NCBI GenBank assembly: GCA_963667725.2
Contig: CAXXHO010000003.1
Location: 640,001-704,000, forward strand
DNA from: Treponemataceae bacterium
Lineage (GTDB): Bacteria; Spirochaetota; Spirochaetia; Treponematales; Rectinemataceae
Direction of reading: 5' to 3'
DNA: 64,000 bases
Shown here: positions 1 through 64,000 of the stretch, in pieces
How the letters are laid out: every line of letters starts with the position of its first letter
How positions within the stretch are numbered: the first letter of the stretch is position 1
Translations under genes and position numbers: made by a program
Notes under the pieces: model-generated
Databases searched by the model: none
Told to the model about the DNA's origin: nothing
The model's input: only the letters and a program-made list of their open reading frames with translations

Positions 1-254
1 TGACGGCCGCCTGCGGCATCGTCTCGTGGATCGGGCTCGTCGTGCCGCACGTGGCGAGGCTTTACGCCGGCGCCGACGGGCGAAACTCCATTCCCCTGTC
101 GATGGCGGGAGGAGCGATATTCGCCCTCCTGGCCGACGGTCTCGCGCGGACGCTTTTCCCCGGCGAACTGCCCCTGGGCATCGTGACCGCCCTGCTTGGC
201 GCCCTCGCATTCTCCGCCTTGCTGGCTTCCCGCTCGACGGAGTTGACCAAATGA
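1..254 (+). CDS. FecCD/BtuC-family ABC permease, C-terminal part (5' truncated by window edge)
   Basis: Open frame from nt 3: TAACGIVSWIGLVVPHVARL...ADGLARTLFPGELPLGIVTALLGA, a typical FecCD C-terminus; the stop overlaps the next ATG (ATGA). Confidence 0.9.
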   Translation, partial: TAACGIVSWIGLVVPHVARLYAGADGRNSIPLSMAGGAIFALLADGLARTLFPGELPLGIVTALLGALAFSALLASRSTELTK

Positions 255-1036
255 AGCTACTCGAAGCCAGGAACCTCTCATTCGCCTGGGCGGCAAGAGG
301 CTCAATGACAAGAGAACCGATCCTCGACGATATATCGTTCAGGATAGGCGAGGGGAAGAAGCTGGCGATTCTCGGCGCCAACGGCGCCGGCAAGACGACA
401 CTCCTGTCGCTCCTGGGCGGGAGACTCGCCCCCAAGACCGGCGAGGTGCTTCTCGACGGCGGCTCCGTGCGCGGGTTTTCCCCGCGCGCCTTGGCCAGGA
501 AAGTCGCTTTCCTTCCCCAGATAGAGCGGCTTTCCTTTAACTATAAGGTGCTGGAGTTCGTCCTCATGGGCAGGGCTCCCCATATCGAGGCGCTGGCCCA
601 GCCCGACGCGGGCGACGAAGCGGCGGCCTTGGGCGCCCTCGCGGAACTGGGGCTAGAATCCCTCGCCGGACGCAGGGCGGGCGAACTATCGGGCGGCGAA
701 TACCAGCTCGTCAGGATAGCGCGCTGCCTGGCCCAGGAAGCGGAAATCCTCCTCCTGGACGAACCGACATCCCTTCTCGATCCCGCTAATGCCCAGCGCG
801 TCGCGCGCGAGCTCGCCTCCCTGGCATCCAAGGGCAAGACCATAATCTTCACCACCCACGACATGGCGCTCGCACGCTCCCTCGCCGACACCATTCTCAT
901 GATCGGGCAGCGCCGGCTCCTGCGCATGGGCCCTCCCTCCGAAGTGCTTACCCCGGAATTCCTCGAGGAGGCCTTCGGCGTAGAGTTCGGCATAGGACAG
1001 GTGCCCACGGCATATCCGTCGGCTGCGTCGCGCTAG
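251..1036 (+). CDS. Iron-siderophore/cobalamin-type ABC transporter ATP-binding protein
   Basis: Walker A GANGAGKTT, signature LSGGE, Walker B LLLDEPT, H-loop; ATG at 251 overlaps the permease stop. Confidence 0.9.
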   Translation: MKLLEARNLSFAWAARGSMTREPILDDISFRIGEGKKLAILGANGAGKTTLLSLLGGRLAPKTGEVLLDGGSVRGFSPRALARKVAFLPQIERLSFNYKVLEFVLMGRAPHIEALAQPDAGDEAAALGALAELGLESLAGRRAGELSGGEYQLVRIARCLAQEAEILLLDEPTSLLDPANAQRVARELASLASKGKTIIFTTHDMALARSLADTILMIGQRRLLRMGPPSEVLTPEFLEEAFGVEFGIGQVPTAYPSAASR

Positions 1037-1077
1037 AACCCGTCTTTAAAAAATCATCATTTTCCGTTTTTTTCATC

Positions 1078-1137
1078 TTGACAATTTCAGAAAACAACAT
1101 ACAATACAACTTAATACATCATAAGATGTATTATAAT
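1078..1137 (+). promoter_or_regulatory. Sigma70-like promoter and palindromic operator of the frl operon
   Basis: TTGACA (1078-1083)-N16-TACAAT (1100-1105); perfect inverted repeat TAATACATC-ATAA-GATGTATTA (1112-1133); a further TATAAT at 1132-1137. Confidence 0.7.
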
Positions 1138-1158
1138 GACATATGAGAGGAATTCCCG

Positions 1159-2133
1159 ATGACCATTGACCATGGAGCATTGCTAATCCAGGCTATTGAG
1201 GCTGTAAAGCGGAGAAATCCCAAAAATATTTACTTTGTCGCCTGCGGGGGCTCTCTCGCCTATATGTACAATCAGCAGTACCTGATCGACAGGGAAACGA
1301 CGATCCCTTCCTTCGTCCTATCCTCCAACGAATTCATCCATCGCGATCCCAAGGGGCTGGGGAAGGATTCCCTCGTCATAACCTGCAGTCACTCGGGCAA
1401 CACGCCCGAAACCGTCGAGGCAACGGCTTTCGCTCGCGGGAAAGGCGCCCTCACCGTCGCCTATTCCTTTAAGGTGGATTCTCCCCTCTGGCTGGCGGCC
1501 GAATACAACCTCCATTATGACTGGGGTCCCGACGCCGACGCCTATGACCACCGCGCGGGCATGGCGCTCCGCTTCATGTTCGGCATCCTCGACGCGATCC
1601 AGCCCAAGCCGCTTTACAAGACAGCCCTCGAGAACATCAAAGGCCTCCAGGACATCTTCGCCCGCAACAAGGCCAAGTTCGCCGCCGCAGCCGATGTATT
1701 CGGCTCGAGCCACAAGCGCGAGCCCATCATCTATACCATGGCCTCCGGCCCCGTCTACGGCGAGGCTTATTCCTTCGCCATCTGCCTTCTTCAGGAGATG
1801 CAGTGGGTCCACTCCGCCGCCATCCACTCGGGCGAATACTTCCATGGACCCTTCGAGATCACCGATTACGACGTGCCCTTCCTTCTCATGAAGACGGCAG
1901 GGGAGACGAGGCCGCTGGACGAGCGGGCGCTCGCCTTCGCGACGAAATTCTCGAAGAAGGTGACGGTGGTGGACGCCGAGGGGTTCGACTGGACCGGCAT
2001 CGACGCGAGCCTAAAGAGTTACCTTTCGGCGCCCATTTTCGGCGCCGTGCTCCGCGTCTACGCCGAGCGTCTGGCCGAACACCGCGGGCATCCTCTATCG
2101 GTGCGCCGCTATATGTGGAAAATGGAATACTGA
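1159..2133 (+). CDS. frlB: Fructoselysine/fructosamine-6-phosphate deglycase (SIS domain)
   Basis: VACGGSLA, SHSGNTPET, EMQW..S..IHSGEYFHGPFEITD and C-terminal HPLSVRRYMWKMEY are typical FrlB motifs. Confidence 0.92.
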   Translation: MTIDHGALLIQAIEAVKRRNPKNIYFVACGGSLAYMYNQQYLIDRETTIPSFVLSSNEFIHRDPKGLGKDSLVITCSHSGNTPETVEATAFARGKGALTVAYSFKVDSPLWLAAEYNLHYDWGPDADAYDHRAGMALRFMFGILDAIQPKPLYKTALENIKGLQDIFARNKAKFAAAADVFGSSHKREPIIYTMASGPVYGEAYSFAICLLQEMQWVHSAAIHSGEYFHGPFEITDYDVPFLLMKTAGETRPLDERALAFATKFSKKVTVVDAEGFDWTGIDASLKSYLSAPIFGAVLRVYAERLAEHRGHPLSVRRYMWKMEY

Positions 2134-2164
2134 TCGTCACGATGGCCTGAATGGCGTCGCGGTG

Positions 2165-2196
2165 GCCCGAACGCGGGCTTCCGCTCACGTTCGGGC
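2165..2196 (+). other. Intercistronic stem-loop between frlB and the solute-binding gene
   Basis: GCCCGAACGCGGGC-TTCC-GCTCACGTTCGGGC near-perfect inverted repeat with no long U-tract. Confidence 0.5.
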
Positions 2197-2259
2197 ATTT
2201 ACGGTAGGTAGCTACGCCTCGCGCCTGGCGCGGGGCAGCACGATACATAGGAGGCTTTC

Positions 2260-3531
2260 ATGTTCAAGAAACTATTAGCCGTATCCGTCCTGCTCGCCAT
2301 GACGGTGTCCTTCGCCGCGGCGCAGAGCGGCAAGGTGACGATCCGCTTCTTCCACCGCTGGCCGATGGAACCGCGATACAGCTACTTCAATCAGGTAGTG
2401 GCCGAATTCGAGAAGCAGAATCCCAACATCAAGATCGAAATGGACAGCGTCGTCAACGACGCCTACAAAGAGAAAATCCGCGTCCTCATCTCCTCGAACG
2501 ACGTCCCCGACGTCTTCCTGTCCTGGTCCGACAGCTTCGCGGCCAATCTCGTGAAGTCCGGCAAGGTTAAATCCCTCAACGACATGCTCGCCAAAGACAA
2601 GGCTTTCGCGAGTTCTTTCATACAGTCCCAGATCAAGCCCTTCAGCTTCGACGGCGTCACTTATGGCATGCCGCTGACCATCGACGGCAAGGTCTTCGTC
2701 TACAACAAGGAAATGTTCGCGAAGGCCGGAATCACGAAGGACCCCAAAACATGGGACGAGCTGCTCAAGGCCCTCGACACCCTGAAAGCCAAGGGATACG
2801 CCGTTCCCCTTCTCGAAGGTCTCTCCGACGCCTGGGCCATCTCTCACTACCAGGGCACGATGTTCCAGCGCTATCTCCCGGCCGAAGTCCTCGCCAAGGA
2901 CTATGCCGAAGCCACCGGCGAGTTCACCAATCCAGGCTACAAGGTCGTCCTCGAGCGCTTCCAGAAGCTCGTGAGCTACATGGGGCCGAACGCTACCTCC
3001 TTGAGCCACACCGAGGTGCGCAATCAGTTCATCGCCGGAAAGCTTCCGCTGATCTACCTCCAGCTGGCGGAGTTCTCCTACATCAACAACGCCAAGTCCA
3101 AGCCCGATTTCGGCTACTTCAACTTCCCTGCTTTCGCCGACGGAAAGGGCGACCCCGGGCTTCTCACCGGAGCTCCCGAGGGCTTCATGATGTCCAACAC
3201 CAGCAAGAATCCCGAAGCCGCCGAGAAATTCTACAAGTTCCTCCTTTCCAAGGAGAACATGATCAAGTTTGTGAAGGACGTGGGCGCTCCTGTGGCCGTC
3301 ATCGGCGCCGTCAATAAGGATAACTCCTACCCGGCTCTCATGGGCGCGATCGACCTCATCCTCAGCGTGAAGGGATCCATGCCCTGGTTCGACAACGCGG
3401 TCAACATCAAGGTCGCCGACGCCTTTATGCGCGGTTCACAGGCCATCGCGACGGGCGATAAGACCATCGACCAGGTAATGGCCGACGCTCAGGCCGCCGC
3501 CAAGGTTGTGAGAAGCGAAGCGAAAAAGTAA
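2260..3531 (+). CDS. Carbohydrate ABC transporter substrate-binding protein (FrlO-like)
   Basis: Signal peptide, SBP family 1 features (DVPDVF, YNKEMFAKAG, PKTWDEL); AGGAGG RBS; inside the frl operon. Confidence 0.88.
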   Translation: MFKKLLAVSVLLAMTVSFAAAQSGKVTIRFFHRWPMEPRYSYFNQVVAEFEKQNPNIKIEMDSVVNDAYKEKIRVLISSNDVPDVFLSWSDSFAANLVKSGKVKSLNDMLAKDKAFASSFIQSQIKPFSFDGVTYGMPLTIDGKVFVYNKEMFAKAGITKDPKTWDELLKALDTLKAKGYAVPLLEGLSDAWAISHYQGTMFQRYLPAEVLAKDYAEATGEFTNPGYKVVLERFQKLVSYMGPNATSLSHTEVRNQFIAGKLPLIYLQLAEFSYINNAKSKPDFGYFNFPAFADGKGDPGLLTGAPEGFMMSNTSKNPEAAEKFYKFLLSKENMIKFVKDVGAPVAVIGAVNKDNSYPALMGAIDLILSVKGSMPWFDNAVNIKVADAFMRGSQAIATGDKTIDQVMADAQAAAKVVRSEAKK

Positions 3532-3548
3532 GCGCCGTGCTAGAATCG

Positions 3549-3576
3549 GGGGACGCGGGGCAAGCCCCGCGTCCCC
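3549..3576 (+). other. GC-rich hairpin after the SBP gene (mRNA stabiliser or partial terminator)
   Basis: GGGGACGCGGGG-CAAG-CCCCGCGTCCCC, perfect 12-bp stem. Confidence 0.65.
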
Positions 3577-3605
3577 TTGCTTATAGATAGGGGAGGAGCC
3601 TTTAC

Positions 3606-4496
3606 ATGATCTCGAGAAGACTTCGGTCGACGGTGGAGCCCATCGGCTTCGTCCTGCCTTGCGTCCTCATGCTGGGGATATTTGTCTATTACCCTCTCGT
3701 GCAGAACGTGATTTACAGTTTTTTCAGGTTTTCGGCCTTCTCTCCCGAGAAGATTTTCATAGGCCTGGAGAATTACCGGATGCTGCTCAAGGACGGCGTC
3801 GTCCTCACGGCGCTGAGAAACAATGTGCGCTACGCCATCGTTTCCGTCATCGTCCAGGTGTGCTGGGGCCTCGTGCTCGCGGCCGTCCTCGAAGACAAAG
3901 CCTTGAGACGGGTCTCGCCCTTCTTCCGCACCACCTTCTTCCTCCCCGTGGTCATCTCCATTTCCGTAATCTGCCTGCTCTTCGGCTTCATCTATAGCCC
4001 GATAGACGGCATTCTCAACAACTTCCTCACCCTCGTCGGCCTCGGTTCCTGGGCCAGGCCATGGCTGGGTTCGGGAAAGACGGCGATCTGGGCGACGATA
4101 GCCGTCTCCCAGTGGCAGAGCGTCGGCTATGTCATGATGCTCTTCATCGTCGCGATCCAGAAGATTCCCGAGGAACTCTACGAGGCCGCCGAGATAGACG
4201 GGGCCGGCAAGCTCCGCAGGTTCTTCGTCATTACCCTTCCCCAGGTCAAGGAAATGTTCTTCGTCACCTCGGTCATAACGGTGACGGGATCCTTCCTCGT
4301 CTTCAACGAGCCCTACATCCTCACCAAGGGCGGCGGGCCGGGCACGAGTTCCATGACGCTGGCGGTGCACATGTACCAGTCGGGCTTTTTCAAGGACATG
4401 ATGGGCTACGCGTCCACGATCGCCGTCGTCATCTTCCTGATCTCGGCCGCTCTCTCGGTCGTGCAGCTCAAGGCTTTCAAGAGCGGGGAGGACTGA
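3606..4496 (+). CDS. Carbohydrate ABC permease (FrlN/MalF-like)
   Basis: Hydrophobic segments; EAA motif YEAAEIDGA. Confidence 0.9.
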   Translation: MISRRLRSTVEPIGFVLPCVLMLGIFVYYPLVQNVIYSFFRFSAFSPEKIFIGLENYRMLLKDGVVLTALRNNVRYAIVSVIVQVCWGLVLAAVLEDKALRRVSPFFRTTFFLPVVISISVICLLFGFIYSPIDGILNNFLTLVGLGSWARPWLGSGKTAIWATIAVSQWQSVGYVMMLFIVAIQKIPEELYEAAEIDGAGKLRRFFVITLPQVKEMFFVTSVITVTGSFLVFNEPYILTKGGGPGTSSMTLAVHMYQSGFFKDMMGYASTIAVVIFLISAALSVVQLKAFKSGED

Positions 4497-4499
4497 ACC

Positions 4500-5354
4500 A
4501 TGACCAACGCGAGTCTTTTCCGATATAAAAGGAATTCCATCGGACCGGCGCAGATACTCATCCTCATCGTCCTCTGCGTCGGCTTCGTGATGGTGGCGTA
4601 CCCGCTTTTCTGGGTCGTCATGTCCTCGCTCAAGACCACCGAGGACATCACCCTCAACATCTGGGCGCTTCCGACAGATCCCCAATGGCAGAACTATGCC
4701 AACGCGTGGAACAGAGGAATTTCGGGCTATTTCGTCAACAGCCTCATCGTGACCTTGAGCACCATAGCGGGCGTCCTCGCCCTCTCTTCGCTCTGCGCCT
4801 ATGGCCTCGCCAGGTACAAGGCTCCCTGGCTCAAGTACGTCCTCATCGCCATCATGGGCGGCATGATGCTGAATCCCCAGGTCTGCCTCGTCCCCCTCTA
4901 CGGCCTCCTCACGGCGCTGAAGATCAGGAACACCTATCTCGCCCTCATCATCCCCTATGTGGCTTTCAGGCTTCCCCTCAACACCCTCCTCATACGCACC
5001 TTTTTCCTGAGCGTGCCCAAGGAGATCGAGGAGTCGGCCACGCTGGACGGCTGCACGAGCGTCCAGACCTTCTCGAAGATTTTCCTTCCGATGTCCAGGC
5101 CCATCCTCCTCACGAGCGCTATCCTCACGGCTTACTATGCCTGGAACGAATTCCTCTTCGCCATCATCTTCATCGACTCGAACAAATACAGAACGATACC
5201 CGCGGGTCTCATGAGTTTCAGGGACGCATTGCAGATAGACTGGGGCCCCCTACTCTCCGGCATGGCAATTTCGGCGCTGCCTCTTATGGTGTTCTTCATC
5301 CTGGTGCAGAAATACTTCATCCGCGGCATGATGGCGGGCTCGGTCAAGGGTTGA
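4500..5354 (+). CDS. Carbohydrate ABC permease (FrlM/MalG-like)
   Basis: EESATLDGC motif, WNEF, C-terminal QKYFIRGMMAGSVKG. Confidence 0.9.
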   Translation: MTNASLFRYKRNSIGPAQILILIVLCVGFVMVAYPLFWVVMSSLKTTEDITLNIWALPTDPQWQNYANAWNRGISGYFVNSLIVTLSTIAGVLALSSLCAYGLARYKAPWLKYVLIAIMGGMMLNPQVCLVPLYGLLTALKIRNTYLALIIPYVAFRLPLNTLLIRTFFLSVPKEIEESATLDGCTSVQTFSKIFLPMSRPILLTSAILTAYYAWNEFLFAIIFIDSNKYRTIPAGLMSFRDALQIDWGPLLSGMAISALPLMVFFILVQKYFIRGMMAGSVKG

Positions 5355-5416
5355 GCCGAGTATAGGTAGAGCGCTCGGCCGCTCGCCGCGATAGCCGCGA
5401 AAAAGGAAAGAAAGCG

Positions 5417-6241
5417 ATGAAAATGATAGGCGTGGGCGACAATGTCGTCGACTGTTATCTCGACCAGAAAATGTACTATCCGGGCGGAAACGCGGTGAAC
5501 GTGGCCGTCAACTGCCGCAGGAACGGGGCGAATCCCGTGGCCTACATGGGCGTCTTCGGTGACGATCCGGAAGCCGAGCACATCAAGCGCTGTCTGGAAA
5601 AGGAAGGCGTCGAATGGGGGCATTCCCGCAAGGTGTATGCCGCGTCGGGACATCCCGCCGTCAACCTCTCTCCCGATGGGGACAGGGTTTTCGTCGGGGG
5701 ACCGAAGGACACGGCCCAGCATATCCTTCGAATCAGGCTGACGCCTCCCGACCTGGAGTACATCGGCGCCTTCGACCTCTGCCATACTTCCTGCTATTCC
5801 GGCATAGAGCTCGAACTCGCGAGGCTGGCCTCGAAGACCGATGTCTCCTACGATTTTTCCACCAGGAACGAGGAAGACTATCTAGCTGAAGTATGTCCCT
5901 ACGCGCGATTCGCTTTCTTTTCCGGCGCCGCGTTGACAGAAACCAAGCTTGACTCTATCATCGAAAGTTGCCACGCCTTCGGCACCGAAACGGTGGGCAT
6001 CACCCTGGGATCGAAAGGCGCCCTCTTTTCGCGGCGCGGACAGCGTTTTTTCCAGCCAGTGAAAGCCGCCGAGAAGGTGGTGGACACCATGGGAGCGGGC
6101 GACAGTTTCATAGCAGGCTTCCTAACGCGTTTCTACGAAAGCGGCGACATGGCCGCTTCCCTCGATTTCGCGGCCGAGAGGGCCGCCATCACCTGCGGAT
6201 ATTTCGGAGGATTCGGTTATCCCCACGATTTCGAACGCTGA
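5417..6241 (+). CDS. frlD: Fructoselysine/fructosamine 6-kinase (PfkB family)
   Basis: GDNVVD, YPGGNAVNVAV, DTMGAGDSFIAGF; operonic with frlB. Confidence 0.88.
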   Translation: MKMIGVGDNVVDCYLDQKMYYPGGNAVNVAVNCRRNGANPVAYMGVFGDDPEAEHIKRCLEKEGVEWGHSRKVYAASGHPAVNLSPDGDRVFVGGPKDTAQHILRIRLTPPDLEYIGAFDLCHTSCYSGIELELARLASKTDVSYDFSTRNEEDYLAEVCPYARFAFFSGAALTETKLDSIIESCHAFGTETVGITLGSKGALFSRRGQRFFQPVKAAEKVVDTMGAGDSFIAGFLTRFYESGDMAASLDFAAERAAITCGYFGGFGYPHDFER

Positions 6242-7039
6242 TTGGAGATTGATCTGGAAATGTTGACGCAGACCAGCGCCCGGCCTCTGTACGAACAGCT
6301 CAAGCAGACGCTTATCGGGAAAATACTGGACGGATCCTATGCCTTCGGCGAGCGTCTTCCGGGGGAGCTGAGCCTTGTGGAAACCTACGGCATCAGCAGG
6401 ATAACGGTGCGCCGCGCCCTGTCCGAACTTGTCGAGGAAGGCTACCTTTCGTCGCAGCAGGGCAGGGGAACCTTCGTCAGCTACCGCCATGTGAAGCGCC
6501 AGCTGCGCTCCTTCGGGGGCTTCAGCGAATCCTCCAACGATGGGGTCAAGAACAAGTACAGCCGAGTGCTCTCAAAAGAAGTGGAAGGCGCCGAGATCGA
6601 AGTCGCCGACAAGCTCGGAATAGAGCCCGGGGCTAAGGTCATCCACCTGCGCCGCCTGATGTCGGACTCCCAGATTCCCTATATGATCGACGACGCCTAT
6701 TTCATCGAATCGATGTATCCGGGCTTGGGCGATCTGCTCGTGGACAACATCTCCACCTTCGGCATAATGCAGAAGAAATACGGCATCGTCTTCGCGAAGG
6801 CTTACAAGACGTTGGGCGTCATCCGCGCCGGCCCCGAGCACGCCGAATTCCTGAAATGCGTTCCGGGCGATCCGCTTTTTTCCATAACCAAAGTCATCTA
6901 CGACCCGCTGGACCTTCCTGTGCATTATTCCCACTATCTGGTGCTGGGCGATCGATGCGTCTATTCGCTCATGGTATCGGGCGACCAGAACGACATGGAA
7001 CTGCGCTACCAGAAAGCCCCGGACGCGGCGGCGACCTGA
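6242..7039 (+). CDS. frlR: GntR/HutC-family (UTRA) regulator, FrlR-like
   Basis: PLYEQLK...LPGE..L...YGISRITVRRAL..LVEEG...QGRGTFV winged HTH plus UTRA-like C-terminus; start may be TTG 6242 or ATG 6260. Confidence 0.8.
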   Translation: MEIDLEMLTQTSARPLYEQLKQTLIGKILDGSYAFGERLPGELSLVETYGISRITVRRALSELVEEGYLSSQQGRGTFVSYRHVKRQLRSFGGFSESSNDGVKNKYSRVLSKEVEGAEIEVADKLGIEPGAKVIHLRRLMSDSQIPYMIDDAYFIESMYPGLGDLLVDNISTFGIMQKKYGIVFAKAYKTLGVIRAGPEHAEFLKCVPGDPLFSITKVIYDPLDLPVHYSHYLVLGDRCVYSLMVSGDQNDMELRYQKAPDAAAT

Positions 7040-7100
7040 AGCGCCCTGGCGCCGCTTTAGACGGGCGCGCTACCACTCACCCAGATCTTCTCGCAATTCA

Positions 7101-8567
7101 TCACTCGACGATCCGCCAGGCGACAGCCACCCAATAATCCTTTCCGTTTTTGGTGGTGGCGAGCTTTATGGTATCCGCCATGGGAATCTCCATCTCGAGA
7201 CGGAAGACGCCGTCGCTTCCTTTTTCCATGGGATAAAAAGCATCGTTGGCCAGGAGGGCTGCCTTGGCGGCTGCGGGCGAGCAATAGCTGAACCTGTGCT
7301 TCCCTCTCGATCGGAGATCGCCCGAGAGGGGCTCGATGAGGGAATCGCCAGGAGCGTTCTGGTATTGCGCGTAGAAAAGCGGAAAGCGTCCCTGTCTGGA
7401 TGCCGTGGCGTTATCCAGCTGGAAGGTCAGCACCTTGTGCAGCGGGCTTTCGGATTTCGATGCGGGTATCGGGGATTCAGGGCGCTTTTCCTCGCTGTCC
7501 TTGGCGAACAGTTCCAACGTAAAAAGGCCTGCGGAGGGCATGCGGACAAGGATTCTCCTCGAATCGGGCGAGAGTCTCTGGATCATAGTCCCCTGTTCGA
7601 TTTCCGACCCGTTGGGATCGCTGAGGACGGCGTCGATGACGATTCCGGGTTTGGCCAAGCCTATAGCGAAGGAAAAATCGCCTGCCGCCGCCGTTTTCCA
7701 GGATAAGGCGGCAAGGGGCAAGCGAAGGCCCAGGGAAAAGAAGGCGTTCTCGACATCGGGGGAATTGAGGAATTCTTCAGGAGAGATGGGGCGGGCGACG
7801 AGCTGCTGGTCCTCCTGTTTCGGGTAGCGCACATAGAGACTGACCTGGGGGTCGACGAAGAGGTTGTCGGTGGAATAGCGCCTGACGAAGGTCCAGTCCT
7901 TCACATGTCCCGCGTCGAAGGTGGTGTCGACGATATACCGGCCGCCGCTGATCTGGACAATATTCCACGCGTGCGAATTGCCCGGTGTGAGGCCTCGGGG
8001 ACCGGCCTGGTTTTTCGTGAAGCCGCTGACGGTGGCGCAAGAAAAACCGGCTTGCTCGGCCATGGCCTGGAAGACCCGCGAATAGCCGCTGCACACCGCC
8101 TTCCTGGAATTCATCACATGCTCGATATCCTGGTCAGCGGCGAACTGGCTTTTCAGCATGGCCACATCATAGGAAATGTTGACGCAGATCCAGTCGTGGA
8201 TGAGCTTGATCTTCATGAAGGGATCTTTTTCCTGGCCGACGAGGGCCGCGGTGAGATCCTTGAGCCCAGCCGCCGGGTTCCTGAAGGCCGCGGCCTGCAG
8301 CTTCTCGCTTAGGGCGTTGGCTCGGGGATCGATCTGGCCGTTCCTGTAGAGGGTTAGGTCGGGCCGCGGGGGCGGCGTCGGCTTCGCTGGAGGCTCCGGC
8401 GGCCGCGCGACGGACTCTGGCGGCCGCGCGACGGCGGCGATCTGCGCTGGCTTTTTCGCGGGAAGAAGGGAACAGGCCGGCAGGAACAGGCAGGCGGCGA
8501 GGATGAGAGTGATCAGAGCCGTCGGGGAAAAACCGGGACGGCTGTCTGCTGAATGGCGCATGATCAT
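7101..8567 (-). CDS. Transglutaminase-like (Cys-His-Asp) domain lipoprotein
   Basis: Lipobox-like FLPAC, Pro-rich linker, IHDWI...ISYD, VCSGYS, HAWN, YIVDTTF. Confidence 0.75.
   Translation of the reverse strand: MIMRHSADSRPGFSPTALITLILAACLFLPACSLLPAKKPAQIAAVARPPESVARPPEPPAKPTPPPRPDLTLYRNGQIDPRANALSEKLQAAAFRNPAAGLKDLTAALVGQEKDPFMKIKLIHDWICVNISYDVAMLKSQFAADQDIEHVMNSRKAVCSGYSRVFQAMAEQAGFSCATVSGFTKNQAGPRGLTPGNSHAWNIVQISGGRYIVDTTFDAGHVKDWTFVRRYSTDNLFVDPQVSLYVRYPKQEDQQLVARPISPEEFLNSPDVENAFFSLGLRLPLAALSWKTAAAGDFSFAIGLAKPGIVIDAVLSDPNGSEIEQGTMIQRLSPDSRRILVRMPSAGLFTLELFAKDSEEKRPESPIPASKSESPLHKVLTFQLDNATASRQGRFPLFYAQYQNAPGDSLIEPLSGDLRSRGKHRFSYCSPAAAKAALLANDAFYPMEKGSDGVFRLEMEIPMADTIKLATTKNGKDYWVAVAWRIVE
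8394..8434. repeat. Two-copy 21-bp-period tandem repeat encoding VARPPE(S/P)
   Basis: CTCCGGCGGCCGCGCGACGG (8394-8413) and CTCTGGCGGCCGCGCGACGG (8415-8434). Confidence 0.7.
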
Positions 8568-8593
8568 CCTCGAAAGCCTGTCTGGAAGCGCCT

Positions 8594-9793
8594 TCAGAGC
8601 CCCAGTGCGCGTGACGCGCCGCGTTCCATGGCATTCTTAAGCATAGCCGCCGGATTCTTGAATTTTCCCAGGATGATCATCGCGGCGATTATGTAGGGCT
8701 TGTAGCTCGCTTCCCTGTAGGTGTCGTCGCGATAGCGGTCAAAGACGGAGGCGGCCACTTCGCCCGCCTTGCAGGATACGTCGGTGATGTCGGCTGGCAG
8801 GCAGTGCATGTACAGCGCCTTGCCGTCCTTCGTCAGCTTCATCTTCTCTTCCGTGCACTCCCAGTCCTTGAACTTCGCGTTGTTCGCGAGGCAGCTCTTC
8901 TCGAGATCCTTCAGGCCCGCCTGGTCGCCTGCGTGGAGGAGGGGAACGCGCTTCTGCATCACGTCGTAGGGAGCCCAGCTCTTCGGATAGACGATGTCGG
9001 CGCCGGCGAAGGCAGCGTCCATCGAGTGCCCGACGGTGAGGAGGCCGCCGGAAGCCTCGGCCTGGTCTCTCGAGAGCTGGACGACCTCGGGGATGAGCTC
9101 GTAGCCTTCAGGGTAGGCGAGGGCGATGTCCATGCCGAAGCGGCTCGCGAGGCCGATGATGCCCTGGGGCACGGAGAGGGGCTTGCCGTAGGAAGGCGAA
9201 TAGGCCCAGGACATGGCGATCTTCTTGCCCTTGAGCTTGTCGATCCCGCCGAAATAGTGGGCCAGATGGAGGAAATCGGCCATGGACTGGGTGGGATGGT
9301 CTATGTCGGACTGGAGGTTGACGACGGTGGGCCTGGAGGGAAGGACCCCCGCCGCGACGCCTTCGTCGAGGGCTTTCGCCACCTCGCGCTGGTACTTGTC
9401 ACCTTCGCCGAGGTACATATCGTCGCGTATGCCGATCGCCTCGGTGAGGAAGCTGATCATATTGGCTGTCTCGCGCACCGTCTCGCCGTGGGCGATCTGG
9501 CTCTTGCCCTCATCCAGGTCCTGGATGTAGAGGCCGAGAAGGTCGCAAGCCGACGCGTAGGAGAAGCGGGTGCGCGTCGAGTTGTCGCGGAAGTTGGAGA
9601 CGGCTATGCCCGAGTCCCAAATCCTGGGGCTGATGTTGTTGTCCCTCATCCCGCGCAGGATGTCGGCTACGAGAAAAGTGGCGTCCAGTTCATCCCTGGT
9701 TTTCTCCCAGGTGAGAAAGAAGTCCTTGCCAGCCATGTCGGTCCGCTTGGCGGCGAGATCCTTGATGGCCTTGACGATCGCGTTCTTGTCCAT
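8594..9793 (-). CDS. ygeW: Knotted carbamoyltransferase YgeW
   Basis: FRDNSTRTRFS, HGETVRETANMISF, DHPTQ, SWAYSPSYGKPLSVPQG, MHCLPAD; GGAGG RBS before ATG 9793. Confidence 0.93.
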   Translation of the reverse strand: MDKNAIVKAIKDLAAKRTDMAGKDFFLTWEKTRDELDATFLVADILRGMRDNNISPRIWDSGIAVSNFRDNSTRTRFSYASACDLLGLYIQDLDEGKSQIAHGETVRETANMISFLTEAIGIRDDMYLGEGDKYQREVAKALDEGVAAGVLPSRPTVVNLQSDIDHPTQSMADFLHLAHYFGGIDKLKGKKIAMSWAYSPSYGKPLSVPQGIIGLASRFGMDIALAYPEGYELIPEVVQLSRDQAEASGGLLTVGHSMDAAFAGADIVYPKSWAPYDVMQKRVPLLHAGDQAGLKDLEKSCLANNAKFKDWECTEEKMKLTKDGKALYMHCLPADITDVSCKAGEVAASVFDRYRDDTYREASYKPYIIAAMIILGKFKNPAAMLKNAMERGASRALGL

Positions 9794-9815
9794 AATTCCT
9801 CCGGATTGCGAGATT

Positions 9816-11102
9816 TTAAACGAAGCCGAGCAGTCTCGGTATGAAGAGCGAGATCTCGGGTATGTAGGCGACAATGAACAAGGCCAGCACCTCCATGATG
9901 ATGAAGGGTAAAATTGCCTTGGACAAGCGGGCCAGGCTGATTTTGGATATGGAACAGGCCACGAAGAGGCAGGCTCCAACGGGCGGCGTCATGAGGGCGA
10001 TGTTGAGCGACAGCACCATGATGATGCCGAAGTGTATGGGCGCAATGCCCATGCTTACGGCGATGGGATGAAGTATGGGGCCGAGAATGATGAGGGCGGC
10101 GGCTATGTCCATGAACATGCCGACGATAAGCATCAATATGATGATCATAAGGAGAATCAGTTTAGGATTCCCCGTGGTGGCGATGAGGAAGGCCGCTATC
10201 GCCTGGGGCACCTGATTGATGGCCAATACCCAGCTGAGAATCGACGCGGCGCCTATGATGAGGAATACCGAGCCTGTAATCTTGGCCGTCTTCAGGAGCA
10301 TCGGAAGGAGATCCCTGAAGGTGATGGATTTCAGGACGAAGAATCCGATCACGAGGGCATAGAGGACGGCGATCGAGGCAGCCTCCGTCGGCGTGAAGAG
10401 GCCTGAGAGTATGCCCCCGAGGATGATGATGGGCATAAGGAGGGGTATGATCGCATCCTTGGTGGCGAAGAGTTTCTGCCTGAAGGTCGTCTTCGGACCC
10501 TTGGGATATCCGCGTTTGTAGGACAGGTATGCCGACATGATCATGAGGAGGATGGCGAGGACGATGCCCGGCAGGAAGCCGGCGGCGAAAAGTCCCGCGA
10601 TCGATACGTTCATAAGCGAGCCGTAGATGACCATCATGTTGGAGGGTGGGATCGTGGGACCGATGATGGAAGAGGCCGCCGTGACCGCCGCAGAAAAATC
10701 GACATCGTAGCCGTCGTCGACCATCGCGGGAATCAGCATCGTGCCGATGGCCGCCGTATCCGACACGGCCGCTCCTGTCATCCCCGCGAAAAATACCGAG
10801 GCTATGATGTTGGCGTGGGCGAGTCCTCCCCTCCAGTGTCCGACGAGGACATTGGAGAAATTGACGAGGCGCTTCGTGATTCCGGCCTTGTTCATCAGCT
10901 CTCCGGCCAGGATGAAAAAGGGCATGGCCATGAGGGTGAACATGTCGAGGCCAGAAAAGTACTGGAGAGGCGCCATCGAGAGAAGCCCGACGCCCGAACC
11001 CATGAGAAGGAGCCCGACGACGCCCGCGATTCCGAGCGTGAAGCCGATGGGGATCCCTAGGACGAGGAGGGCAAAAAATACGACCGCGACCGATAGGAAC
11101 AT
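9816..11102 (-). CDS. dctM: TRAP transporter large permease DctM
   Basis: AMPFFILAGELM, IGPTIPPS, FTPTEA, TPPVG. Confidence 0.92.
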   Translation of the reverse strand: MFLSVAVVFFALLVLGIPIGFTLGIAGVVGLLLMGSGVGLLSMAPLQYFSGLDMFTLMAMPFFILAGELMNKAGITKRLVNFSNVLVGHWRGGLAHANIIASVFFAGMTGAAVSDTAAIGTMLIPAMVDDGYDVDFSAAVTAASSIIGPTIPPSNMMVIYGSLMNVSIAGLFAAGFLPGIVLAILLMIMSAYLSYKRGYPKGPKTTFRQKLFATKDAIIPLLMPIIILGGILSGLFTPTEAASIAVLYALVIGFFVLKSITFRDLLPMLLKTAKITGSVFLIIGAASILSWVLAINQVPQAIAAFLIATTGNPKLILLMIIILMLIVGMFMDIAAALIILGPILHPIAVSMGIAPIHFGIIMVLSLNIALMTPPVGACLFVACSISKISLARLSKAILPFIIMEVLALFIVAYIPEISLFIPRLLGFV

Positions 11103-11113
11103 CTCTTCCCTCC

Positions 11114-11650
11114 TCAGATGTCGATGTAGCCGGCGGCCTGGATGCGCCTGCCGTCGGGGCTCTGGAGAACCATGATGGAAACGAAGATGATCTGCAGAGC
11201 GGAAATCCCCATGGCTACGGGAACGGCCAGTCTGGGGATGAACATGGAAATGCCGAGAGCCTGTGTCATCTGCGTTCGGGCTTCGAGCGTGGCGCTAAGC
11301 GAGTAGAAGAACATGAACAGAAGAAAGGCTAGCACAAAGGCGTTTATAAGCAGCGCCATGGCCTTCCGGGCGTTCGTCTTCTTAAGCCCGTCGAGTATGA
11401 CCGTGAGCCCCACATGCTCCCCTGCGCTGATCCCCAGGCTTATAGCGAGGGATGCGCCCCAGATCATGAGGTACCGCGAGGTTTCTTCCACCCAATTCAA
11501 GGGGGCGTTGAGGACATAGCGAAAGAAAACTCCCAGGATGACGATGACTGTCATGGCGCCGAAAAGAAGGGCGCAGGCAAACCCAGTTCCCTTATCGATG
11601 GCGGCCGAGAGCGATTCGGCAGTCGTGAAGCCTGGCTTGCTTTCTGTCAT
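11114..11650 (-). CDS. dctQ: TRAP transporter small permease DctQ
   Basis: VFFRYV...WVEE.SRYLMIW, four TM segments; lies between dctP and dctM. Confidence 0.9.
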   Translation of the reverse strand: MTESKPGFTTAESLSAAIDKGTGFACALLFGAMTVIVILGVFFRYVLNAPLNWVEETSRYLMIWGASLAISLGISAGEHVGLTVILDGLKKTNARKAMALLINAFVLAFLLFMFFYSLSATLEARTQMTQALGISMFIPRLAVPVAMGISALQIIFVSIMVLQSPDGRRIQAAGYIDI

Positions 11651-11754
11651 GGTTTTCCTCCCGCGAGCGGCGCAGCCGCCGAAGGGAGGGGCAGCCGCGC
11701 GAAGGCGGCAACCCCTCCTGATTGGATCGGCATTAAGTATTTTTAGGCTATGGA

Positions 11755-12789
11755 TCAGTAGCCGAGTTCTTTCTCGGCCTTTTCGATGGCCGCGAAGAAT
11801 TTGTCGACGAGAGCCTCGCCCTCTTTCTTGTACTGGGCGCTCATGAATTCCCTGGCAGCGGGGATGGCGACGTCGCGGAACTGCTTCATTTCGGCCTTGG
11901 TGGGAACGTAGACCTGCATCTTCTCGGCGAGGGTGGGAAGTCCTTTGTCCGAACCGTCGATAATCCTCGAGAGACCGCGTCCGGCGAGGAGGGCGGTTCT
12001 GGCCGCGTCATCGATGACGTTCTGGAGGTCGGCGGAGAGCCCGGCATAGAATTTGGGATTGATTACCCAGATATAGGGGGCATAGAGATGGTTGGTGAGG
12101 GTGATGTATTTCTGGACTTCCTGGAACTTGGCCATGGTGATGATGGAGATGGGGTTCATCTGTCCGTCGACCACGCCGGTCTGGAGGCTGGTGTATACTT
12201 CTGCCCACGCCACGGTGGTGGGAGAAGCGCCCAACGCCTTGACGATGGCCTGGTGGAGGGGGAGGGCCATGGTGCGGAGTTTTATGCCCTTCATGTCGGC
12301 TGGCGATTTTATGGGGCGCTTGCCGTTGGTGATGGCGAAGAAGCCGCCGGATTCGCCGAATCCAAGCACCTTGAATCCCGCTTTCTTCTCGATGTCGGCC
12401 GCGAGTTCCTTACCGAAATCCCCGTCGTACACTTTATAGCCGACATTATAGCTCGAGAAGGCGAAAGGCATGTTGGTGACGTCGATGAGGGGATAGAACT
12501 GGGCCATGCCGCCTGAGGAAGAGATGAAGGACTGGACGACGCCGGCCTTCACCTGGACCATGGTCTCGGCTTCCTTGCCGAGAACGCCGTTCGGGAAGAT
12601 ATCGACCTTGATCTGACCGTTGGAATTGGCTTCTACTTCGCTCTTGAACACGGCCGCCATGGCCGCCGACGCGACGTCGAAGGGCTGCTGGGGGTTGAGA
12701 TGGGCGAGCTTGAGGACGGTCTGTCCGAATACCGCAGCGGGCATAAGCGCCGCGATGACGAGAACGATCGCTAGAATCCTGCTTTTCAT
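11755..12789 (-). CDS. dctP: TRAP transporter substrate-binding protein DctP
   Basis: Signal peptide, DMKGIKLRT, EVYTSLQTGVVDGQMNP; GGAGG RBS before ATG 12789. Confidence 0.9.
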   Translation of the reverse strand: MKSRILAIVLVIAALMPAAVFGQTVLKLAHLNPQQPFDVASAAMAAVFKSEVEANSNGQIKVDIFPNGVLGKEAETMVQVKAGVVQSFISSSGGMAQFYPLIDVTNMPFAFSSYNVGYKVYDGDFGKELAADIEKKAGFKVLGFGESGGFFAITNGKRPIKSPADMKGIKLRTMALPLHQAIVKALGASPTTVAWAEVYTSLQTGVVDGQMNPISIITMAKFQEVQKYITLTNHLYAPYIWVINPKFYAGLSADLQNVIDDAARTALLAGRGLSRIIDGSDKGLPTLAEKMQVYVPTKAEMKQFRDVAIPAAREFMSAQYKKEGEALVDKFFAAIEKAEKELGY

Positions 12790-12813
12790 TGGATACCTCC
12801 ATGCGCCGGGCGG

Positions 12814-12888
12814 GCCGGGTGCCTTCTGGGCACCCGGCTTTGTCCGCCTCGAGAGGCTAAGGATAGACGATGAATGTCTCTCCGTCAA
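12814..12888 (-). promoter_or_regulatory. Internal promoter and 5'-UTR hairpin for dctPQM-ygeW
   Basis: Minus strand TTGACG (12888-12883)-N17-TATCCT (12865-12860); 10-bp stem GCCGGGTGCC/GGCACCCGGC at 12814-12838. Confidence 0.6.
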
Positions 12889-12926
12889 CAAAGAACCGCC
12901 GCTCTATCCAGGAAGCGCCCTTCGTT

Positions 12927-15794
12927 CTATAAGCGGCCCAGAGCGTGAAGCACCCGCTCCGGCGAGAAGGGCCATTCCCTCACCCAGGCGCCGACGGCGT
13001 CGTGGATGGCGATCGATATCGCCGGGGCTGCGCCATTTACCGATATCTCCGAGACGCTCTTGGCGCCGAAAGGACCGATTTCATCCTCCACGGGCATGAG
13101 TTCGACGCGGAAATCAGGCGGCACCTCGGCGATGGTCGGTATCTTGTAGTCGAGGAAACGAGGATTGAGGCAGCGGCCTTCGCCGTCGTAGAGCATTTCC
13201 TCATAGAGCGAATGGCCTATGGCCTTGAGGATGGCTCCGTACACCTGCCCTGTCGCGAGGGCTGGGTTGATGGGGGTGCCGCAGTCCTGATAGGCGTGGT
13301 AGCGCTGGACCTTCAACTCGCCCGTGCGCTCGTTGACGGCGACCTGGACGAAATGCGCGCCGTAGGGAAAGGCCGAGTGGTCGGTCTTGAAGCTTCCGAA
13401 TCCCGATAGTTCGCCGTGGCCTTCGCCCTGGACGGAGCGGTGGCCGAGCTCGGCGAGGCTGATTTTGCCCTTCTTGCCGACTACCATGCCCTTGTATTCG
13501 ATATGGAGGTCTTCAGGGGCCTCTCCGAGGATGGGCGTGGCGGCTTCGAACACTCGCCGCCTCAGGTTCTCGGCGGCCTTAAGGGCAGCGTTGCCGGAGA
13601 AATAGGTGCCAGAGGAGGCGTAGGCGCCCTTGTCGAAGGGGGTGATGTCGGTGTCGCCGGAGACCACCGTGACGTCGGTCAGGTCGAGGCCGAGGATCTC
13701 GGCGGCGGCCTTGGCGGTGACGGTGTCGAGGCCCGTGCCGAGGTCGGCCCCGCCCGAGAGCATGAGGAGGGTGCCGTCGGAGAGAAGGCGCACTTCGGCG
13801 TTGGCGGCGTCGAGGCCGGGAAGGCCTGAGCCCTGCTGGATGATGACAGCCCCGCGGCCGATCTTCCAGTCAGATCCCGGGGCGGGCGGCTTGGGTTGGT
13901 CCCAGCCGAAGGCTTGGCGGCCGCGCGCCATCATGTCGCCCAGGCCGCATTTTCCCAGCGTGACGGCGGCGCCTTCACGGCCCTCGCCGAGGCTTTTCAG
14001 GATGTCGATGCGGCTGCCTGAACGCACGCGGTTCTTTTCGAGGAAATCGAGCTGGTCCATGCCGAGGGCGCAGGCCATCTCGGCGAGGGCCGTCTGCAGA
14101 GCGAAGGAACCTTTCGGGGCGCCATAGCCCTGGTAGGCTCCCGCCGGCGAGAGGTTCGTGTACCAGGATTTCACCTCGAAGCGCGCGTTGTCGCAGAGAA
14201 GGAGTGGCAGGCTCTTCGAGATCGCGTTCATGGGCACGGTGAGGCAGTGCTGGCCGTAGGGGCCGGTGTCGGCGTCGAGATTCATGAGGATGGCGGTGAG
14301 TTTGCCGTCGCGCCTGGCGCCCAGCTTCACCTTGATCTCCATGGCGTGACGTGTCCGGCTCGCGATGAATTCCTCTTCTCTTGTATAGCGGAAATAGACA
14401 GGCCGCCGCGTCGTCCAGGCGAGATAGCCCGCGATGTCCTCGACGACGATGTCCTGCTTGGCGCCGAAGCCGCCGCCGACCCTTTCCTTGATCACGCGCA
14501 CCTTATTCTCCGAGATGCCGACGGCCCGGGCGACGATGCGCCGCACATGCCAAGGCACCTGGGTCGAGGCGTGGAGGACGAGACGGCCCGCCTCGATCTT
14601 CGCGAAGACGACATGGGGCTCCATGGGCGTGCACTGCACCCTGTTGGTTTTATAGCTTCGTTCGATGACGATGTCGGCAGCGGCGAAACCCGCCTCCATG
14701 TCGCCAATGCCGCCCGAGGCCGAAGCCGCGAGGTTGCGGTGCGGGTCGGAGTGCAGGGGGAATTGGTAGACGACAGGATCGTCGCGGCCGTCGCCTCTCG
14801 TGTCCGTGCCTACAGGAGGCGAACCGGCGACATAGGATACTTCGCCCGAGTGGATGACGGGCGCTTCATTCGCCTTGGCCTGCGCTATCGAGAAGACGGG
14901 CGGAAGGACCTCGTAGGTCACCTTTATAGCCGCGAGGGCGGCCGCGGCGATTTCAGGCGTTTCGGCGAGAACGGCGGCGACTCTGTCGCCGACATGGCGC
15001 ATCTTGCGCGGGAACATGCGCTGATCGTAGGGGGAGGGTTCGGGGAAGCCCTGGCCAGCTGTGGTGTACACCCGCTCTGGTGTATTCTTGTGAGTGAGGA
15101 CGGCAACGACGCCGGGCATGGCTTCGGCTTCCGCCGTGTCGATGGAAGCGATCCAGGCATGGGCATAGGGGCTTCCGAGGACTTTCAGGACGCAGGCGTC
15201 GCCCGTGACCCTATCCTCGACGAAGGCGCGCTCGCCCCGGCTCAAGGTTTCGGCGTCAACCTTCTCGCGATCCTTGCCCACATGGCGGAGGTCAGGCCTG
15301 AATTCGGGTCCGAGGGGCGGCGCGTAGCCTGGTTCAGAGAGACGCCGGGCGGCGAGGCGCACGGCCTCGAAATACTGCTTATAGCCGGTGCAGCGGCAGA
15401 GGGTGCCCGAAAGGGCGTCGGCGACTTCCGCGTCGGAAGGCTCGGGCGATCGAGCGAGGAGCTCACGTATGGAGAGGGCGACGGCCGGCGTGCAGTATCC
15501 GCACTGGACGCAAGCGCAATCGATGAGGGCGCGCTGGATGGTCCGAAGGGTCGCGTCCTTGTTGTAGTAGTCGATGGTGACGACCTCGCGGCCATCGGCC
15601 TCGAGGGCGAGAATGAGGCAGGAATTGACGAGCTTGCCGTCGAGGAGAAGGGCGCAGAGGCCGCAGGAGCCTTCGCCGTCGCAGCCGTTCCTCAGCGAGA
15701 CGATTCCCGCGCGGCGCAGCAGGGTTTTAAGGCTTTCGCCGGGTTCGCAGGCAAGGGCGACGGGACGGCCGTTGAGCGTGAATGTCGTGGTCAT
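12927..15794 (-). CDS. xdhD: Molybdopterin oxidoreductase, fused 2Fe-2S + Mo-binding subunit (XdhD/YgfN type)
   Basis: GCDGEGSCGLC, QCGYCTP, CRCTGY, GQGFPEPSPYD, STQVPWH, GGGFGAKQ, AYQGYGAPKG, GAKSVSEI; 955 aa; downstream of ygfM. Confidence 0.88.
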   Translation of the reverse strand: MTTTFTLNGRPVALACEPGESLKTLLRRAGIVSLRNGCDGEGSCGLCALLLDGKLVNSCLILALEADGREVVTIDYYNKDATLRTIQRALIDCACVQCGYCTPAVALSIRELLARSPEPSDAEVADALSGTLCRCTGYKQYFEAVRLAARRLSEPGYAPPLGPEFRPDLRHVGKDREKVDAETLSRGERAFVEDRVTGDACVLKVLGSPYAHAWIASIDTAEAEAMPGVVAVLTHKNTPERVYTTAGQGFPEPSPYDQRMFPRKMRHVGDRVAAVLAETPEIAAAALAAIKVTYEVLPPVFSIAQAKANEAPVIHSGEVSYVAGSPPVGTDTRGDGRDDPVVYQFPLHSDPHRNLAASASGGIGDMEAGFAAADIVIERSYKTNRVQCTPMEPHVVFAKIEAGRLVLHASTQVPWHVRRIVARAVGISENKVRVIKERVGGGFGAKQDIVVEDIAGYLAWTTRRPVYFRYTREEEFIASRTRHAMEIKVKLGARRDGKLTAILMNLDADTGPYGQHCLTVPMNAISKSLPLLLCDNARFEVKSWYTNLSPAGAYQGYGAPKGSFALQTALAEMACALGMDQLDFLEKNRVRSGSRIDILKSLGEGREGAAVTLGKCGLGDMMARGRQAFGWDQPKPPAPGSDWKIGRGAVIIQQGSGLPGLDAANAEVRLLSDGTLLMLSGGADLGTGLDTVTAKAAAEILGLDLTDVTVVSGDTDITPFDKGAYASSGTYFSGNAALKAAENLRRRVFEAATPILGEAPEDLHIEYKGMVVGKKGKISLAELGHRSVQGEGHGELSGFGSFKTDHSAFPYGAHFVQVAVNERTGELKVQRYHAYQDCGTPINPALATGQVYGAILKAIGHSLYEEMLYDGEGRCLNPRFLDYKIPTIAEVPPDFRVELMPVEDEIGPFGAKSVSEISVNGAAPAISIAIHDAVGAWVREWPFSPERVLHALGRL

Positions 15795-16615
15795 AAGGAG
15801 GCCTCCAGCGAGAAAAGCACATCGGCGAGAAGGGCGGCCGCCCTGAGGCGCTTGAAAGCCGCGCTGCCCCTAACGTCGTCGACGGGAGCGAAGAGGGGAG
15901 CGGCGGCTGCTTCGATCACGGCCTTGTCCGCCAGCGGCCTGCCTTCGAAGAGGCTTTCCAGTTCGGGGAAGCGGCGCGCGTGGGGCGAAAGTCCGCCCAT
16001 GGCGATTCGCAGGCCGCGCAGGGCTGGCCTTCCGTGGCTTGCGCCACTCCCGTCACTCAGTTCGGCCGAGACCGCGCAGGTGAGAACGGCCACGTCGCAG
16101 GAGGTGCGGGAGTAGCGTCCGACGGCGAAGCGGCGCGACGCGGGCAGCTCGAATTCGATGCCGGCGATCAGTCCTTTTTCGGCAGGGGAGGCAGTCTGCC
16201 ATTCCGCCGCCGTTAGGGCAGGGGCCTGGGCGCGGCTGTAGCGCGCTTCGGCCACGAGGAGGAAGGGCAGGAGGCTGGAGCAGGATTTGTCGGCGCCTAT
16301 GTTGCCGCCTATCGTCGCTCTGTTGCGGATATTCCTGTCGGCCATGCTGAGGGCCGCCTCGCGCAGCGCGGCTGGAAGCAAGGCGGAATCGGCGATGGCC
16401 TGGAAGGTCGCGCCTGCGCCTATGATAATCCTGTCGCCATGACGCTCGATTCCCTTCGGGAGGAGGTCAGTGATCGCGATCGCGGTCATAGGGCGCCAGG
16501 CGAATTGGGATGTCAGGAGCCAGGTGCCGCCAGCCAGGAGGACGGCGCCATCTTCGTTCGAGAGGAGTTCGAGCGCTTCCCCGGCGGTTTTCGGCCTGAA
16601 ATATGCTTTTACCAT
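15791..16615 (-). CDS. ygfM: FAD-binding subunit of molybdenum hydroxylase (YgfM type)
   Basis: YFRPKT, LAGGT, IRNRATIGGN, DDVRGSAAFK; ATG 16615 after GAGGA; overlaps the xdhD start. Confidence 0.8.
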   Translation of the reverse strand: MVKAYFRPKTAGEALELLSNEDGAVLLAGGTWLLTSQFAWRPMTAIAITDLLPKGIERHGDRIIIGAGATFQAIADSALLPAALREAALSMADRNIRNRATIGGNIGADKSCSSLLPFLLVAEARYSRAQAPALTAAEWQTASPAEKGLIAGIEFELPASRRFAVGRYSRTSCDVAVLTCAVSAELSDGSGASHGRPALRGLRIAMGGLSPHARRFPELESLFEGRPLADKAVIEAAAAPLFAPVDDVRGSAAFKRLRAAALLADVLFSLEASL

Positions 16616-16627
16616 ACAATCATCCTC

Positions 16628-16678
16628 GGGGGCGGGCGCCGCGCGGATGCGGCTCGCTTCCGCGCGGCGCCCGCCCCC
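16628..16678. repeat. Perfect 20-bp GC inverted repeat upstream of ygfM
   Basis: GGGGGCGGGCGCCGCGCGGA-N11-TCCGCGCGGCGCCCGCCCCC. Confidence 0.85.
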
Positions 16679-16699
16679 AATGCCCTCCAATATATTCGG

Positions 16700-18058
16700 T
16701 TACAGAATGCCCGCGGACGTATAGAGCCGGCGGGCCGCTTTTTCGGCATTGACGCGGATCAGTTCCTCGTCGACGCCGCGGAGCTTCCTTGAGCGCACCA
16801 CGAAACGGCCATTCACGATGAGGTGATCGACGCCGTGGTTATAGCCCGAGAAGAGAAGCGCGGCGACAGGGTCCGACAGGGCGCCAACGTATTCGAGCTT
16901 CATGACGTCGAAGAGGGCGAGGTCGGCCAGGGCGCCCTCGCGGATGACCCCAGCCTCTTCGTAGCCGAGGAGGCTGGCGCCGCCCTTTGTGGCGATGTTC
17001 AGCACTTCCTGGGCCGTGATGCCAGCCGAGCCGTAGCGGATGCGCTGCAGCAGTAGGGCTTGGCGCGCCTCGCCCAGCATGTCGGAGGAGTCATTCGAGG
17101 CCGAGCCGTCGACGGCGAGGCCGACGGGTATGCCACGGTCTATCATTTCGCGAACCCGGCAGATGCCCGAGCCCAGCCTCATGTTCGAGGAGGGGCAGTG
17201 GGCGACGCCTGTTTTCGTTTTCGCGAGGAGGTCGAGTTCCTCGTCGTTGAAGAAGATGCCGTGGGCGAACCAGACATCGGGGCCGACGAAGCCGCAGTCC
17301 TCCATGAGCCTGAGGGGCCGCCTGCCGTACATCCGTATGCAGTAGGCTTCCTCGTCGCTCGTCTCGGCGAGATGGGTGTGGAGGCGAGCGCCGAACTTGC
17401 GTGCAAGTTCGGCGCTGCGGCGCATCAAGTCTTCGGATACGGAAAAGGGCGAGCAGGGGGCGAGGGCTACCTTCCGCATCGAATCGGGGGCAGGGTCGTG
17501 GAAGCGCTTTATCGTCGCTTCGCAATGGGCGAGGATCTCATCCTCGTCCTGGACCGTGGAATCGGGAGGCAGTCCGCCATCCTTCTTCGAACGGCTCATC
17601 GAGCCCCTTGTCGGCGCGAAACGCAGGCCTAGGTCCGCCGCCGCCTTGAACTGCAGCGCCGGGATGTCGTCGCCGAAACCTTCCGGGTAGAGGTAATGGT
17701 GGTCGGTGGTGAGGGTGCAGCCCGTCTTGGCAAGCTCGGCCATCGCGAGCATCGAGGACCAATACACGGCTTCGGGATCGAGATGCTTCCAGATTTCATA
17801 GAGATAGAGAAGCCAGTCGAAGAGCTTCGCGTTCTGCACGGCGGGCAGGTTGCGCGTCAGCGTCTGGTAGAAATGGTGATGCGTGTTGACGAGACCCGGA
17901 AGGACGACATGGCGCGACGCGTCTATAATATCGGCTCCCGCGGGAGCGACGATGTTCGTTCCTATTCGCGTTATGCGATTTTTATCGACGAGGATATCGA
18001 CGCCCGATAGTTCGGCGTCGGCAGCGAGCACCCTGAAGCAGTTCCGGAGGAGTATCAC
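16700..18058 (-). CDS. 8-oxoguanine deaminase-like amidohydrolase
   Basis: NTHHHFYQTLTR, LAPCSPFSVS (PCS motif), HLAE, HCPSSNMRLGSG (SSN motif), DGSASND; GTG start overlaps the upstream stop. Confidence 0.8.
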   Translation of the reverse strand: MILLRNCFRVLAADAELSGVDILVDKNRITRIGTNIVAPAGADIIDASRHVVLPGLVNTHHHFYQTLTRNLPAVQNAKLFDWLLYLYEIWKHLDPEAVYWSSMLAMAELAKTGCTLTTDHHYLYPEGFGDDIPALQFKAAADLGLRFAPTRGSMSRSKKDGGLPPDSTVQDEDEILAHCEATIKRFHDPAPDSMRKVALAPCSPFSVSEDLMRRSAELARKFGARLHTHLAETSDEEAYCIRMYGRRPLRLMEDCGFVGPDVWFAHGIFFNDEELDLLAKTKTGVAHCPSSNMRLGSGICRVREMIDRGIPVGLAVDGSASNDSSDMLGEARQALLLQRIRYGSAGITAQEVLNIATKGGASLLGYEEAGVIREGALADLALFDVMKLEYVGALSDPVAALLFSGYNHGVDHLIVNGRFVVRSRKLRGVDEELIRVNAEKAARRLYTSAGIL

Positions 18059-19512
18059 CGCATAACCTCCGCGTTGAACTCGTCGATGAGATCGTCCAAC
18101 GCTTCAACCTGGGCGTGGAGGCCGCCCCAGTAGTTGCGATGGTCATCCCACTGGGCCCTGAGCTCGGCCAGATCCTTGCCCTGCTGCTCGATCCAGGTGA
18201 AGTACTTGAGATTGTGGATACGGCGCTTGTCCACCTGCGTGAGTTCGAAGACATGGTCCACGGAAATTCCGGCGAGCCTGTCCTGGTCCTTGTCGGACTG
18301 GCGCTGGCCGTAGGGACCGCGCTCCGCGTTGAGCTCGTCGAGCCTGGACTGGTACATGGTCATGGAGTCGGTGAACATGGTGAAGACGACGTCGTGCTCG
18401 TCCATTTCGTAGTATTTCGCCATCTTGATCGCGCCGATGAGGTTGCCGACGCCCGAGATGCCGAGGAGGCCCAGCTGGGCCACGGCCTCGGGATCGGCTC
18501 CCGCGGCGACGAGGGCATCCCGGCCCGCCTTCTCGTTGAAGAGGCGGATGAAGCGGATGGGCAGCTCGTCGTCGACGCCGATGGCGGCGTCGGTGTCACG
18601 CATATTGTGGATCCAGGGGATGTGCTTGTCGCCGATGCCCTCGATGCGATGATCGCCGTATCCGTTTTCGAGGATTGTGGGACATTGGAGAGCTTCAGCC
18701 ACGGCGATCTTGATGTCGGGGAAATGGTCGCGTAGGTAGGAGCCAGATCCGAGGGTGCCGGCCGAGCCCGAGGAGAGGAGAGTCCCAGCTACCCGGTCTC
18801 CAGGCTTGCCCACCTTCGCGAAGACTTCGGCCATAGCCGGCCCCGTGACCTGGTAGTGCCAGAGATTGTTGGGCAGCTGGTCGAACTGGTTGAAGATGAC
18901 GGCGTCGGGGCGCGTAGCTTCCAGCTCGATGCACTTGTCGAAGATTTCCTTGACGTTGGATTCGCAGCCCGGGGTGGCGATCACTTCCTCGGCCATGGTC
19001 TTCAGCCATTCGAAGCGCTCGCGGCTCATGCCAGCGGGAAGGATGGCGATCGAGGGGCAGGAGAGTAGGCGGGAGATATAGGCGCCGCCCCTGCAGTAGT
19101 TGCCGGTCGAAGGCCAAACGGCTTTCTTGGTGGTCGGGTCGAATCGGCCGGTGACAAGTTCGGGCACGAGGCAGGCATAGGCCGCGCCGACCTTGTGCGC
19201 TCCCGTGGGGAACCATTTTCCGACGAGGCCGATGATGCGGGCCTTCGTGCCCGTGATGGCGCGAGGAATCTCGAGAAAATTGACGCCGCCGAAGCCGCCG
19301 CCCTTTTCGACGGGCTCGTTATGCCAGTTGACGCGGAAAAGGTTGCGCGGATGGACGTCCCAGAGACCGATGCCAGATAGCTCTTTCTTCACCGAGGCGG
19401 GAATCTTGGCCGGATCCCTCATCTGGGCGTAGGTGGGAAGGAGAATGCCTTTTTCCCTGCATCGCTGGATATTTTTCTTTCTTTGGATTTCGTTGACGTT
19501 AAGATCGATCAT
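18055..19512 (-). CDS. PLP-dependent fold-type II enzyme of unknown substrate (485 aa)
   Basis: FPTGAHKVG (PLP lysine), STGNY, NQF, SGSAGTLG phosphate loop, HRIEGIG; AAGGAG RBS. Confidence 0.8.
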   Translation of the reverse strand: MIDLNVNEIQRKKNIQRCREKGILLPTYAQMRDPAKIPASVKKELSGIGLWDVHPRNLFRVNWHNEPVEKGGGFGGVNFLEIPRAITGTKARIIGLVGKWFPTGAHKVGAAYACLVPELVTGRFDPTTKKAVWPSTGNYCRGGAYISRLLSCPSIAILPAGMSRERFEWLKTMAEEVIATPGCESNVKEIFDKCIELEATRPDAVIFNQFDQLPNNLWHYQVTGPAMAEVFAKVGKPGDRVAGTLLSSGSAGTLGSGSYLRDHFPDIKIAVAEALQCPTILENGYGDHRIEGIGDKHIPWIHNMRDTDAAIGVDDELPIRFIRLFNEKAGRDALVAAGADPEAVAQLGLLGISGVGNLIGAIKMAKYYEMDEHDVVFTMFTDSMTMYQSRLDELNAERGPYGQRQSDKDQDRLAGISVDHVFELTQVDKRRIHNLKYFTWIEQQGKDLAELRAQWDDHRNYWGGLHAQVEALDDLIDEFNAEVMR

Positions 19513-19731
19513 CGGCGGCTCCTTTGAAACGCATGATGGAAAACCGCAAGCGGTGAGAACTGCCCGCGGCTCGAATAGTATACGACGCATTCCGGAAATT
19601 TTACAGGGCAATTTCCTCGCTGTTGGAGCTGTGCCTTCCTAAGGTTCGACAGATACTTCCGAACCGTCGATATCGAAGTGGTAGCTTCTATACCCTGAGT
19701 TCTTTCTGGTCATGAGCATGGCTGGTGGCTA

Positions 19732-19760
19732 TTTACATATATATTGGCAAATGCTAATAT
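19732..19760 (+). promoter_or_regulatory. Promoter with palindromic operator (island site A)
   Basis: TTTACA-N17-TAATAT overlapping ATATTG-GCAAATGC-TAATAT (19741-19760). Confidence 0.6.
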
Positions 19761-19786
19761 CAATACAATTATTAAGAGGCTCTACA

Positions 19787-20224
19787 ATGGGAATTGAACA
19801 AGATAAGAACGACAACAATCAGACTACCTTTAGCGGCCCGATTCTCTATTATACGGATAGGGTAATCGATCATTTTACGCATCCACGTAATATCGGCGAA
19901 AAATCCGATGAGAAGGCTGATGGCTATGCCCAGATCGGTGATCCCGGATGCGGTGATCAGATGAAGCTATGGTTTTCCGTATCTGAAGGAAGAATCTGTC
20001 AAATCGCTTTCAAATCCTATGGCTGTCCCGGAGCCATTGCCACGAGCAGCATGCTGACCGTTCTCGCGCAAGGGAAGACAATCGAGGAGGCCATGAATAT
20101 CACCGATGATGATGTCGTGAACGCGCTTGGAGGGATCCCCGAAAACAAGAAGCACTGTTCTCTCCTCGGCGTCCAGGCGCTTCAGGCGGCTATTGCGCGT
20201 TACAAAAGTCGTCTGCAAATCTAA
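19787..20224 (+). CDS. IscU/NifU_N-like Fe-S cluster scaffold
   Basis: DHFTHPRNIG, GDPGCGD, FKSYGC, HCSLL: three conserved Cys. Confidence 0.88.
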   Translation: MGIEQDKNDNNQTTFSGPILYYTDRVIDHFTHPRNIGEKSDEKADGYAQIGDPGCGDQMKLWFSVSEGRICQIAFKSYGCPGAIATSSMLTVLAQGKTIEEAMNITDDDVVNALGGIPENKKHCSLLGVQALQAAIARYKSRLQI

Positions 20225-20237
20225 TGGAAGAACCTGC

Positions 20238-20738
20238 TTATAATCGCAGGAAATCAACTGCCGACCAATCGATCTTGCCTTCGGCATCGACCAGGTTCGC
20301 GTCGGCATGGACATATTCGACTTTTCCTACGAACATTTCATGCGAGCCTGTGCATAGCGAGTCGACAACTGTACACTCAATTGATACCGGGCTGTCGAGG
20401 AGAACCGGCGCGTTGACCTTAATGCCATCTCCCAGCGGTATCCCAAGTTTTTCTAGCTTGTTCTCGTCGCGACCGCTGTGGGATCCAAGGTATTGGAATG
20501 TCCCCTTCATCGACGCGGAGACGAGATTCACCACGAAGACGCCTGTTTTTTTGATTATTGAGTAAGAATGGCGCGAAGGAACGATGCCCACCATCACCAT
20601 GGGCGGATCATAGCTGCAGTTGCAGCAGTAGACGACGGCGAGCGCGTTGTTCCTGCCGTCCGAATCCCGGCACGATACGAGAATGGGAGTCTTAGGATTG
20701 AGGACTGAACGGAACGCGGCTGGTTTTTTTTCTTTCAT
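20238..20738 (-). CDS. Flavin reductase-like (flavoredoxin) protein
   Basis: PPMVMVGI.PSRHSY..IKKTG.FVVN, GSHSGRD, IEC.V, GSHEMFVGKV. Confidence 0.85.
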   Translation of the reverse strand: MKEKKPAAFRSVLNPKTPILVSCRDSDGRNNALAVVYCCNCSYDPPMVMVGIVPSRHSYSIIKKTGVFVVNLVSASMKGTFQYLGSHSGRDENKLEKLGIPLGDGIKVNAPVLLDSPVSIECTVVDSLCTGSHEMFVGKVEYVHADANLVDAEGKIDWSAVDFLRL

Positions 20739-20774
20739 GACCAAGGCTCCTTTATGCGTCATCGATGATGCGGT

Positions 20775-21767
20775 TTACGAAGCGCGCCAAGATATTTTTC
20801 CATTATGAACAATTTCGATAATTTTGCCAGAGTCTCTGAGATTTTGGAGAACAGAGTCCAGATTGGTGACACCTCTATGGGCAAGAAGGTTTCGCAGCTC
20901 TCCATCGGTCATAGGATGACGCCGGAGTATGCATGCCGCTGCAAGGAGCGGATCGTTCTCTCCTTCCGCCGAAAAACCGCCATAGCCTTTGGATGGGTGG
21001 AGGACGGTCGCGCTGCTTCCCAGTATCTTCTGAGCCCGCGCGATTCCTTCCTCGTCGCTGGGGCGAACCCAGGGCTCCGCGGGCGGGCGTGTCGGCAAGA
21101 CAAGATGGATCTCATCGGGACCAATCCGCTTGATTACTTCCGACAGATTTTCAAGGGAAGCCTCATCATCGTTGATTCCGGCGATCAGCATAACTTCGAG
21201 CCATAATCTTCCCGTGAACTCGCTTCCGAACGCGACGAGTCCCTCGACATGTCGTTCGAAATCGAAATCAGGGAGAGGGCGGTTAATCCGCCGAAAGAGC
21301 GCTGCGCTTCCAGCGTCCAATGTCGGCAGCACAGCGTCCGCCGCGGAAAGATCTTCCCGTACCTCACTCAGGCTCAACAGGGAGCCATTCGTGATGACGG
21401 CGACAGGCAGCGAGGTCATAACCTTGACCACCCTGATCATCGTTCCAATATCGCGGTTGAGCGAAGGCTCGCCTGATCCGACGAAGGTTATCCAATCGAT
21501 GTCTTCTGCCGATTCCGAGTGTAAAGCTGCTCGCAATTCCTCATACATCATCTCTGGAGGAAAGTACGAGGAACGCGATTTCGTATAAGGCCTTGTCCGG
21601 CCCAGCTGACAATAGACGCAGTTCCAGTTGCAGAATTTGAGAATGGAAAGGTCGGAGCCACCGTAGATCCCTTGAGGGGGAGATGATGCTTCTTTCCTGG
21701 ATATCGGATCTATGCCAAGTGACCGACCAAGGCGACGAGAAGGGACGGGACCAAAAATGCAATGCAA
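20775..21767 (-). CDS. Radical SAM protein of unknown function
   Basis: FGPVPSRRLGRSLGID, CNWNCVYC, GSGEP, ITNGSLL; TTG start. Confidence 0.88.
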   Translation of the reverse strand: MHCIFGPVPSRRLGRSLGIDPISRKEASSPPQGIYGGSDLSILKFCNWNCVYCQLGRTRPYTKSRSSYFPPEMMYEELRAALHSESAEDIDWITFVGSGEPSLNRDIGTMIRVVKVMTSLPVAVITNGSLLSLSEVREDLSAADAVLPTLDAGSAALFRRINRPLPDFDFERHVEGLVAFGSEFTGRLWLEVMLIAGINDDEASLENLSEVIKRIGPDEIHLVLPTRPPAEPWVRPSDEEGIARAQKILGSSATVLHPSKGYGGFSAEGENDPLLAAACILRRHPMTDGELRNLLAHRGVTNLDSVLQNLRDSGKIIEIVHNGKISWRAS

Positions 21768-21779
21768 GTCCTGGCCTGT

Positions 21780-21995
21780 TTACGCTTGCTTTACTTCATC
21801 GCCATCAGAATTTTTACTGTCTTTCGATGATGGCGCTGCAGCGCTTTTATTCCCATGACCGTGACCAAGTCCATTTTTGGCACCGTGTCTTTGTCCACGA
21901 ACAAGAGCTTTCACGGGATCGCCAGCACAAGGTCCCAGCCCCTTGCCTGTTTTCTTTCCAGCACCAGCGGGACCACTCCCGTCAGAATTGGGCAT
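21780..21995 (-). CDS. Small DUF5320-like Gly-rich protein
   Basis: MPNSDGSGPAGAGKKTGKGLGPC; GGAGG RBS; paralogous to 25230-25613. Confidence 0.7.
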   Translation of the reverse strand: MPNSDGSGPAGAGKKTGKGLGPCAGDPVKALVRGQRHGAKNGLGHGHGNKSAAAPSSKDSKNSDGDEVKQA

Positions 21996-22069
21996 ATATA
22001 CCTCCGAGCGGCTAAAGATACTGAGCGCGTCAACGACGCACATCACACATGTTCGGCATCACCTAATAC

Positions 22070-22098
22070 AAAATAAGCATATGCTAATAATAAATCAA
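22070..22098 (-). promoter_or_regulatory. Promoter with palindromic operator (island site B)
   Basis: Minus strand TTGATT-N17-TATTTT with GCATATGC (22077-22084) in the spacer. Confidence 0.6.
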
Positions 22099-22155
22099 TG
22101 ATTCTCATCATTTCTCAGGGCAACAATTGATATGCTATGTATATGAAAACGAAAA

Positions 22156-22494
22156 TTAGTGCGTACAGAGATTTTTACCGGTGACAAGCGTGTTTTCAAG
22201 GAAGAGCTTTACGATTTTTTCCGCTGTCTCCCCCGGTGCCCCCGCAATGACTTCGATATTGTTCTGTACGAAGAGATTGATGGCGTTTTCGCCCATGCCT
22301 CCAGCAATGACATGAGTGATGCCAAGTTTTGCGAGCCAAGAGGGGTAGAGTCCCGGTTCGTGGGGAGGCGCGACGATCTCTTCTTGTGAGAGAATAGCCC
22401 TGGTGGCTGAGTCGACGGTGATAATTGCGAAGCGTTCACAATGGCCGAAATGAGGCGTAAGATTTCCATTTAGAAGAGGAATTGCTATCTTCAT
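22156..22494 (-). CDS. NifB/NifX-family (FeMo-cofactor binding/ORP-like) protein
   Basis: MKIAIP, HFGHC..F, PPHEPG, AGGMG, C-terminal NLCTH; AAGGAG RBS. Confidence 0.87.
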   Translation of the reverse strand: MKIAIPLLNGNLTPHFGHCERFAIITVDSATRAILSQEEIVAPPHEPGLYPSWLAKLGITHVIAGGMGENAINLFVQNNIEVIAGAPGETAEKIVKLFLENTLVTGKNLCTH

Positions 22495-22504
22495 AGTGTC
22501 TCCT

Positions 22505-23089
22505 TTATAAAGCATAGGTAGAGAAGCGTACGATTGCGGCAGATAGTCCTGACGCCATACATACATCACTTCTCCCGTGGATAAGGCCTCCGCCCACCAT
22601 GACCGCTTTCTTTATCTTTCCCTCATCCCGGACTGAACGTAGGAAGTCAGCGTCCTTCATGGATTGGAGCGTTGTTATACCCTTGAGTCCGATCCCGGGC
22701 ACCGGAGGCATCTTTGCGATCGCGCCGGTGGCGAGTATGAGCTTGTCATAGCCAATCGTTGTGGTTTCTTCGGTTAGGAGGTTTTTATAGGTTACCGTAT
22801 GACTATGGGGGTCGATGCTCGTCGCTTCGCTGTTCGTTCGGGCGTCGATTGCCTTGGCGTTGAGATAGAATTTCGGATTCCTGACGACGCCCGCCGGCGT
22901 GCAGAGAAGCTGATCCCTGTCGTCGAAAGCGCCTCCAACGTAATATGGATAGCCACATGACGCCATCGAAAGATCAGCCCCTTTCTGAAGGACAATGATG
23001 TCGGCGCTTTCGTCCAGTCGCCTCGCCTTGGCCGCGGCCTTGGGGCCGGCCGCCGATCCGCCGATGACCACGATTTGTTTCTTGCTCAT
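22505..23089 (-). pseudogene. Truncated CoA-disulfide reductase/NADH oxidase-family flavoprotein
   Basis: IGGSAAG, SCGYPYY, LILATGA are present, but homology stops at VMVGGGLI (NAD-binding motif) after about 170 aa; the family is normally over 440 aa. Confidence 0.75.
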
Positions 23090-23108
23090 TGTGTTCTCCC
23101 GCATGATT

Positions 23109-23423
23109 TTATTTCGAGGGGACGATGACATCCGCCATCGCCTCTCCAAGAGCTTTTCCCGCTTCCGTGATCTCGACGCGAATGCCCGCGGCGCTTAAAG
23201 CCGCCGCCGCCTTGGGGCCTACCTCGGGCGCGATGAGAATGCCGACTCCTTTCTCTGTGAGGAAAGCCGCGGCGCCCGTGCCGGCGCCATGTTCGGCGTT
23301 GACGCCCTCGTTCGCGGCGATCACGTAGCTCGAGTCAGCGTCATTGTAAAGCGCGAAACTTTTCGCTCGGCCGAAGACCTTCCCGACGGTCTTCCCGTCG
23401 TCTGTCGGTAATGCGTATTTCAT
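23109..23423 (-). CDS. NifB/NifX-family (Orange protein-like) protein
   Basis: FGRAK.F, HGAGTGAA, VGPKA...L.AAGI. Confidence 0.82.
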   Translation of the reverse strand: MKYALPTDDGKTVGKVFGRAKSFALYNDADSSYVIAANEGVNAEHGAGTGAAAFLTEKGVGILIAPEVGPKAAAALSAAGIRVEITEAGKALGEAMADVIVPSK

Positions 23424-24352
23424 AATGTCTCCTTTGGGATTACGACATTCAGCTTTTTGCGTTGCATGGATAAAACAACTCCCTTGACAGCTTCGATTGT
23501 AGCTTTGACCTGATCGCCCGCCTCTCCTCCAATCGAAAGCCAGGTGTTCCCCGACTCCTCGGCAGCCCTCAGCGCCGGATCGAAGGGTAATTCGCCTGCG
23601 AGAGGGATGCCGGCTTCCGCGAGCATGATCCGGGCTTTGGAGTCCATATCGGCGCTGAGGCCAGTCTTGTTCATGATGGCGATGGCTTTTCTCTTCATGG
23701 AATGAACGAGGGCGACGAGCCGCCGCGCGTCCTTGATACCCGATACGCTGGCTTCCACCACGATGATGACGAGGTTAGCGCCGCTCAACGAGGCGATGAC
23801 GGGGCAGCCAATTCCGGGCGCGGAATCGACTACAATGACACTGGCCTCGCCGGCTAATTGCTCGGCGCGATCACGGACAACCCGGACGAGCTTGCCGCTC
23901 GTGTCCTCTCCCGGCTCAAGTTCGGCGAACACCAGGGTCGGTCCCCGCGCCGTGTCCGCTACATAGAACTCACCGGCTTGTTTTTCGTACATGGTGACGG
24001 CGCCTTTGGGGCAGGTGTCCAGACAAGCGCCGCAGCGCTCACAGAGTTGGGGCACTATGACATAGGATTGCCTATCGGCGGATTTTCGGATCGCGTCGAA
24101 GCGGCACGCCTGGACGCAACGCCCACAGGCAGTGCAGGCATTGGCTTTGATTGAGAACCCAGGTCCCGCAAAGTAGGGGAATCGTTCCCTTTCCTTCGCA
24201 TCCAGGGCGATCGCTCCATTGGCGGCATCCACGTCGCAGTCGGCAAAGATGCACTTTTCCCCCGGTATAGCCGCGATAGCCACGGCGAGCGCGGCCGCGA
24301 TCGAGGTCTTGCCGGCTCCGCCCTTTCCACTCGCCACACTCACCGTCGTCAT
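23420..24352 (-). CDS. MinD-superfamily P-loop ATPase with inserted 2x[4Fe-4S] ferredoxin (COG1149 type)
   Basis: SGKGGAGKT, DCDVDA, CTACGRCVQAC, CERCGACLDTCP, SGKLV, DSAPGIGCPV; ATGA overlap at 24349-24352. Confidence 0.88.
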   Translation of the reverse strand: MTTVSVASGKGGAGKTSIAAALAVAIAAIPGEKCIFADCDVDAANGAIALDAKERERFPYFAGPGFSIKANACTACGRCVQACRFDAIRKSADRQSYVIVPQLCERCGACLDTCPKGAVTMYEKQAGEFYVADTARGPTLVFAELEPGEDTSGKLVRVVRDRAEQLAGEASVIVVDSAPGIGCPVIASLSGANLVIIVVEASVSGIKDARRLVALVHSMKRKAIAIMNKTGLSADMDSKARIMLAEAGIPLAGELPFDPALRAAEESGNTWLSIGGEAGDQVKATIEAVKGVVLSMQRKKLNVVIPKETL

Positions 24353-25233
24353 GCTGGTGCCGTCCATGAAACACCATCCAGCACAGTGGCGACGATCTTG
24401 TCCATTTCGTTCATGAAGGAGGCGTCGTTGCTCCAGAGCGCGGCTGACGCCCCCGACTCCGCGCGCGAACGCAGAAAGGCGATTCGCCCGATCACGGGAA
24501 CGGATTTTTCGGCGCAGAACCCCGCGATATCGACGCTTCCGAAGCCATCCTTGTTTATGACGACCCCGGTTGGTATGTCGCGGCTTTTCGTCAGCTTTAT
24601 CGCAGCGCCGAGATCATGGAGGGAAAACTCGGTAGGTTCAGCGACGAGAATCACATAATCGGCGCCCTCGATCGAATGCGTAGCCGGACAGGAGACTCCA
24701 GGCGGGCAATCTCGTACCTGGATCGCCGCGTCGCATACGGGCGCTCGACGTTTTGCCGCCTCGATGACGGCCGTGGATCGTATGTCGCCTACCTCCATTC
24801 GCCCTTCGAGAATGTGGAGTCCTTCTGTCATAAAAAAGGAAGTGCGGCCGACGGTCGCTTTTATTTCACCCAGCGCCGACGCGGGACAAACCGAGACACA
24901 GCGTCCACAGCCTTTGCACAGTTCTCCGCTTATTGAAACTACGCCGCCTAGGACTACAATCGCCCCGAACCGACAGGACTTGGCGCAAAGTCCGCAGCCC
25001 GTACATCGCTCCGAGAGAAGAGAAGGAATGGGGACCTTAACCGGTTCAGCCTCTCCGAGAAGCTTGGCGGCCTGAAAATAGCCGATGACGTCAGGCGCCT
25101 CGACGTCGAGGTCGACGAGCAGCGTCTTGCGGGAGCGGGCGAACGCGAGGGCAAGGTGGGCAGCTACTGTTGTCTTGCCGGTGCCGCCCTTGCCACTCGC
25201 AATGGCAATCACCGTCGCCTGCGGTTTGCTCAC
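24349..25233 (-). CDS. MinD-superfamily P-loop ATPase with inserted 2x[4Fe-4S] ferredoxin (COG1149 type)
   Basis: SGKGGTGKTT, DLDVEAP, CTGCGLCAKSC, CKGCGRCVSVCP, DCPPGVSCP, EPTEFSLHDL. Confidence 0.88.
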   Translation of the reverse strand: MSKPQATVIAIASGKGGTGKTTVAAHLALAFARSRKTLLVDLDVEAPDVIGYFQAAKLLGEAEPVKVPIPSLLSERCTGCGLCAKSCRFGAIVVLGGVVSISGELCKGCGRCVSVCPASALGEIKATVGRTSFFMTEGLHILEGRMEVGDIRSTAVIEAAKRRAPVCDAAIQVRDCPPGVSCPATHSIEGADYVILVAEPTEFSLHDLGAAIKLTKSRDIPTGVVINKDGFGSVDIAGFCAEKSVPVIGRIAFLRSRAESGASAALWSNDASFMNEMDKIVATVLDGVSWTAPA

Positions 25234-25613
25234 ATTTCCGCTTCTTTGTTTGTCTGAGCGGCTTCGCTTACGGGTTTGCCACCGAGGAGAGCCTCGGTTC
25301 TGCCTAGTTCGGCTAGGAGAAAAGCCCTCTTCTGTTCAAGGATATGGTTCATATCCGCGCCAGCAGTTATTCCGTCGTAGCCGACGGAAAACCAACCGGC
25401 TCCCCTGCCTAGACCGTGTCCATAGCCGGCCTTACAACCGCAGCCAGGACCGTTGCCGCGCCCCATGCCGCGTCTTGGGCCGTTGCCCATACCATTGCCG
25501 ATGCCACGCACATTGCGTGATCCCATCATAGCGGCGCCGCCGCCACAAAAACCAAGTCCTCTCCCTGTCATCGGTCCAGCTCCTTCGGGTCCTCTTCCAT
25601 TGTAATTAGGCAT
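25230..25613 (-). CDS. DUF5320-family protein
   Basis: MPNYNGRGPEGAGPMTGRGLGFC, Gly/Arg-rich middle, C-terminal coiled-coil-like LEQKRAFLLAEL; GGAGG RBS. Confidence 0.8.
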   Translation of the reverse strand: MPNYNGRGPEGAGPMTGRGLGFCGGGAAMMGSRNVRGIGNGMGNGPRRGMGRGNGPGCGCKAGYGHGLGRGAGWFSVGYDGITAGADMNHILEQKRAFLLAELGRTEALLGGKPVSEAAQTNKEAEM

Positions 25614-25697
25614 ATCAGCCTCCATATTGAAAAATTTAAATAGCGCCAACGGCGCATGCTTGTCATAAATAGCCAATGCTAATTACCTTATATGACG

Positions 25698-25726
25698 ATA
25701 ATAGGCATATGCTCATAATATGTCAA
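25698..25726 (-). promoter_or_regulatory. Promoter with palindromic operator (island site C)
   Basis: Minus strand TTGACA-N17-TATTAT with GCATATGC (25705-25712) in the spacer. Confidence 0.7.
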
Positions 25727-25794
25727 GTCCTTTTTGCTTTTTCTTGTGAGGCGGCGGAGGCCTTATACCCTAGTATGCGGAAAGAAATGATGAA

Positions 25795-26241
25795 TCAATC
25801 GTAGGCTGCTCGAGTCTTTTCATCGACTATAGTGGGCGCGAGGCGTGATTTCCACTCCGAAGCCCTCCATGTTCCAAGGCGTTCGTGGATAGTGAGATAT
25901 TTGGCGGGAATGGGGTGGGTACCGATAATGACTTTCAGCTTATAACGCTCTTCCATGAAATGAACAAAATGATCGATGCTGGGGCAGGGCGGGTACCCCA
26001 CGAGCAACCCCGTGGCGAGGTGAATAACAGAGATGCCGTTCTTCGCCATTTCCTCTCCGGCATATTCGATATTCCCTCCAGGGCAGCCCCCGCAGCTCGT
26101 ATAGCCGGCGATTTCCACATTCATGTCTTTATAGATGGAGAAAGCGCCTTCCCTGTTCTTAAATGCTCGGAAGCATTTCCCTCCCGCACAGTTTTTATAG
26201 CGATCACAGATGATGATGCCGATTTTCAATGTGTCTTCCAT
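25795..26241 (-). CDS. CGGC-domain protein
   Basis: CDRYKNCAGGKC, CGGCPG, IHLATG, PPCP, GTH. Confidence 0.88.
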   Translation of the reverse strand: MEDTLKIGIIICDRYKNCAGGKCFRAFKNREGAFSIYKDMNVEIAGYTSCGGCPGGNIEYAGEEMAKNGISVIHLATGLLVGYPPCPSIDHFVHFMEERYKLKVIIGTHPIPAKYLTIHERLGTWRASEWKSRLAPTIVDEKTRAAYD

Positions 26242-26314
26242 GTTTTTCTCCTGTTGTCGAAATTAGGGTATGCTCACCGTAGATAATTGTCAAATGCTTG
26301 AAATATATGAAGAT

Positions 26315-26358
26315 TTGACAAAGAAAAAGGTATATTATATATTAGCATATGACTATAA
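26315..26358 (+). promoter_or_regulatory. Peroxiredoxin promoter with operator (island site D)
   Basis: TTGACA (26315)-N17-TATATT overlapping ATATTA-GCATATGA-CTATAA (26339-26358); back-to-back TTGACA on the minus strand (26293-26288) faces the CGGC gene. Confidence 0.62.
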
Positions 26359-26449
26359 TATTTCTTCAATAAACGCTGTTTTAGGTGTAAAGCAGGATGG
26401 TTCTTCCTATCAGCAATCTAAATATTTTGCCATAAAAGGAGTTTATAGT

Positions 26450-27178
26450 ATGGAAAACACTGTAGAAACAAAAATCGAAGCTATGCCCCGCATCGGCGAG
26501 AGGGCGCCCTCTTTCACCGCGGTCACCACACAGGGCGAGATCAAGTTTCCCGAGCAGTATGAGGGAAATTGGGTGATCCTTTTCAGCCATCCGGCCGATT
26601 TCACCCCTGTCTGTACCTCGGAATTCATGACCTTCGCCACGCTCGAGCCGAAATTCGACGAACTTGGCTGCAAGCTCGTCGGCCTCTCTGTCGACGGCCT
26701 CTACAGCCACATAGCGTGGCTGAGAACCATCAAGGAAAAAATTGACTACAAGGGCATGAAGAACGTCGAGGTAAAGTTTCCTCTCATCGAGGACATCAGC
26801 ATGGAGGTGGCGAAGAAATACGGCATGATCCAGCCGGGGGAGGCGACTACGAAGGCTGTTCGGGCTGTCTTCGTCATCGATCCCAAGGGAATCATCAGGA
26901 CAATCATCTATTACCCGCTCTCGCTTGGAAGAAATTTCGACGAGCTCATCCGTGTCGTCCAGGCTTTGAAGACCGCCGATGCTTTCGGCGTGGCCACCCC
27001 CGCCGACTGGCGCCCGGGCGACGATGCCATCGTGCCGACAGCCGGATCCTGCGGCGTCGCCAAGGACAGGATGGAAGGAAAGCAGGAGGGAGTGACTTGC
27101 CATGACTGGTTCTTCTGCACGAAGAAGCTCGAGAAGGCCGCCGTGCTCTCCGCTATAGGAAAAGGTTATAAGAAGTAA
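26450..27178 (+). CDS. Peroxiredoxin (Prx6/archaeal-type)
   Basis: FSHPADFTPVCTSEF, GRNFDE, TPADW, C-terminal CHDWFFC; AAGGAG RBS. Confidence 0.92.
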   Translation: MENTVETKIEAMPRIGERAPSFTAVTTQGEIKFPEQYEGNWVILFSHPADFTPVCTSEFMTFATLEPKFDELGCKLVGLSVDGLYSHIAWLRTIKEKIDYKGMKNVEVKFPLIEDISMEVAKKYGMIQPGEATTKAVRAVFVIDPKGIIRTIIYYPLSLGRNFDELIRVVQALKTADAFGVATPADWRPGDDAIVPTAGSCGVAKDRMEGKQEGVTCHDWFFCTKKLEKAAVLSAIGKGYKK

Positions 27179-27261
27179 AGAGATCGTCACCCTAGGCTGT
27201 TGATTGTGCATCGGGATTGACGCAACCTAGGTGTTTTATTCATGACAAAAGCTCTATCTGC

Positions 27262-27306
27262 TTGACTAATTTGTCAATTATCTTCATTATGAGCTTATGA
27301 CAATAA
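27262..27306 (+). promoter_or_regulatory. Promoter/operator (island site E) overlapping the MBL start codon
   Basis: TTGACT-N17-CATTAT ends 6 nt before ATG 27297; TTATGA-GCTTATGA-CAATAA (27287-27306) resembles site C. Confidence 0.5.
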
Positions 27307-28115
27307 CATCACTCATGGATGACTATTGCCCGAAACGCGGCTTTCGTGGAGAACATGGACTGTCGCTCTATATGGAAACGGCTGACATGAAGCTGCTTCT
27401 CGATACGGGGCAAACCGATGCCTTTGTTTCCAACGCACAAGCCTTGGGGATCGACTTTTCTTCCTTGGACGCTGTCGTCCTGAGCCATGGTCACTATGAT
27501 CATGGGGGAGGGCTCAAAGCCCTCTACGAAAGGCTTGCCGCAACCCCTCCGCCTCTTTTTGCCGGCAGAGGCTTCAATGCGCCACGGCGAGCCAGAAATG
27601 GAGACAGACTGACGGACATTGGTCTTCCGTCAGTGTTTCTGCCTGAACATTCGCCAGCCCCTATACTTCTCGATACATCGGAAAAGTTGGGAAGTAGTAC
27701 CTATATTCTTACGTGCGTGGAAAAGATAGATGGGAGTGAGGTTTCTCCCCGTTTTCGGGTTATTCAAGGAGGGGGCGAAACGCTTGACAGTTTTAATGAT
27801 GAGCTTTCTCTTGTTTTTAATGAAAGTGATGGAATCGTGATCGTGACAGGCTGCGCCCATAGGGGAATTTTAAACATTGCCCACGCGGCCATCCGGGCTT
27901 TTCCCGGCAAGGTGATCAAGGCACTTGTCGGAGGTTTTCATCTCGTGGATATATCTGATGAAGAGCTTGTTGAAATCGCGAAGTCGATTGCTTCCCTTGA
28001 GCCTCAAGCGGTTTTTTGCGCGCATTGTACTGGCCCCAGGGGCTTTTCGGCGCTTCTGAATAGTCTGCCCGGCAAAGTCGCGTGGCTCTCGTGCGGCATG
28101 AGCATTTCTATCTGA
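27297..28115 (+). CDS. Metallo-beta-lactamase fold hydrolase (COG1237 type)
   Basis: EHGLS, DTGQ, SHGHYDHGGGL, TGCAHRG, GGFHL, HCTG. Confidence 0.88.
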   Translation: MTITSLMDDYCPKRGFRGEHGLSLYMETADMKLLLDTGQTDAFVSNAQALGIDFSSLDAVVLSHGHYDHGGGLKALYERLAATPPPLFAGRGFNAPRRARNGDRLTDIGLPSVFLPEHSPAPILLDTSEKLGSSTYILTCVEKIDGSEVSPRFRVIQGGGETLDSFNDELSLVFNESDGIVIVTGCAHRGILNIAHAAIRAFPGKVIKALVGGFHLVDISDEELVEIAKSIASLEPQAVFCAHCTGPRGFSALLNSLPGKVAWLSCGMSISI

Positions 28116-28129
28116 CAAGGAGTAATTAT

Positions 28130-28948
28130 ATGGAATTGGTTCCGGAAAAAAAAGCGAACCCGAGGATCAAGCGAGTGATTGGCGTCATCAGCGGCAAGGG
28201 CGGGGTCGGCAAATCCACGGTAGCCGTATTGCTCGCCGAGTCGCTCGCGGCGCAGGGCCGAAGCGTCGGAGTCCTCGACGCGGATATTACAGGGCCCAGT
28301 CTTCCCAGGCTTCTGGGCGTCGACTCGTTCAGGGCCGAATCTGACGAGCATCTGCTGTATCCAATCATCAATGAAGAGGGCATCAAAGTGCTCTCGATCA
28401 ACCTTTTCAATGAACATGAGGATGAACCCGTCATCTGGAGGGGCCCTCTTCTCGCAAAAGCCCTCCAGCAGTTTTGGGAGGATACCGATTGGGGTGACCT
28501 GGATTATCTTATCGTCGATTTTCCTCCGGGAACTTCCGATATTGCGCTTACCGCATTTCAGACTATACCTTTCGCCGGGATCGTTGTCGTAGGAACGCCG
28601 CAGGACTATGTATCGATGATCGTGACAAAATCCATCAAGATGGCTACCATGATGAAGGCTCCTGTCCTCGGGATCATCGAGAACATGAGGACAATGATCT
28701 GTCCTTCCTGCGGCGAAGAGGTCACTCTTTTTGATGATGGAAGTTCGGTTGGCGGGAATCACTTTGGACTTCCCCTCATCGCGAGTCTTCCCTGGAGAAA
28801 AGAAGTGGCGCAGGCGCGTTCGATACGCTGGACCGACCTTCCGGAAGCGGCACGGAAAGAGGCCGACAGAATGGCCGTCGAGATGGAATTGGCACTCTCG
28901 AGCCATGCCTCGAATCCCGCAAAGGCTGTGGAGCACAAAGCAGTCTAG
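28130..28948 (+). CDS. Mrp/NBP35 Fe-S cluster carrier ATPase
   Basis: SGKGGVGKST, DADITGPS, PVIWRGP, DFPPGTSD, ENM...CPSC. Confidence 0.92.
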   Translation: MELVPEKKANPRIKRVIGVISGKGGVGKSTVAVLLAESLAAQGRSVGVLDADITGPSLPRLLGVDSFRAESDEHLLYPIINEEGIKVLSINLFNEHEDEPVIWRGPLLAKALQQFWEDTDWGDLDYLIVDFPPGTSDIALTAFQTIPFAGIVVVGTPQDYVSMIVTKSIKMATMMKAPVLGIIENMRTMICPSCGEEVTLFDDGSSVGGNHFGLPLIASLPWRKEVAQARSIRWTDLPEAARKEADRMAVEMELALSSHASNPAKAVEHKAV

Positions 28949-28957
28949 GAGGCTCTA

Positions 28958-29632
28958 ATGCCACGACCGATAAGCGAGCGCCGTCTGGGCGCTCCCATAG
29001 CGCCGAGGGTCATGAAACCGGCGGGAATTCCCGCGCGAGTACTTGAGGAGGTGCTGCTTGGTTTCGATGAGGCCGAGGCATTGAGACTTGCCGACCTGGA
29101 AGGTTTATACCAGGAGGCCGCAGCGCGTTCCATGGGCGTATCGCGGCAGACATTCGGCCGGATTGTGGAAATTGCAAGGCACAAGGTCGCCGACGCGATA
29201 TTGAACGGAAAAGCCCTGCGGATTGAAGGGGGCGAGATTGTCATACGAGAGCAAGGAGAAACTGTCATGAAAATAGCGGTACCATCACTGGACGGTCTTG
29301 TGGATGAGCATTTCGGCCACTGTAAGGAATTTTTAATTTTCCGTGTTGAGAAGGATTCGCTCATCGAAGAACAGCCTATACCATCTCTTGCGGGTTGCGG
29401 ATGCAAATCAGGCGTGGCTTCAGTCCTCGCGAAATCGGGGGTCACCCACCTCGTGGCGGGCAATATGGGTGAGGGAGCCGTCCGCGTTTTAGGCTCTCAG
29501 GGAATCGTCGTGGTGCGCGGAGCTTCGGGCTCGGCCAAGGCGGCCGCCGAGGCTTTCGCGAAGGGTGCTCTCGCCGATTCAGGTGTCGGCTGTGCCGGAC
29601 ATGGCGGAGAAGGGCACGACTGTTCACATTGA
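28958..29632 (+). CDS. DUF134 HTH domain fused to a NifB/NifX domain
   Basis: MPRP, EALRLADLEGLYQEAAARSMGVSRQTFGRI...ARHKVADAI..GK.L.IEGG, then MKIAVP...HFGHC...GCGCKS...AGNMG.GA. Confidence 0.88.
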   Translation: MPRPISERRLGAPIAPRVMKPAGIPARVLEEVLLGFDEAEALRLADLEGLYQEAAARSMGVSRQTFGRIVEIARHKVADAILNGKALRIEGGEIVIREQGETVMKIAVPSLDGLVDEHFGHCKEFLIFRVEKDSLIEEQPIPSLAGCGCKSGVASVLAKSGVTHLVAGNMGEGAVRVLGSQGIVVVRGASGSAKAAAEAFAKGALADSGVGCAGHGGEGHDCSH

Positions 29633-29646
29633 TTTTTCGATTCATG

Positions 29647-29683
29647 AAAAAAGCGGTCATCGGAAATCGATGACCGCTTTTTT
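29647..29683. terminator. Bidirectional rho-independent terminator
   Basis: AAAAAA-GCGGTCATCG-GAAAT-CGATGACCGC-TTTTTT between convergent genes. Confidence 0.88.
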
Positions 29684-29700
29684 ATGTCTATGCCGCCGCT

Positions 29701-30861
29701 TTACGAGAGCCGCGCGCCCACCGCTTTCGCGGCGCTTTTTATGTCCTTGAGACCCGATCCTGTGAGCATGACGACAACGGTCTCCTCGCGGGGGATCGTC
29801 GACAGGACTTTCAGGTAGGAGGCGAAGGCGCAGGCGCTCGAGGGTTCCGCGAAGAGGCCGGACATGGAGGAGAGCCGGCGCTGGGCGACGAGGATTTCCT
29901 CGTCGGTGACGGTTACGCCCTTGCCGCCGTACTTCCTCAATTTGGCGAGGACGAAGCCGCCGTTGCGCGGCACATCGACGGAGATCGAGTCGGCGAGGGT
30001 ATCGGAGGGGCGCTCATCGAAGCCGCCCGTCGCGAGGGCGCGCGCGATGGCGCTGGAGCCTTCGGCCTGGGCTGCCCAGAAGGTCGGCATTTTAGAGGTG
30101 AGGCCGAGCCTGAGGAGGTCTTCGAAGCCCTTGATGATACCGGCCAGGATGACGCCGTCGCCGGTGGGCACGAAGACGTGATCGGGAGCGGTTCCCAGGT
30201 CCCGGGCGATCTCGAAGCTGGCCGTCTTTTTGCCTTCGATGGTGAGGGGATTGTAGGCGGTGTTACGCGAGAGGACGCCGGTGGCCGCCGAATAGGCGAG
30301 GGATTCGTCGAAGGCCTGGTCGTAGGTGCCCTGGATCTCGCGAAGCTCGGCGCCGTACTGGAGGACCTGAACGCGCTTGGCCGCCGGCGCGGAGGCCGGC
30401 AGGAAGACGGTGATTTTGAGGCCGGCGGCCGCTCCCACGCAGGCCATGCTCGAGGCGGCGTTGCCGGTTGAAGCGAGGGCGATTTCCTTGAGCCCGAACT
30501 TGCGCGCGAAGGCCGCCACGAGCCAGCTCGCCCTGTCCTTATAAGAGCCCGAGGGGTTGCAGGTGTCGTCCTTGAGGTAAAGGTTGGGCGCGTCCAGGGC
30601 TTCGCGCAAGCGCTCAGGCTCCCATAGCGGCGTGTCCCCCACGGGCAGCGGCGGGAAAAATTCTTTCTCGATGGGGAGCGGAACGCTTCCGGCCTCCGCG
30701 ATCCTGAGCGCCTCGCCTTCGTCTTCCTCCCAGGCGCATTCGAGGACGCCTTCCAGGGGAATGCCCGGCTTGTTTTTCCTGCCGCATTCATCGCAGAGGT
30801 AGCGTCCGGGCTCGATCGGGTAGGTGGCGCCGCAGGAGGGGCAGCGGTAGAGCCATCTCAT
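29701..30861 (-). CDS. Threonine-synthase-like PLP fold-type II enzyme
   Basis: N-terminal CxxC..CxxC, GDTPL, NPSGSYKDR, ASTGNAASS, EGKKT, VPTGDG, LTGSGLK; ATGA overlap with ygeY. Confidence 0.85.
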   Translation of the reverse strand: MRWLYRCPSCGATYPIEPGRYLCDECGRKNKPGIPLEGVLECAWEEDEGEALRIAEAGSVPLPIEKEFFPPLPVGDTPLWEPERLREALDAPNLYLKDDTCNPSGSYKDRASWLVAAFARKFGLKEIALASTGNAASSMACVGAAAGLKITVFLPASAPAAKRVQVLQYGAELREIQGTYDQAFDESLAYSAATGVLSRNTAYNPLTIEGKKTASFEIARDLGTAPDHVFVPTGDGVILAGIIKGFEDLLRLGLTSKMPTFWAAQAEGSSAIARALATGGFDERPSDTLADSISVDVPRNGGFVLAKLRKYGGKGVTVTDEEILVAQRRLSSMSGLFAEPSSACAFASYLKVLSTIPREETVVVMLTGSGLKDIKSAAKAVGARLS

Positions 30862-32066
30862 GCGCGTTTCTCCAGCCTGCCGGGAAGGGCGGCGTAGAAG
30901 GCGGCGCAGATCTCGAGGTCGTCGATCCTGTTGATTTCGTTCGGCGCGTGGGCCTGGCTCTCGTCGCCGGGGCCGAAGCCTATGCAGGGGATCTGGTGAC
31001 GGCCACATATGGCGACGCAGTTCGTCGAAAAGGTCCATTTATCCACGACGGGAGGTTTACCGAAAAGGTCGCCGTAGGCTTCCACGCCCGAGCGGACGAG
31101 GGGATGATCGGCCTTGATTTTCCAGGTGGGGAAATAGAGTTCCTGTCTGTAGAGGGTTCCTGTGTATGCCGGCTGGGCGTATTCGGGCATTTTTACCGTG
31201 AAGTTGTTCACGCCAGCTTCCGTCAGGGCTTTTTCGACCTGGGCGATGGCGATCGCGTCGTTTTCGCCCCAGGTGAGGCGGCGGTCGCAGTAGAGCATAG
31301 CCTGGTCGGGTACGGCGCACTGGCTCGGTCCCTGTACCTTGATTTGCGATACCGTGATGGTGCCCTTGCCAAGGAATCCATCGTCGTCCGGTTTCAGCTC
31401 GGTGTTGAGCTTCTCGATGGCGAGGGCGGCGCGCGCCGCCTTGTAGGCAGCCGAATCGCCGCGCTCGGGCGCCGAGCCGTGGCAGGAGACGCCTTTGATG
31501 TCGATCTGGATTTCCATGCGTCCGCGGTGGCCGCGGTAGAGCCTGCAGGAGGTGGGTTCGGTGGAGACGGCGAAATCGGGGACGAATTTCTCTTCCTCGA
31601 TGAGGTATTTCCAGCAGAGCCCGTCGCAGTCTTCCTCGATGACGGTGAAGGCGAACCAGACGGTGAAGTCGCCGTCGTAGGCCAGTTCCTTCAGGATACG
31701 CGCCGCGGTGATCATGGAGGCGGCGCCTCCTAGCTGGTCGGAGGAGCCGCGTCCGTAGACGAGGCCGTCTTTGATAATTCCAGAGTGGGGCTGGGTTTTC
31801 CACTGGGCGGGGTCGCCGACGCCGACCGTGTCGATGTGGGCGTCGAAAACGAGCTTTTTTTTGCCTTTGCCGACGCGCCCGAGCAGAGAGCCGAGGCCGT
31901 CGATGTGGATATCTTCCATGCCCGCTTCGGCGCAGAGTTTCTTAAGCAGCAGGACGCGGTCTTTTTCAGTCGTGCTGAAGCCCGGCACCTTGATCATTTC
32001 GCTTAAGTTGCGGGCCGTGTAGTCCCTGTATTCCTTCGCTTTCGCGAGAATTGTCGCGCTGTCCAT
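30858..32066 (-). CDS. ygeY: YgeY-family M20 hydrolase
   Basis: DAHIDTVG, EEDCDGLCWKY, YRGHRGRMEI, CHGSAPERGD, DRRLTWGE, KWTFSTN, GFGPG...AHAPNE. Confidence 0.92.
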   Translation of the reverse strand: MDSATILAKAKEYRDYTARNLSEMIKVPGFSTTEKDRVLLLKKLCAEAGMEDIHIDGLGSLLGRVGKGKKKLVFDAHIDTVGVGDPAQWKTQPHSGIIKDGLVYGRGSSDQLGGAASMITAARILKELAYDGDFTVWFAFTVIEEDCDGLCWKYLIEEEKFVPDFAVSTEPTSCRLYRGHRGRMEIQIDIKGVSCHGSAPERGDSAAYKAARAALAIEKLNTELKPDDDGFLGKGTITVSQIKVQGPSQCAVPDQAMLYCDRRLTWGENDAIAIAQVEKALTEAGVNNFTVKMPEYAQPAYTGTLYRQELYFPTWKIKADHPLVRSGVEAYGDLFGKPPVVDKWTFSTNCVAICGRHQIPCIGFGPGDESQAHAPNEINRIDDLEICAAFYAALPGRLEKRA

Positions 32067-32068
32067 AG

Positions 32069-33415
32069 TCACCTTCCTTCCATATTGTTCCAGAGACGGC
32101 GAGCCTGGACGCGCGCCGCAGCCTGGATTTTTTCCATATCGAACAGGGGTTTCCTGTCCTGGATGCGAATTTTTCCCGCGACCGCGACGCTGCGCACGGA
32201 GCGAGAGCTCATGCCGAAGGCCATGTGGCCCGCGATGTTGGCCGGGTCGAGGGGGGTGGGCGGGTCGTAGTCCCAGAGGACGAGATCGGCCGGATTGCCG
32301 GGGGCGAGGACGCCGAAGCTGCCTTCGCCGGGGAAATAGCGCTCGAGGAGCCTGTTGCCGCGGTCGAGGCAGGCGAGGAAGTTGTCGGGCCACCAGGGGC
32401 CGGCCGATTCCCTGTGACGGAAGACGGCGAACTTGAATTCCTCGAGCATGTCGGCGCCCATGCCGTCGGTGCCGAGGACGACGTTCCCGTGCGTCGGCAG
32501 GAGGGCGTTGTAGCCCACCGCGTTGTTCATGTTGGATCGCGCGTTGTGGGCGAGGAAGACGTCCCGGGCGTTCATGATCTCAATTTCCGAGGGCGTGAGC
32601 CAGAGTCCGTGGCCGATGATGCCCTTGGGGGTGAGGGCCCCGACTTTCTCCAGCCTTTCGACGAGGTCGAGGCCGTGGCGATAGCGTGAATCGACGGCGT
32701 CGTACCTGTCCTCGGCGAGATGGATGTGGATGCCCCGGCCGGAGGTTTTCACCGCGTCGGCGAGGCCTTCAAGCGTCTCCTGGCCGACGGTGAAGCCGGC
32801 GTGGCCGCCTACGGCGGCCTCAACCTGGGGTCGCTGACCGCGCGCGCGCATCCCGTCCACTTCGCGCGCGAAGCGCAGGTTTTCGGACAGCCCCGCGTGC
32901 GCGCCGTCGGCGCCGTTCCGGTCTGTAGTCTCGTAGCAGAGTATGCCGCGCAGGCCCACTTCCTCATAAGCCTGCCTGATGACCGACAGGCTTCCGTCGA
33001 TGGCGTTGGGGCTCGCGTGGTGATCCACGAGGGAAGTGACACCCGCAGCCAGCGCGTCGGCGCAGCCCGCGAGGGCGCTCGCCTCGATGATGGGCAGGTC
33101 GATCGCCCTATCCAGCCTCCACCAGAGGTGCTCGAGGATCTGGCAGAAATCCTTGGAGGGCTGGATGGCCACCTCCATGCCCCTCGCGAGCGCGGAATAG
33201 AGATGGGTGTGGGCGCAGACGAGGCCCGGCGAGAGATAGCCGCCTGAGCCCGCGAGTTCTGCCCGCGGGTATTTCGCGCGCAGTCCGGTTCCGATCTCAG
33301 CTATCGTCCCGGCCTTCGCGCCTTCCTCCTCCGGTCCGTAGGCGACGAGGTCGCATTCTTCCGAAACGGCGGGAGGGTTGAAGGACAGGAGCTTTACGTT
33401 CTCGAAAAGGATCAT
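32069..33415 (-). CDS. ssnA: SsnA-family amidohydrolase
   Basis: HTHLYSALARG, ILEHLWWRLDRA, DHHASP, CYETTDR, SNMNNAVGY, LGTDG.GADMLEE, YDPPTPL. Confidence 0.92.
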   Translation of the reverse strand: MILFENVKLLSFNPPAVSEECDLVAYGPEEEGAKAGTIAEIGTGLRAKYPRAELAGSGGYLSPGLVCAHTHLYSALARGMEVAIQPSKDFCQILEHLWWRLDRAIDLPIIEASALAGCADALAAGVTSLVDHHASPNAIDGSLSVIRQAYEEVGLRGILCYETTDRNGADGAHAGLSENLRFAREVDGMRARGQRPQVEAAVGGHAGFTVGQETLEGLADAVKTSGRGIHIHLAEDRYDAVDSRYRHGLDLVERLEKVGALTPKGIIGHGLWLTPSEIEIMNARDVFLAHNARSNMNNAVGYNALLPTHGNVVLGTDGMGADMLEEFKFAVFRHRESAGPWWPDNFLACLDRGNRLLERYFPGEGSFGVLAPGNPADLVLWDYDPPTPLDPANIAGHMAFGMSSRSVRSVAVAGKIRIQDRKPLFDMEKIQAAARVQARRLWNNMEGR

Positions 33416-36400
33416 GGAGCTTCCTCCAGAAGATAGCGATGGGTTCGGTAGACTTCGCGCGCGAAGGCCACCATGGCCGAATCGGCCGGCGCGGAAACCG
33501 CTCCGTTCCAGGATGGGTAGTCGAGCTTATGCGGGGGAGCGCCGATCTCGGTTCTCAGGACGAGATTGGAAAGGCCGCCTTCGGAGACGAAGGCGAATCC
33601 GGCGTTCTTCGAGGCGGCGAGATCTTCCTCGTCGTCGAAGAGGGTGACTTTGCCGGAGAATGGTTCCCCCTCGAAGGGGCAGAAGAAGCCGCAGTTGCCG
33701 CATTCGTTGCAGAGACGGTCCAGATGGAGGATCTGGGCATCCTGGGCGAAGGGCAGGCCGGATTCGATGAACATGTTGGCGCGGTTGGGACAGACTTCCA
33801 CGCAGCGCAGGCATGCCGAGTCGCAGGCGAGGCAGCGTTCGGCCTCCCTCTCGGCGAATTTAGGATCGTCGAAATCGAGGGAAGGCAGAATTTCTCCCCG
33901 CTTCGCCAGCTTGGACCTATCCATGAGGGGCGGGCGGTAATCGGCCGTCGGCAGGACGAATCCTTCGGCGGCGAGAATGGCCCTGGCAGCCGCCCTTCCG
34001 TCGGCTTCAGCGGCGATGATGGAGGCCGGACCGCGCCTTGCGTCTCCGCCGACATAAAGGCCCTTTACCTCGGTTTCCATCGTGTCGGGATTGGCTATGG
34101 GAAGATGGTTTCTTCCAAGGCTCACTCCCAGCTGCTCGAGAAGCCGGGCATCGGGTTCTTCTCCGACCGCCGTTATGAGGAGATCGCAGGGGAGTTCGAA
34201 GGTTTCTTCCGAAGGAAGGGGAGAACGGCGCCCGGAGGCGTCCTTCTCGCCAAGGACCATGCGCCTCAGCACGAGGCTGCCAGGCTTCGCTTCCTCGGGC
34301 AGGGAAAGCTCCAGCATCGTATTCCGCTCGCCACCCAAGGCCTTGGACTCCTGGAGCGCGTTTTCCAGTTCTTCCAGGTCGGCGGGCATTTCCTTGCGAG
34401 TCCTTCTGTAGGAAAGGTGGACGGATTCCATCCCGAGAATACGCGTGGCGGCGCGCACCGCGTCGCAGGCCGTGTTGCCGCCGCCGGCCACGATTACATG
34501 GCGGATACCGGCGAAGGCTTCGGCTCCTTCGGCCCCGAAACGTTTAAGGAAGTCGAGGGCGTCCATGGTCTTGAGCCCCGACCCTTTAAGCTTTAATTGG
34601 CGCGCGGAATCGGCCCCCGTGCAGATGAAGAAGCTCGTGTAGCCTTCCGCCTTGAGCTCGCCGAGCGAGGCGATGCTCCGCCCGAATTCGAATCCGACCC
34701 CTATGGAGGCTATCCTGTCGATATCGCGGGCGATTTCTTCCCTGGCGATCCTGAAGCCGGGTATGACGTTGGCGGGGACGCCTCCGGGCGCCGGGCCCGA
34801 GTCGAACACTTTCACTTCGTGGCGCGCTGAAGCCAGGTAATAGGCGCAGGCGAGTCCGGCCGGCCCGGCGCCTATTACGGCGCTCTTCCCTCCGGGGACG
34901 CAGAGCGCTTCGGGCAGGGGAGCGGCGGGCAGATCGGCGGCTCTCGCGGCCTTCAGCTTCACGTCGCGTATCCGCACCGAGCCCTCGTAATCGAGCCTGG
35001 AACAATGTTCCTGGCAGACGTGGTCACAGAGCACGCCCGTTATGTGGGCGAGGGGATTGTCAGAGAGTATCGTGGCGAGAGCCTGTTCGCTCAGGCCTGA
35101 TCCTTGTGCCTTGATATAGGACGGCGCCTTCTGGTTTACGGGGCAGGCTTCTATGCAGGGAGCGGCGAAGCAGTCGTAGAGCGGGAGTTTTTTCGCTATG
35201 GAGACCTTGCCCACCTTCCATCCTTTTCGATACTCGGGTCTTCCGAGAGCGGCCTCGGCCAGGGCTTCCAGAGCCTCCGGGTTGGTCAACCTCGGCTCAA
35301 GCGGGATGGGCAGGGCGCCGACGGCTTCCCTAGCGATCTGCGCCAGGCGCAGGTATCCGCCCGGTTTCAGAATATCGGTGGCGACGGTCAGAGGTCCGAG
35401 TCCCGAGGTGATGAGGTCAGCCGCGTTGAGCGCCGAAACGCCGCCGCAGTAAGAGATTCGCGATCCCTCCTTGGGGAGGGATCGCGCTACCTTCGCCGCT
35501 AGCTTCATGGTGATGGGGAAAAGCGCCCGTCCCGACATATAGCGCTCGTGTCCGGGGAGATTCACGCTGTCGTTGGCGTTGGCGAGGGTGTTCGAGAGCT
35601 TGATGCCGAACCGGCGTCCTCTCGCCTGAGCCGTCTCGCTTAACTTCCGGACGAGGGCGAGGGCGGCGTCGAACTGCAGGTCGTGTTCAAAAGTTTCCCT
35701 TTTGATGACAATATCGTCCCAGCCCAGGCTGTCCAGAATCCGCCGCGCCTCATCGAAGCCGAGGAGGGTGGGATTGAGCTTTATGTAGGTGTCGAAGCCT
35801 TTTTCTTCAATTAGGTAGAGGCCGATGCGTTCGATTTCCTCAGGCGGGCAGCCGTGCATCGTGGAGAGCGTTACAGAGTGAAGGGGCCTTACTGGCATGT
35901 GCGCGGCGAGGGTTCTCGCCTTTTCGGCCAGCGCGTCGCCGAATGCCCGGGCGAAAGGCTCGCCCGCGATGAAGCGTTCGAGTTCCGCCATCGCCTTCGA
36001 CCAATATTCGGTGGTTTCCGGTCGCCTCATTCCCTCGATGAAGGCATCAACCTTCGCGCTTTTTATCCCCTCGAGCGTATAGCCGACCGACATGTTGAAG
36101 AAGAATTCGGTGGGTTTGCGGGACCAGAGGAAGGAGAAGAGGTTCACCGCTATCCATGCGTTGATATATTCCTTCCTGGCTTCCTCCAGGCTCAGCTCAG
36201 TCGACCATTCGACATTGTGCCCTTCGTCCAGCGCGTCGATGCATGGTTTGTCGATATCGAGGCTGTCGTTCTGCTGGACGGTCTTGAGTTCGAAGACGCG
36301 GGCTCCCGATAAATACGCGGCGAGGATGTTCGGGGCGATCTGCGTGTGGGGGCCGGCGGCAGGACCTACGGGGATGCTCGCCCTTCCCGACATGACCGTG

Positions 36401-36543
36401 AGCCCGGGACTATCCGCTTCCAGATCGAAGATTTCGCGGAAAACGCTTCCCGGGATTTCGTAGATAGAATCCTTGGCAGCGAATTCGCCCGCCGCCCGCG
36501 AAAGAAGCGCCGAAAGCGAGGTCGTTTTCATGATTTTGCTCAT
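33412..36543 (-). CDS. ygfK: YgfK-family Fe-S flavoprotein oxidoreductase
   Basis: GPAAGPHTQIA, ELKTVQ, STMHGCPPEEIE, KLNPTLLG, KLSNT, YMSGRALFP, GAGPAG, CVEVCPNRAN, CNECGNC. Confidence 0.93.
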   Translation of the reverse strand: MSKIMKTTSLSALLSRAAGEFAAKDSIYEIPGSVFREIFDLEADSPGLTVMSGRASIPVGPAAGPHTQIAPNILAAYLSGARVFELKTVQQNDSLDIDKPCIDALDEGHNVEWSTELSLEEARKEYINAWIAVNLFSFLWSRKPTEFFFNMSVGYTLEGIKSAKVDAFIEGMRRPETTEYWSKAMAELERFIAGEPFARAFGDALAEKARTLAAHMPVRPLHSVTLSTMHGCPPEEIERIGLYLIEEKGFDTYIKLNPTLLGFDEARRILDSLGWDDIVIKRETFEHDLQFDAALALVRKLSETAQARGRRFGIKLSNTLANANDSVNLPGHERYMSGRALFPITMKLAAKVARSLPKEGSRISYCGGVSALNAADLITSGLGPLTVATDILKPGGYLRLAQIAREAVGALPIPLEPRLTNPEALEALAEAALGRPEYRKGWKVGKVSIAKKLPLYDCFAAPCIEACPVNQKAPSYIKAQGSGLSEQALATILSDNPLAHITGVLCDHVCQEHCSRLDYEGSVRIRDVKLKAARAADLPAAPLPEALCVPGGKSAVIGAGPAGLACAYYLASARHEVKVFDSGPAPGGVPANVIPGFRIAREEIARDIDRIASIGVGFEFGRSIASLGELKAEGYTSFFICTGADSARQLKLKGSGLKTMDALDFLKRFGAEGAEAFAGIRHVIVAGGGNTACDAVRAATRILGMESVHLSYRRTRKEMPADLEELENALQESKALGGERNTMLELSLPEEAKPGSLVLRRMVLGEKDASGRRSPLPSEETFELPCDLLITAVGEEPDARLLEQLGVSLGRNHLPIANPDTMETEVKGLYVGGDARRGPASIIAAEADGRAAARAILAAEGFVLPTADYRPPLMDRSKLAKRGEILPSLDFDDPKFAEREAERCLACDSACLRCVEVCPNRANMFIESGLPFAQDAQILHLDRLCNECGNCGFFCPFEGEPFSGKVTLFDDEEDLAASKNAGFAFVSEGGLSNLVLRTEIGAPPHKLDYPSWNGAVSAPADSAMVAFAREVYRTHRYLLEEAP

Positions 36544-37910
36544 CGATAACCCCATTGGATGAATTTTCCGCTGCCCGGAAGGGCGAGTATTCCGCCCTCG
36601 CCGTAGACGCGGGATCCCCTGACGAAGGTTTCCTTGATCCTGCCGGCAAGCCGCATGCCCGCGAAAGGCGTTATGCGGCTCTTGCTGTACATCGAAGCCG
36701 GGTCGAGAAGGGTGCTGGCTTCGGGGTCTACGAGGACGAAGTCCGCGTCCTTGCCTTCGGCGAGCGAGCCCTTGCCGCCCGAAATTCCGTAGCGGGCCGC
36801 GGCCGCTCCCGAGGTCGCTTCGAGGAAGCGGGGGAGGCTGAGCCTTTTGGCGAAAAGGCCTTCGGAAAGGAGGTAGGGAAAGAAGGTGCCGGTGCCGGGA
36901 ATGCCGCCATAGGCGCTTAAAGGGTTACCCGTGAATTTTTCATAGTCGGGCGCGCCGGCATGGTCCGACGCCACAAAGGATATCGCGCCTTCCGCGAGCA
37001 GCTTCCAGAGCAGGGCTTTCTGGGAAGCTTCCTTGACAGGCGGGGCGGTCTTGAGCGCCGCCCCCAGGGCTTGGAAATCATCTTCGTCGAAGGCGAGGTA
37101 GTGGCCGCAGGTTTCGCAGCTCGCGCCCGAGGCGGCGACGAGCGCGGCCGCCTCGGCCGTGCCGACGTGGACGATATGGAGCCATCGCGGCCGCGCTCCC
37201 GCAAGCCGCAGCGCGGCGGAACAGGCCGCCGTTTCGGCCTCCATGGGGCGCGAGGCGTAGTAATCCTTCCAAGTGGGAGCCTTTCCGCCTCGAGCCGCGC
37301 CCAGGGCGGCCTCGGCCGCCGTTATCACCGCGGGATCCTCGGCGTGGAGGAGTAGCGGCCTGCCGGCTGCCGCGCAGCGATTATAAGCCCTGGCGAACTG
37401 CTCCGGCGTCACCGCCGTGAAACTTTCCATACCCGACACGAAATAGCACTTGAAGCCGACGACGCGCGAGGCGAGGGCGTCGATCGCCAAATCCATCGAC
37501 GCGTCGTCGAAGAGACCGTTGACGCCGCCGTAAAAGGCGAAATCGACCACGGCGCTTTTCGAGACGATGGCGAGCTTGTTCTTCAGCGCGGCGAGGCTCG
37601 TGACAGGCGGCAGGGAGGTACAGGGCATGTCGATCACCGTCGTCACGCCGCCGCGCGCCGCTTCGGAGCTGCCGTGGAGAAAGTCCTCCCTCTGCGTGAA
37701 TCCCGGTTCGTCGAAGTGGACGTGGGGATCTATGGCTCCGGGGAACATCATGAGCCCGGTGGCGTCGATCGTTTCCTCGTCGGCCGACGATACGTCGGCA
37801 AGGCTTCCCGCGGCGGCGACGCGGGCGATTTTTCCCTCGCGCACGAGAATGTCGACCCTGCAGAAATCCTTTTCGCCGGGCAGGGCGGCCAGGGCGTTCG
37901 CGATCAGCAT
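36540..37910 (-). CDS. Allantoinase-like cyclic amidohydrolase
   Basis: DPHVHFDEPG, GGVTTVIDMP, GFKCY (carboxylated Lys position), HAE, HIVH, ETCGHYL, SDH. Confidence 0.8.
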   Translation of the reverse strand: MLIANALAALPGEKDFCRVDILVREGKIARVAAAGSLADVSSADEETIDATGLMMFPGAIDPHVHFDEPGFTQREDFLHGSSEAARGGVTTVIDMPCTSLPPVTSLAALKNKLAIVSKSAVVDFAFYGGVNGLFDDASMDLAIDALASRVVGFKCYFVSGMESFTAVTPEQFARAYNRCAAAGRPLLLHAEDPAVITAAEAALGAARGGKAPTWKDYYASRPMEAETAACSAALRLAGARPRWLHIVHVGTAEAAALVAASGASCETCGHYLAFDEDDFQALGAALKTAPPVKEASQKALLWKLLAEGAISFVASDHAGAPDYEKFTGNPLSAYGGIPGTGTFFPYLLSEGLFAKRLSLPRFLEATSGAAAARYGISGGKGSLAEGKDADFVLVDPEASTLLDPASMYSKSRITPFAGMRLAGRIKETFVRGSRVYGEGGILALPGSGKFIQWGYR

Positions 37911-40168
37911 AAGCCCTCCCCGTCCAGGAAAGCCTCGATTTTTTCGGGGATGAAGGGAATATCGTAGGTCGTCTTTCCGTCCGGCTTGGCCGCCCGCAGC
38001 GCGTCCAGAACGGCGAAGTACGCCGCTATGCCGTACTGCAGGGGCGGTTCTCCCACAGCCTTCGAGTTGAAGGGAGCGAAGGGATTGTCCATGTCGGACA
38101 TCAATTCTATCTCCAACTTCTCGGGCAGGAAGGAATCGTTCGGGAGCTTGTAGGTCGAGAGCGTATCCGACAAGGGCCTGCCGTCCGCGCCGAAACGGAG
38201 ATCCTCGAGGAGGGTCCAGCCCAAACCCTGGGCGAAGGCGCCCTCAATCTGCCCGATGTCGACGCGCTCGTCCAGGCTGTTGCCCGAGTCGTGGACGATG
38301 GTCGCCGATTCTATCCTGCAGGTTGCGCGAACGAGATCGACCCGCGCCGTGAGACAGGCGGCGCCGTAAACATGATAGGCGAAGGGCGTCCCGCGCTCGG
38401 CCTTCATATCGTAAAAAAGCCCCGGCGTCGAATAGAAACCGTGAGCCGAGAGATCTATCCTCGCCTCGTTCGCGGCCGCGACGAGTTCGTTCCAGCCGAG
38501 CGCGCTCGATTTCCTTTCGACGAGGATCTTTCCGTCCTTTATCTCGATCGAAGAGGGATCGACGTCGAGCATGGACGCAGCTTTCGCCGTCAGCCTCGTC
38601 TTGATTTTCTCGCAGGCGATTTTAGCCGCCATGCCGTTGAGGTCGCTGCCCGTGCTCGCCGCCGTGGGGACGGTGTTGGCCACGGTCAGTGTCGTGGTGC
38701 GTTCCACGGAAACCCTTTCCTGGGGAATGCCCAGGGTTCTCGCGGCGATCAGCGCGATTTTCCGCGACACCTGCTGGCCCATCTCGATGGCGCCCGTCGA
38801 GACGAGGACTGAGCCGTCCGTGTACACATGCACGAGGGCTCCCGCCTGGTTCATCGGCAGCTTCGTGAAGGAAATACCGAAACAGAGGGGAAGAATGGCT
38901 GCGCCTCTCTTTTCCAGGCTGTTCGAGGTGTTGAAGGCCTCGATGTCGACGCGAAGCTCCTTCCAGGAGACTTTTTCGAGAAGCCTGTCGAAGGACTCCC
39001 CGGCGCGTACGCGCTCGAGGGGCATGCCGAAATAGGTGGAATCCCCTTCGCGGTAGAGATTCCTGCGCTGGAGTTCGACCCTGTCTATTCCCATGGAGCG
39101 AGCGAGAGCGTCCAGGGCGGCTTCTATGACGAAGAAGCCCTGAGGAGCCCCGAAACCGCGGAAGGCGGTGAAAGAGGGCAGGTTCGTGCGGCACATGTTG
39201 CCCGTCACCCTCACGTTGGGAATTTTATAGGCGCCCGTCGCGTGGAGGAGGGTTCTGGAGAGAATGGCGGGAGAAAGGTCGCAGGAGCAGCCGGAGTTCT
39301 GGTAGTAGTCGGCCTCGAAAGCCAGAAGCCTTCCGTCGGCGTCGGCGCCGATCCGGAAATCGCTCGAGTAGGGATGCCTTTTGCCTGTGGCCTGCATATC
39401 CACGCGCCGGTCGAGGTAGAGCTTGACGGGTTTTCTGCTCACCCAGGCTCCCAGCGCCGCGAGGGAGCCCCATATGGCGGCCTGGTCTTCCTTGCCGCCG
39501 AAGCCTCCGCCCAGGCGGCGAGCCTCCACTTCCACCATGTTCATGGCAAGGCCCAGGGACTGCGCCACGGCGCGCTGGACGCCGGTCGGACCCTGCGTGC
39601 TCGAAATGATAAAGACCTTTCTGTCATCGCGGATCTCCGCGTAAGCACCCTGCGTTTCAAGGTAGACATGCTCCTGGCCGCCCGAATCCACTCGCCCCGA
39701 GATTACATGGACGCAGCTCGCGAAAGCGGATTCGGGCTCTCCGCACTTGATCGTCCGCGAGGGCAGTATGAAATCGGCGGCGGCCGCCGCTTCCCTCGGA
39801 TCGAACAGGGCCGGCAAGTTCTCGCCGCTGACCCGGACGGCGGCGGCCGCTCTCCTCGCGAGCGAGCGCGTCTTCGCGAGCACGAGCGCTATAGGCTGCC
39901 CCCAGTATTCCCATTCTTCGGCGGGAAGGAGGGGCTCATCCGGCTTGTTGAAGCCTATCTGATTCTGGCCCGGAACATCCCTGGCCGTGATCACCCTGAC
40001 CGACGGGTCGAGGGCGAGGGCCGCCGAGGCATCGATGGAGAGTATTCGGCCGTGCGCGCTCTCGGAAAGCTTCGCCGCGGCCTGAAGGCAGTCCTTGGGC
40101 TCGGGCAGGTCGTCGATATATTTTGTGGCGCCCCTCAAATTCAGGGCGGATTCGGCTATGGTTTTCAT
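37904..40168 (-). CDS. xdhB: Xanthine dehydrogenase molybdopterin subunit
   Basis: QEHVYLET, RLGGGFGGKE, AFRGFGAPQG, FGISFT, EMGQ, TAASTGSDLNG, KAVGEPP. Confidence 0.9.
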   Translation of the reverse strand: MKTIAESALNLRGATKYIDDLPEPKDCLQAAAKLSESAHGRILSIDASAALALDPSVRVITARDVPGQNQIGFNKPDEPLLPAEEWEYWGQPIALVLAKTRSLARRAAAAVRVSGENLPALFDPREAAAAADFILPSRTIKCGEPESAFASCVHVISGRVDSGGQEHVYLETQGAYAEIRDDRKVFIISSTQGPTGVQRAVAQSLGLAMNMVEVEARRLGGGFGGKEDQAAIWGSLAALGAWVSRKPVKLYLDRRVDMQATGKRHPYSSDFRIGADADGRLLAFEADYYQNSGCSCDLSPAILSRTLLHATGAYKIPNVRVTGNMCRTNLPSFTAFRGFGAPQGFFVIEAALDALARSMGIDRVELQRRNLYREGDSTYFGMPLERVRAGESFDRLLEKVSWKELRVDIEAFNTSNSLEKRGAAILPLCFGISFTKLPMNQAGALVHVYTDGSVLVSTGAIEMGQQVSRKIALIAARTLGIPQERVSVERTTTLTVANTVPTAASTGSDLNGMAAKIACEKIKTRLTAKAASMLDVDPSSIEIKDGKILVERKSSALGWNELVAAANEARIDLSAHGFYSTPGLFYDMKAERGTPFAYHVYGAACLTARVDLVRATCRIESATIVHDSGNSLDERVDIGQIEGAFAQGLGWTLLEDLRFGADGRPLSDTLSTYKLPNDSFLPEKLEIELMSDMDNPFAPFNSKAVGEPPLQYGIAAYFAVLDALRAAKPDGKTTYDIPFIPEKIEAFLDGEGLC

Positions 40169-41763
40169 GGGAACAGCTCCTTCGCGATGCCGTCGGCGCC
40201 GAAGAGGCGGATGAAATGGGCCAGCATGAGCCTGCCCGTCATCCGCCTCCGGTAGGAAGCCGAGCCGCGAACGTCGCCGATGGGCGAGATTTCGGCTTCG
40301 GCGGCCGAGCCGACCTCCCTGGCGAGTCTGGCCAGAGCCTTCGCGTCATTCCTGTCGATCGCCGCTCCTTCCAGCGCCGCCGAAGCCTTCCTCAGCAGCG
40401 TCGGAACGGCGGCGACGCCGCCGGCGCTTATCCTGACTCCGCGCGCGAAGCCCTCCTCGACGCGGAAAGAGATGGCCGTATTGACCGCCGCGATATCGAG
40501 TCTTTCCCTTTTCGCGATCTTCTCGAAGGAAAACAGAAGCCTTGGTTTTGTTCCTGGAACGCCCGATTGGCCGCCTGATTCATCGTGGCTTATCAGCCCG
40601 TCCGGGATCAGAATAGCACGTATGATCTCGTTTTTCCGGAGTGCCGTCGTCTTATAGCCAGTGAAAAAATCCTCGATGGGAATTAACCGCGATCCGGCTT
40701 CAGCCCCCGCGGTCGCGCCGGTGTACCCGCCCGATGGAGCTGCGTACCCGCCGATTTCCAGCCTCGCCCCCAGAGCCATCAGCATCGAGGTGATGTCCCC
40801 CACGGGCGAAGCGTTGGCGATATTGCCCCCTACGGTGGCGATATTCCTGATCAGCGTGCTAGCGAACTGCCCTTCATAGGCATCAATGCCAGGGATGGCT
40901 TCCCGCACCGGCATCGAGGCGAAAAAATCGCGCAGGGTGACGGCGGCGCCTATCCTCAGCCATGGAGAACCGTCCAAATTTGTTCGGGCTATTTTCCTGA
41001 AATCATCGATCGAGCGGAGGCGGAGAGGCCTGAAATCGCCGGCCGGATAGGGATTTTTGACATAGTAGTCGGTTCCGCCGCCCAAGGCGATGAAGTCGGT
41101 CGCCCCCTGCGAGTCGGCTGCCGCGGACAGGCCTGCCGCCTCCGCCATAAACACGAGGACGGAACGTGGCAGCACGCTTTTCTCCACGAGCACCTTCAGC
41201 CGCTCCATGGGGTCCCGCGGCAGTTCTCCGAACTCCCTCGCGAGGCGCTCGGCAGCTCTCCTTATGGCGCCATACCCGGTGCATCGGCACAGGTTGCCAT
41301 CCGCGGCGATCATGGCTCCCGCCAAATCCGGCTTGCCCGGACCCGCAAGCCAGGCGCTCAGGCTGACAATGAAACCAGGGCTGCAGAATCCGCACTGGCT
41401 CGCGTTCTCCTCCAGAAAGGCCCGCATCACGGGAGTCAGTCCCCCCGGCGCCGAAGCGCTCAAACCTTCGATCGTTACTAGGTGTTTCCCGGCGAGATCG
41501 CCCAGCGACAGAAGGCAGGAGGGTACAGCCAGGTATCGCGGCGCGCCTCCGTTGCAGTCGCCTCCGCCCGCGGCGCCTCCGCAGCAGCCGTCAACAACGA
41601 ATTCCCCCACCAGCACGGCGCAGGCGCCGCAGTCGCCCTCCCTGCAGCCTTCCTTCGTTCCCGTCAGGCCCATCTCCCCTCGTATGAAATCGAGAGCGGG
41701 CGTGCCGGGTCCCGTCTTCGGTTCGACCCATGTGTCATTCACGAATATCCTGAACGTTTCCAT
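40165..41763 (-). CDS. xdhA: Xanthine dehydrogenase small subunit (2x[2Fe-2S] + FAD)
   Basis: GTKEGCREGDCGAC, QCGFCSPG, GNLCRCTGY, GGGTD, IRNIATVGGNIANASPVGD, DVRGSASYR. Confidence 0.9.
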   Translation of the reverse strand: METFRIFVNDTWVEPKTGPGTPALDFIRGEMGLTGTKEGCREGDCGACAVLVGEFVVDGCCGGAAGGGDCNGGAPRYLAVPSCLLSLGDLAGKHLVTIEGLSASAPGGLTPVMRAFLEENASQCGFCSPGFIVSLSAWLAGPGKPDLAGAMIAADGNLCRCTGYGAIRRAAERLAREFGELPRDPMERLKVLVEKSVLPRSVLVFMAEAAGLSAAADSQGATDFIALGGGTDYYVKNPYPAGDFRPLRLRSIDDFRKIARTNLDGSPWLRIGAAVTLRDFFASMPVREAIPGIDAYEGQFASTLIRNIATVGGNIANASPVGDITSMLMALGARLEIGGYAAPSGGYTGATAGAEAGSRLIPIEDFFTGYKTTALRKNEIIRAILIPDGLISHDESGGQSGVPGTKPRLLFSFEKIAKRERLDIAAVNTAISFRVEEGFARGVRISAGGVAAVPTLLRKASAALEGAAIDRNDAKALARLAREVGSAAEAEISPIGDVRGSASYRRRMTGRLMLAHFIRLFGADGIAKELFP

Positions 41764-41788
41764 CGTTACTATCTATTCCTTGTCCGCT

Positions 41789-43513
41789 TTATTCTCGCTC
41801 ATTCACATAGAGATCCACCGGCGCGAAGCGGTCCACGTCGATAAGCCCCACATCAGTGATCTTGAGACTAGAGATCACGGGCAGGGCCATGAAAGAAAGG
41901 GTCATCAGCGGCGAATGGTTCGTCAAGCCTTCGCGGATGAATATTCCCTCGAAAGCGCGAAGCCTCTCGATGACGAAGTCGGCGTTTTGATCGCTCATGA
42001 GGCCGGCTACAGGAAGCGGGAGATCGAGGATTATGTCGTTGCCCACGGCATAGACGAGACCGCCCTTTATCTTGTTGAGGTGCCGGGCCGCCTTGAAAAT
42101 GGAGGTGTTGTCCACGCCAGCGATGATCATGTTGTGCGAGTCGTGGCTGATCGTGCCGCCGATGGCGCCGCGCTTCAGGCCGAGCCCCTTTATGAAACCC
42201 TTGCCGATCCGCCCCGAGCCGATGTGACGCTCGATGACGAATATCTTGATGAGGTCCCGATCCGGATCGGAGACGCATTCGCCGTTCCTTACCGTCGGCT
42301 TTTCCACGAGATGGCCGGTGATGATGGAATCCTGCCTGGCCTCGATGACGCGGATCTTCTTGCCTTGGTCGGGGATGACGAAATCCCCCGCCGTAAGCCA
42401 CTTGATGTTTACCGAGTCCCGGAGCGAAACCTGACGCGGCGGGAAATTTTCCAGGAGAACGCCGTTTTCGGCGATGAGGCGGCCGCGCTTGAACACCATC
42501 TCAGCCCTGAAATCCTCGAATGAGGAAAAAGCGACGAAATCGGCCTTGCATCCCGGCGCGATCACGCCGATGTCTTTCATCCCGAACCATTGGGCGGGGT
42601 TGGCCGCCGCTATCCTGAAGGCGTCCACGGGCGCCACGCCCCCCGCGAGGAGAAGCCTGAGCGCGTGGTCCATGTGACCTTCGTCGCGCAGGTCGTTGGA
42701 ATGCCTGTCGTCCGAGCAGATCATGAATCTGGATATCGAGGAAGGCGTTATGGCAGGGATGAGATGACCCAGGTCGCGGGCCGTCGAGCCCTCCCTGAGC
42801 ATGATGTACATGCCCTTGGACAGCTTTTCCGCCGCTTCCGCGGGCGTTGTGCACTCGTGATCCGAGCCGATTCCGGCCAGTATGTACGCCGAGAGAGCCG
42901 CCCCCGAAAGCCCTGGTGCGTGTCCGTCCACGGGTTTTCGAGCGTTCGTGAAGAGGGCGATCTTGTCCATGAGACGCTGCTCGCGCGCCAGGACGCCCGG
43001 GTAATTCATCACTTCGCCCAGGCCGAGAACCCGCTTGTCCTGGAGAAAAGGGTACATGTCGGAAGCGTAGAGCGCGGCGCCGGCCGTATCGAACTCGGTG
43101 GCCGGCACGCAGGACGGGACCATGAAGAAAATATCGAGGGGAAGGTTGTCCGAGGCCGCCAGCATGAAGCGCATGCCGTCGTAGCCCATGACGTTGACGA
43201 TTTCGTGAGGATCGGCCACCACCGTCGTGGTGCCGTGGGGCAGGACGACGCGGGAATATTCTGCCGGGGTGAGCAGCGACGATTCGATATGGACATGGGC
43301 ATCCACGAGACCCGGGGCGAGGAATTTTCCGCCCAGATCGATCTCGGCCCTGGCTTCGAGACCGTCGTTCACGCCGACGATCCTGCCGCTGCGAACCGAT
43401 ACCGTGGCCTTCGCGATGAAGGTCCCGCCGAGCACGTCGACGATCGTGCAGTTTCTGATGTTGAGGTCGCACGGAACCTTTCCGGCCGCGGTATCGATTA
43501 GGTCTTTGTTCAT
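41789..43513 (-). CDS. ade: Adenine deaminase
   Basis: DAHVHIESS, DPHEI.NV, GEVMN, DGHAP, DHEC, REGS, SDDRH, SHDSHN. Confidence 0.94.
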   Translation of the reverse strand: MNKDLIDTAAGKVPCDLNIRNCTIVDVLGGTFIAKATVSVRSGRIVGVNDGLEARAEIDLGGKFLAPGLVDAHVHIESSLLTPAEYSRVVLPHGTTTVVADPHEIVNVMGYDGMRFMLAASDNLPLDIFFMVPSCVPATEFDTAGAALYASDMYPFLQDKRVLGLGEVMNYPGVLAREQRLMDKIALFTNARKPVDGHAPGLSGAALSAYILAGIGSDHECTTPAEAAEKLSKGMYIMLREGSTARDLGHLIPAITPSSISRFMICSDDRHSNDLRDEGHMDHALRLLLAGGVAPVDAFRIAAANPAQWFGMKDIGVIAPGCKADFVAFSSFEDFRAEMVFKRGRLIAENGVLLENFPPRQVSLRDSVNIKWLTAGDFVIPDQGKKIRVIEARQDSIITGHLVEKPTVRNGECVSDPDRDLIKIFVIERHIGSGRIGKGFIKGLGLKRGAIGGTISHDSHNMIIAGVDNTSIFKAARHLNKIKGGLVYAVGNDIILDLPLPVAGLMSDQNADFVIERLRAFEGIFIREGLTNHSPLMTLSFMALPVISSLKITDVGLIDVDRFAPVDLYVNERE

Positions 43514-43544
43514 GCCCGCTCCTCCTCAGAATGCTTAGCTCTCA

Positions 43545-43573
43545 ATGATAGCCGGAAAGCCCTCGGCGCGCAA
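43545..43573 (-). promoter_or_regulatory. Sigma70-like promoter of the ade-xdhAB-ygfK-ssnA-ygeY operon
   Basis: Minus strand TTGCGC-N17-TATCAT upstream of the GAGGAGGAG RBS. Confidence 0.55.
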
Positions 43574-43599
43574 TGTTTTTCTATGGAAGGCGGGTCATG

Positions 43600-43626
43600 A
43601 AAAAGGGCGTTCCCTCGGGAACGCCC
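43600..43626 (-). terminator. Rho-independent terminator after the ABC permeases
   Basis: Minus strand GGGCGTTCCC-GA-GGGAACGCCC-TTTTT. Confidence 0.8.
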
Positions 43627-43650
43627 AGTCGTCGCGTCGCCGGAATTCCC

Positions 43651-44604
43651 CTACTTGTCTTCCCTCATATAGGCCTTGCTTAAGGCGGCGGGCGCCCCGA
43701 TCTTCTTCGACAGAGCCTCCCACCAGGTCATGAGCACGAGCACGGCGATCGTCCCCAGATAGGGGAGCATATTGAGGAAGGCGGCGGGGATGTTGGTGCC
43801 CGAAGCCTGGAGCCTGAACTGGACGGCGTTGATTCCGCCGAAAAGCAGGGCGCCCCAGATCGAGCGCGCCGGATTCCACATCGAGAAGATTACGAGGGCC
43901 ACGACGATCCATCCCCGGCCGCCCGTGATGTTCTCGGACCAGCCCGGCGTGTAGGAGAGCGAGAGGTGAGCGCCTCCCAAACCCATGAGGGCGCCCCCAA
44001 GGATCGTGTAGAGATACTTGGACTTGATGACGTCGATGCCCATGGCGTCGGCTGTCTGCGGGTCCTCCCCGATGGAGCGGAGCCACAGGCCGGGCCGCGT
44101 CTTGTAGAGGTAGAACCAGGAAATCGGTATGAGAAGGTAGACGGCATAGGTCAGGATGTCCTGGCTGAAGAGGGCCCCGAGTATGGGAACCTCGGCGACG
44201 GCTTCGAGCTTCAGGGGCGTGAATTTCGCGGCCTTCAGTCCCATGAGGCGCAGGCTGTTGGAGGCCGGTCCCAGGCGCTGGCCGAGGAAGCTCGAGAAGC
44301 CCGTGCCGAAAAGCGTGATCGAGAGGCCGGAGACTACCTGGTTCGCGCGCATAGTCACGGTGAGAAAGGCATGGACCGTCGCCATGGCCGCGCCTACGGC
44401 CGCGGCCACGAGGAGGGCGACCACGAGATTCTGGCTGTAGAAGGAAGCCGCGAAACTCGTCACCGCGCCCATGAGCATGATGCCCTCGATGCCCAGGTTG
44501 AGGATTCCCGCCCGCTCGGTCAGAATCTCGCCAATAGTGGCGAAGATGAGGCTCGTGCCCGCCCTCACCGTGATCGCGAGAATCGAAGTGATAAGGTCCA
44601 TCAC
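43651..44604 (-). CDS. Nucleoside/purine ABC permease
   Basis: GEILTERAGILNLGIEG, ANQVVSG, GRGWI, MLPYL, PAAL. Confidence 0.9.
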   Translation of the reverse strand: MMDLITSILAITVRAGTSLIFATIGEILTERAGILNLGIEGIMLMGAVTSFAASFYSQNLVVALLVAAAVGAAMATVHAFLTVTMRANQVVSGLSITLFGTGFSSFLGQRLGPASNSLRLMGLKAAKFTPLKLEAVAEVPILGALFSQDILTYAVYLLIPISWFYLYKTRPGLWLRSIGEDPQTADAMGIDVIKSKYLYTILGGALMGLGGAHLSLSYTPGWSENITGGRGWIVVALVIFSMWNPARSIWGALLFGGINAVQFRLQASGTNIPAAFLNMLPYLGTIAVLVLMTWWEALSKKIGAPAALSKAYMREDK

Positions 44605-45701
44605 GCTTCTCCTTCGACGCAGGCGTCCCTCTGGCCTCGCTTGCCGCGCCCAATTCTCTTTATCCTGTACTCGGTGAAAAGGGAGCCGGCCAGCATGGGG
44701 AAGAGGATGAGGCCCTGCATCACTGTGCCCATGGCGGAAGGCAGTCCCATCATGAGCTGGACCTGGTCGCCGCCGACGAGGATGCCTCCCATAAGCAGGG
44801 CGACGAAGGGAATGGCGATGGGGTTCAGCTGGGACATCCAGGCGATGATGATGGCCGTGAAGCCGTAGCCCAGGTTGAGCCCCTGCTGGAGCCGGTGCGA
44901 GATGCCCGTCACCTCGCAGGCGCCGGCCAGGCCGCAGAATGCTCCCGAAAGGATGACGGCGAGGAAGATATTGCGCTTCACCGCTATGCCCTGATATCGC
45001 GCGGCCTTGGGGCTAGCCCCTATGATCGTCAGCTCGAAGCCCCAGCGCGTCCGTTTGATCACGATCCAGAGAATGACGGCGAGGACGAGAGCGAAGTAGA
45101 TGCCGACGTGCGCCCGCCCGAACAGCCTCGGCAGCCATGCCGTCTCGGGGAAGGGCGCCGAACCCGGGAATCCGTAGCCCTTGGGATCGCGCCAGGGGCC
45201 GTAGTAGAGGTATTCTGCGAAGAGAATCGCCACATAGTTGAGCATCAGGGTGACGAGGGTCTCGTCCACGTTGAGTCTCGTCTTGAGGAAGGCGGGAATG
45301 CTCGCCCAGAGCGCTCCTCCTACGCAGCCGACGATGAGGCAGGCAGGGAGGACGAGGGAGGGAGGAAGACCCGCGCTTTGGAACAGGGCCACCCAGGCCG
45401 CCGCGATGCCGCCGAGCATCAGCTGTCCTTCGGCGCCGATATTCCAGAACTTGAGCTTGAAGGCGAGGGCGACGCCCAGGCCTGTCAGCATCAGGGGAAT
45501 GGCCTTTACGAGGGTTTCCGAAAAGCCGTTGGCCGAACCGAAGGCTCCCTGGAACATCGCGGCGAAGGTCGTGAATGGATTCGTGCGGAAGATGAATAGA
45601 ACCAGGCCCGTCAGGATCAGCGAAACCATGAAGGACGCCGCCGGCACCACGAAAAGAGCCGTCCTGGATATGGATTTTCGTTTTTCGAAGACTATTTTCA
45701 T
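44601..45701 (-). CDS. Nucleoside/purine ABC permease
   Basis: WNIGAEGQ, TLMLNYVA, GYGFTAI. Confidence 0.9.
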   Translation of the reverse strand: MKIVFEKRKSISRTALFVVPAASFMVSLILTGLVLFIFRTNPFTTFAAMFQGAFGSANGFSETLVKAIPLMLTGLGVALAFKLKFWNIGAEGQLMLGGIAAAWVALFQSAGLPPSLVLPACLIVGCVGGALWASIPAFLKTRLNVDETLVTLMLNYVAILFAEYLYYGPWRDPKGYGFPGSAPFPETAWLPRLFGRAHVGIYFALVLAVILWIVIKRTRWGFELTIIGASPKAARYQGIAVKRNIFLAVILSGAFCGLAGACEVTGISHRLQQGLNLGYGFTAIIIAWMSQLNPIAIPFVALLMGGILVGGDQVQLMMGLPSAMGTVMQGLILFPMLAGSLFTEYRIKRIGRGKRGQRDACVEGEA

Positions 45702-47260
45702 TATAGGCTCCCCTCGCGTTCCGCCGCTTTTCCCTTCGATTCGGGATCGACGCCCGCCATGAGGAGGCCTAGCGTCTCGGACTCAGCCTCGGCCGCCGGC
45801 AGCAGATCCATGATCCTTCCCTCGAACATGACCGCGATGGTGTCGGCCACCTGAAGCAGCTCGTCGATATCCTCAGAGACGAAGAGCACGCCCAGGCCCT
45901 GGTCACGCTGCGCCACGAGCTGCCTCCGCACCGATTCCGTGGCCCCGATGTCGAGGCCGCGGGAAGGGTAGACGGCGACGAGGAGATTTTTGCACGCGCC
46001 GATCTCCCTCGCGAGGATGGTCTTCTGGATGTTTCCGCCTGAGAGGAATTTCACCTGCGTCTCGGGGCTCGGCGTCATGATCTTAAAGGATTCAATCAGT
46101 TTTCTGGCCATCGAGGCTATGCGCCCGGGCAGCAGGAAAATGCCCGTCGAGAGGGGAGGCTTTCTGTAGCTCTTCATGGCCAGGTTCGAGGCCACGCTCA
46201 TCTCGCCCACGGCCCCTACCGAGGAGCGGTCCTGGGGAATATGGGCGACGCCGGCCCTGATCACCGAGATGGGCGAGGCGTTGGTGACGTCCTTGTTCCC
46301 GACGCTTACCTTGCCCGCGGTGAGGCGCCGCAGTCCGGTGATGACTTCGGCCAGCTCCCGCTGTCCGTTGCCCGCGACGCCTGCTATGCCGACGATCTCG
46401 CCCGAACGGATATTCAGGTCCACTTCCCTCAAGGCCGGCAGGCCCCTGTCATCCTTCGCCGAGACTTTTTCGAGACGCAGGATGACGTCTCCGGGAGAAA
46501 AAGGTTTCTTCTCCAGCTCGAAGAGGATTTCGCGTCCGACCATGAGCCTGGCCAGTTCGGCGGGGCTCGTCCCGGCCGTGGTCACGCCCGCCACCACCTT
46601 TCCGCGCCGCAGGACCATGACCCTGTCGGAGAAGGTCATCACCTCCTCCATCTTGTGGGTGATGAAGACGGCCGATTTCCCCTCGGCGCGCATGAGATGG
46701 ATCACCTTGCTCAGCTCGGCCGACTCCTGAGGCGTCAGGATGGCCGTAGGTTCGTCGAGGATGAGGATCTCGGCCTTGCGGTAGAGAAGCTTGAGGATTT
46801 CCACGCGCTGCTGCTCGCCCACCGAAAGCTGCCAAATCGAGGCTTCGGGGTCGACGCGGAGGTTGTATTTTTCCGAGAGCGCCTCGACTTCCTTCCTCAC
46901 TCGCTTCATGTCCGGGACGAGGGGCTGATCGCGCATCCCCAGGATGATGTTCTCCAGTACCGTCATCGAATCGACGAGCTTGAAGTTCTGGTGGACCATT
47001 CCGATGCCCAAATCCTGAGAATCCTTGGGGCCGCCTATCGAGACGGGCTTGCCCCTGACGAGGATTTCCCCCGAATCCGGCCTGTACAGCCCGCAGAGAA
47101 TATTCATAAGCGTGCTTTTGCCCGCCCCGTTTTCGCCTAGGAGGGCCAGGACTTCTCCAGGAAAAAGCTCCAGGTCGACGCAATCGTTCGCCTGGACGCC
47201 AGGGAAGGACTTGGAGACCGCTCTCATCTCGACGAGGGGCTGCCTGCTGTTTTTTTCCAT
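45701..47260 (-). CDS. Nucleoside/purine ABC ATP-binding protein (two NBDs)
   Basis: GENGAGKST, LSVGEQQRVE, LDEPT, GVAGNGQ, LSGGNIQK. Confidence 0.92.
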   Translation of the reverse strand: MEKNSRQPLVEMRAVSKSFPGVQANDCVDLELFPGEVLALLGENGAGKSTLMNILCGLYRPDSGEILVRGKPVSIGGPKDSQDLGIGMVHQNFKLVDSMTVLENIILGMRDQPLVPDMKRVRKEVEALSEKYNLRVDPEASIWQLSVGEQQRVEILKLLYRKAEILILDEPTAILTPQESAELSKVIHLMRAEGKSAVFITHKMEEVMTFSDRVMVLRRGKVVAGVTTAGTSPAELARLMVGREILFELEKKPFSPGDVILRLEKVSAKDDRGLPALREVDLNIRSGEIVGIAGVAGNGQRELAEVITGLRRLTAGKVSVGNKDVTNASPISVIRAGVAHIPQDRSSVGAVGEMSVASNLAMKSYRKPPLSTGIFLLPGRIASMARKLIESFKIMTPSPETQVKFLSGGNIQKTILAREIGACKNLLVAVYPSRGLDIGATESVRRQLVAQRDQGLGVLFVSEDIDELLQVADTIAVMFEGRIMDLLPAAEAESETLGLLMAGVDPESKGKAAEREGSL

Positions 47261-47321
47261 CTGAACTTGCCTTGATTTCCGGATTCTTGAAGGGATTTTT
47301 ATTTTAGATGCTTAAGATTAC

Positions 47322-47357
47322 AAAAAAAGCCGCCCGGGTCCAGGACCCAGGCAGCTC
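47322..47357 (-). terminator. Terminator/attenuator hairpin after the BMP gene
   Basis: Minus strand AGCTGCCTGGGTC-CTG-GACCCGGGCGGCT followed by a T-run. Confidence 0.75.
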
Positions 47358-47372
47358 TTTTCAGATCGACGA

Positions 47373-48446
47373 TTACTGAACCTTTCCGACCACGCCTTCG
47401 ACGAACCAATCCATCGAAGCCTGTTTGCCGTCGGGCACAACCTGTCCCGCGGCGTAGACCACTTTTCCGTCCTGACCCTTGAGGGGGCCGGTGAAGATGG
47501 ACCAACCGCCGAGAATCTTTTTCTGCGCGTTCTCGACTTCCTTTTTCACGCTGGCGGGAACCTTCGCGCTGATGTCGGAAATCTTGACGACCTTGTCCTT
47601 GAGTCCGCCCCAGTATTCGTGGCTTTTCCAGGTGCCGTTCAGGGCGTTCTGGATGGTGTCGGTCAGGTAGGTGCTCCACTCCCAGACGGCGCTGGCGAGA
47701 ACGGAATCGCCCACGAATTTGCCCATGTCGGAGTCGTAGCCGATGGAGAGCTTCCCGCGTTCCTGGGCAGCCTTCTGGGGCTCGGTGGTGTCCTGGTGCT
47801 GGGCGATGATGTCGGCGCCGGAATCGAGGAGGGCGACGGCCGCCTCGCGTTCTTTCACGGGGTCATACCAAGTATTGGTCCAGACGACCTTGACCTGGGC
47901 CTTGGGATTGACCGAGCGGACGCCGAGGGTGAATCCGTTGATGCCGCGCACGACCTCGGGAATGGGGAAGGCGGCGACGTAGCCGATGACGTTGGATTTG
48001 GTCATGCGGCCGGCGATGATGCCGGTTAGGTAGCGAGCTTCCTCGATGCGGCCGAAATAGGTGGCCATATTGGGAGCGGTTTTATAGCCCGAGCAGTGCT
48101 CGAATTTGACGTTGGGGAATTCCTTGGCCACGGCGAGCGTCGGATCCATATAGCCGAAGCTGGTGGTGAAGATCATGTCGAAACCGGCCATCGCGTACTG
48201 GCGGATGACGCGCTCGGCGTCGGGGCCTTCGGGGACGTTTTCTATATATTTAGTCTCGATCTGGCTGCCGAATTTCTTCTCGACGGCCAGGCGGCCGCGG
48301 TCCTGCTCATAGGTCCAGCCCATGTCTCCGGGAGGGCCAATGTACACGAAGGCGATCTTAAGCGGTTTTTTTGCCTGGGCGGCCATGGGGGCTACCAGGG
48401 AAAATGTCATGGCCAAAACCATGAGTCCAAGGATCAGCTTTTTCAT
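47373..48446 (-). CDS. BMP-family purine/nucleoside-binding protein
   Basis: FVYIGP..D.GW, TSFGYMD, PIPEVVRGIN.F, WYDP, QHQD; GGAGGAG RBS before ATG 48446. Confidence 0.9.
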   Translation of the reverse strand: MKKLILGLMVLAMTFSLVAPMAAQAKKPLKIAFVYIGPPGDMGWTYEQDRGRLAVEKKFGSQIETKYIENVPEGPDAERVIRQYAMAGFDMIFTTSFGYMDPTLAVAKEFPNVKFEHCSGYKTAPNMATYFGRIEEARYLTGIIAGRMTKSNVIGYVAAFPIPEVVRGINGFTLGVRSVNPKAQVKVVWTNTWYDPVKEREAAVALLDSGADIIAQHQDTTEPQKAAQERGKLSIGYDSDMGKFVGDSVLASAVWEWSTYLTDTIQNALNGTWKSHEYWGGLKDKVVKISDISAKVPASVKKEVENAQKKILGGWSIFTGPLKGQDGKVVYAAGQVVPDGKQASMDWFVEGVVGKVQ

Positions 48447-48518
48447 CGACAACTCCTCCAACCTGACGGATATGCGACGGGAGCACGAAGCTCACGGCGC
48501 GAAGCATGCGCTAGGGTC

Positions 48519-48547
48519 ATACTATCCTCTGGTCAGAGGGCTGTCAA
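48519..48547 (-). promoter_or_regulatory. Promoter of the BMP-ABC operon with a palindrome in the spacer
   Basis: Minus strand TTGACA-N17-TAGTAT; CCTCTG-GT-CAGAGG at 48526-48539. Confidence 0.7.
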
Positions 48548-48553
48548 TTTATT

Positions 48554-49300
48554 TTATTGGGTGATCCAGGCTTGTTCCGCGCCCTTCACCGATTTCGCGG
48601 CCGAAAGCCACTTGCTCGCTTCGGCGCGGGTGGGGTAGGGGCCTACTCTTACGTTGTAGCGGCTTTTTCCGTCTATATCCTTGACCGTTATCACGGCGGG
48701 GAGGGATTTTTCCGTGAAAGCGCTCTTGAGCGAATCGGCATTGGTCTTGACCGAGAAACTGCCTGCCTGGATCCAGTATTCGCCTGTCGAGGGCTGGGCG
48801 GCGGGGGCGACTTTGGCCGGCGCTTTCGCGACTGTCGTGGTTGTCGGCTTGACGACTGGGGTCGAGGGCGCTTTCTGGACGGGCTTGGGCTGGACCGTCT
48901 TGGCTGTCTCGACGGGAGCGGCCGGCTTTGCTGCGGGGGTCGCCGTGGGTGTCGCGGAAGGTGTCGGCGACGGCGTTGACGTTGGCGTCACATAGATGGT
49001 CGTCGTGGCTGGCTTGGCCTGCTCCACGGGCGCGGACGATTGGCCGGAAGGATCGTTTCCGTACACGATGATGATGTCTCCGCTGCTTGTGGTCTTCGTG
49101 GTCGAGGGATCAGCGGGAGCGTCGGCGAGAAAATCCTGGGGAGAGTCCTGTCGCGGCTCAGCCTTGCCCGTAAGGTCGAAAGGAACTTCCTCGGTGGATT
49201 TGCCGGGAGAGAAAAGAAGGAAGGCCGCGCCTACAACGACAAGCACGAAAAGACTGACGGCGGCCGCCAGCCAGAGCAATTTTTTGGAATTTTCTGCCAT
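48554..49300 (-). CDS. SPOR-domain membrane protein
   Basis: N-terminal TM, Pro/Thr/Ala-rich linker, YWIQAGSF...YNVRVGPY. Confidence 0.88.
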   Translation of the reverse strand: MAENSKKLLWLAAAVSLFVLVVVGAAFLLFSPGKSTEEVPFDLTGKAEPRQDSPQDFLADAPADPSTTKTTSSGDIIIVYGNDPSGQSSAPVEQAKPATTTIYVTPTSTPSPTPSATPTATPAAKPAAPVETAKTVQPKPVQKAPSTPVVKPTTTTVAKAPAKVAPAAQPSTGEYWIQAGSFSVKTNADSLKSAFTEKSLPAVITVKDIDGKSRYNVRVGPYPTRAEASKWLSAAKSVKGAEQAWITQ

Positions 49301-49422
49301 TCAACGACTCCATGAGGTGTCCGGCTTGCCCGCGATTTCATACCGAGGCTTAAGCTTATGTCCGGTTTTTCCTCTTCCATTTAAGAATATCGGAGGCTTT
49401 GGCGGCGAAATATAGGCTTTTT

Positions 49423-50037
49423 TTAGGTTTTAGCGCCGTTGCCGCTGGAAGGCAGAGCGGCAAGAGCCGCCTTGATGCCACGCTCGAGCGCCTCGCGGCT
49501 GCCGGAATTGTCCACGAAGACGACAAGCGGCTTTCCGCCTGGCAGGCTTGTTGGCCTCAGTTTCCACATGGAGCGCTGGCTGGCGATCCGCCTGAGGATG
49601 TCGAGCGTGCCCAGGCCATCGCGCTTGCGGCCGCGCTGGATTCTCTGGCAGAGCGGCGCCCGAACCTCGATGATGAGATCGCAGCGCCGCGCGTAGTCGG
49701 TCCGGTAGAGGAGGGGGGCGTTGACGCAGACCCAGTCGTTCGCCGCGATTTCAGCTTCCATGAGCCCGAGAATGACGGGGTGGACGATGGATTCGTGGAG
49801 GCGCAGGCGTTCGGGATCCGAAAAGACTAACGCGCCCAGGGCCTTCCTGTCGATAGAACCGTCGTCGGCGAGGATTCCCCGGCCGAAGGTCGCGACGAGC
49901 TTATCAGCGCAGAGCCCGAGAGCCCTGTGCGCCAGCCTGTCGGCGTCGACATTGGCGAAGCCCATGGCTTCAAGTATCTCGGCGGCCTGGCTTTTCCCGG
50001 CGCAGTAACCGCCCGTAAGTCCGATTATCCTTTTCAT
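49423..50037 (-). CDS. coaE: Dephospho-CoA kinase
   Basis: IGLTGGYCAGKS, DAD, IDRKALG..VF, LHESIVHP, RIASQ; directly after polA. Confidence 0.9.
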   Translation of the reverse strand: MKRIIGLTGGYCAGKSQAAEILEAMGFANVDADRLAHRALGLCADKLVATFGRGILADDGSIDRKALGALVFSDPERLRLHESIVHPVILGLMEAEIAANDWVCVNAPLLYRTDYARRCDLIIEVRAPLCQRIQRGRKRDGLGTLDILRRIASQRSMWKLRPTSLPGGKPLVVFVDNSGSREALERGIKAALAALPSSGNGAKT

Positions 50038-52905
50038 TTAATGCATGTCGCCCCAGGAATAAGCCGACTCCATGCTCACCCTCAACGGAATGGAAAGTTC
50101 GGCCGCCGCCTCCATTTCCTTTTTTATGATGACGCAGGCGGCTTCGACGCTCGCCTCGGGAGCCTCGAACACGAGTTCGTCGTGCACCTGGAGGAGCATC
50201 GTGACTTCGGGCATTTTCTCTCGCAGCTCGGCGTCGACGAGGAGCATGGCCCTTTTCACGATGTCGGCGGCCGTCCCCTGGATGGGCGTGTTCACCGCGA
50301 CGCGCTGGGCCGCCTGCCGCTCCGTCTTGTTCCTCGAGTTGATCGCGTCTATTTTTCGTCTTCGGCCGAACATCGTCGTGGAATATCCCGACGCTTCGGT
50401 TTCGGCTATCGTCTTCTGGATGAAGCCCGCCACGCCCGAGTACGTGGTGAAATAGGCGTCGATGAAGCCCTGGGCCTTAGCGTTCGGTATGCCTAGGTCC
50501 CTAGCCAGCCTGAAGGCGCTCATGCCGTAGATCACGCCGAAATTGATGGTCTTGGCGACCCTGCGATGTTCAGGCGTCACCGCGGCCTCGTCGATCCCGA
50601 AGATGAAGGCGGCGGTGCGCTTGTGGATGTCGACGCCTTCCTTGAACGCGGCGATGAGGTTCGCGTCGCCCGAAAGATGAGCCATCACCACGAGCTCGAT
50701 CTGGGAATAGTCGGCCGAAATGAGGCGCTGGCCGGGCGCGGCCGTGAACGACGCACGTATCCGCCTGCCTTCCTCGTCGCGTATCGGAATGTTTTGGAGG
50801 TTGGGATCCTTGCTGGAGAGCCTCCCCGTGGCCGCGCCCGTCTGTATGTAGGTCGTGTGGACGCGGCCCGAGGGCGTGCGTTCGGCGAGTTCAGCCAACG
50901 TGTCGATATAGGTGTTCTTGAGCTTGGCAAGCTGCCGCTGGCGCAGAATGAGCTGCGGAACGGGGTCGAGAGGCGCCAGTTCCTCCAGGACAGTCGTGTC
51001 GGTCGAATACCCAGTCTTCGTGCGCTTCTGCGGAGGCAGCTTCCGTTCCACGAAGAGCACTTCCTGCAGCTGTTTCGTCGAGGCGAGGTTGAAATCGTGG
51101 CCGACGAGTTCCCAAACCTTCTTTTCGATGTCGCGGAGCTCGGCCTCGAGCTCGACGCCGTATTTGCGCAGTTCTCCGGCGTTGACGACGATGCCCTTCT
51201 CCTCCATCTCGGCGAGCACGGGGATGAGAGGCATTTCCATGTAACTGAAAATATCCTCGAGCTTTTCGCGCTTGAGTTCTTCGCTTAAGAGGAGATGCAG
51301 GCGGAGCGTGAAGTCGGCGTCCTCCGACGCATAACGCGTAGCGAGGGCGATGGGCACGGAATCGAAGGTCTTGCCCTTTTCGACGACCGATTCGTAACTG
51401 AGCCCCGACAGGCCGAGGAGCCGCTCGGAAAGGCTCTCGAGGGAGAAGGAATTGGATTCGGCGTCGAGAATCCAGGCCGCTATCATGGTGTCGAAGATGC
51501 GGTTGCCGATAGTGAGTCCGATTCTCTTCATTATATGGAAATCGTATTTAATGTTGTGTCCGACGATGAGCGCTTTCGACGCGAACAGCCGCTTCAATTG
51601 ACGTTGCGCGGCATCAATAGGGACGGTCGGCGAATCGGGCGACTTGAGCGGAACGTAGAACGCTTCCTTGGGAGTCTTCGAAAGCGAAAAACCGACGATG
51701 TTCGCCACTATGGCGTCGATGCTGTCCGTTTCCGTGTCGAAGGCGAAGGTTCCCGCGGCGATGCACGCGTCCACGAGGGAGCCGAGTTCCTCCTCTGTCG
51801 TGACGGCCAGATATGTTCCGTCGCCCTTGAGATCCTCGGGCGAAAGGTTGAGCGACGCGGATGGCGCTGGCGGCGTGGACGATACCGACTGCGCTGACGG
51901 CGCGGGGGCGGCGTCAAGATCATTCTCGTCGAAAAGGCCGCCGACCATCGCCTTCCTTTTAGGATCGGCGCGGACCGATGTCACGGCCGCAGCTCCCGCG
52001 ACGGCCGGGGAAGCCGCCGGCACTGAGACTTCGCCCAACGCTAGGCTCTTCATCCCTTCCCTCAAGAAGATAATCGAGGCGGCCGCCCTGTCGAGCGCAT
52101 CCACGTGGAGTTCGTCCAGCGAGGAAAGCCCAAGGGGCAATTCGTCGGCGAGCGTTATAAGCTTGCGCGAGAGGGCGGCATCTTCCCGCCCGGCTTCCAG
52201 CTTCGCCTTCAGCGAATCGGGTTTGACGCTGTCGAGGGAGGCGTAGATGCCATCGACCGTCCTGAACTGCGAGAGCAGCTTGAGGGCGGTTTTGTCCCCG
52301 ATGCCGCGCACGCCGGGAATATTGTCGGAGGCGTCGCCAGTGAGCGACAGATAGTCGAGGATCCTGTCGGGACCCACGCCCCATTCGACCTCAACTTCCG
52401 CCGAGTCCAGCTCCTTGAAACCGAAACCTTCCTGGGGACGAAGCGCCTTGACGCTCCCGCCGACGAGCTGGAGGAGGTCTTTGTCGCCGGAGACGACATA
52501 GCAGTCTCTCTCTTCCCTGCGGCTCCTCTTGGCGATGGTCGCTATCACGTCGTCGGCCTCGTAGCCTTCGGCCCTCAGCATGGGAACCTTCAACGCCGCG
52601 AGAATTTCCTCGACCATGGGAACCTGGTCTATGAGATCCTCGGGCGTCTTCTGGCGGGTGGCCTTGTAGGCATCATACATCTCGTGCCTGAAGGTTTTCC
52701 CCTTCGAATCGAAGACGGCCGCGAAGGCGTCGGGTTTTCGCTGATCGAAAAGCGAGAAGAGAAATCTGAAGAAGCCATAGACGGCCGACACGTTCCTGCC
52801 CGAGGAATTCCTCAAAGGCCTGGACAGAAAGGCGAAATAGGAACGGTAGACGATGGCGTAGACATCGAGGATATAGAGGGAGGGTTTCATGGGGGCTTCT
52901 TTCAT
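50038..52905 (-). CDS. polA: DNA polymerase I
   Basis: 5'-3' nuclease (FRHE.Y..YKATR, EADD, GDASDNIPG), 3'-5' exonuclease (DTET, HNIKYD, YASED), polymerase (DYSQIEL, KTINFGVIYG, QVHDEL); start 52905 or 52890. Confidence 0.97.
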   Translation of the reverse strand: MKEAPMKPSLYILDVYAIVYRSYFAFLSRPLRNSSGRNVSAVYGFFRFLFSLFDQRKPDAFAAVFDSKGKTFRHEMYDAYKATRQKTPEDLIDQVPMVEEILAALKVPMLRAEGYEADDVIATIAKRSRREERDCYVVSGDKDLLQLVGGSVKALRPQEGFGFKELDSAEVEVEWGVGPDRILDYLSLTGDASDNIPGVRGIGDKTALKLLSQFRTVDGIYASLDSVKPDSLKAKLEAGREDAALSRKLITLADELPLGLSSLDELHVDALDRAAASIIFLREGMKSLALGEVSVPAASPAVAGAAAVTSVRADPKRKAMVGGLFDENDLDAAPAPSAQSVSSTPPAPSASLNLSPEDLKGDGTYLAVTTEEELGSLVDACIAAGTFAFDTETDSIDAIVANIVGFSLSKTPKEAFYVPLKSPDSPTVPIDAAQRQLKRLFASKALIVGHNIKYDFHIMKRIGLTIGNRIFDTMIAAWILDAESNSFSLESLSERLLGLSGLSYESVVEKGKTFDSVPIALATRYASEDADFTLRLHLLLSEELKREKLEDIFSYMEMPLIPVLAEMEEKGIVVNAGELRKYGVELEAELRDIEKKVWELVGHDFNLASTKQLQEVLFVERKLPPQKRTKTGYSTDTTVLEELAPLDPVPQLILRQRQLAKLKNTYIDTLAELAERTPSGRVHTTYIQTGAATGRLSSKDPNLQNIPIRDEEGRRIRASFTAAPGQRLISADYSQIELVVMAHLSGDANLIAAFKEGVDIHKRTAAFIFGIDEAAVTPEHRRVAKTINFGVIYGMSAFRLARDLGIPNAKAQGFIDAYFTTYSGVAGFIQKTIAETEASGYSTTMFGRRRKIDAINSRNKTERQAAQRVAVNTPIQGTAADIVKRAMLLVDAELREKMPEVTMLLQVHDELVFEAPEASVEAACVIIKKEMEAAAELSIPLRVSMESAYSWGDMH

Positions 52906-53426
52906 CGTGCCTTCTTGGATTCTTCGTACGCTTCGATGATCTGGTAGGCGGCGTTGATTCTCGTGCTCGTCTCGGTGGCTTTTTTGAGCTGATCGGGCGT
53001 GGAGGCGTTCCTGTCGGGGTGGTATTTGAAGAGGAGCTTCTTGTAGGCCGCCTTCACTTCCGCGAAGGGGCTGTAGGGCTTGAGGCCTAGATATTTATAG
53101 GCATCCTCGATGACGGCGTTCGTGGCATCAGCCGAGGCATCGGCCGAGGCTCTATTGCCCCAGGATGTCCGGTAGCGCCGGTTTTGGTCTTCCCTGGCTC
53201 GCCGCTCGCGTTCGGCCTGCGCCCGCTGTTCCTCGGCTTCGCGCTTCTCGCTCTCGGTTTTGCTCGTGTCGAGGAAATCGTCCAGTTCGGCCATGGCGGC
53301 GTCCATATCCGGGTCGCCATAGGTCTGCCGCGTTCCGGCCCTGCCGTATGAAGAAGCCGCCGCCGATGTACCGGAACTGGCCCACGCTTTCACCAACTTT
53401 TCCAGACGCTCGAAAATCTGATCCAC
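52902..53426 (-). CDS. Protein with a C-terminal DnaJ (J) domain
   Basis: AYKYLGL...VKAAYKKLL.KYHPDRN...INAAY; GTG start after AGGAG. Confidence 0.85.
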   Translation of the reverse strand: MDQIFERLEKLVKAWASSGTSAAASSYGRAGTRQTYGDPDMDAAMAELDDFLDTSKTESEKREAEEQRAQAERERRAREDQNRRYRTSWGNRASADASADATNAVIEDAYKYLGLKPYSPFAEVKAAYKKLLFKYHPDRNASTPDQLKKATETSTRINAAYQIIEAYEESKKAR

Positions 53427-53546
53427 CCCTAGCTCCTTGACCCTGACTCTTGCGCTACTCTACCGCAGGGACGGGGCATTTTCAATGGCCGACGGGCTTT
53501 GCCAAAAAGCCTCGGTGCATGTATCATGCATCTTAGGACATATGCT

Positions 53547-54548
53547 ATGGAAAACCACGAAAACGCGCGCGTCGTCGTCGTAGGCGGCGCCAACATCGAT
53601 ATACAAGGCACCTCCAGGGGTGCCTTCGTGCTCGGCGATTCCAACCCGGGAACCATCGCGCGCGCCTGCGGCGGCGTGGGGCGCAACATCGCCGAGAACT
53701 GCGCCAGACTGGGACTTTCGACATGGCTCATCACGGCCTTCGGCGACGATGAGGACGCGCGCTTCCTCCAATCCGACTGCGAGCGCAAAGGCATCGTCGT
53801 GAGCGCGAGTCTTAGCGCTCAGGCGCCCACCGCGCGCTATATCTGCGCCATAAATAACGATGGATCCCTCGTCGCGGCGGTAGCCGACATGGTTATCGTC
53901 GACTTGCTGACGCCCGAATTCCTCGCGTCCAGAAAATCCTATCTCGATTCGGCGGACTATATCGTCGCCGACGCCAACCTTCCGGCCTCGAGCCTGGCTT
54001 GGCTCGCCCAAGGCTACGGCAGAACGGAGAGGGCGGCGACAGGCAGGCGGTCTCCACGCCTCTTCCTCGATACCGTTTCCTCGGCCAAAGCGGTCAAAGC
54101 CAAAGACCTGACAGGCGACTTCGACTTCATGAAACCCAACAGGGCCGAGGCGGCCATACTCGCGGACTTTGCGGGCTTCGCGGGGACGGAAGCCGTCGAG
54201 CCCGAAACCCTCTGCGCGGCGATGGCTTCCAAAGGGAAAACCCCCGGCGAGCTCTTCATATCCCTTGGCGAAGAGGGAATATATTATTATACACATATAG
54301 CGGATTGCGGACGCGTTGGTCTCCCCGCGCCGGAATTGAGGCCAGTCTCGATAAACCGTTCGGGCGCCGGCGACGCGGCCTGCGCCGCCTTGGTCTGGGC
54401 TGACGCCAGAGGCTATGGAATGAGGGATAAGGCTCGCTACGCCCTCGCAGCGGCCATGCTGACGGCGGCTTCGCCCGAACCCGTGGCTTCCGACCTGAAC
54501 GAAACCGTCCTTGAGACGCGCACGCGCCTTATGTTTCCCGAGGAGTGA
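53547..54548 (+). CDS. psuK: Pseudouridine kinase (PfkB family)
   Basis: VVGGANIDI, DSNPG, GGVGRNIAEN, KPNRAEA, GAGDA; adjacent to psuG. Confidence 0.8.
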   Translation: MENHENARVVVVGGANIDIQGTSRGAFVLGDSNPGTIARACGGVGRNIAENCARLGLSTWLITAFGDDEDARFLQSDCERKGIVVSASLSAQAPTARYICAINNDGSLVAAVADMVIVDLLTPEFLASRKSYLDSADYIVADANLPASSLAWLAQGYGRTERAATGRRSPRLFLDTVSSAKAVKAKDLTGDFDFMKPNRAEAAILADFAGFAGTEAVEPETLCAAMASKGKTPGELFISLGEEGIYYYTHIADCGRVGLPAPELRPVSINRSGAGDAACAALVWADARGYGMRDKARYALAAAMLTAASPEPVASDLNETVLETRTRLMFPEE

Positions 54549-54552
54549 TTCG

Positions 54553-55473
54553 ATGAACAAATACCTGGATATCGCCGAAGATGTGAAGTCAGCCCTCGCG
54601 GCGGGCAGGCCCGTCGTGGCCCTCGAGTCGACCATAATCAGCCACGGCATGCCCTGGCCGAAAAATCTCGATACCGCCCTCGAAGTGGAAGAGGCGGTGA
54701 GGGCGGCCGGAGCCCTGCCCGCCACGGTGGCCATCATAGGCGGCCGGCTGAAGGCCGGGCTCTCCCGCGCCGAGCTCGAGCGCCTCGCGAAAGCCGGTCC
54801 CTCCGTGACGAAGGCTTCCAGGCGCGACTTCCCGCGTCTCCTCGCCGAAGGCGGCATGGGAGCCACCACCGTGGCGGGCACAATGATCGTGGCCTCCATG
54901 GCAGGGATCAGGATTTTCGCGACGGGCGGGATGGGCGGCATCCACAGGGGCGCCGAGAGCACCTGGGACATCTCCGCTGACCTCGAGGAACTGTCGTGGA
55001 CAAGCGTAGCCGTCGTCTGCGCGGGCGCGAAGTCCATCCTCGATCTTCCCAAGACCCTCGAATACCTCGAAACGAAGGGCGTGCCCGTCATCGGCTACCG
55101 GACCCAGGAGCTTCCCGCCTTCTATACGAGCCATTCCGGAATAATGCTCGAGGAGAGGGCCGAGAGTCCCTCCGAGATCGCCGCCATGCTCGAGGCGAAA
55201 TGGGCGGTGGGACTCGATGGCGGCGTCGTGGTGGCCAACCCCATTCCAGAAGAATTTTCCATGGATCCCGAAACCATCAATCCGGCCATAGACACTGCCG
55301 TCGCTGATGCCCGCAGGCTGGGGATAAGCGGGAAAAGGCTCACTCCCTTTCTCCTCGCCAGGATAGTCGAACTCACGGGAGGGGACAGCCTTGAATCCAA
55401 CATCGCCCTCGTCAAGCACAACGCGGCGCTCGCGGCGGTCATAGCTTCCGCTTATGCGTCCATTCGCCGATAA
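54553..55473 (+). CDS. psuG: Pseudouridine-5'-phosphate glycosidase
   Basis: VALESTIISHGMP, ATTVAGTM, FATGG.GG.HRGA, DISADLEEL, GAKSILD, TPFLL. Confidence 0.95.
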   Translation: MNKYLDIAEDVKSALAAGRPVVALESTIISHGMPWPKNLDTALEVEEAVRAAGALPATVAIIGGRLKAGLSRAELERLAKAGPSVTKASRRDFPRLLAEGGMGATTVAGTMIVASMAGIRIFATGGMGGIHRGAESTWDISADLEELSWTSVAVVCAGAKSILDLPKTLEYLETKGVPVIGYRTQELPAFYTSHSGIMLEERAESPSEIAAMLEAKWAVGLDGGVVVANPIPEEFSMDPETINPAIDTAVADARRLGISGKRLTPFLLARIVELTGGDSLESNIALVKHNAALAAVIASAYASIRR

Positions 55474-55488
55474 AAGAAGGAGTCTTTC

Positions 55489-56241
55489 ATGAAAATTGTC
55501 CGTTTCCTCCATGAAGCCAAGGAAACTTATGGCATCCTCGAGGGGTCCATGATTCGAATAGCCTCAGGCACGCCTTTTGGCGCCTTCGAGACAACCGGAG
55601 CGACCGTTCCACTGTCGGCCGTGAAGCTTCTCTCGCCATGCATGCCCCGCAAGGCCCTCTGCATCGGTCTCAACTACCGCGACCACGCGGTGGAGTTCGG
55701 GCTCGCCATTCCCAAGACTCCCGTCTTTTTTATAAAGCCTTCAACGGCTGTCATCGCCCCTTTCGATTACATTGAGCGGCCGGCCATGTCTAGACAAGTG
55801 GAGTTTGAGGGGGAATTCGTCGTCGTGATCGGAAAGAAAGCAAAGAATGTACCGGCCGCCGATGCCTCCGGCTATATACTCGGCTACACCTGCGGTAACG
55901 ATGTCACCGCGCGCGATCTTCAGCCCAAGGAAGGGCAATGGACAATGTCTAAATCATTCGACAGCTTTCTGCCTTTCGGTCCCTGGATCGAGACGGAATT
56001 GGATCCCTCGTCGCTAAAGATCCAAACCTTTCTCAACGGCCAGGCGAAACAGTCGTCCACTACCGCCAACCTCATTTTCGCCGTTCCGAAGCTCGTGGAA
56101 TACCTCTCCGCGATTATGACCCTTGAGCCTGGAGACATCATTATGACGGGCACTTCTTCGGGTGTGGGGCCTATGCAGGCGGGAGACGAGGTCGTCGTCG
56201 AGATCGAGGGCATAGGCCGACTCGTGAATCCCGTGCGCTGA
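55489..56241 (+). CDS. Fumarylacetoacetate hydrolase-family protein
   Basis: CIGLNYRDH, FEGE, GNDVTARDLQ, KSFDSF.PFGP, PGDIIMTGT. Confidence 0.9.
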   Translation: MKIVRFLHEAKETYGILEGSMIRIASGTPFGAFETTGATVPLSAVKLLSPCMPRKALCIGLNYRDHAVEFGLAIPKTPVFFIKPSTAVIAPFDYIERPAMSRQVEFEGEFVVVIGKKAKNVPAADASGYILGYTCGNDVTARDLQPKEGQWTMSKSFDSFLPFGPWIETELDPSSLKIQTFLNGQAKQSSTTANLIFAVPKLVEYLSAIMTLEPGDIIMTGTSSGVGPMQAGDEVVVEIEGIGRLVNPVR

Positions 56242-56280
56242 GGGCGAACCGTATGGCGAGGCACCGACGTCGTTCGCGCT

Positions 56281-57480
56281 TTATTTCCTCGAAGCCTCGT
56301 CGTATCCGAAAGCGAGGGCTAGGAGCGCCGTCATCCCTGCTTCCAGCGCCTCGTCGTTGAAATCGAAGGCGGGGTTGTGGAGCTTGGGCCAGTCCTTTCC
56401 CAATCCCAGCCTCATGAAGGCTCCGGGAATCCTGTCCAGGTAATAGGCGAAGTCCTCGGTTCCCATCGAGGGTATGAAGTCTTCCGACCACGAGGCTTCG
56501 CCCATGGTTGAGATGATGATGGATCGCGCCGTTTCCACGCTTTTCCTGTCGTTGATCGTGGGAATATAGCCTTCGAAGAGGGTGAAACTGTTCGTGCAGC
56601 CCAGGGCGGCGCAGGTGTTGGATACGACCGAGCGCATCTTGTCGCCGAGATAGTCCCGAAGTTCTTTGTCGAAATAGCGTATCGTCCCCTCAAGAACCAC
56701 TTCGTCGGGAATCACGTTGCGCGTGCTCCCCCCATGGAGGGAGCAGACGGAGATGACGACGGGCTTCAACGGGTCGACGTTCCGCGACGCTATCGTCTGC
56801 AGCGCGATTATAGACTGGGCGGCGGCCACCACCGGGTCTATCGCCTCGTGAGGCATGCCCCCATGTCCGCCTTTCCCTTTTATCGTGATCGAGAAACTGT
56901 CAGCGGCCGCCATCGCCGGACCGGGAGCGCAGCTTATCTTCCCCGCAGGGAGGCCGCACCATCCATGGAAGGCGAAGGCGACGCTGGCCTTGGGCTCAAG
57001 CTCGAGTAGTCCTTTTTCGATGAGCGCCTTGCCTCCGCCTATCTCCTCCTCAGCCGGCTGGAAAACGAAGCGGACATTGCCCGCGAGGTCACCCGCGAAT
57101 TCGCCCGCGACTTTCATGGCGCCGAGCAACATAGCCATATGGCCGTCGTGTCCGCAGGCGTGGGATCTTCCTTGAGTGACGGAGCTCCAGGGCCTGCCCG
57201 AACATTCCTGAATCGGAAGCGCGTCGATATCGGCCCGCAGAAGCACCGTCGGGCCTGGCCGTCCTCCTCGAAGGAGGGCTACAGTGTCGGTTCCGATCAG
57301 TGGTTCCATCAGCTCGACGCAGCAGCCAGCCGCGAAATCCCTGATGATGGCCATCGTTTCCCGCTCTTCGAATTTCAGCTCCGGCAGGCCGTGTAATCTG
57401 TGGCGCAGCTGCATCACGGATGGCGATATCTCGTGAACCCTGTCGACGATGTTTCTTGACAAGCTCGGTTTCATATTCAT
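56281..57480 (-). CDS. M20D-family amidohydrolase
   Basis: LRADIDALP, HACGHDGH, FQPAEE, GGHGGMPH, EDFAYY, LHNPAFDF. Confidence 0.9.
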   Translation of the reverse strand: MNMKPSLSRNIVDRVHEISPSVMQLRHRLHGLPELKFEERETMAIIRDFAAGCCVELMEPLIGTDTVALLRGGRPGPTVLLRADIDALPIQECSGRPWSSVTQGRSHACGHDGHMAMLLGAMKVAGEFAGDLAGNVRFVFQPAEEEIGGGKALIEKGLLELEPKASVAFAFHGWCGLPAGKISCAPGPAMAAADSFSITIKGKGGHGGMPHEAIDPVVAAAQSIIALQTIASRNVDPLKPVVISVCSLHGGSTRNVIPDEVVLEGTIRYFDKELRDYLGDKMRSVVSNTCAALGCTNSFTLFEGYIPTINDRKSVETARSIIISTMGEASWSEDFIPSMGTEDFAYYLDRIPGAFMRLGLGKDWPKLHNPAFDFNDEALEAGMTALLALAFGYDEASRK

Positions 57481-58793
57481 TAGCCTTCGATACTCGTTTT
57501 TGGGAGGATATAGCTGTCATTGACAACGGCGAGGTCCCGAGCCCCATCCCGAAAAGCCTCTGCGGTCGCGCTGTCGAGATCCCCCAAGATTGGCGCGCCC
57601 AGGAGGTTATGACCCACGATAGAGCGGTTGTTCGTCACGATTCTCAACGTGCATCGTTCGCTGATGCGGCGGATGGCATAGGATGCCACGGCCGCCAAGG
57701 GATCTTCAAGCTTTCCGGAATCGAGGACAGCCAGGATTTCCGCGGGGCTTTTCTCGAGAAGAGAGATGAACTCCGGGTGGTCGCCCAAACCTTCGTCGAG
57801 CGGCGTGACGAGGACGAGAGTCCCGCCATCCTTGACGAGCAGCTCCCCGTTGTAGAAGCCCTTGCCGCTCTGCCATAGGTCTGTGGTCGCTGGGTAGGCC
57901 GAGACCACCACGAGGTCATGTTTTTTCTCGAACGAGGTGGCCATGAAGTCTTCGGCGATGGAGACGCTTCTTTCAAAGGCAGCATGAGGGTTGCCCGCCA
58001 CGACGCCGACGAGACCGCCGATCGTGGGGATACAGTTGACGCTGTATTTCAGCCCCGCGAGATCGCCGATCCTGTCGATGAACCCCCTGAACCAGTTGTC
58101 CTTCTGTCCGGGGATGATATGTTCTTCGATGATGGATTTGTAGTGGCAGCGATAGATCGTTTCGTACCCCGTCAGGCCTGGGCAGACGATCTTGGCGCCG
58201 CCCGACCAGCCCGAGAACTTGTGGGCCACGAGGCTGCCGATGCCGATCACCGTGCCCGCGTCCCTCAGGTTCTTGTTGAGAAGAACGGGAATGCCATCGA
58301 TAATCCCGGCTTTGTACAGTTCCCCGGAATTCATGCAGTCATGCAGGATAATTTCCACGCGGCCGTAAAGCCCGCCAACTTTCATGCGGAGTTCTCGTTC
58401 GTTCATAGGCCTGTGCGTGCCGGCCGAAACCAGGATCATTGTCTGCGCGTCCGAGAGGCCCATGGCGTTCAGCCGCTCCTGAAGCCTCTCCAGAATAGGA
58501 GCCGTCGGGGTTCCCCGGGTATGATCGTCGATGGCGTAGATCACGCGTTTCCGCGGGTTGACTATGTCCTCGAGGGCCTGTCCGTGACGGGAAGATATGG
58601 CTTCGTCGATCGCCCCGAGCAGCGTGGCGCCCTGTCTCGGCAATGGTCCGGGCAGGCTCTGCGCGAAGCGTACCGATTTCGCGACCGATCCGTCGAGGAC
58701 GATCGAATTCGCGGAGTCGAGCCTTACCTCGATAGAGGAAAATTTGGATCTAGAGAGAACCTTCGCAGCATTCATCTTCGCGATTCCTTCCAT
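57480..58793 (-). CDS. LarA-family nickel-pincer racemase/epimerase
   Basis: DDHTR, AGTHR, HKFSGWSGGAK and a downstream His (RCHY) match the LarA catalytic and NPN-binding pattern. Confidence 0.85.
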   Translation of the reverse strand: MEGIAKMNAAKVLSRSKFSSIEVRLDSANSIVLDGSVAKSVRFAQSLPGPLPRQGATLLGAIDEAISSRHGQALEDIVNPRKRVIYAIDDHTRGTPTAPILERLQERLNAMGLSDAQTMILVSAGTHRPMNERELRMKVGGLYGRVEIILHDCMNSGELYKAGIIDGIPVLLNKNLRDAGTVIGIGSLVAHKFSGWSGGAKIVCPGLTGYETIYRCHYKSIIEEHIIPGQKDNWFRGFIDRIGDLAGLKYSVNCIPTIGGLVGVVAGNPHAAFERSVSIAEDFMATSFEKKHDLVVVSAYPATTDLWQSGKGFYNGELLVKDGGTLVLVTPLDEGLGDHPEFISLLEKSPAEILAVLDSGKLEDPLAAVASYAIRRISERCTLRIVTNNRSIVGHNLLGAPILGDLDSATAEAFRDGARDLAVVNDSYILPKTSIEG

Positions 58794-58822
58794 GGTAAAA
58801 TCGTATAAACCTTCGCGGGAGT

Positions 58823-59872
58823 CTATTTCGCAAGGGCGCGGATGTCGTCAAGCAGGGAGTTCGGCAGCCGTACGCCATTCTTCATCGAATTAGCCCTTGC
58901 CGTCATTTCTTTCTCTCCGTGGAAGTATATCTTATCCTTTCCTGCGGACCTGGGGCTGGCGCAGAGCCTGTCCATGATGTCCTGCACCTTGGCCTTGATA
59001 GCCTGAGCGTCGCCGAAGGCTTCCACGCGGATCGCGCCGAAGAAGTGGCAGACGCCACCTCCCTGGTCGGTGTAAGTGTCGCGGCTCATCTGTCCTAGCG
59101 ACAAGCCCGCGGAAAGCAGGTCAACGAGGGTAGCCAGGCCGAATCCCTTATGGCCGCCGAATCCTTCGCCTTCCCCGCCTAAAGGAAGGATGCCGCCATA
59201 GGAGTGCGTGTTGAAGTTGTGGATGACGGCTTCGGCATCAGTGGTTCGAGAGCCGTCCTCATCTACGGCCCAGCCCTCGGGTATCGGCTCTCCGGCGCGG
59301 AGCTTCACTTCTATCTTGCCCCTTGGAACTACGCTCGTCGCCATGTCCATATGGAAGGGAACCCTTGTGCCGGGGATGCAGACGGCGATGGGATTCGTTC
59401 CGAGCATGGCTTCCCTTCCGAAGGTGGGGACGACCAGAGGATAGGTATTGGTCATCGAGATTCCTATCATGCCTCTTTTCTGCGCCAGCTCCGAGTAATA
59501 ACCCGCGATCCCGAAATGGTTGGAATTCCTGACTGTGGCGAAGCAGATATAGCTTGCCTCGGCCTTCTCGATGCAGCGCTCCATGGCGAAAATCGATACG
59601 TGCTGTCCTAAACCCCTGTTTCCGTCCACCACGAGGGAGACTGGGGTCTCGAAGACGATCTCGGGCTCGGCCTCGGGGCGGATGAACCCTTGTTTCGCCT
59701 CGCTGAGATAGCGGGTCAGGCGGACGACGCCGTGGGAACGGATCCCTCTCGAGTCCGCCTCGACCAGCACGCGAGCCGCTTCCTCGCTCTTGTCGGCCGG
59801 AAATCCGGCGCGCTGGAGAGCGGCGGCGGAAATCTTCACGAGTTCTTCAAAATCGATCACGATGTCTTCCAA
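58823..59872 (-). CDS. Ldh_2-family (malate/L-lactate/sulfolactate/ureidoglycolate) dehydrogenase
   Basis: GIRSHG, RNSNHFG, GTNPIA, DMATS, GGHKGFGL; TTG start at 59872 after GGAGG. Confidence 0.88.
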   Translation of the reverse strand: MEDIVIDFEELVKISAAALQRAGFPADKSEEAARVLVEADSRGIRSHGVVRLTRYLSEAKQGFIRPEAEPEIVFETPVSLVVDGNRGLGQHVSIFAMERCIEKAEASYICFATVRNSNHFGIAGYYSELAQKRGMIGISMTNTYPLVVPTFGREAMLGTNPIAVCIPGTRVPFHMDMATSVVPRGKIEVKLRAGEPIPEGWAVDEDGSRTTDAEAVIHNFNTHSYGGILPLGGEGEGFGGHKGFGLATLVDLLSAGLSLGQMSRDTYTDQGGGVCHFFGAIRVEAFGDAQAIKAKVQDIMDRLCASPRSAGKDKIYFHGEKEMTARANSMKNGVRLPNSLLDDIRALAK

Positions 59873-59939
59873 TGTATCCTCCGTTGTGAGGGCGCCAGAG
59901 ACGCCGTCGCCCGAAATGTCGCCGCCCCATGGCCGCGGA

Positions 59940-61121
59940 TCAGAGCCGGGGGCCGATCCTGGTGATCCCGAAGTCGGCGTAGCCGAAGGCTTCCGATTTC
60001 GTAAGTCTTCCATTCGCGATGTCCGCCACGAAATCGATCATCTTCGCGGACTCCTCCGCGAAGGTGCCGCCTTCCTCGAGAATCGAGGAAACGTCTATGT
60101 CGATGTCGTCTTTCATGCGCTCAACGGTTTTTCTGTTGCCGGTGACCTTGATGATCGGCGTGACGGGATTCCCCAGAGGTGTCCCGAGGCCGGTGGTGAA
60201 AAGCACAAGGTTGCAGCCGCAGGCCATGAGCCCCGTCGTGCATTCCGGATCGTAGCCTGGCGAATCCATGAACCACAGGCCGGGCGTCGAGCCCACCGTC
60301 TCGGCGTATTCGACGACGCCGACGATAGGGCAGGTGTATCCGCCTTTGGAAATGGCGCCCAGTGATTTTTCTTCAATGGTGGTGAGGCCTCCCCTGACGT
60401 TTCCCGGGGAGATATTGTTGGGTACGGCGACGCCGTCCACCTCGTCCCTGTCCTCGCCTCGGCTGTACTCGACCATCTTCTTGATGCGGTCCACCAGCTT
60501 CGCCGCGATCTCAGGGCTGGCGCAGCGCTTGGTGAGGATGCTCTCCGTGCCTATGACCTCGGTGGTCTCCGACAAGACGATTCGCCCGCCCAAGGCGAAG
60601 AGTTCGTCCGAGACATAGCCTACGACGGGATTGGATGAGAGGCTGGACGAAAAATCGCTTCCTCCGCATTCGACGCCGAGCACGATGCTTGAGGGCTGGA
60701 CCTCTTCGCGTTTCATGCCCGCGAGGTCGCTGACCATCGCCGACACGATTTCCTTTCCTCGCTTCACGGTCGAAAGGGTGCCTCCCAGCTGTTGGGTGAC
60801 GATGAATTCGACCGGCTTTCCCGACTTTCCCAAATCGGCCGCCAATTCCTGGGGATCGATCCTCTCGCACCCCAAACCCACGAGAAGGATGGCTCCGACA
60901 TTGGGGTTGAGCCCCGTATTGAGCAGGGTCCTGAACGCCTGCCGATGATCGGCGCCTATCTGCGCGCAGCCCACTTCGTGGTGGACAGCTACGGCGCCGG
61001 GGATATCCTTCGCGATCAGGGAAGCGATATGATTCACGCAGGCGACGACGGGCATAACGAGCGTCACATTGCGAAAGCCGACCTTTCCGTCGGGACGGCG
61101 ATAGCCAAATAATGTCTTCAT
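59940..61121 (-). CDS. UxaA-family dehydratase, large subunit (altronate/galactarate dehydratase or SuyB-like)
   Basis: GYRRPDGKVGFRN, GLGCE, ECGGSD, SETTE, SPGNVRGGLTTIEEKSLG, FTTG.G. Confidence 0.9.
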   Translation of the reverse strand: MKTLFGYRRPDGKVGFRNVTLVMPVVACVNHIASLIAKDIPGAVAVHHEVGCAQIGADHRQAFRTLLNTGLNPNVGAILLVGLGCERIDPQELAADLGKSGKPVEFIVTQQLGGTLSTVKRGKEIVSAMVSDLAGMKREEVQPSSIVLGVECGGSDFSSSLSSNPVVGYVSDELFALGGRIVLSETTEVIGTESILTKRCASPEIAAKLVDRIKKMVEYSRGEDRDEVDGVAVPNNISPGNVRGGLTTIEEKSLGAISKGGYTCPIVGVVEYAETVGSTPGLWFMDSPGYDPECTTGLMACGCNLVLFTTGLGTPLGNPVTPIIKVTGNRKTVERMKDDIDIDVSSILEEGGTFAEESAKMIDFVADIANGRLTKSEAFGYADFGITRIGPRL

Positions 61122-61124
61122 CGT

Positions 61125-61403
61125 TTATTCCTCCGTTCTCTTGCTTCCCACATTGTGCACGTGAACATATGAGCCTTTCGTTATTTCGCGGAGGGAATAT
61201 CCTATCTCGAAACCGTATTTTACGACGGCCGCTCCCGCGGGAATCGCGGACAGCGCGATCTTGTGGCCGCGCGGCACTTTTTCGCCGGCCTTCAGTTCAA
61301 CGATATCGGTTAAGCCCTTGCACGAGACGATTTCATCCTTCTCGACGTCGTCCAGCACGGTCGCGACATTGTCGAGCCGATTCATTATCAATCCGCGTTT
61401 CAT
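61125..61403 (-). CDS. UxaA-family SAF-domain small subunit (SuyA-like)
   Basis: DNVAT, GHKIAL, VVKYG, HVHNV. Confidence 0.88.
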   Translation of the reverse strand: MKRGLIMNRLDNVATVLDDVEKDEIVSCKGLTDIVELKAGEKVPRGHKIALSAIPAGAAVVKYGFEIGYSLREITKGSYVHVHNVGSKRTEE

Positions 61404-61407
61404 CGCT

Positions 61408-62109
61408 TCACTCCTTCGTCGCAGGTATCGGGAATGTTATGCTCGACAGTTTATCGCTTACGATCGAGATCAAATGTTTGATGTGGCGGGCGAGCAGTTC
61501 TTTCGCGTTTTCAAGGTCGCCTTTCAATATGAGCTCGCCGATTTGGATATGCTGTTCGAGCTCGGATCGCACCCAATTCATATCGTCGGGCGGCGAGTAC
61601 TTCCTGATGACGTTGCGGTAGCGTTGGATATTAGCCATCAGCCTTTCGTAGGTGTGCTGCAGGTAGGGATTTCGGCAGGAAGCGATGATGAGGTCGTGGA
61701 GGGAGTAATCGAGTTCATATGGAAGGCTCGTGGGGGACTTGTCGTGGAGCTCTAGGAGTTCCCTCATCTCCATGACGAGGTTTTTCAGCACCATCTGGTC
61801 GACGTTGGCGATGGCTCTCTCCAGCGCGAGCAGTTCGAGGGAGAGGCGCATTTCGTAAACATATTCGGAATCCAGCTTCGTCATTGGCGCGACAAAGAAG
61901 CCCTTATTATGGATCCTCCGGATGAGGTCTTCCCTTTCGAGCAGCTGCAGCGCGCCTCTCACCGGCGTTATGCTTACATTCAGGGAAGCCGCGAGGGAGT
62001 TGATGTTGAGCGTCTCTTCCGGTGGAATCTCAAGCGAAATGATCCTGTTTTTGATATTTAGATAGACGACTTTCTCGAGGCTTTGCGCTTCAATGGGTTC
62101 AATATTCAT
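61408..62109 (-). CDS. GntR/FadR-family (FCD) regulator
   Basis: LA..LNVSITPVRGAL..L HTH; FCD domain with NPYL and His residues. Confidence 0.88.
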   Translation of the reverse strand: MNIEPIEAQSLEKVVYLNIKNRIISLEIPPEETLNINSLAASLNVSITPVRGALQLLEREDLIRRIHNKGFFVAPMTKLDSEYVYEMRLSLELLALERAIANVDQMVLKNLVMEMRELLELHDKSPTSLPYELDYSLHDLIIASCRNPYLQHTYERLMANIQRYRNVIRKYSPPDDMNWVRSELEQHIQIGELILKGDLENAKELLARHIKHLISIVSDKLSSITFPIPATKE

Positions 62110-62939
62110 GACATACCTTCCCGCTTGTTGTGACCTATATAATCTTCAAGTTTTTCGGCCATCTCGGTCAAAAAGACTGATTCTCCCATTTTCTTGTCCC
62201 CGAAGACTTCTACGCTGCAGTAGCCGACGTATTCAAGCCGCGCAAGCAGCTCGAAATATCGCGAGAAATCGATCTTGCCCCTGCCCAGAGGACTGTGAAA
62301 CGTGTCCGCAAGATGAACGAAACCCAATCGGCGCCTATTTTCCACGATGCCGGTTTCCTGGTCGAGCCCCACATGATCGGTGTCCAGAAGCCAGCCGAAA
62401 GTGGATAGACCGGCGACGTCTATGAAGGAGCATGCCTGCGATACGGTGTTGAGGGTGTCGCAGATGTCGGGCCTAAGGGGCTCGATCAGTAGCTTCACGC
62501 CTTCTTCTCCGGCGAGCCTGTCGAGCGCGGAAAAGGATTCGGCCATCGCCTCGAGCGAAGACATCTCATTTCCGTTCCATACTTTTCCGCGAAAACGTCC
62601 TATCCCGACCTTGCAGCCCAAACCGCCGGCCAGCCTGACCACGCTTTCAGCCTTCCTCAGGGCGGCCTTCCTCGCAGAGCCGTCGGGGTCGTTCAGCATG
62701 AGGTTTAGCGAACCGAAGAGTTCGCCGGTGCAGAGCTGGCTCACTTCAAGGCCCTGCGCCAAGACAGCCTTCTTGAAAGCGTCACGATCGAAGAGGTCCG
62801 GATCGCCAATCATCACTTCGATGCCATCAAATCCAAGCCCTTTCATGCATGACAAAGCTTCGGTTAGCGGCAGATTGAGGCCGGTGATGGCGTGGTCTCG
62901 GGGGAGAGAAGGATCGATCCACATATAGGATTTTTTCAT
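62106..62939 (-). CDS. Sugar phosphate isomerase/epimerase (xylose-isomerase-like TIM barrel)
   Basis: GFDGIE, IEPL, DTDH, HLAD, GRGKIDF, SVE metal-binding pattern. Confidence 0.8.
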   Translation of the reverse strand: MKKSYMWIDPSLPRDHAITGLNLPLTEALSCMKGLGFDGIEVMIGDPDLFDRDAFKKAVLAQGLEVSQLCTGELFGSLNLMLNDPDGSARKAALRKAESVVRLAGGLGCKVGIGRFRGKVWNGNEMSSLEAMAESFSALDRLAGEEGVKLLIEPLRPDICDTLNTVSQACSFIDVAGLSTFGWLLDTDHVGLDQETGIVENRRRLGFVHLADTFHSPLGRGKIDFSRYFELLARLEYVGYCSVEVFGDKKMGESVFLTEMAEKLEDYIGHNKREGMS

Positions 62940-63805
62940 CACGTCCTCGCCGCCAGCTTGCATACGCAGAGGGAGAGATACTTCGCTTCGTCGGAATCGG
63001 CGCGCGAGGTGAGGACGATCGGACACTTCGTTCCCCAAAGAATCCCGCCCACAGAGGCTCCGGCGAGGTGAACGGCCGCCTTGATGAGCATGGCCGCGCT
63101 CTCCAGGTCCGGCGCGATCAGCACATCGGCGGGAGGGACGAATGAAAAGCGAAGGCCTTTCTTTTCGCAGGCGAGGGGAGAGAGCGCCGAATCCAAGGCC
63201 ATCGGCCCATCGACGACGGCGCCGGCGATCTGACCTCTTCTGGCCATGGTCGAGAGAATGGCCGCGTCGCTTCCCGACGTTATGCCCGGCAGCACGAGTT
63301 CGTTGGCGCTGAGGATGGCCACCTTGGGCGTCGTCTCGCCCAGGAGCCTGGAACAGCGGATGGCATTGAGCACAATCTCGACTTTCTGGGCCAGATCCGG
63401 ATAGGGGGTTACGGTACCGTCTGATACGACAATCGGCTTTTCGTAGCCGGGGAGGTCGAGAATGGAGCAGTGCGTGATATAGCCGGTACGGAAGGCCGAT
63501 TTTACGAGGCCCTTGAGGAAGATGTTGGTGTTGACCAAGCCCTTCGCCAGACTGTCCAGGTCTCCCCGGAGGCAGAACTCCAGCGCTTTTTCGATGGCCT
63601 CCGCGGGGCTCCGCGCCAGAACCGTCTCGATTCCTTCTATAGTCGAGGGACTGAAGGCTATGGAATCGGCCACTCCGTTTTCGCGTGCCCGCCGCGCCGT
63701 CCTGACAAGTCCCTCATCGGGAAAGATCAGGCCTACCTTGAAATCCGGCGCGCGGGATTCCGCCTTCTGGACGCATCGAGCCAGTGTCTTCGATAGTTCC
63801 GCCAT
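62939..63805 (-). CDS. ptb: Phosphate acyl(butyryl)transferase
   Basis: KGLVNT, PDLAQKVEI..NA, PKVAILSANE, DGPMALD.A, LTSRADS. Confidence 0.85.
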   Translation of the reverse strand: MAELSKTLARCVQKAESRAPDFKVGLIFPDEGLVRTARRARENGVADSIAFSPSTIEGIETVLARSPAEAIEKALEFCLRGDLDSLAKGLVNTNIFLKGLVKSAFRTGYITHCSILDLPGYEKPIVVSDGTVTPYPDLAQKVEIVLNAIRCSRLLGETTPKVAILSANELVLPGITSGSDAAILSTMARRGQIAGAVVDGPMALDSALSPLACEKKGLRFSFVPPADVLIAPDLESAAMLIKAAVHLAGASVGGILWGTKCPIVLTSRADSDEAKYLSLCVCKLAART

Positions 63806-63881
63806 TTTTCTCGATCTCCTTCCTAGTAAAACAGGCCGTGTGCCGATCTCATGCCGACAGGGACGGCTTTTTGACTCGCGC

Positions 63882-64000
63882 TCAATAGTCCAGGGGCAGA
63901 ATGTCGCCTTTCAAGACGTTGCGTACCCCTTCGGCGAGCGCCTCCATCTCGAATTCGCCCGGATACCAGAGCAGCCGGCCGGCGAATCCGAGAGAATCAG
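63882..64000 (-). CDS. buk: Butyrate kinase C-terminus (5' truncated by window edge)
   Basis: Manual translation DSLGFAGRLLWYPGEFEMEALAEGVRNVLKGDILPLDY* matches the Buk C-terminal YPGE.EM.ALA.G motif; next to ptb. Confidence 0.8.
   Translation of the reverse strand, partial: DSLGFAGRLLWYPGEFEMEALAEGVRNVLKGDILPLDY

Follow-up and report, generated by a model that had tools for sequence, protein, structure and literature searches.

A predicted 2,8-dioxopurine pathway region without hyuA and ygeX in a free-living spirochaete, and its candidate replacement enzymes

Introduction

The 2,8-dioxopurine (reductive urate) pathway is known from E. coli and Clostridium sporogenes and was solved in 2025 (Li et al. 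2025, PMC12507026; Liu et al., bioRxiv 10.1101/2025.04.24.650524). Published surveys define it in different ways. The Kasahara preprint demands dpaL and hydA above 25% identity, so that genomes like the one described here would be missed, and Li et al. (PMC12507026) score YgeX through the entire Pfam family PF00291, by which the pair of PLP enzymes reported below would count as YgeX. A further relevant enzyme is Fn1055 of Fusobacterium nucleatum, a cysteine (hydroxyl) lyase that adds water and yields serine; its Asp232 is linked to cysteine specificity, not water activation, in a review passage.

Results

Core pathway and purine entry genes

The window, by which we mean the whole 64-kb stretch of DNA analyzed, comes from a free-living spirochaete whose genome is 97% complete. 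All genes named in a preliminary description of it are genuine minus-strand ORFs, and the features are collected in Table 1. That description had reported xdhD-ygfM, ygfK, ssnA, ygeW and ygeY, each of which exceeded its NCBIfam cut-off except ygfM; like xdhA and xdhB, which it had also listed, ygfM scored under its cut-off and was assigned by position and best match. The ade and 8-oxoguanine-deaminase-like genes scored over their cut-offs, and both claimed uptake systems were found, a BMP-type ABC importer (43651-48446) and a TRAP transporter. Glu604 of XdhD is the conserved counterpart of E. coli Glu606. With this residue, YgfK with SsnA, and YgeW with YgeY all in place, the region very probably belongs to the 2,8-dioxopurine pathway.

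Table 1. Features of the window (scores are given as score/NCBIfam cut-off).
Feature	Position	Strand	Basis
ygeW, knotted carbamoyltransferase	8594..9793	-	TIGR03316 654/500; 64% to E. coli
TRAP transporter dctP-dctQ-dctM	9816..12789	-	profile matches
xdhD, predicted urate to 2,8-dioxopurine reductase	12927..15794	-	TIGR03313 1183/1102
ygfM, FAD subunit	15791..16615	-	best match TIGR03312, 113/241.5; 32% to E. coli YgfM
8-oxoguanine-deaminase-family enzyme	16700..18058	-	NF006055 604/532
CysK/CBS-fold PLP enzyme of 485 aa with long extensions at both termini	18055..19512	-	fold match
Unrelated redox/Fe-S insert, about 10 kb	19612..29700		divides operon
ThrC-fold PLP enzyme, 386 aa, N-terminal CxxC pair	29701..30861	-	ThrC fold match, TMq 0.78
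ygeY, ureido hydrolase	30858..32066	-	TIGR03526 487/321.5; 50% to E. coli
ssnA, ring-opening amidohydrolase	32069..33415	-	TIGR03314 471/455.5
ygfK, 2,8-dioxopurine reductase	33412..36555	-	TIGR03315 1007/835; 40% to E. coli
Allantoinase/L-hydantoinase-clade amidohydrolase	36540..37910	-	allantoinase 233 bits, L-hydantoinase 206, D-hydantoinases <=150
Rhodobacter-type xdhA (Fe-S/FAD) and xdhB (Mo)	37904..41763	-	TIGR02963 269/467, TIGR02965 746/849.5
ade, adenine deaminase	41789..43513	-	TIGR01178 573/472.5
ABC ATPase and two permeases	43651..47260	-	profile matches
BMP/PnrA-type substrate-binding protein, ABC importer	47373..48446	-	PF02608; 3s99, 6pi5 closest solved, ~354 bits

The ligands of 3s99 and 6pi5 are purines, and the ABC importer likely takes up purine bases or nucleosides. 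A promoter-like TTGACA-17-TAGTAT lies at 48547-48519, such sites being no more numerous than in shuffled sequence. XdhAB carries the motifs GGGFGGKE, FRGFG and GEPP and likely converts hypoxanthine through xanthine to urate, to which the 8-oxoguanine-deaminase-family enzyme likely channels oxidised aminopurines. The TRAP transporter may serve to bring in a late ureido acid; it was not found at the corresponding position in two same-genus genomes, and DctP homologues (at least 45% identity) adjoin the PLP genes described below in 12 of 160 loci.

The insert that divides the operon encodes NifU, a flavin reductase, a radical SAM protein, MinD-ferredoxins, a peroxiredoxin, Mrp and DUF134, and has a GC content of 0.536 against 0.62–0.64 in its flanks. 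Two same-genus genomes hold just its DUF134-Mrp end, a contig from a second study covers 19582-30402, and one from a third bridges 19004-20466. The apparent two operons are a single ancestral operon interrupted by a real insert, and relatives carry it as one operon.

HyuA and YgeX were not found in the genome

The preliminary description had found hyuA, ygeX and carbamate kinase missing from the window, which they are, and its reading would have fallen had the canonical hyuA and ygeX turned up outside it. A whole-genome profile search found neither. The best match to YgeX/DpaL (TIGR03528) scored 24/532 (E = 1.4e-5), with no tblastn match at 1e-8, and the best match to HyuA (TIGR02033, 212/393) is the window's own allantoinase-like gene. 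Carbamate kinase, however, was found above its cut-off outside the window (C3:206728); it is relocated, not replaced, and as the gene sits elsewhere that step is not rewired. An unlinked carbamate kinase has also been described in C. sporogenes and Collinsella. Genes yqeB, yqeC and mocA, for which a search had been proposed, were all found elsewhere in the genome, as was selD, which completes the set of carbamate kinase and Mo/Se maturation genes genome-wide.

The three other enzymes said to be embedded in the operons are an allantoinase-like amidohydrolase, a threonine-synthase-like PLP enzyme and a cysteine-synthase-fold PLP enzyme. Two of them are distributed in complement to HyuA and YgeX among ssnA-positive spirochaetes (see below), so the proposed rewiring is supported, the carbamate kinase step excepted. 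The lineage had been placed outside the studied gut organisms; Spirochaetota were previously listed as SsnA carriers (Li et al. 2025, PMC12507026), and the replacement enzymes alone are undescribed.

An allantoinase-like enzyme as probable replacement of HyuA

Like AllB and L-hydantoinase (PDB 3hm7, 3e74, 1gkr) and HyuA, the allantoinase-like enzyme is a binuclear cyclic amidohydrolase with complete metal ligands (HxH, K, H, H, D). It shares 29% identity with HyuA, and differs from AllB in carrying MPCT and SDHAG where allantoinases have MPLN and SDHS. Its score lies below the AllB cut-off (336/358), and neither OHCU decarboxylase nor an AllC over cut-off was found in the genome. Among 43 other ssnA-positive spirochaetes, an orthologue was present in 9 of the 14 without HyuA over cut-off and in 0 of the 29 with it. 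These motifs and distributions suggest that the enzyme probably replaces HyuA, converting ureidomethylhydantoin to 2,3-diureidopropionate.

Two PLP enzymes as probable replacements of YgeX

The gene for the ThrC-like enzyme overlaps the ygeY stop by 4 bases. Its product resembles short-type threonine synthase (PDB 2zsj, 1uim; 33-35% identity) in fold, in the PLP lysine (Lys108, invariant) and in residues matching Lys116, Phe134, Asp135 and Asn154. Thr88, Lys116, Asn154, Ser155 and Arg160 of the T. thermophilus enzyme form the substrate-phosphate site of threonine synthase. By alignment with 1uim, this site is not preserved: the Arg160 and Thr88 positions are occupied by Thr207 and Ala135, and across ThrC-like sequences the former is Thr or Met and the latter Ala (42/42 each). 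Invariant RNTAYNPxTxEGKK, GDG and ADS motifs stand against NSVNPxRxEGQK, GNA and ATA in threonine synthase. Arg199, Lys211, Asp235 and Asp291 are also invariant, and the gained Arg199 and Lys211 could bind phosphate or another anion. We infer that the ThrC-fold enzyme may be an eliminase acting in place of YgeX.

The 485-aa enzyme has K107, STGN, Q209 and H288-R289-E291-D295 invariant in 76/76 sequences. It shares with Fn1055 (PDB 5b53) the CysK fold and an HRIEGIxD motif, its HRIEGIGD aligning with HRIEGISD232 such that Asp295 is the counterpart of Asp232; cysteine synthases have HxIQGIGA, and the enzyme scored 80/351 bits for CysK/CysM. The motif aligns locally (24.9 bits, E = 2e-4), and the wild-type Fn1055 chain outscores the D232N chain. 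Overall, the two enzymes match weakly (59 bits), Fn1055 being the shorter by 145 residues. The motif points to a putative diaminopropionate hydroxy-lyase that would yield serine, with diaminopropionate as substrate where Fn1055 uses cysteine.

The database label of threonine synthase, and allantoinase as top match, would fit a true allantoinase or dihydroorotase beside ordinary biosynthetic ThrC and CysK, the pathway here being incomplete. We regard this as very improbable: all three score under the equivalog cut-offs, and under the broad TIGR00260 too (152.7/167.1), the genome has separate housekeeping ThrC-type, CysK and PyrC genes besides lacking the allantoin enzymes searched for above, and the distributions are linked to ssnA.

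Distribution of the candidate replacement enzymes

The DpaL family was found in 25 of the 43 other ssnA-positive Spirochaetota, and an orthologue of the ThrC-like enzyme (39-68% identity) in exactly the remaining 18. Relatives are not independent, and 22 of the 25 DpaL-positive genomes are from one family; by family the count is 3 against 6, with no overlap, the replacement form thus occurring in 6 of the 9 ssnA-positive spirochaete families of the sample, this genome's own excluded. The 485-aa gene was present in 19/44 ssnA-positive genomes against 1/257 others. Of 50 genomes with this gene, 47 also have a ThrC-like gene, among them 12 of the 15 outside the profile, and no YgeX match was found in the flanks of 160 loci. 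A DpaL-family gene was also present in 9 of these 50 genomes (8 at E < 1e-149), and the 485-aa gene occurs in 2 of the 25 DpaL-positive spirochaetes, so that exclusion is not absolute. Taken together with the motifs, these patterns make it probable that the PLP pair replaces YgeX, by whichever route.

The exact complement of 18 and 25, and the overlap with ygeY, would also be expected if the ThrC-fold enzyme alone were a stereospecific diaminopropionate ammonia-lyase, its invariant Asp235 and Asp291 holding the 3-amino group, and the 485-aa enzyme a racemase or a lyase for the other enantiomer, with no free serine. The 485-aa gene has as its partner either the ThrC-like gene or a divergent DpaL (G161, G012), and the allantoinase-like enzyme groups with L-selective hydantoinases, so both enantiomers may arise. 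This possibility is a doubtful one, though the strongest of the alternatives, as it leaves unexplained the Fn1055-type motif and a co-oriented serine deaminase straight after the pair in four loci.

Those four loci, all from related betaproteobacteria, encode TRAP, an M20 carbamoylase, a D-carbamoylase, the ThrC-like and 485-aa enzymes and an L-serine ammonia-lyase; the TRAP is of the same type as in the window, and both D- and L-type carbamoylases are present. A serine dehydratase adjoins the pair in just these 4 of 80 loci, and the SDH_alpha family occurs in 32 of the 50 genomes that have the 485-aa gene. In two actinobacterial loci the pair is joined by genes for an aminotransferase, a glyoxylate/hydroxypyruvate reductase and a glutamate dehydrogenase.

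CysK-fold enzymes are known to be L-specific, which contrasts with the R/D intermediates proposed for E. coli and with the betaproteobacterial D-carbamoylase, and counts against a route through serine.

Since both carbamoylases could work at C2 and spare the 3-ureido group, one of the PLP enzymes might act earlier, on albizziin, expelling urea to give serine or pyruvate and bypassing YgeY. Plant cysteine synthases produce albizziin, and the extensions of the 485-aa enzyme are large and conserved. We think this unlikely, as ygeW and ygeY are retained here and adjoin the pair in many loci, so that diaminopropionate would continue to be made and have to be consumed. Less likely again is that the pair assimilates the C3 unit, replacing the amino group by sulfide (giving cysteine) or phosphate (giving phosphoserine) and not forming pyruvate, as the CysK and ThrC folds and the invariant basic residues of the ThrC-like site might suggest. 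SerC had no match in 80 loci, the SerA-like matches were the three actinobacterial reductases only, serA-serC of this genome lie about 500 kb away, and the neighboring serine deaminase suggests breakdown.

Discussion

Proposed route

Gene identities, genome-wide absences, co-occurrence and active-site motifs were read directly from the genomes; the upper steps that follow are modeled on the E. coli and Clostridium orthologues, and those of the PLP pair on distribution and motifs. Purines would enter through the ABC importer and be led to urate by Ade and XdhAB, with the deaminase for oxidised aminopurines. XdhD-YgfM would reduce urate to 2,8-dioxopurine, and YgfK and SsnA would give ureidomethylhydantoin, whose ring would be opened by the allantoinase-like enzyme instead of HyuA. 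YgeW and YgeY would then take off both ureido groups, and the unlinked carbamate kinase would use the carbamoyl phosphate to form ATP. The 485-aa enzyme may swap the 3-amino group of diaminopropionate for water, giving serine and ammonia, as Fn1055 does with the thiol of cysteine. Because SdaA serine dehydratase was not found in this genome, the final elimination to pyruvate and ammonia is assigned to the ThrC-fold enzyme.

Our main reading is that of a core pathway without HyuA and YgeX, in which the allantoinase-like enzyme and the PLP pair carry out those steps, probably via serine; we give it a probability of about 0.5. Serine as the intermediate between diaminopropionate and pyruvate has itself an even chance. 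More tentatively, many environmental anaerobes may share an undescribed ending to urate degradation, in which a serine-forming hydroxy-lyase and a ThrC-derived eliminase follow an L-selective ring opener, and a stand-alone module of the pair, TRAP and two carbamoylases may scavenge 2,3-diureidopropionate. Such a module hints that an intermediate of urate breakdown is cross-fed: if true, bacteria without the upper pathway would live on 2,3-diureidopropionate from urate degraders. Threonine synthase and cysteine synthase are the current labels of two large families that would gain a real function, and an L-clade ring opener would offer a direct handle on the stereochemistry of the pathway, listed as open by Percudani.

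Comparison with known systems

No description of the PLP pair or of the allantoinase swap was found in the literature searched; the replacement enzymes are the undescribed part, and the rest of the pathway is known. YgeX/DpaL and the PLP pair, which we infer to occupy the same place in the pathway, are all of PLP fold type II (PF00291). The ThrC-like enzyme shares 21% identity with YgeX/DpaL over 133 residues, the 485-aa enzyme had no BLAST match to it, and both have STGN where DpaL has TDGN. As in E. coli and C. sporogenes, the locus carries orthologues of XdhD-YgfM, YgfK, SsnA, YgeW and YgeY (32-64% identity), with Glu606 kept, and YqeB, YqeC, MocA, SelD and carbamate kinase are encoded in the genome. 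It differs from these systems in its ABC and TRAP uptake, with no UacT or XanQ in the region, in its unlinked carbamate kinase, and in having, instead of HyuA and YgeX, an allantoinase-clade hydrolase and two fold-type II PLP enzymes.

Core pathway genes and carbamate kinase

Every gene that the preliminary description had named in this purine degradation region was confirmed as a minus-strand ORF, in a genome of 4.2 Mb (completeness 97%, contamination 6.3%) whose contig C3 holds the window at 640001-704000. The products of xdhD, ygfK, ssnA, ygeW, ygeY, ade and the 8-oxoguanine-deaminase-family gene scored above NCBIfam cut-offs; ygfM, xdhA and xdhB scored under theirs, yet gave the expected families as top matches. 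Identity to the E. coli K-12 proteins was 64% for YgeW, 51% for XdhD, 50% for YgeY, 46% for SsnA, 40% for YgfK and 32% for YgfM. Glu606 of E. coli XdhD, proposed to orient urate in the accessible text of Li et al. (PMC12507026), is conserved as Glu604 in the window.

The same description had reported neither ygeX nor hyuA in the window and had taken the late steps, including carbamate kinase, to be rewired. Both absences extended to the whole genome: the best YgeX/DpaL score was 24 bits (cut-off 532) and tblastn at 1e-8 was empty, whilst the sole strong hydantoinase-family match was the allantoinase-like amidohydrolase gene of the window, also the sole TIGR00857 match. The carbamate kinase claim did not survive, as a gene above cut-off sits alone on contig C3; since an unlinked carbamate kinase has already been described in 3 of 39 strains (Liu et al., bioRxiv 10.1101/2025.04.24.650524, accessible part), this step is not rewired here. 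A genome-wide search for YqeB, YqeC and MocA found all three, with yqeB and yqeC together (with selD) on contig C5.

Elsewhere in the genome, an M20 carbamoylase and a guanine-deaminase-like gene lie close to an ABC system; they may supply this pathway or draw from it. Near the end of the window, a separate catabolic cluster is probably for sugar-acid use.

Features of the window and of related loci (window positions unless a contig or locus is named)
Feature	Position	Strand	Remarks
Transglutaminase-like gene	7101-8567		26 bases after ygeW; same position in both same-genus genomes
485-aa enzyme, cysteine-synthase-fold PLP protein	18055-19512	-	
Insert	19612-29700		Redox and Fe-S genes, low GC
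NAD(P)H-oxidase-like gene in insert	near 22156-23423		Seemingly in several short frames
Perfect hairpin	29646-29683		A-run and T-run on its sides; between DUF134 (+) and ThrC-like gene (-)
ThrC-like enzyme, threonine-synthase-fold PLP protein	29701-30861	-	386 aa
Allantoinase-like amidohydrolase	36540-37910	-	
Separate catabolic cluster: M20 peptidase, Lar_N protein, Ldh_2 dehydrogenase, altronate/galactarate dehydratase, GntR	55489-63038	-	FAA hydrolase on plus strand
Carbamate kinase	C3:206728		
mocA	C3:627919		
Guanine-deaminase-like gene and M20 carbamoylase	C3:2207843-2209216, C3:2199110-2200381		Near ABC system
Betaproteobacterial operon: regulator, TRAP, M20 carbamoylase, N-carbamoyl-D-amino-acid hydrolase, two PLP genes, L-serine ammonia-lyase	L019:2804-12831		Also L022, L023, L024

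An allantoinase-like enzyme as a probable HyuA replacement

The amidohydrolase scored 233 bits with allantoinases, 206 with the L-selective hydantoinase 1gkr and at most 150 with D-hydantoinases. It kept the full set of metal ligands and fell under the AllB cut-off; OHCU decarboxylase was absent from the genome, and no AllC scored above cut-off. A dihydroorotase role was rejected, as the genome has a distinct PyrC.

Among 301 Spirochaetota genomes of at least 90% completeness, ssnA was found in 44 including this one, and the other 43 were used for comparison. A HyuA-type D-hydantoinase above cut-off was present in 29 of these 43. Orthologues of the allantoinase-like enzyme (40–57% identity) occurred in 9 of the 14 genomes lacking it and in none of the 29 possessing it, with a tenth copy, in two pieces, in genome G044. 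Within this genome's own family, 10 of 12 genomes carried the orthologue.

Distribution of the two PLP genes and YgeX

DpaL-family genes were present in 25 of the 43 ssnA-positive genomes (22 above the strict cut-off), and ThrC-like orthologues (39–68% identity, one partial) in exactly the 18 without; further matches at 34–36%, the level of ordinary ThrC, were left out of this count. By family, the two genes divided three to six with zero overlap (Fisher p = 0.012, on non-independent kin, 22 of the 25 DpaL genomes being from one family). Among the 301 genomes, 20 carried the 485-aa gene: 16 of the 18 DpaL-less, 2 of the 25 DpaL-positive, 1 of the 257 without ssnA, and this one. Both DpaL-positive carriers hold a divergent DpaL. 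The seeming absences of the 485-aa gene from G036 and G355 fall at contig ends.

We then sampled 50 of 80 genomes with a 485-aa homologue across phyla, picked for long contigs and taxonomic variety. The ThrC-like gene was present in 47 (35 in the profile, and 12 of the other 15 also matched), ssnA at 1e-70 in 39 and a DpaL-family gene in 9; the pairing of the PLP genes is therefore tight, and the exclusion of YgeX is not absolute. In two archaeal genomes of this sample the neighbour gene was 29–30% identical to the ThrC-like protein. Of six DpaL-family genes fetched from these nine genomes, five had no pathway gene within ~1.5 kb. At 160 loci taken from around one or the other PLP gene, the flanks held no YgeX, and a core pathway gene was found in 40/67 and 31/43 loci of at least 7 kb around the two genes.

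Several of these loci (L-numbers) had further features. Two from Hodarchaeota (Asgard archaea; L067, L068) have a 485-aa gene at 55–56% identity beside a divergent ThrC-like gene, in genomes that also have ssnA-like genes. The pair adjoins a DNA polymerase III alpha-like gene in L072, L110, L131 and L134, and in L072, L131 and L134 no other late-pathway gene stands beside it. Two carbamoyltransferases (one ATCase-like in L036), carbamate kinase and PLP genes cluster in L036, L039, L040, L080 and L114. The ThrC-like protein of the window was 83–85% identical to its same-genus orthologues, compared with 98% for ygeY and 96–97% for the 485-aa protein.

Operon order and the 10-kb insert

Six loci of relatives (L015, L021, L026, L105, L108, L174) carry an unbroken order of xdhB, allantoinase-like gene, ygfK, ssnA, ygeY, ThrC-like gene, 485-aa gene, deaminase, ygfM, xdhD and ygeW. 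The window genes are this single operon, split, with 10,188 bases between the two PLP genes. GC was 0.536 in the insert and 0.62–0.64 in its flanks. The two same-genus genomes have only the DUF134-Mrp end of the insert, and TRAP genes are absent at the corresponding place. A second study's contig covers 19582-30402 with ~1.2 kb more, and a third study's contig bridges 19004-20466; the insert is thus real, and misassembly was rejected. Another strain carries ~1.2 kb of additional sequence at 22580.

The hairpin that separates DUF134 from the ThrC-like gene resembles a terminator working in both directions, but was not among the sites listed by the terminator scan; promoter and terminator scans gave site counts no higher than in shuffles. 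In a relative (L103), TRAP genes (DctP 88%, DctM 93% identical) occupy the ygfM-xdhD position, directly before ygeW. Solved DctP structures gave no pointer to the ligand of the window DctP.

Active sites of the PLP enzymes

Both PLP enzymes gave confident predicted folds (pLDDT 91 and 94). The 386-aa enzyme has a predicted threonine synthase fold, but the substrate-phosphate-site residues Arg160 and Thr88 (T. thermophilus numbering) are replaced in 42/42 ThrC-like sequences, in which Arg199, Lys211, Asp235 and Asp291 never vary. Elsewhere in the genome lie a CysK and a long-form gene of ThrC type, both judged by sequence.

The 485-aa enzyme has a CysK/CBS core with long extensions and is 56–84% identical across bacteria and archaea, its nearest kin being Rectinemataceae and Spirochaetaceae MAGs (78–84%). 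Its PLP lysine, STGN loop and Gln209 are invariant. The best match of its HRIEGIGD loop, local and of weak score, was HRIEGISD232 of Fn1055, a cysteine (hydroxyl) lyase of Fusobacterium nucleatum, whereas three cysteine synthases read HxIQGIGA. Fn1055 is described as a beta-replacement enzyme that turns cysteine into serine and H2S and in which Asp232 is key to cysteine specificity (review PMC12940168, accessible text). In a rapid tree of fold-type II PLP proteins, the stem of the 485-aa family was long and well supported, and YgeX grouped with neither PLP family; owing to long branches, the ThrC-like family was not separated from other ThrC paralogues. Atlas matches were unnamed PALP clusters only.

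A proposed route through serine

We propose, with a probability of about 0.5, a two-step route in which the 485-aa enzyme would convert diaminopropionate and water to serine and ammonia, and the ThrC-fold enzyme would eliminate serine to pyruvate and ammonia. The four betaproteobacterial operons speak for serine: their L-serine ammonia-lyase is above cut-off, their D-carbamoylase scores 453 bits and their TRAP system is 53–57% identical to that of the window. The two carbamoylases are also present in L017, and a partial D-carbamoylase in L018; ssnA at 1e-70 was found in none of these six genomes, which are possibly incomplete. On the simplest reading of the gene content, 2,3-diureidopropionate would be imported and stripped of its two ureido groups, and the diaminopropionate so formed would pass through serine to pyruvate, making the stand-alone operon a candidate scavenging route for 2,3-diureidopropionate. 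The actinobacterial loci L036 and L039 additionally hold an aminotransferase, a glyoxylate/hydroxypyruvate reductase and glutamate dehydrogenase.

Against the serine reading, the serine-linked loci are few and mutually related, SdaA was not found in this genome, and the SDH_alpha family occurs in only 32 of 50 genomes. The main rival, a stereospecific lyase with a racemase, forms no serine; we consider it rather unlikely. The intermediates were assigned as R in the accessible part of the Liu et al. preprint, and their hand was called open in that of Percudani (PMC12990295). As classed here, the L-clade ring opener of this genome and the D-carbamoylase of the betaproteobacterial module would pull in opposite directions on stereochemistry. 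Common to the two-step route and this rival is the replacement of YgeX by the PLP pair, which we regard as likely.

The two SDH_alpha proteins of this genome had no NCBIfam match at 1e-25 and presumably resemble cysteine desulfidases. A phosphoserine link to the PLP pair was rejected, none being seen in 80 loci.

Comparison with known systems

A literature search of openly accessible main texts found no paper on these replacements; the Li et al. and bioRxiv supplements may show such variant clusters. The terms 'threonine synthase', 'cysteine synthase' and 'allantoinase' do not occur in the accessible main texts of the Liu et al. and Kasahara preprints. The enzyme swaps in the accessible text of Li et al. 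(PMC12507026) are others, namely UacX, UacY and an F420 enzyme; it notes SsnA in Spirochaetota and scores YgeX by PF00291. Here the pathway that was solved in 2025 takes a new form, real and widespread, in which genomics would reassign two steps and propose one concrete, testable new reaction.

Follow-up and report, generated by a model that had tools for sequence, protein, structure and literature searches.

The 2,8-dioxopurine cluster in the window analyzed here (64,000 nt of Treponemataceae bacterium assembly GCA_963667725.2, contig CAXXHO010000003.1, forward-strand positions 640,001-704,000) represents a known pathway with a previously undescribed terminal module of two PLP enzymes, i.e., a 485-aa protein of CysK/CBS fold (PLP485) and a threonine synthase-like (ThrC-like) partner. 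We consider it likely that PLP485 has its substrates among the C3 compounds with which the 2,8-dioxopurine pathway ends. Our preferred reading of its reaction, to which we assign a probability of roughly 0.45, is that PLP485 may convert diaminopropionate (or albizziin) and water to L-serine by beta-replacement, and that the partner or SdaA would then deaminate the serine to pyruvate.

Table 1. Features of the cluster (positions in the window).
Feature	Position	Strand	Remark
YgeW carbamoyltransferase	8594..9793	-	above profile cut-off
TRAP transporter dctPQM	9816..12789	-	inserted between xdhD and ygeW; profile matches
XdhD Mo/FeS subunit (urate reductase type)	12927..15794	-	TIGR03313, 1182.8 bits, cut-off 1101.9
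YgfM-like FAD subunit	15791..16615	-	TIGR03312 best match, 113 bits, below 241.5
8-oxoguanine deaminase family amidohydrolase	16700..18058	-	NF006055, 603.7 bits, cut-off 532
PLP485	18055..19512	-	485-aa CysK/CBS-fold PLP enzyme; translation, profiles, predicted structure
Stop/start overlap of PLP485 and deaminase	18058-18055	-	GTGA (GTG start of deaminase)
Asp295 codon of PLP485	18630-18628	-	
Lys107 codon of PLP485	19194-19192	-	
RBS of PLP485	19519..19524	-	AAGGAG, 6 nt 5' of ATG
Insert	19614..28129		absent from two same-genus genomes
Mrp/NBP35 ATPase and DUF134-NifB/X gene	28082..29632	+	older genus-level insertion, opposite strand
Perfect 16-bp hairpin with A/T tails	29647..29683		3' of ThrC-like gene
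ThrC-like PLP partner, 386 aa	29701..30861	-	ATGA overlap with ygeY
YgeY ureido-hydrolase	30858..32066	-	above profile cut-off
SsnA	32069..33415	-	above profile cut-off
YgfK	33412..36555	-	above profile cut-off
Allantoinase/hydantoinase-like amidohydrolase	36540..37910	-	335.8 vs 357.85 (AllB); 212 vs 393 (dihydropyrimidinase)
Upstream operon part: XDH pair, adenine deaminase, BMP-type ABC transporter	37904..48461	-	profiles

The PLP485 reading frame is translated without internal stops and contains the motifs TGAHKVG (with K107), STGNY (residues 135-139) and HRIEGIG (288-294); the only Pfam domain is PALP (residues 102-344; 63 bits versus a cut-off of 35), and the protein has terminal extensions of approx. 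75 aa (N-terminal) and 95 aa (C-terminal). K107 aligns with the CysK/CBS lysine, STGN and GS[AG]GT are conserved and the structural model matches, which agrees with the fold-type II assignment (PF00291) made in the initial annotation. The overlap with the deaminase gene and the ygfM-xdhD genes downstream, which had also been described, were both recovered (through the GTGA overlap and profile matches, respectively). The genome carries one copy of the gene, and a promoter scan of positions 19450-19900 found no minus-strand promoter.

By profile comparison, PLP485 belongs to a tight family that lies below every cysteine synthase cut-off. Scores were 80.6 bits against TIGR01139 (cut-off 350.95), 79.2 bits against TIGR01136 (344.15) and 55.5 bits against cystathionine beta-synthase TIGR01137 (510), the CBS regulatory domains are absent, and PLP485 has GAHK where CysK, CysM and CBS have SVK at the lysine. 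Since the genome also carries a true CysK separate from PLP485, an ordinary cysteine synthase, which the initial annotation had doubted, can be ruled out. Neither the SbnA family (TIGR03945) nor the DpaL family profile matched PLP485 at E <= 1e-10. At least 8000 family members were found at E <= 1e-20 (8000 of 8000 candidates scored), in spirochaetes, Chloroflexota, clostridia-like gut MAGs, betaproteobacteria and archaea; the closest relatives are spirochaete MAGs, the best 80 genome loci (several phyla and archaea) match at 55-84% identity, and clustering at 50% yielded few divergent full-length relatives. Among 228 full-length copies, HKVG, WPSTGN[YF]CRGG, ES-NV-E, EGIGDKH-PW and KY-TW-EQ are essentially invariant and Asp295 is found in all 228, and the invariant basic residues of the family are R141, K296, H297, R390 and K436.

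The predicted structure of PLP485 is CysK/CBS-like and resembles beta-replacement enzymes more than racemases. The best matches were CysK/CysM and CBS (20-26% identity, target TM approx. 0.8), and these fold matches barely cover the C-terminal approx. 75 residues; a search of the ESM Atlas gave no matches beyond clusters of the family itself. The fold neighbors include SbnA, CmnB and CysM, which use phosphoserine. Together with the invariant basic residues and with serA located beside the PLP485 gene in 6 loci, these neighbors would suit a reaction with phosphate as the nucleophile, in which diaminopropionate and Pi give O-phosphoserine and reversed SerC and SerA give 3-phosphoglycerate, with extra ATP gained; we consider this very improbable, as no serC occurred among the recurrent neighbor clusters of PLP485 loci and the sdaA coupling described below fits free serine. 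SbnA and CmnB, which use phosphoserine and glutamate, also differ in being biosynthetic synthases of diaminopropionate precursors.

All five markers of the 2,8-dioxopurine cluster (XdhD, YgfK, SsnA, YgeY and YgeW) score above curated cut-offs in the window. Like the reductive urate cluster of E. coli and C. sporogenes (Li et al. 2025; Liu et al. 2025), the window carries xdhD, ygfK, ssnA, ygeY, ygeW and a ygfM-like gene, with selD and yqeB in the genome. Unlike that cluster, it has no ygeX, has an AllB-like hydantoinase as the putative substitute for HyuA, and includes an extra deaminase, a TRAP transporter and the two-PLP module. The TRAP subfamily of the window dctPQM recurs beside the PLP pair in other loci. 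In the genome, which is 97% complete, no match to DpaL/YgeX or to the SdaA alpha family was found, carbamate kinase is present, and selD, yqeB and an xdhC-like gene stand together elsewhere.

PLP485 and the ThrC-like gene are separated by 10 kb in the window, on the same strand. Eleven related genomes were compared, out of 17 relatives with a match; in seven of them the ThrC-like gene is located no more than 350 nt upstream of PLP485, within a single operon ygfK-ssnA-ygeY-thrC-like-PLP485-deaminase, while one shows a 1-kb gap and one is arranged otherwise. In the remaining two, from the same genus, solely DUF134 and Mrp lie between the ThrC-like gene and PLP485, and the window adds approx. 8.5 kb with genes for NifU-like, flavin reductase, radical SAM, NifB/X-like and peroxiredoxin proteins, two 4Fe-4S P-loop ATPases and a metallo-beta-lactamase fold protein. 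GC content is 53.6% in positions 19513-29700, versus 62-63% in the flanks, and the hairpin resembles a putative bidirectional terminator. Gene order among relatives thus indicates that an ancestral operon is split by an insert of approx. 10 kb in this window, and that the natural partner of PLP485 is the ThrC-like enzyme. It is because of this split that PLP485 stands at the head of the ygfM-xdhD unit; the initial annotation read the order in the window correctly, but the position is secondary.

Among 221 PLP485 loci of at least 10 kb, which are not independent of each other, at least one of ssnA, ygeY, ygeW, ygfK and xdhD occurred in 148, in support of the presumed association with ygeW/ygeY/xdhD loci; a ThrC-like gene was found in 157 and dpaL in 4. 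In a phylum sample of 251 genomes (tallied by hand), 23 carried PLP485, 22 of these with ssnA. Genomes with ssnA and without dpaL (n = 24) carried a ThrC-like orthologue in 23 cases and PLP485 in 19, and one more had a fragment of PLP485 at the edge of a contig; among 27 spirochaete genomes with both ssnA and dpaL, the numbers were 1 and 3, respectively, and 23 of these 27 belong to one family, with 3 of the remaining 4 carrying PLP485. A further sample (131 carriers among 271) included spirochaetes already counted and was therefore used to collect loci but not to estimate prevalence. Overall, the PLP485/ThrC-like pair usually occurs in clusters without DpaL/YgeX, and by these counts the ThrC-like partner is a tighter complement of DpaL than PLP485.

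We also examined 50 carrier genomes, picked from the best 80 loci for longer contigs and taxon spread. The ThrC-like partner was found at E <= 1e-59 in 46, and two archaea had a divergent adjacent copy; ssnA was found in 42, a dpaL match in 10 (9 above cut-off), an SdaA-family gene in 30 and selD in 37. As PLP485 also shares its locus with dpaL (in L090, L128, L180, from which the partner is absent, and L292), it probably has a job of its own. The suggestion that these clustered DpaL copies depend on PLP485 because they accept the L-isomer alone was ruled out, since they keep the Asp120 and Asp189 equivalents; TDGNHG is kept in all 21 DpaL sequences, PLP485-clustered copies included, and the DT motif in 14 of 14 aligned.

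Co-divergence of PLP485 with the ThrC-like partner was low (rho = 0.26, 124 loci); over 45 shared loci it reached 0.48, as compared to 0.72 for ssnA and ygeY. With no special co-divergence and the genes often apart, these data argue against an obligate complex. The best co-divergence of PLP485 was with YgeW (rho = 0.72, 57 loci), and a carbamoyltransferase was located next to PLP485 in 53 of 301 loci (within 400 nt, XDH subunits in 23, xdhC/mocA in 13 and serine genes in 9). This coupling to carbamoyltransferases, and the 20 of 50 carriers in which no SdaA-family gene was found, could also reflect a beta-eliminating lyase that works in parallel to the partner and turns D-diaminopropionate, or albizziin with urea release, straight into pyruvate. 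Such a lyase seems improbable, as the loci usually include YgeY or a second carbamoyltransferase, which makes urea elimination unnecessary, the sdaA coupling would be left unexplained, and CysK-like closed-site motifs are kept.

The ThrC-like partner did not reach the TIGR00260 threonine synthase cut-off and lacks the Arg of NPxR, the phosphate-binding residue of threonine synthase. Its invariant Tyr179 and Asn199-Thr200 align with the YDD and DT motifs of DpaL, Thr occupies the position equivalent to DpaL Asp120, and the partner could itself be a direct diaminopropionate lyase. Because no SdaA-family gene was found here or in 20 of the 50 carriers, the preferred reading depends on a candidate deaminase activity of the partner.

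The closest functional parallel considered for PLP485 is Fn1055 of Fusobacterium nucleatum (PDB 5b53, 5b55), which converts cysteine and water to serine, releasing H2S. Both have a CysK-type fold, an aligned QF motif and the motif PT(L/I)...HRIEGI-x-D, in which Asp232 of Fn1055 corresponds to Asp295 of PLP485. Length (336 versus 485 aa) and overall identity (approx. 23%) do not indicate orthology, and PLP485 differs in its conserved N- and C-terminal extensions, its invariant YCR/FCR, ESNVKE and D-K-H motifs and its purine-catabolic context. In the reaction we prefer, the substrate (2,3-diaminopropionate, or else albizziin) would bind to Lys107 as an aldimine and lose NH3 or urea from its beta position, leaving a bound aminoacrylate; Asp295 would then add water to the aminoacrylate, as in Fn1055, with release of L-serine. 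The ThrC-like partner would deaminate serine (perhaps also diaminopropionate) to pyruvate, a step that SdaA may perform in some lineages. PLP485 and its partner would then replace YgeX/DpaL by a route through serine, which would be available for biosynthesis.

CysK-family enzymes are L-specific, and this argues against the preferred reading, as the intermediates are reported as (R). The exclusion with dpaL is also incomplete, given the 9 of 50 carriers with dpaL above cut-off, and identity to Fn1055 is low; moreover, one review describes Asp232 as a cysteine-specificity residue, so that the match at Asp295 could mean thiol handling. For the end of the pathway, the available portions of the published accounts (10.1101/2025.05.19.654654, 10.1101/2025.04.24.650524, PMC12990295) give diureidopropionate, a mono-ureido acid, diaminopropionate and pyruvate, with (R) intermediates proposed. 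As the pathway gives the (R)/D isomer, one of the two enzymes must take the alpha-proton from the re face. STGNY of PLP485 aligns with TDGNH of DpaL, so that a Thr sits at the position of the catalytic Asp120. This Thr136, which we take from the motif to occupy the loop position of the serine racemase re-face base Ser84, and the invariant Cys140 are candidate re-face bases in PLP485.

The (R) configuration (as proposed in the available parts of PMC12990295 and 10.1101/2025.04.24.650524) may instead suggest a racemase, which would convert D- to L-diaminopropionate, albizziin or serine for an L-specific ThrC-like lyase. The Thr at the Asp120 equivalent of the partner, the near-obligate pairing and the position of Thr136 would fit (for re-face bases see PMC4000059, PMC3344862 and PMC6424897), and CuyB/CuyA are a precedent for a racemase with a stereospecific lyase, though CuyB is PLP-independent (PMC11193023, accessible part). 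We nevertheless regard a racemase as unlikely; the fold is nearer to beta-replacement enzymes, the S84T variant of human serine racemase is described for elimination only (PMC6424897, same portion), a racemase would be superfluous for the DpaL copies in PLP485 clusters, which retain TDGNHG and the DT motif, and Asp295 would be left unexplained. The proposal in the initial annotation that the two enzymes handle D- versus L-isomers, or that urea is eliminated directly, is therefore possible and not favored, the fold and Asp295 pointing to beta-replacement.

Five betaproteobacterial genomes without an ssnA match carry together genes for an L-carbamoylase, a nitrilase-family carbamoylase (with no family match above cut-off, which we take to be a D-carbamoylase), the ThrC-like enzyme and PLP485; four of them add RpiR, TRAP and, directly downstream, sdaA, which is their only SdaA copy. 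Their locus lacks a Mo enzyme; yqeB was found in 0/5 and an XDH-family gene in 3/5 of these incomplete MAGs, and selD in all five. This module points to ureido-C3 acids, rather than the Mo cofactor, as the concern of PLP485, and to serine as the probable product. The initial annotation had also proposed mobilization of sulfur or selenium for the Mo cofactor; in the form considered here, PLP485 would use cysteine (or selenocysteine) to release H2S (or H2Se) for the terminal Mo-cofactor ligand of XdhD/XDH. The Fn1055-type Asp favors this idea through the H2S release of Fn1055 (serine would be the product here too), as do the nearby xdhC/mocA and XDH genes and the frequency of selD among carriers. 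It is weakened, to the point of being quite unlikely, by the betaproteobacterial module, by the selD-yqeB-xdhC group elsewhere in the genome, by one spirochaete family with 23 ssnA-positive genomes and no PLP485 carrier among 36, and by the 13 of 50 carriers in which selD was not found.

Other serine-gene neighbors are an unrelated sdaA that follows ygeW in L278 and serA, which in five related loci stands head-to-head with PLP485 and in L320 follows ygeW. Such neighbors are rare (9/301 loci, 3-4 lineages), with the serA cases divergent or on the opposite strand. SdaA as an obligate sink was rejected, as no more than 30 of the 50 carriers have a member of its family, which also contains relatives with different functions.

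When anaerobic urate breakdown was worked out in 2025, YgeX was the one enzyme known for the last step, and the stereochemistry of the pathway is listed as open (PMC12990295, available portion). Like YgeX/DpaL, PLP485 and its partner are fold-type II PLP enzymes, and the pair occupies the same pathway position in clusters usually without dpaL. As one 2025 study scored PF00291 neighbors as "YgeX" (10.1101/2025.05.19.654654, available portion), the pair would be hidden there. In the literature outside subscription journals and preprint supplements, we found no report on the PLP485 family, on a pairing of ssnA, ygeY and threonine synthase, on ssnA and ygfK with a cysteine synthase in connection with uric acid, or on beta-replacement of diaminopropionate to serine in purine breakdown. 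A bolder proposal, which we consider doubtful, is that candidate PLP485 activity would stereo-invert D-2,3-diaminopropionate to L-serine by hydrolytic deamination, a reaction of which we found no description in the literature; with its partner it would then form a second widespread exit from anaerobic purine breakdown, carrying purine carbon to serine, one-carbon or 3-phosphoglycerate metabolism, and the most far-reaching version would run via O-phosphoserine.

The active-site likeness of PLP485 to Fn1055 suggests a second, candidate ending of the anaerobic urate pathway, via serine. If true, many genes now labeled "cysteine synthase" or "threonine synthase" would be renamed, and with the stand-alone version of TRAP transporter and carbamoylases betaproteobacteria could live on the ureido intermediates that other urate degraders release.

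In the window, a Fe-S/redox island interrupts the ancestral purine operon between PLP485, the 485-aa fold-type II PLP enzyme, and its ThrC-like partner (together, the PLP pair), and it entered the operon in two steps; neither a transposase nor end repeats were noticed for this island. Within the inserted DNA, an AT-rich near-palindrome (core GCATATGC) occurs in five intergenic copies, which probably represent the operator for a single regulator.

Features of the window (nucleotide positions)
Feature	Position	Content
Fructoselysine-type sugar-amine operon	26-7039	Deglycase-like, ABC transporter, FrlD kinase, GntR
TRAP transporter	9816-12789	
Fe-S/redox island	19614-29632	NifU-like, radical SAM, NifB/X-like, paired 4Fe-4S P-loop ATPases, peroxiredoxin, Mrp, DUF134
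Near-palindrome copies	19742-19768, 22072-22098, 25700-25726, 26285-26311, 26340-26366	
CoA-disulfide-reductase-like ORF	22505-23149	Apparently truncated

Among homologues of PLP485, four full-length relatives (P0122, P0150, P0151 and P0153) have neither the STGN loop nor Asp295, with the PLP lysine also gone in one of them, and are probable pseudo-enzyme paralogues. The N-terminus of another homologue, P0123 (562 aa), is acidic, of low complexity and eukaryotic in appearance. In seven Chloroflexota loci (L014, L019, L061, L063, L067, L074, L075), a PatB-type C-S lyase lies a few genes from PLP485, which may reflect lineage synteny. On one Rhodoferax contig (C44 of genome G252; L002, L114), ygfK-ssnA-yqeC-ThrC-like-PLP485 lies approx. 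15 kb from dpaL, hydantoinase and ygeW, i.e., both endings occur within a single cluster.

The TRAP subfamily found in the window also adjoins the PLP pair in separate lineages (L276, L285, L005, L008-L010), with DctP/DctM identities of 53-95%. The TRAP subfamily is a candidate importer of diureidopropionate or albizziin, which suggests cross-feeding. According to PMC11193023, Bilophila wadsworthia encodes E5Y7Z0, an unstudied 52-kDa PF00291 protein, and a ThrC-annotated gene next to a transporter; these two could correspond to the PLP pair.

In eight loci (L102, L103, L104, L106, L022, L025, L026, L076), carbamate kinase is accompanied by a pair of carbamoyltransferases, one ATC-like and the other OTC-like; ygeY is absent from these same loci. 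These variants may phosphorolyse both ureido groups, which would double the ATP yield.

Follow-up and report, generated by a model that had tools for sequence, protein, structure and literature searches.

The reductive urate pathway was solved in 2025, with the diaminopropionate ammonia-lyase DpaL/YgeX as its sole exit to central metabolism. The stretch of 64,000 nucleotides from a Treponemataceae bacterium that was analyzed here (the window) carries two operons for purine breakdown, and it stems from a genome (97% complete) without a DpaL, the best TIGR01747 score being 18.7 bits against a cut-off of 274. Which enzyme, then, takes over 2,3-diaminopropionate (DAP)? An earlier note, made from the sequence, had pointed to a threonine synthase (ThrC)-like PLP enzyme encoded behind ygeY, termed THRL in the following, as a candidate replacement for DpaL that would perform a β-elimination on DAP or albizziin. 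THRL itself yields no match to TIGR01747.

The THRL gene (29701..30861, minus strand) encodes 386 aa from an ATG start; a 445-aa open reading frame was rejected as its start, as it represents an upstream extension within ygeY. The start of THRL inside the ygeY stop, described before, was seen again as an ATGA overlap with GGAGA 7 nt upstream (30858..30873, minus strand; junction GCGC-ATGA-GATGG), an arrangement that suggests translational coupling of the two genes. THRL is also the last gene before a terminator, as had been claimed. An inverted repeat of 16 bp, perfect and flanked by A/T tails, was detected by repeat search and folding (29647..29683, no strand assigned); it is located 18 nt beyond the THRL stop between convergent genes, and its hairpin folds with -27.6 kcal/mol (z -6.1; none of 200 shuffles was equally stable). 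A scan for consensus terminators returned zero candidates, this hairpin included; it is likely a bidirectional intrinsic terminator that closes the operon. The order of the operon is BMP-ABC-ade-xdhA-xdhB-allB-like-ygfK-ssnA-ygeY with THRL last, all on the minus strand. Its head consists of a BMP-type ABC transporter and adenine deaminase (41789..48461; TIGR01178 573 bits over a cut-off of 472, ABC families below cut-off), followed by xdhA-xdhB-like xanthine dehydrogenase subunits (37904..41763, both under the equivalog cut-offs) and an allantoinase-like cyclic amidohydrolase that occupies the hyuA position (36540..37910; TIGR03178 336, under the cut-off of 358). The position of this amidohydrolase gene between xdhB and ygfK is kept in relatives, and no TIGR02033 (dihydropyrimidinase) match over cut-off was found anywhere in the source genome. 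The flavin/Fe-S reductase gene ygfK (33412..36555; TIGR03315 1007 over 835), the amidohydrolase gene ssnA (32069..33415; TIGR03314 471 over 455.5) and ygeY, encoding the M20 ureido hydrolase (30858..32066; TIGR03526 487 bits, cut-off 321.5), complete the series.

About 10 kb from THRL, a second purine operon on the minus strand starts with the gene for a CysK-fold PLP enzyme of 485 aa, here named cysKL (18055..19512). Downstream of it are 8-oxoguanine deaminase, a ygfM-like FAD subunit and xdhD (12927..18058; PRK08203 604 over 532, TIGR03313 1183 over 1102), a TRAP transporter (dctP, small subunit, dctM) and the knotted carbamoyltransferase ygeW (8594..12891); carbamate kinase is encoded elsewhere in the source genome. 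Between the two operons (19712-29632) lies a block that is, judged by translation, of the Fe-S/metal-handling type (NifU-like, radical SAM-like, P-loop ferredoxin, peroxiredoxin, Mrp-like, DUF134/NifB-NifX-like). In relatives, THRL and cysKL are often adjacent or separated by an insert shorter than this block. A transglutaminase-like protein (7101-8567) directly follows ygeW and is also found beside the cluster in loci L009 and L020.

One explanation for such a gene is an ordinary threonine synthase that came to lie in a purine operon by chance. The best sequence and fold matches of THRL are indeed threonine synthases: it shares 31-36% identity with short bacterial ThrC (PDB 1UIM/1V7C, 2ZSJ, 6CGQ, 2D1F), together with the PLP lysine, the STGN loop and the equivalent of K116 (K162), and its predicted structure (pLDDT 92.9) has ThrC as top match in both Foldseek and VIA, with Z 42.5 and an rmsd of 1.9 Å over 318 residues against 1v7c. 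The fold-type II motifs reported before are present (PF00291 238.8 bits; K108 in SGSYKDRA, the STGN loop and the TG-GLKD end), as is the N-terminal Cys4 segment (C7, C10, C23, C26). However, THRL stays under the ThrC cut-offs (TIGR00260 153.4, cut-off 167.1; PRK08197 200, cut-off 303), even though TIGR00260 separates THRL from ThrC poorly, because two of four other family members scored do pass it (L038 with 230, L067 with 187). In the alignment with Thermus thermophilus ThrC, T88, R160, N188 and T239 are replaced by A135, T207, D235 and D291, and a new arginine, R199, appears; T88, R160 and N188 (numbering taken from the 1UIM alignment) are the residues that we take to be ligands of the substrate phosphate, and the literature search found no paper on ThrC Arg160. 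Further differences from ThrC are GDGVI in place of GNAGN and ADSI in place of ATAI. A residue census of 211 distinct sequences from the fetched loci, 189 of which score at least 358 bits on a THRL profile and 22 at most 308, revealed that the exchange is a property of the family: A135 is found in 189/189 members, R199, D235 and D291 each in 188/189, and K108 within the S-F/Y-K-D-R motif in all 189, with an arginine at position 207 in a single one, whereas the 13 short ThrC among the 22 non-family sequences retain the T, R and N ligands. The Cys4 segment sets THRL apart from the short ThrC structures and is kept in 185-187 of the 189 members; it was rejected as a family marker and is not diagnostic, because 8 of the 22 other ThrC-like paralogs carry it as well.

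Phylogeny against ThrC and DpaL leads to the same separation. A quickly built tree of 80 rows, with long deep branches, places 34 of 35 THRL rows in one clade (98% SH-aLRT), apart from the 13 ThrC rows, which fall on one side of a 100% branch and for three of which the hom-thrC-thrB operon context was checked, and far from DpaL. The outlier, L211 (G731:C15:260662-261855; 358 bits), branches outside the clade and lacks purine context; its neighbors are amino-acid catabolic and transport genes. L210 (G495:C60:40506-41681) belongs to the clade and lies without purine context and without cysKL. The source genome, in turn, encodes ThrA, ThrH and two further proteins that exceed the TIGR00260 cut-off, among them a 535-aa long-type ThrC. 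The genome thus has a ThrC besides THRL; the earlier note had named the opposite case, THRL as the only ThrC, among the conditions that would speak against its proposal. As that note had also stated, hom and thrB are absent from the window; the sole homoserine dehydrogenase of the genome is located at C3:476k, and thrB gave no match over cut-off. With the family almost confined to purine-pathway genomes, a chance insertion of a threonine synthase is highly improbable, and the earlier view that THRL is not ThrC is upheld. Judged from the predicted structure, which matches ThrC best, THRL is built on the ThrC scaffold, its pocket being recast. DpaL was absent among the 50 matches listed in the VIA search, a result that leaves room for structural likeness, and the ESM Atlas offered only generic names.

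If THRL is not a threonine synthase, its distribution should be informative about the missing DpaL. Among 401 genomes of the source's own phylum, 48 contain YgeY, and these divide into 26 with DpaL only (23 of one family), 15 with THRL only, five with both, dpaL then being on a different contig, and two with neither. In the phylum of genome G401, 77 of 103 YgeY-positive genomes (YgeY score >500 bits) were used, of which 58 have THRL only, 13 both, five DpaL only and one neither; THRL is here commoner than DpaL (71 vs 18 genomes). THRL is thus present in 15/17 and 58/59 of the YgeY-positive, DpaL-negative genomes of the own and the G401 phylum, respectively, and THRL or DpaL in 46/48 and 76/77 of the YgeY genomes. 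In the G401 phylum, 79/103 YgeY-positive genomes carry THRL vs 2/298 YgeY-negative ones, the latter represented by L210 and L211. As related genomes are not independent, these co-occurrence counts describe patterns and are not tests. Of the anticipated mutual exclusion of THRL and ygeX, a strong anti-correlation was seen, but the strict form was rejected, given the 13/77 and 5/48 genomes with both and the four genomes that have THRL, cysKL and dpaL in one operon (L212-L215). The neighborhood agrees with a role in this pathway: ygeY is directly upstream of THRL in 24/31 genome loci, and purine genes occur in 56 of 76 multi-gene metagenome loci (80 fetched, four single-gene loci dropped), with neighbors named by BLAST against a reference set. 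No dpaL was detected in these 31 genome and 76 metagenome loci, many contigs of which are short. In four genomes with a ygeY-less THRL locus, YgeY is encoded elsewhere in all four and cysKL in three. Genome G495 has neither YgeY nor cysKL.

The second protein that follows THRL through these genomes is cysKL, which was detected in 69/71 THRL genomes of the G401 phylum and 17/20 of the own phylum, leaving THRL without a detected partner in 2/71 and 3/20; conversely, cysKL occurs without THRL in 1/70 and 2/19 genomes, the latter two DpaL-positive. The five DpaL-only genomes among the 77 have neither. The metagenome loci show cysKL as the THRL neighbor in 35/76 and ygeY in 16/76. The partner has a CysK fold with the PLP lysine at K107, but its sequence is HRIEGIGD at the place of QGIGAG or QGLGAG in the CysK rows shown. 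Among PDB entries, this segment is matched best by Fn1055, a cysteine (hydroxyl) lyase (PDB 5B53, 5B55), in which the motif HRIEGI-x-D is shared and D295 of cysKL, kept in 98/98 sequences, is aligned with D232, the residue at which 5b53 and 5b55 differ as D/N; the title of 5b55 describes D232N with aminoacrylate bound. D232 presumably activates water. Fn1055 converts cysteine and water to L-serine (PMC9865163, in the part available). Despite these likenesses, cysKL is only about 23% identical to Fn1055, has long N- and C-terminal additions and would use DAP rather than cysteine. It comes in two subtypes, one of about 485 aa as in the window and one of about 453 aa with 36% identity (L038:7491-8849 and related loci); HRIEGIGD is conserved in either, and either is paired with THRL. 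The proposal that THRL replaces DpaL therefore has to be modified: THRL fills the DpaL gap across genomes, but not as a lone enzyme, and it is together with cysKL that it looks like the stand-in for DpaL/YgeX in many anaerobes. That this pair acts at the DAP step where DpaL/YgeX is absent can be put forward with good confidence.

How the two enzymes would divide the work is more tentative. We infer the substrate, both reactions and their order from sequence, pocket changes, phylogeny, co-occurrence and gene order. By the priority rules, R corresponds to D in these compounds. The intermediates of the 2,8-dioxopurine (reductive urate) pathway are (R) according to the available text of one study (10.1101/2025.04.24.650524), and the YgeY product should therefore be D-DAP, which the pathway would supply to THRL. 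The diamine would be held in a ThrC pocket turned from anion-binding to acidic by D235 and D291, where THRL would most likely invert its α-carbon by means of a pair of bases, K108 and T132. In analogy to the action of Fn1055 on cysteine, the partner cysKL would then exchange the β-amine of L-DAP for water and release L-serine and ammonia, and serine could proceed to pyruvate via SdaAB or to glycine and one-carbon units via SHMT. CysK-fold enzymes act on L-substrates, and a serine-forming cysKL thus needs L-DAP; an upstream racemase would explain the pairing of both enzymes, the acidic pocket and the coexistence with DpaL as a separate branch. The serine racemase residue S84 corresponds, we assume, to T132, a threonine in 189/189 members, which would be the hydroxyl base on the re face, across from the PLP lysine. 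A Ser84Thr serine racemase still racemises, and threonine can act as second base (PMC6424897, in the part available). As the same threonine is found in true ThrC, it permits racemisation without indicating it. Fold-II racemases of serine and aspartate are also precedents for two-base racemisation (PMC6424897, same part), with serine racemase 2zpu reaching Z 36.2 against the THRL model. The assignment of racemisation to THRL and of serine formation to cysKL is held with somewhat less than even confidence. Against it speak the invariant R199, for which an amine would be a poorer fit than an anion or the carbonyl of a ureido group, and the genomes in which THRL and cysKL occur unpaired.

As the main rival reading, THRL alone could be a (D-)DAP ammonia-lyase that forms pyruvate and two ammonia as a non-orthologous YgeX, leaving either L-DAP or a side branch to serine to cysKL. 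Both are fold type II PLP enzymes in the same slot beside ygeY, with a presumed common substrate, and both are members of the ygeY-ygeW-ssnA-ygfK cluster; the R-N-T-A-Y loop of THRL aligns with Q-D-T-A-W of DpaL, the near-complete coverage of YgeY genomes by THRL or DpaL would follow naturally, and a direct route to pyruvate would suit a source genome that lacks SdaA. E. coli YgeX accepts both DAP isomers, as stated in the available part of 10.1101/2025.05.19.654654. On the other hand, THRL aligns with DpaL (PDB 4D9G, 5YGR) over just 134 residues with 25% identity, and the catalytic residues of DpaL are K77 and D120, the latter within ATDGNH (PMC4000059, in the part available), whereas THRL lacks both D120 and D189, the aligned residues being T132 and N200. 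A lyase would be odd as a redundant enzyme in the four operons that also contain dpaL, and its near-obligate cysKL partner would be left unexplained. RidA clears 2-aminoacrylate, and it is encoded in 5/16 dpaL loci but in none of 124 THRL-only loci. The lyase reading is possible but rather doubtful: the replacement proposed earlier is not supported as stated, and a β-elimination to pyruvate may still occur.

The serine branch of the preferred racemase and hydroxyl-lyase reading can be compared with gene context. In the G401 phylum, glyA or sdaBA is found in 14/49 THRL-only loci vs 0/11 dpaL loci (Fisher p 0.053, with kin counted as independent; L211 was not counted as THRL in the locus comparison of glyA, sda and RidA). 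Here, glyA adjoins THRL in seven loci and sdaB adjoins cysKL in four, sdaBA is located within THRL clusters in five, and L235 displays the order THRL-glyA-cysKL-sdaB-sdaA. The context, including the RidA contrast described above, points to a serine-forming route at least as strongly as to β-elimination to pyruvate. Against this stand the restriction of the link to the G401 phylum, with glyA/sda in 0/75 THRL loci outside it, and the absence of an SdaA match in 24 of the 80 THRL genomes examined (out of 91), the source genome among them. Moreover, purine fermenters possess a classical glycine-serine-pyruvate route, which glyA and sdaBA near THRL could serve instead. None of the eight PALP matches in the source genome reads as IlvA/TdcB; with neither SdaA nor IlvA/TdcB, serine could leave only via SHMT or two 430-aa SDH_alpha-domain proteins without SdaA match (G000:C5:1241745-1242449 and C5:1018427-1019122). 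These proteins, possibly of the cysteine desulfidase type, as we assume, are candidates for serine or cysteine breakdown.

The order of reactions could also be different, with cysKL making serine and THRL dehydrating it to pyruvate, a dehydratase role that would fill the SdaA gap in the 24 of 80 genomes, or with THRL turning D-DAP directly into serine by elimination and subsequent addition of water. Addition of a nucleophile to the β-carbon is typical of ThrC scaffolds, as ThrC itself adds water, and cysteate synthase is a ThrC-derived enzyme and a precedent for β-replacement on this scaffold (PMC9457059, in the part available); CapA2 9k3c matches the THRL model with Z 40.3. THRL shares 17-19% identity with cysteate synthase and the fold-II racemases and gives no sign of phosphoserine or sulfite chemistry. 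A dehydratase role for THRL would be redundant with sdaBA inside THRL clusters in the five loci mentioned, cysKL would be a poor first acceptor of D-DAP given the L-specificity of CysK-fold enzymes, and serine formation by THRL itself would call for a different role of the Asp that cysKL shares with Fn1055. Such a reordering is unlikely.

A further candidate substrate is albizziin (3-ureido-alanine), which one of the two orders published for the pathway includes as an intermediate (10.1101/2025.05.19.654654, in the part available). THRL would eliminate urea from it or racemise it, with an Arg/Asn/Thr/Asp pocket that binds the ureido group in place of the phosphate, and the invariant R199 together with D235 may well suit a urea group. 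The persistence of THRL in genomes without YgeY could be read in this direction: a sample of 301 genomes of the own phylum contains 25 with THRL, of which 13 gave no match to YgeY; DpaL is missing from all 13, and 11 of them keep THRL among purine genes. The notion that THRL is tied to YgeY was rejected on these 13 genomes; its link is to the pathway's end product, not to YgeY. However, in 7 of 14 YgeY-less loci fetched, the YgeW-like carbamoyltransferase is accompanied by a second one that is ATCase-like (L309, L311, L314, L315, L316:4305-5288, L318 and L319:6457-7443, from family f20 in the own phylum, with TIGR00670 scores of 248-250 bits that exceed the cut-off), so that both ureido groups would still be removed before the PLP step, and outside the YgeY-less genomes YgeY and YgeW-like genes are both retained. 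Since two ureido-removing enzymes persist in the YgeY-less clusters, DAP is favored over albizziin as substrate of THRL, and the albizziin part of the earlier proposal has become very unlikely. In these clusters phosphorolysis may account for the removal of both ureido groups, and the ATP yield would then be doubled. Carbamoyltransferases also vary where YgeY is present: in the G401 phylum, a divergent type (30-37% identical to the YgeW of the window) follows ygeY in most THRL clusters (among many others L099, L101, L205, L212 and L230), and most dpaL-only clusters have a type with 63-68% identity.

Taken as a whole, it is hypothesized, with a likelihood put a little short of even, that many anaerobes end the reductive urate pathway with a ThrC-derived DAP racemase and a CysK-derived DAP hydroxyl-lyase, directing carbon to L-serine, glycine and one-carbon units without free 2-aminoacrylate. 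The pathway is known, and this ending is new relative to the literature searched, in which no description of the THRL family or of such an ending was found; subscription papers were mostly outside this search, and supplements may show the genes unlabelled. Likewise, no DAP racemase or epimerase is described there beyond unrelated chemistry. The word threonine occurs zero times in the available text of 10.1101/2025.04.24.650524, 10.1101/2025.05.19.654654 and PMC12507026, and serine zero times in two of the three. Published surveys would treat the family in opposite ways: scoring YgeX by PF00291, as in the available part of 10.1101/2025.05.19.654654, would count THRL as YgeX, whereas a cut-off of 50% identity to YgeX, as in that of 10.1101/2025.04.24.650524, would miss it. 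If the hypothesis is true, two new enzyme activities with a different end product operate in a large share of the anaerobes that degrade urate and purines, widespread annotations as threonine synthase and cysteine synthase need correcting, and R199/D235/D291 and HRIEGIGD can serve as sequence markers for the variant.

Besides THRL, the source genome encodes two further ThrC-like paralogs (G000:C3:1691939-1692814 and G000:C5:954262-955173). The first is devoid of the phosphate ligands and carries the Cys4 segment, and relatives of this type have a cyclic amidohydrolase as neighbor in L295, and a racemase together with methylaspartate ammonia-lyase in L300. ThrC-like paralog matches with one internal TGA were encountered in G596, G736, G486, G560 and G345; in G596 and G736 the match probably reads through from the upstream gene, since the ThrC open reading frame is intact there.
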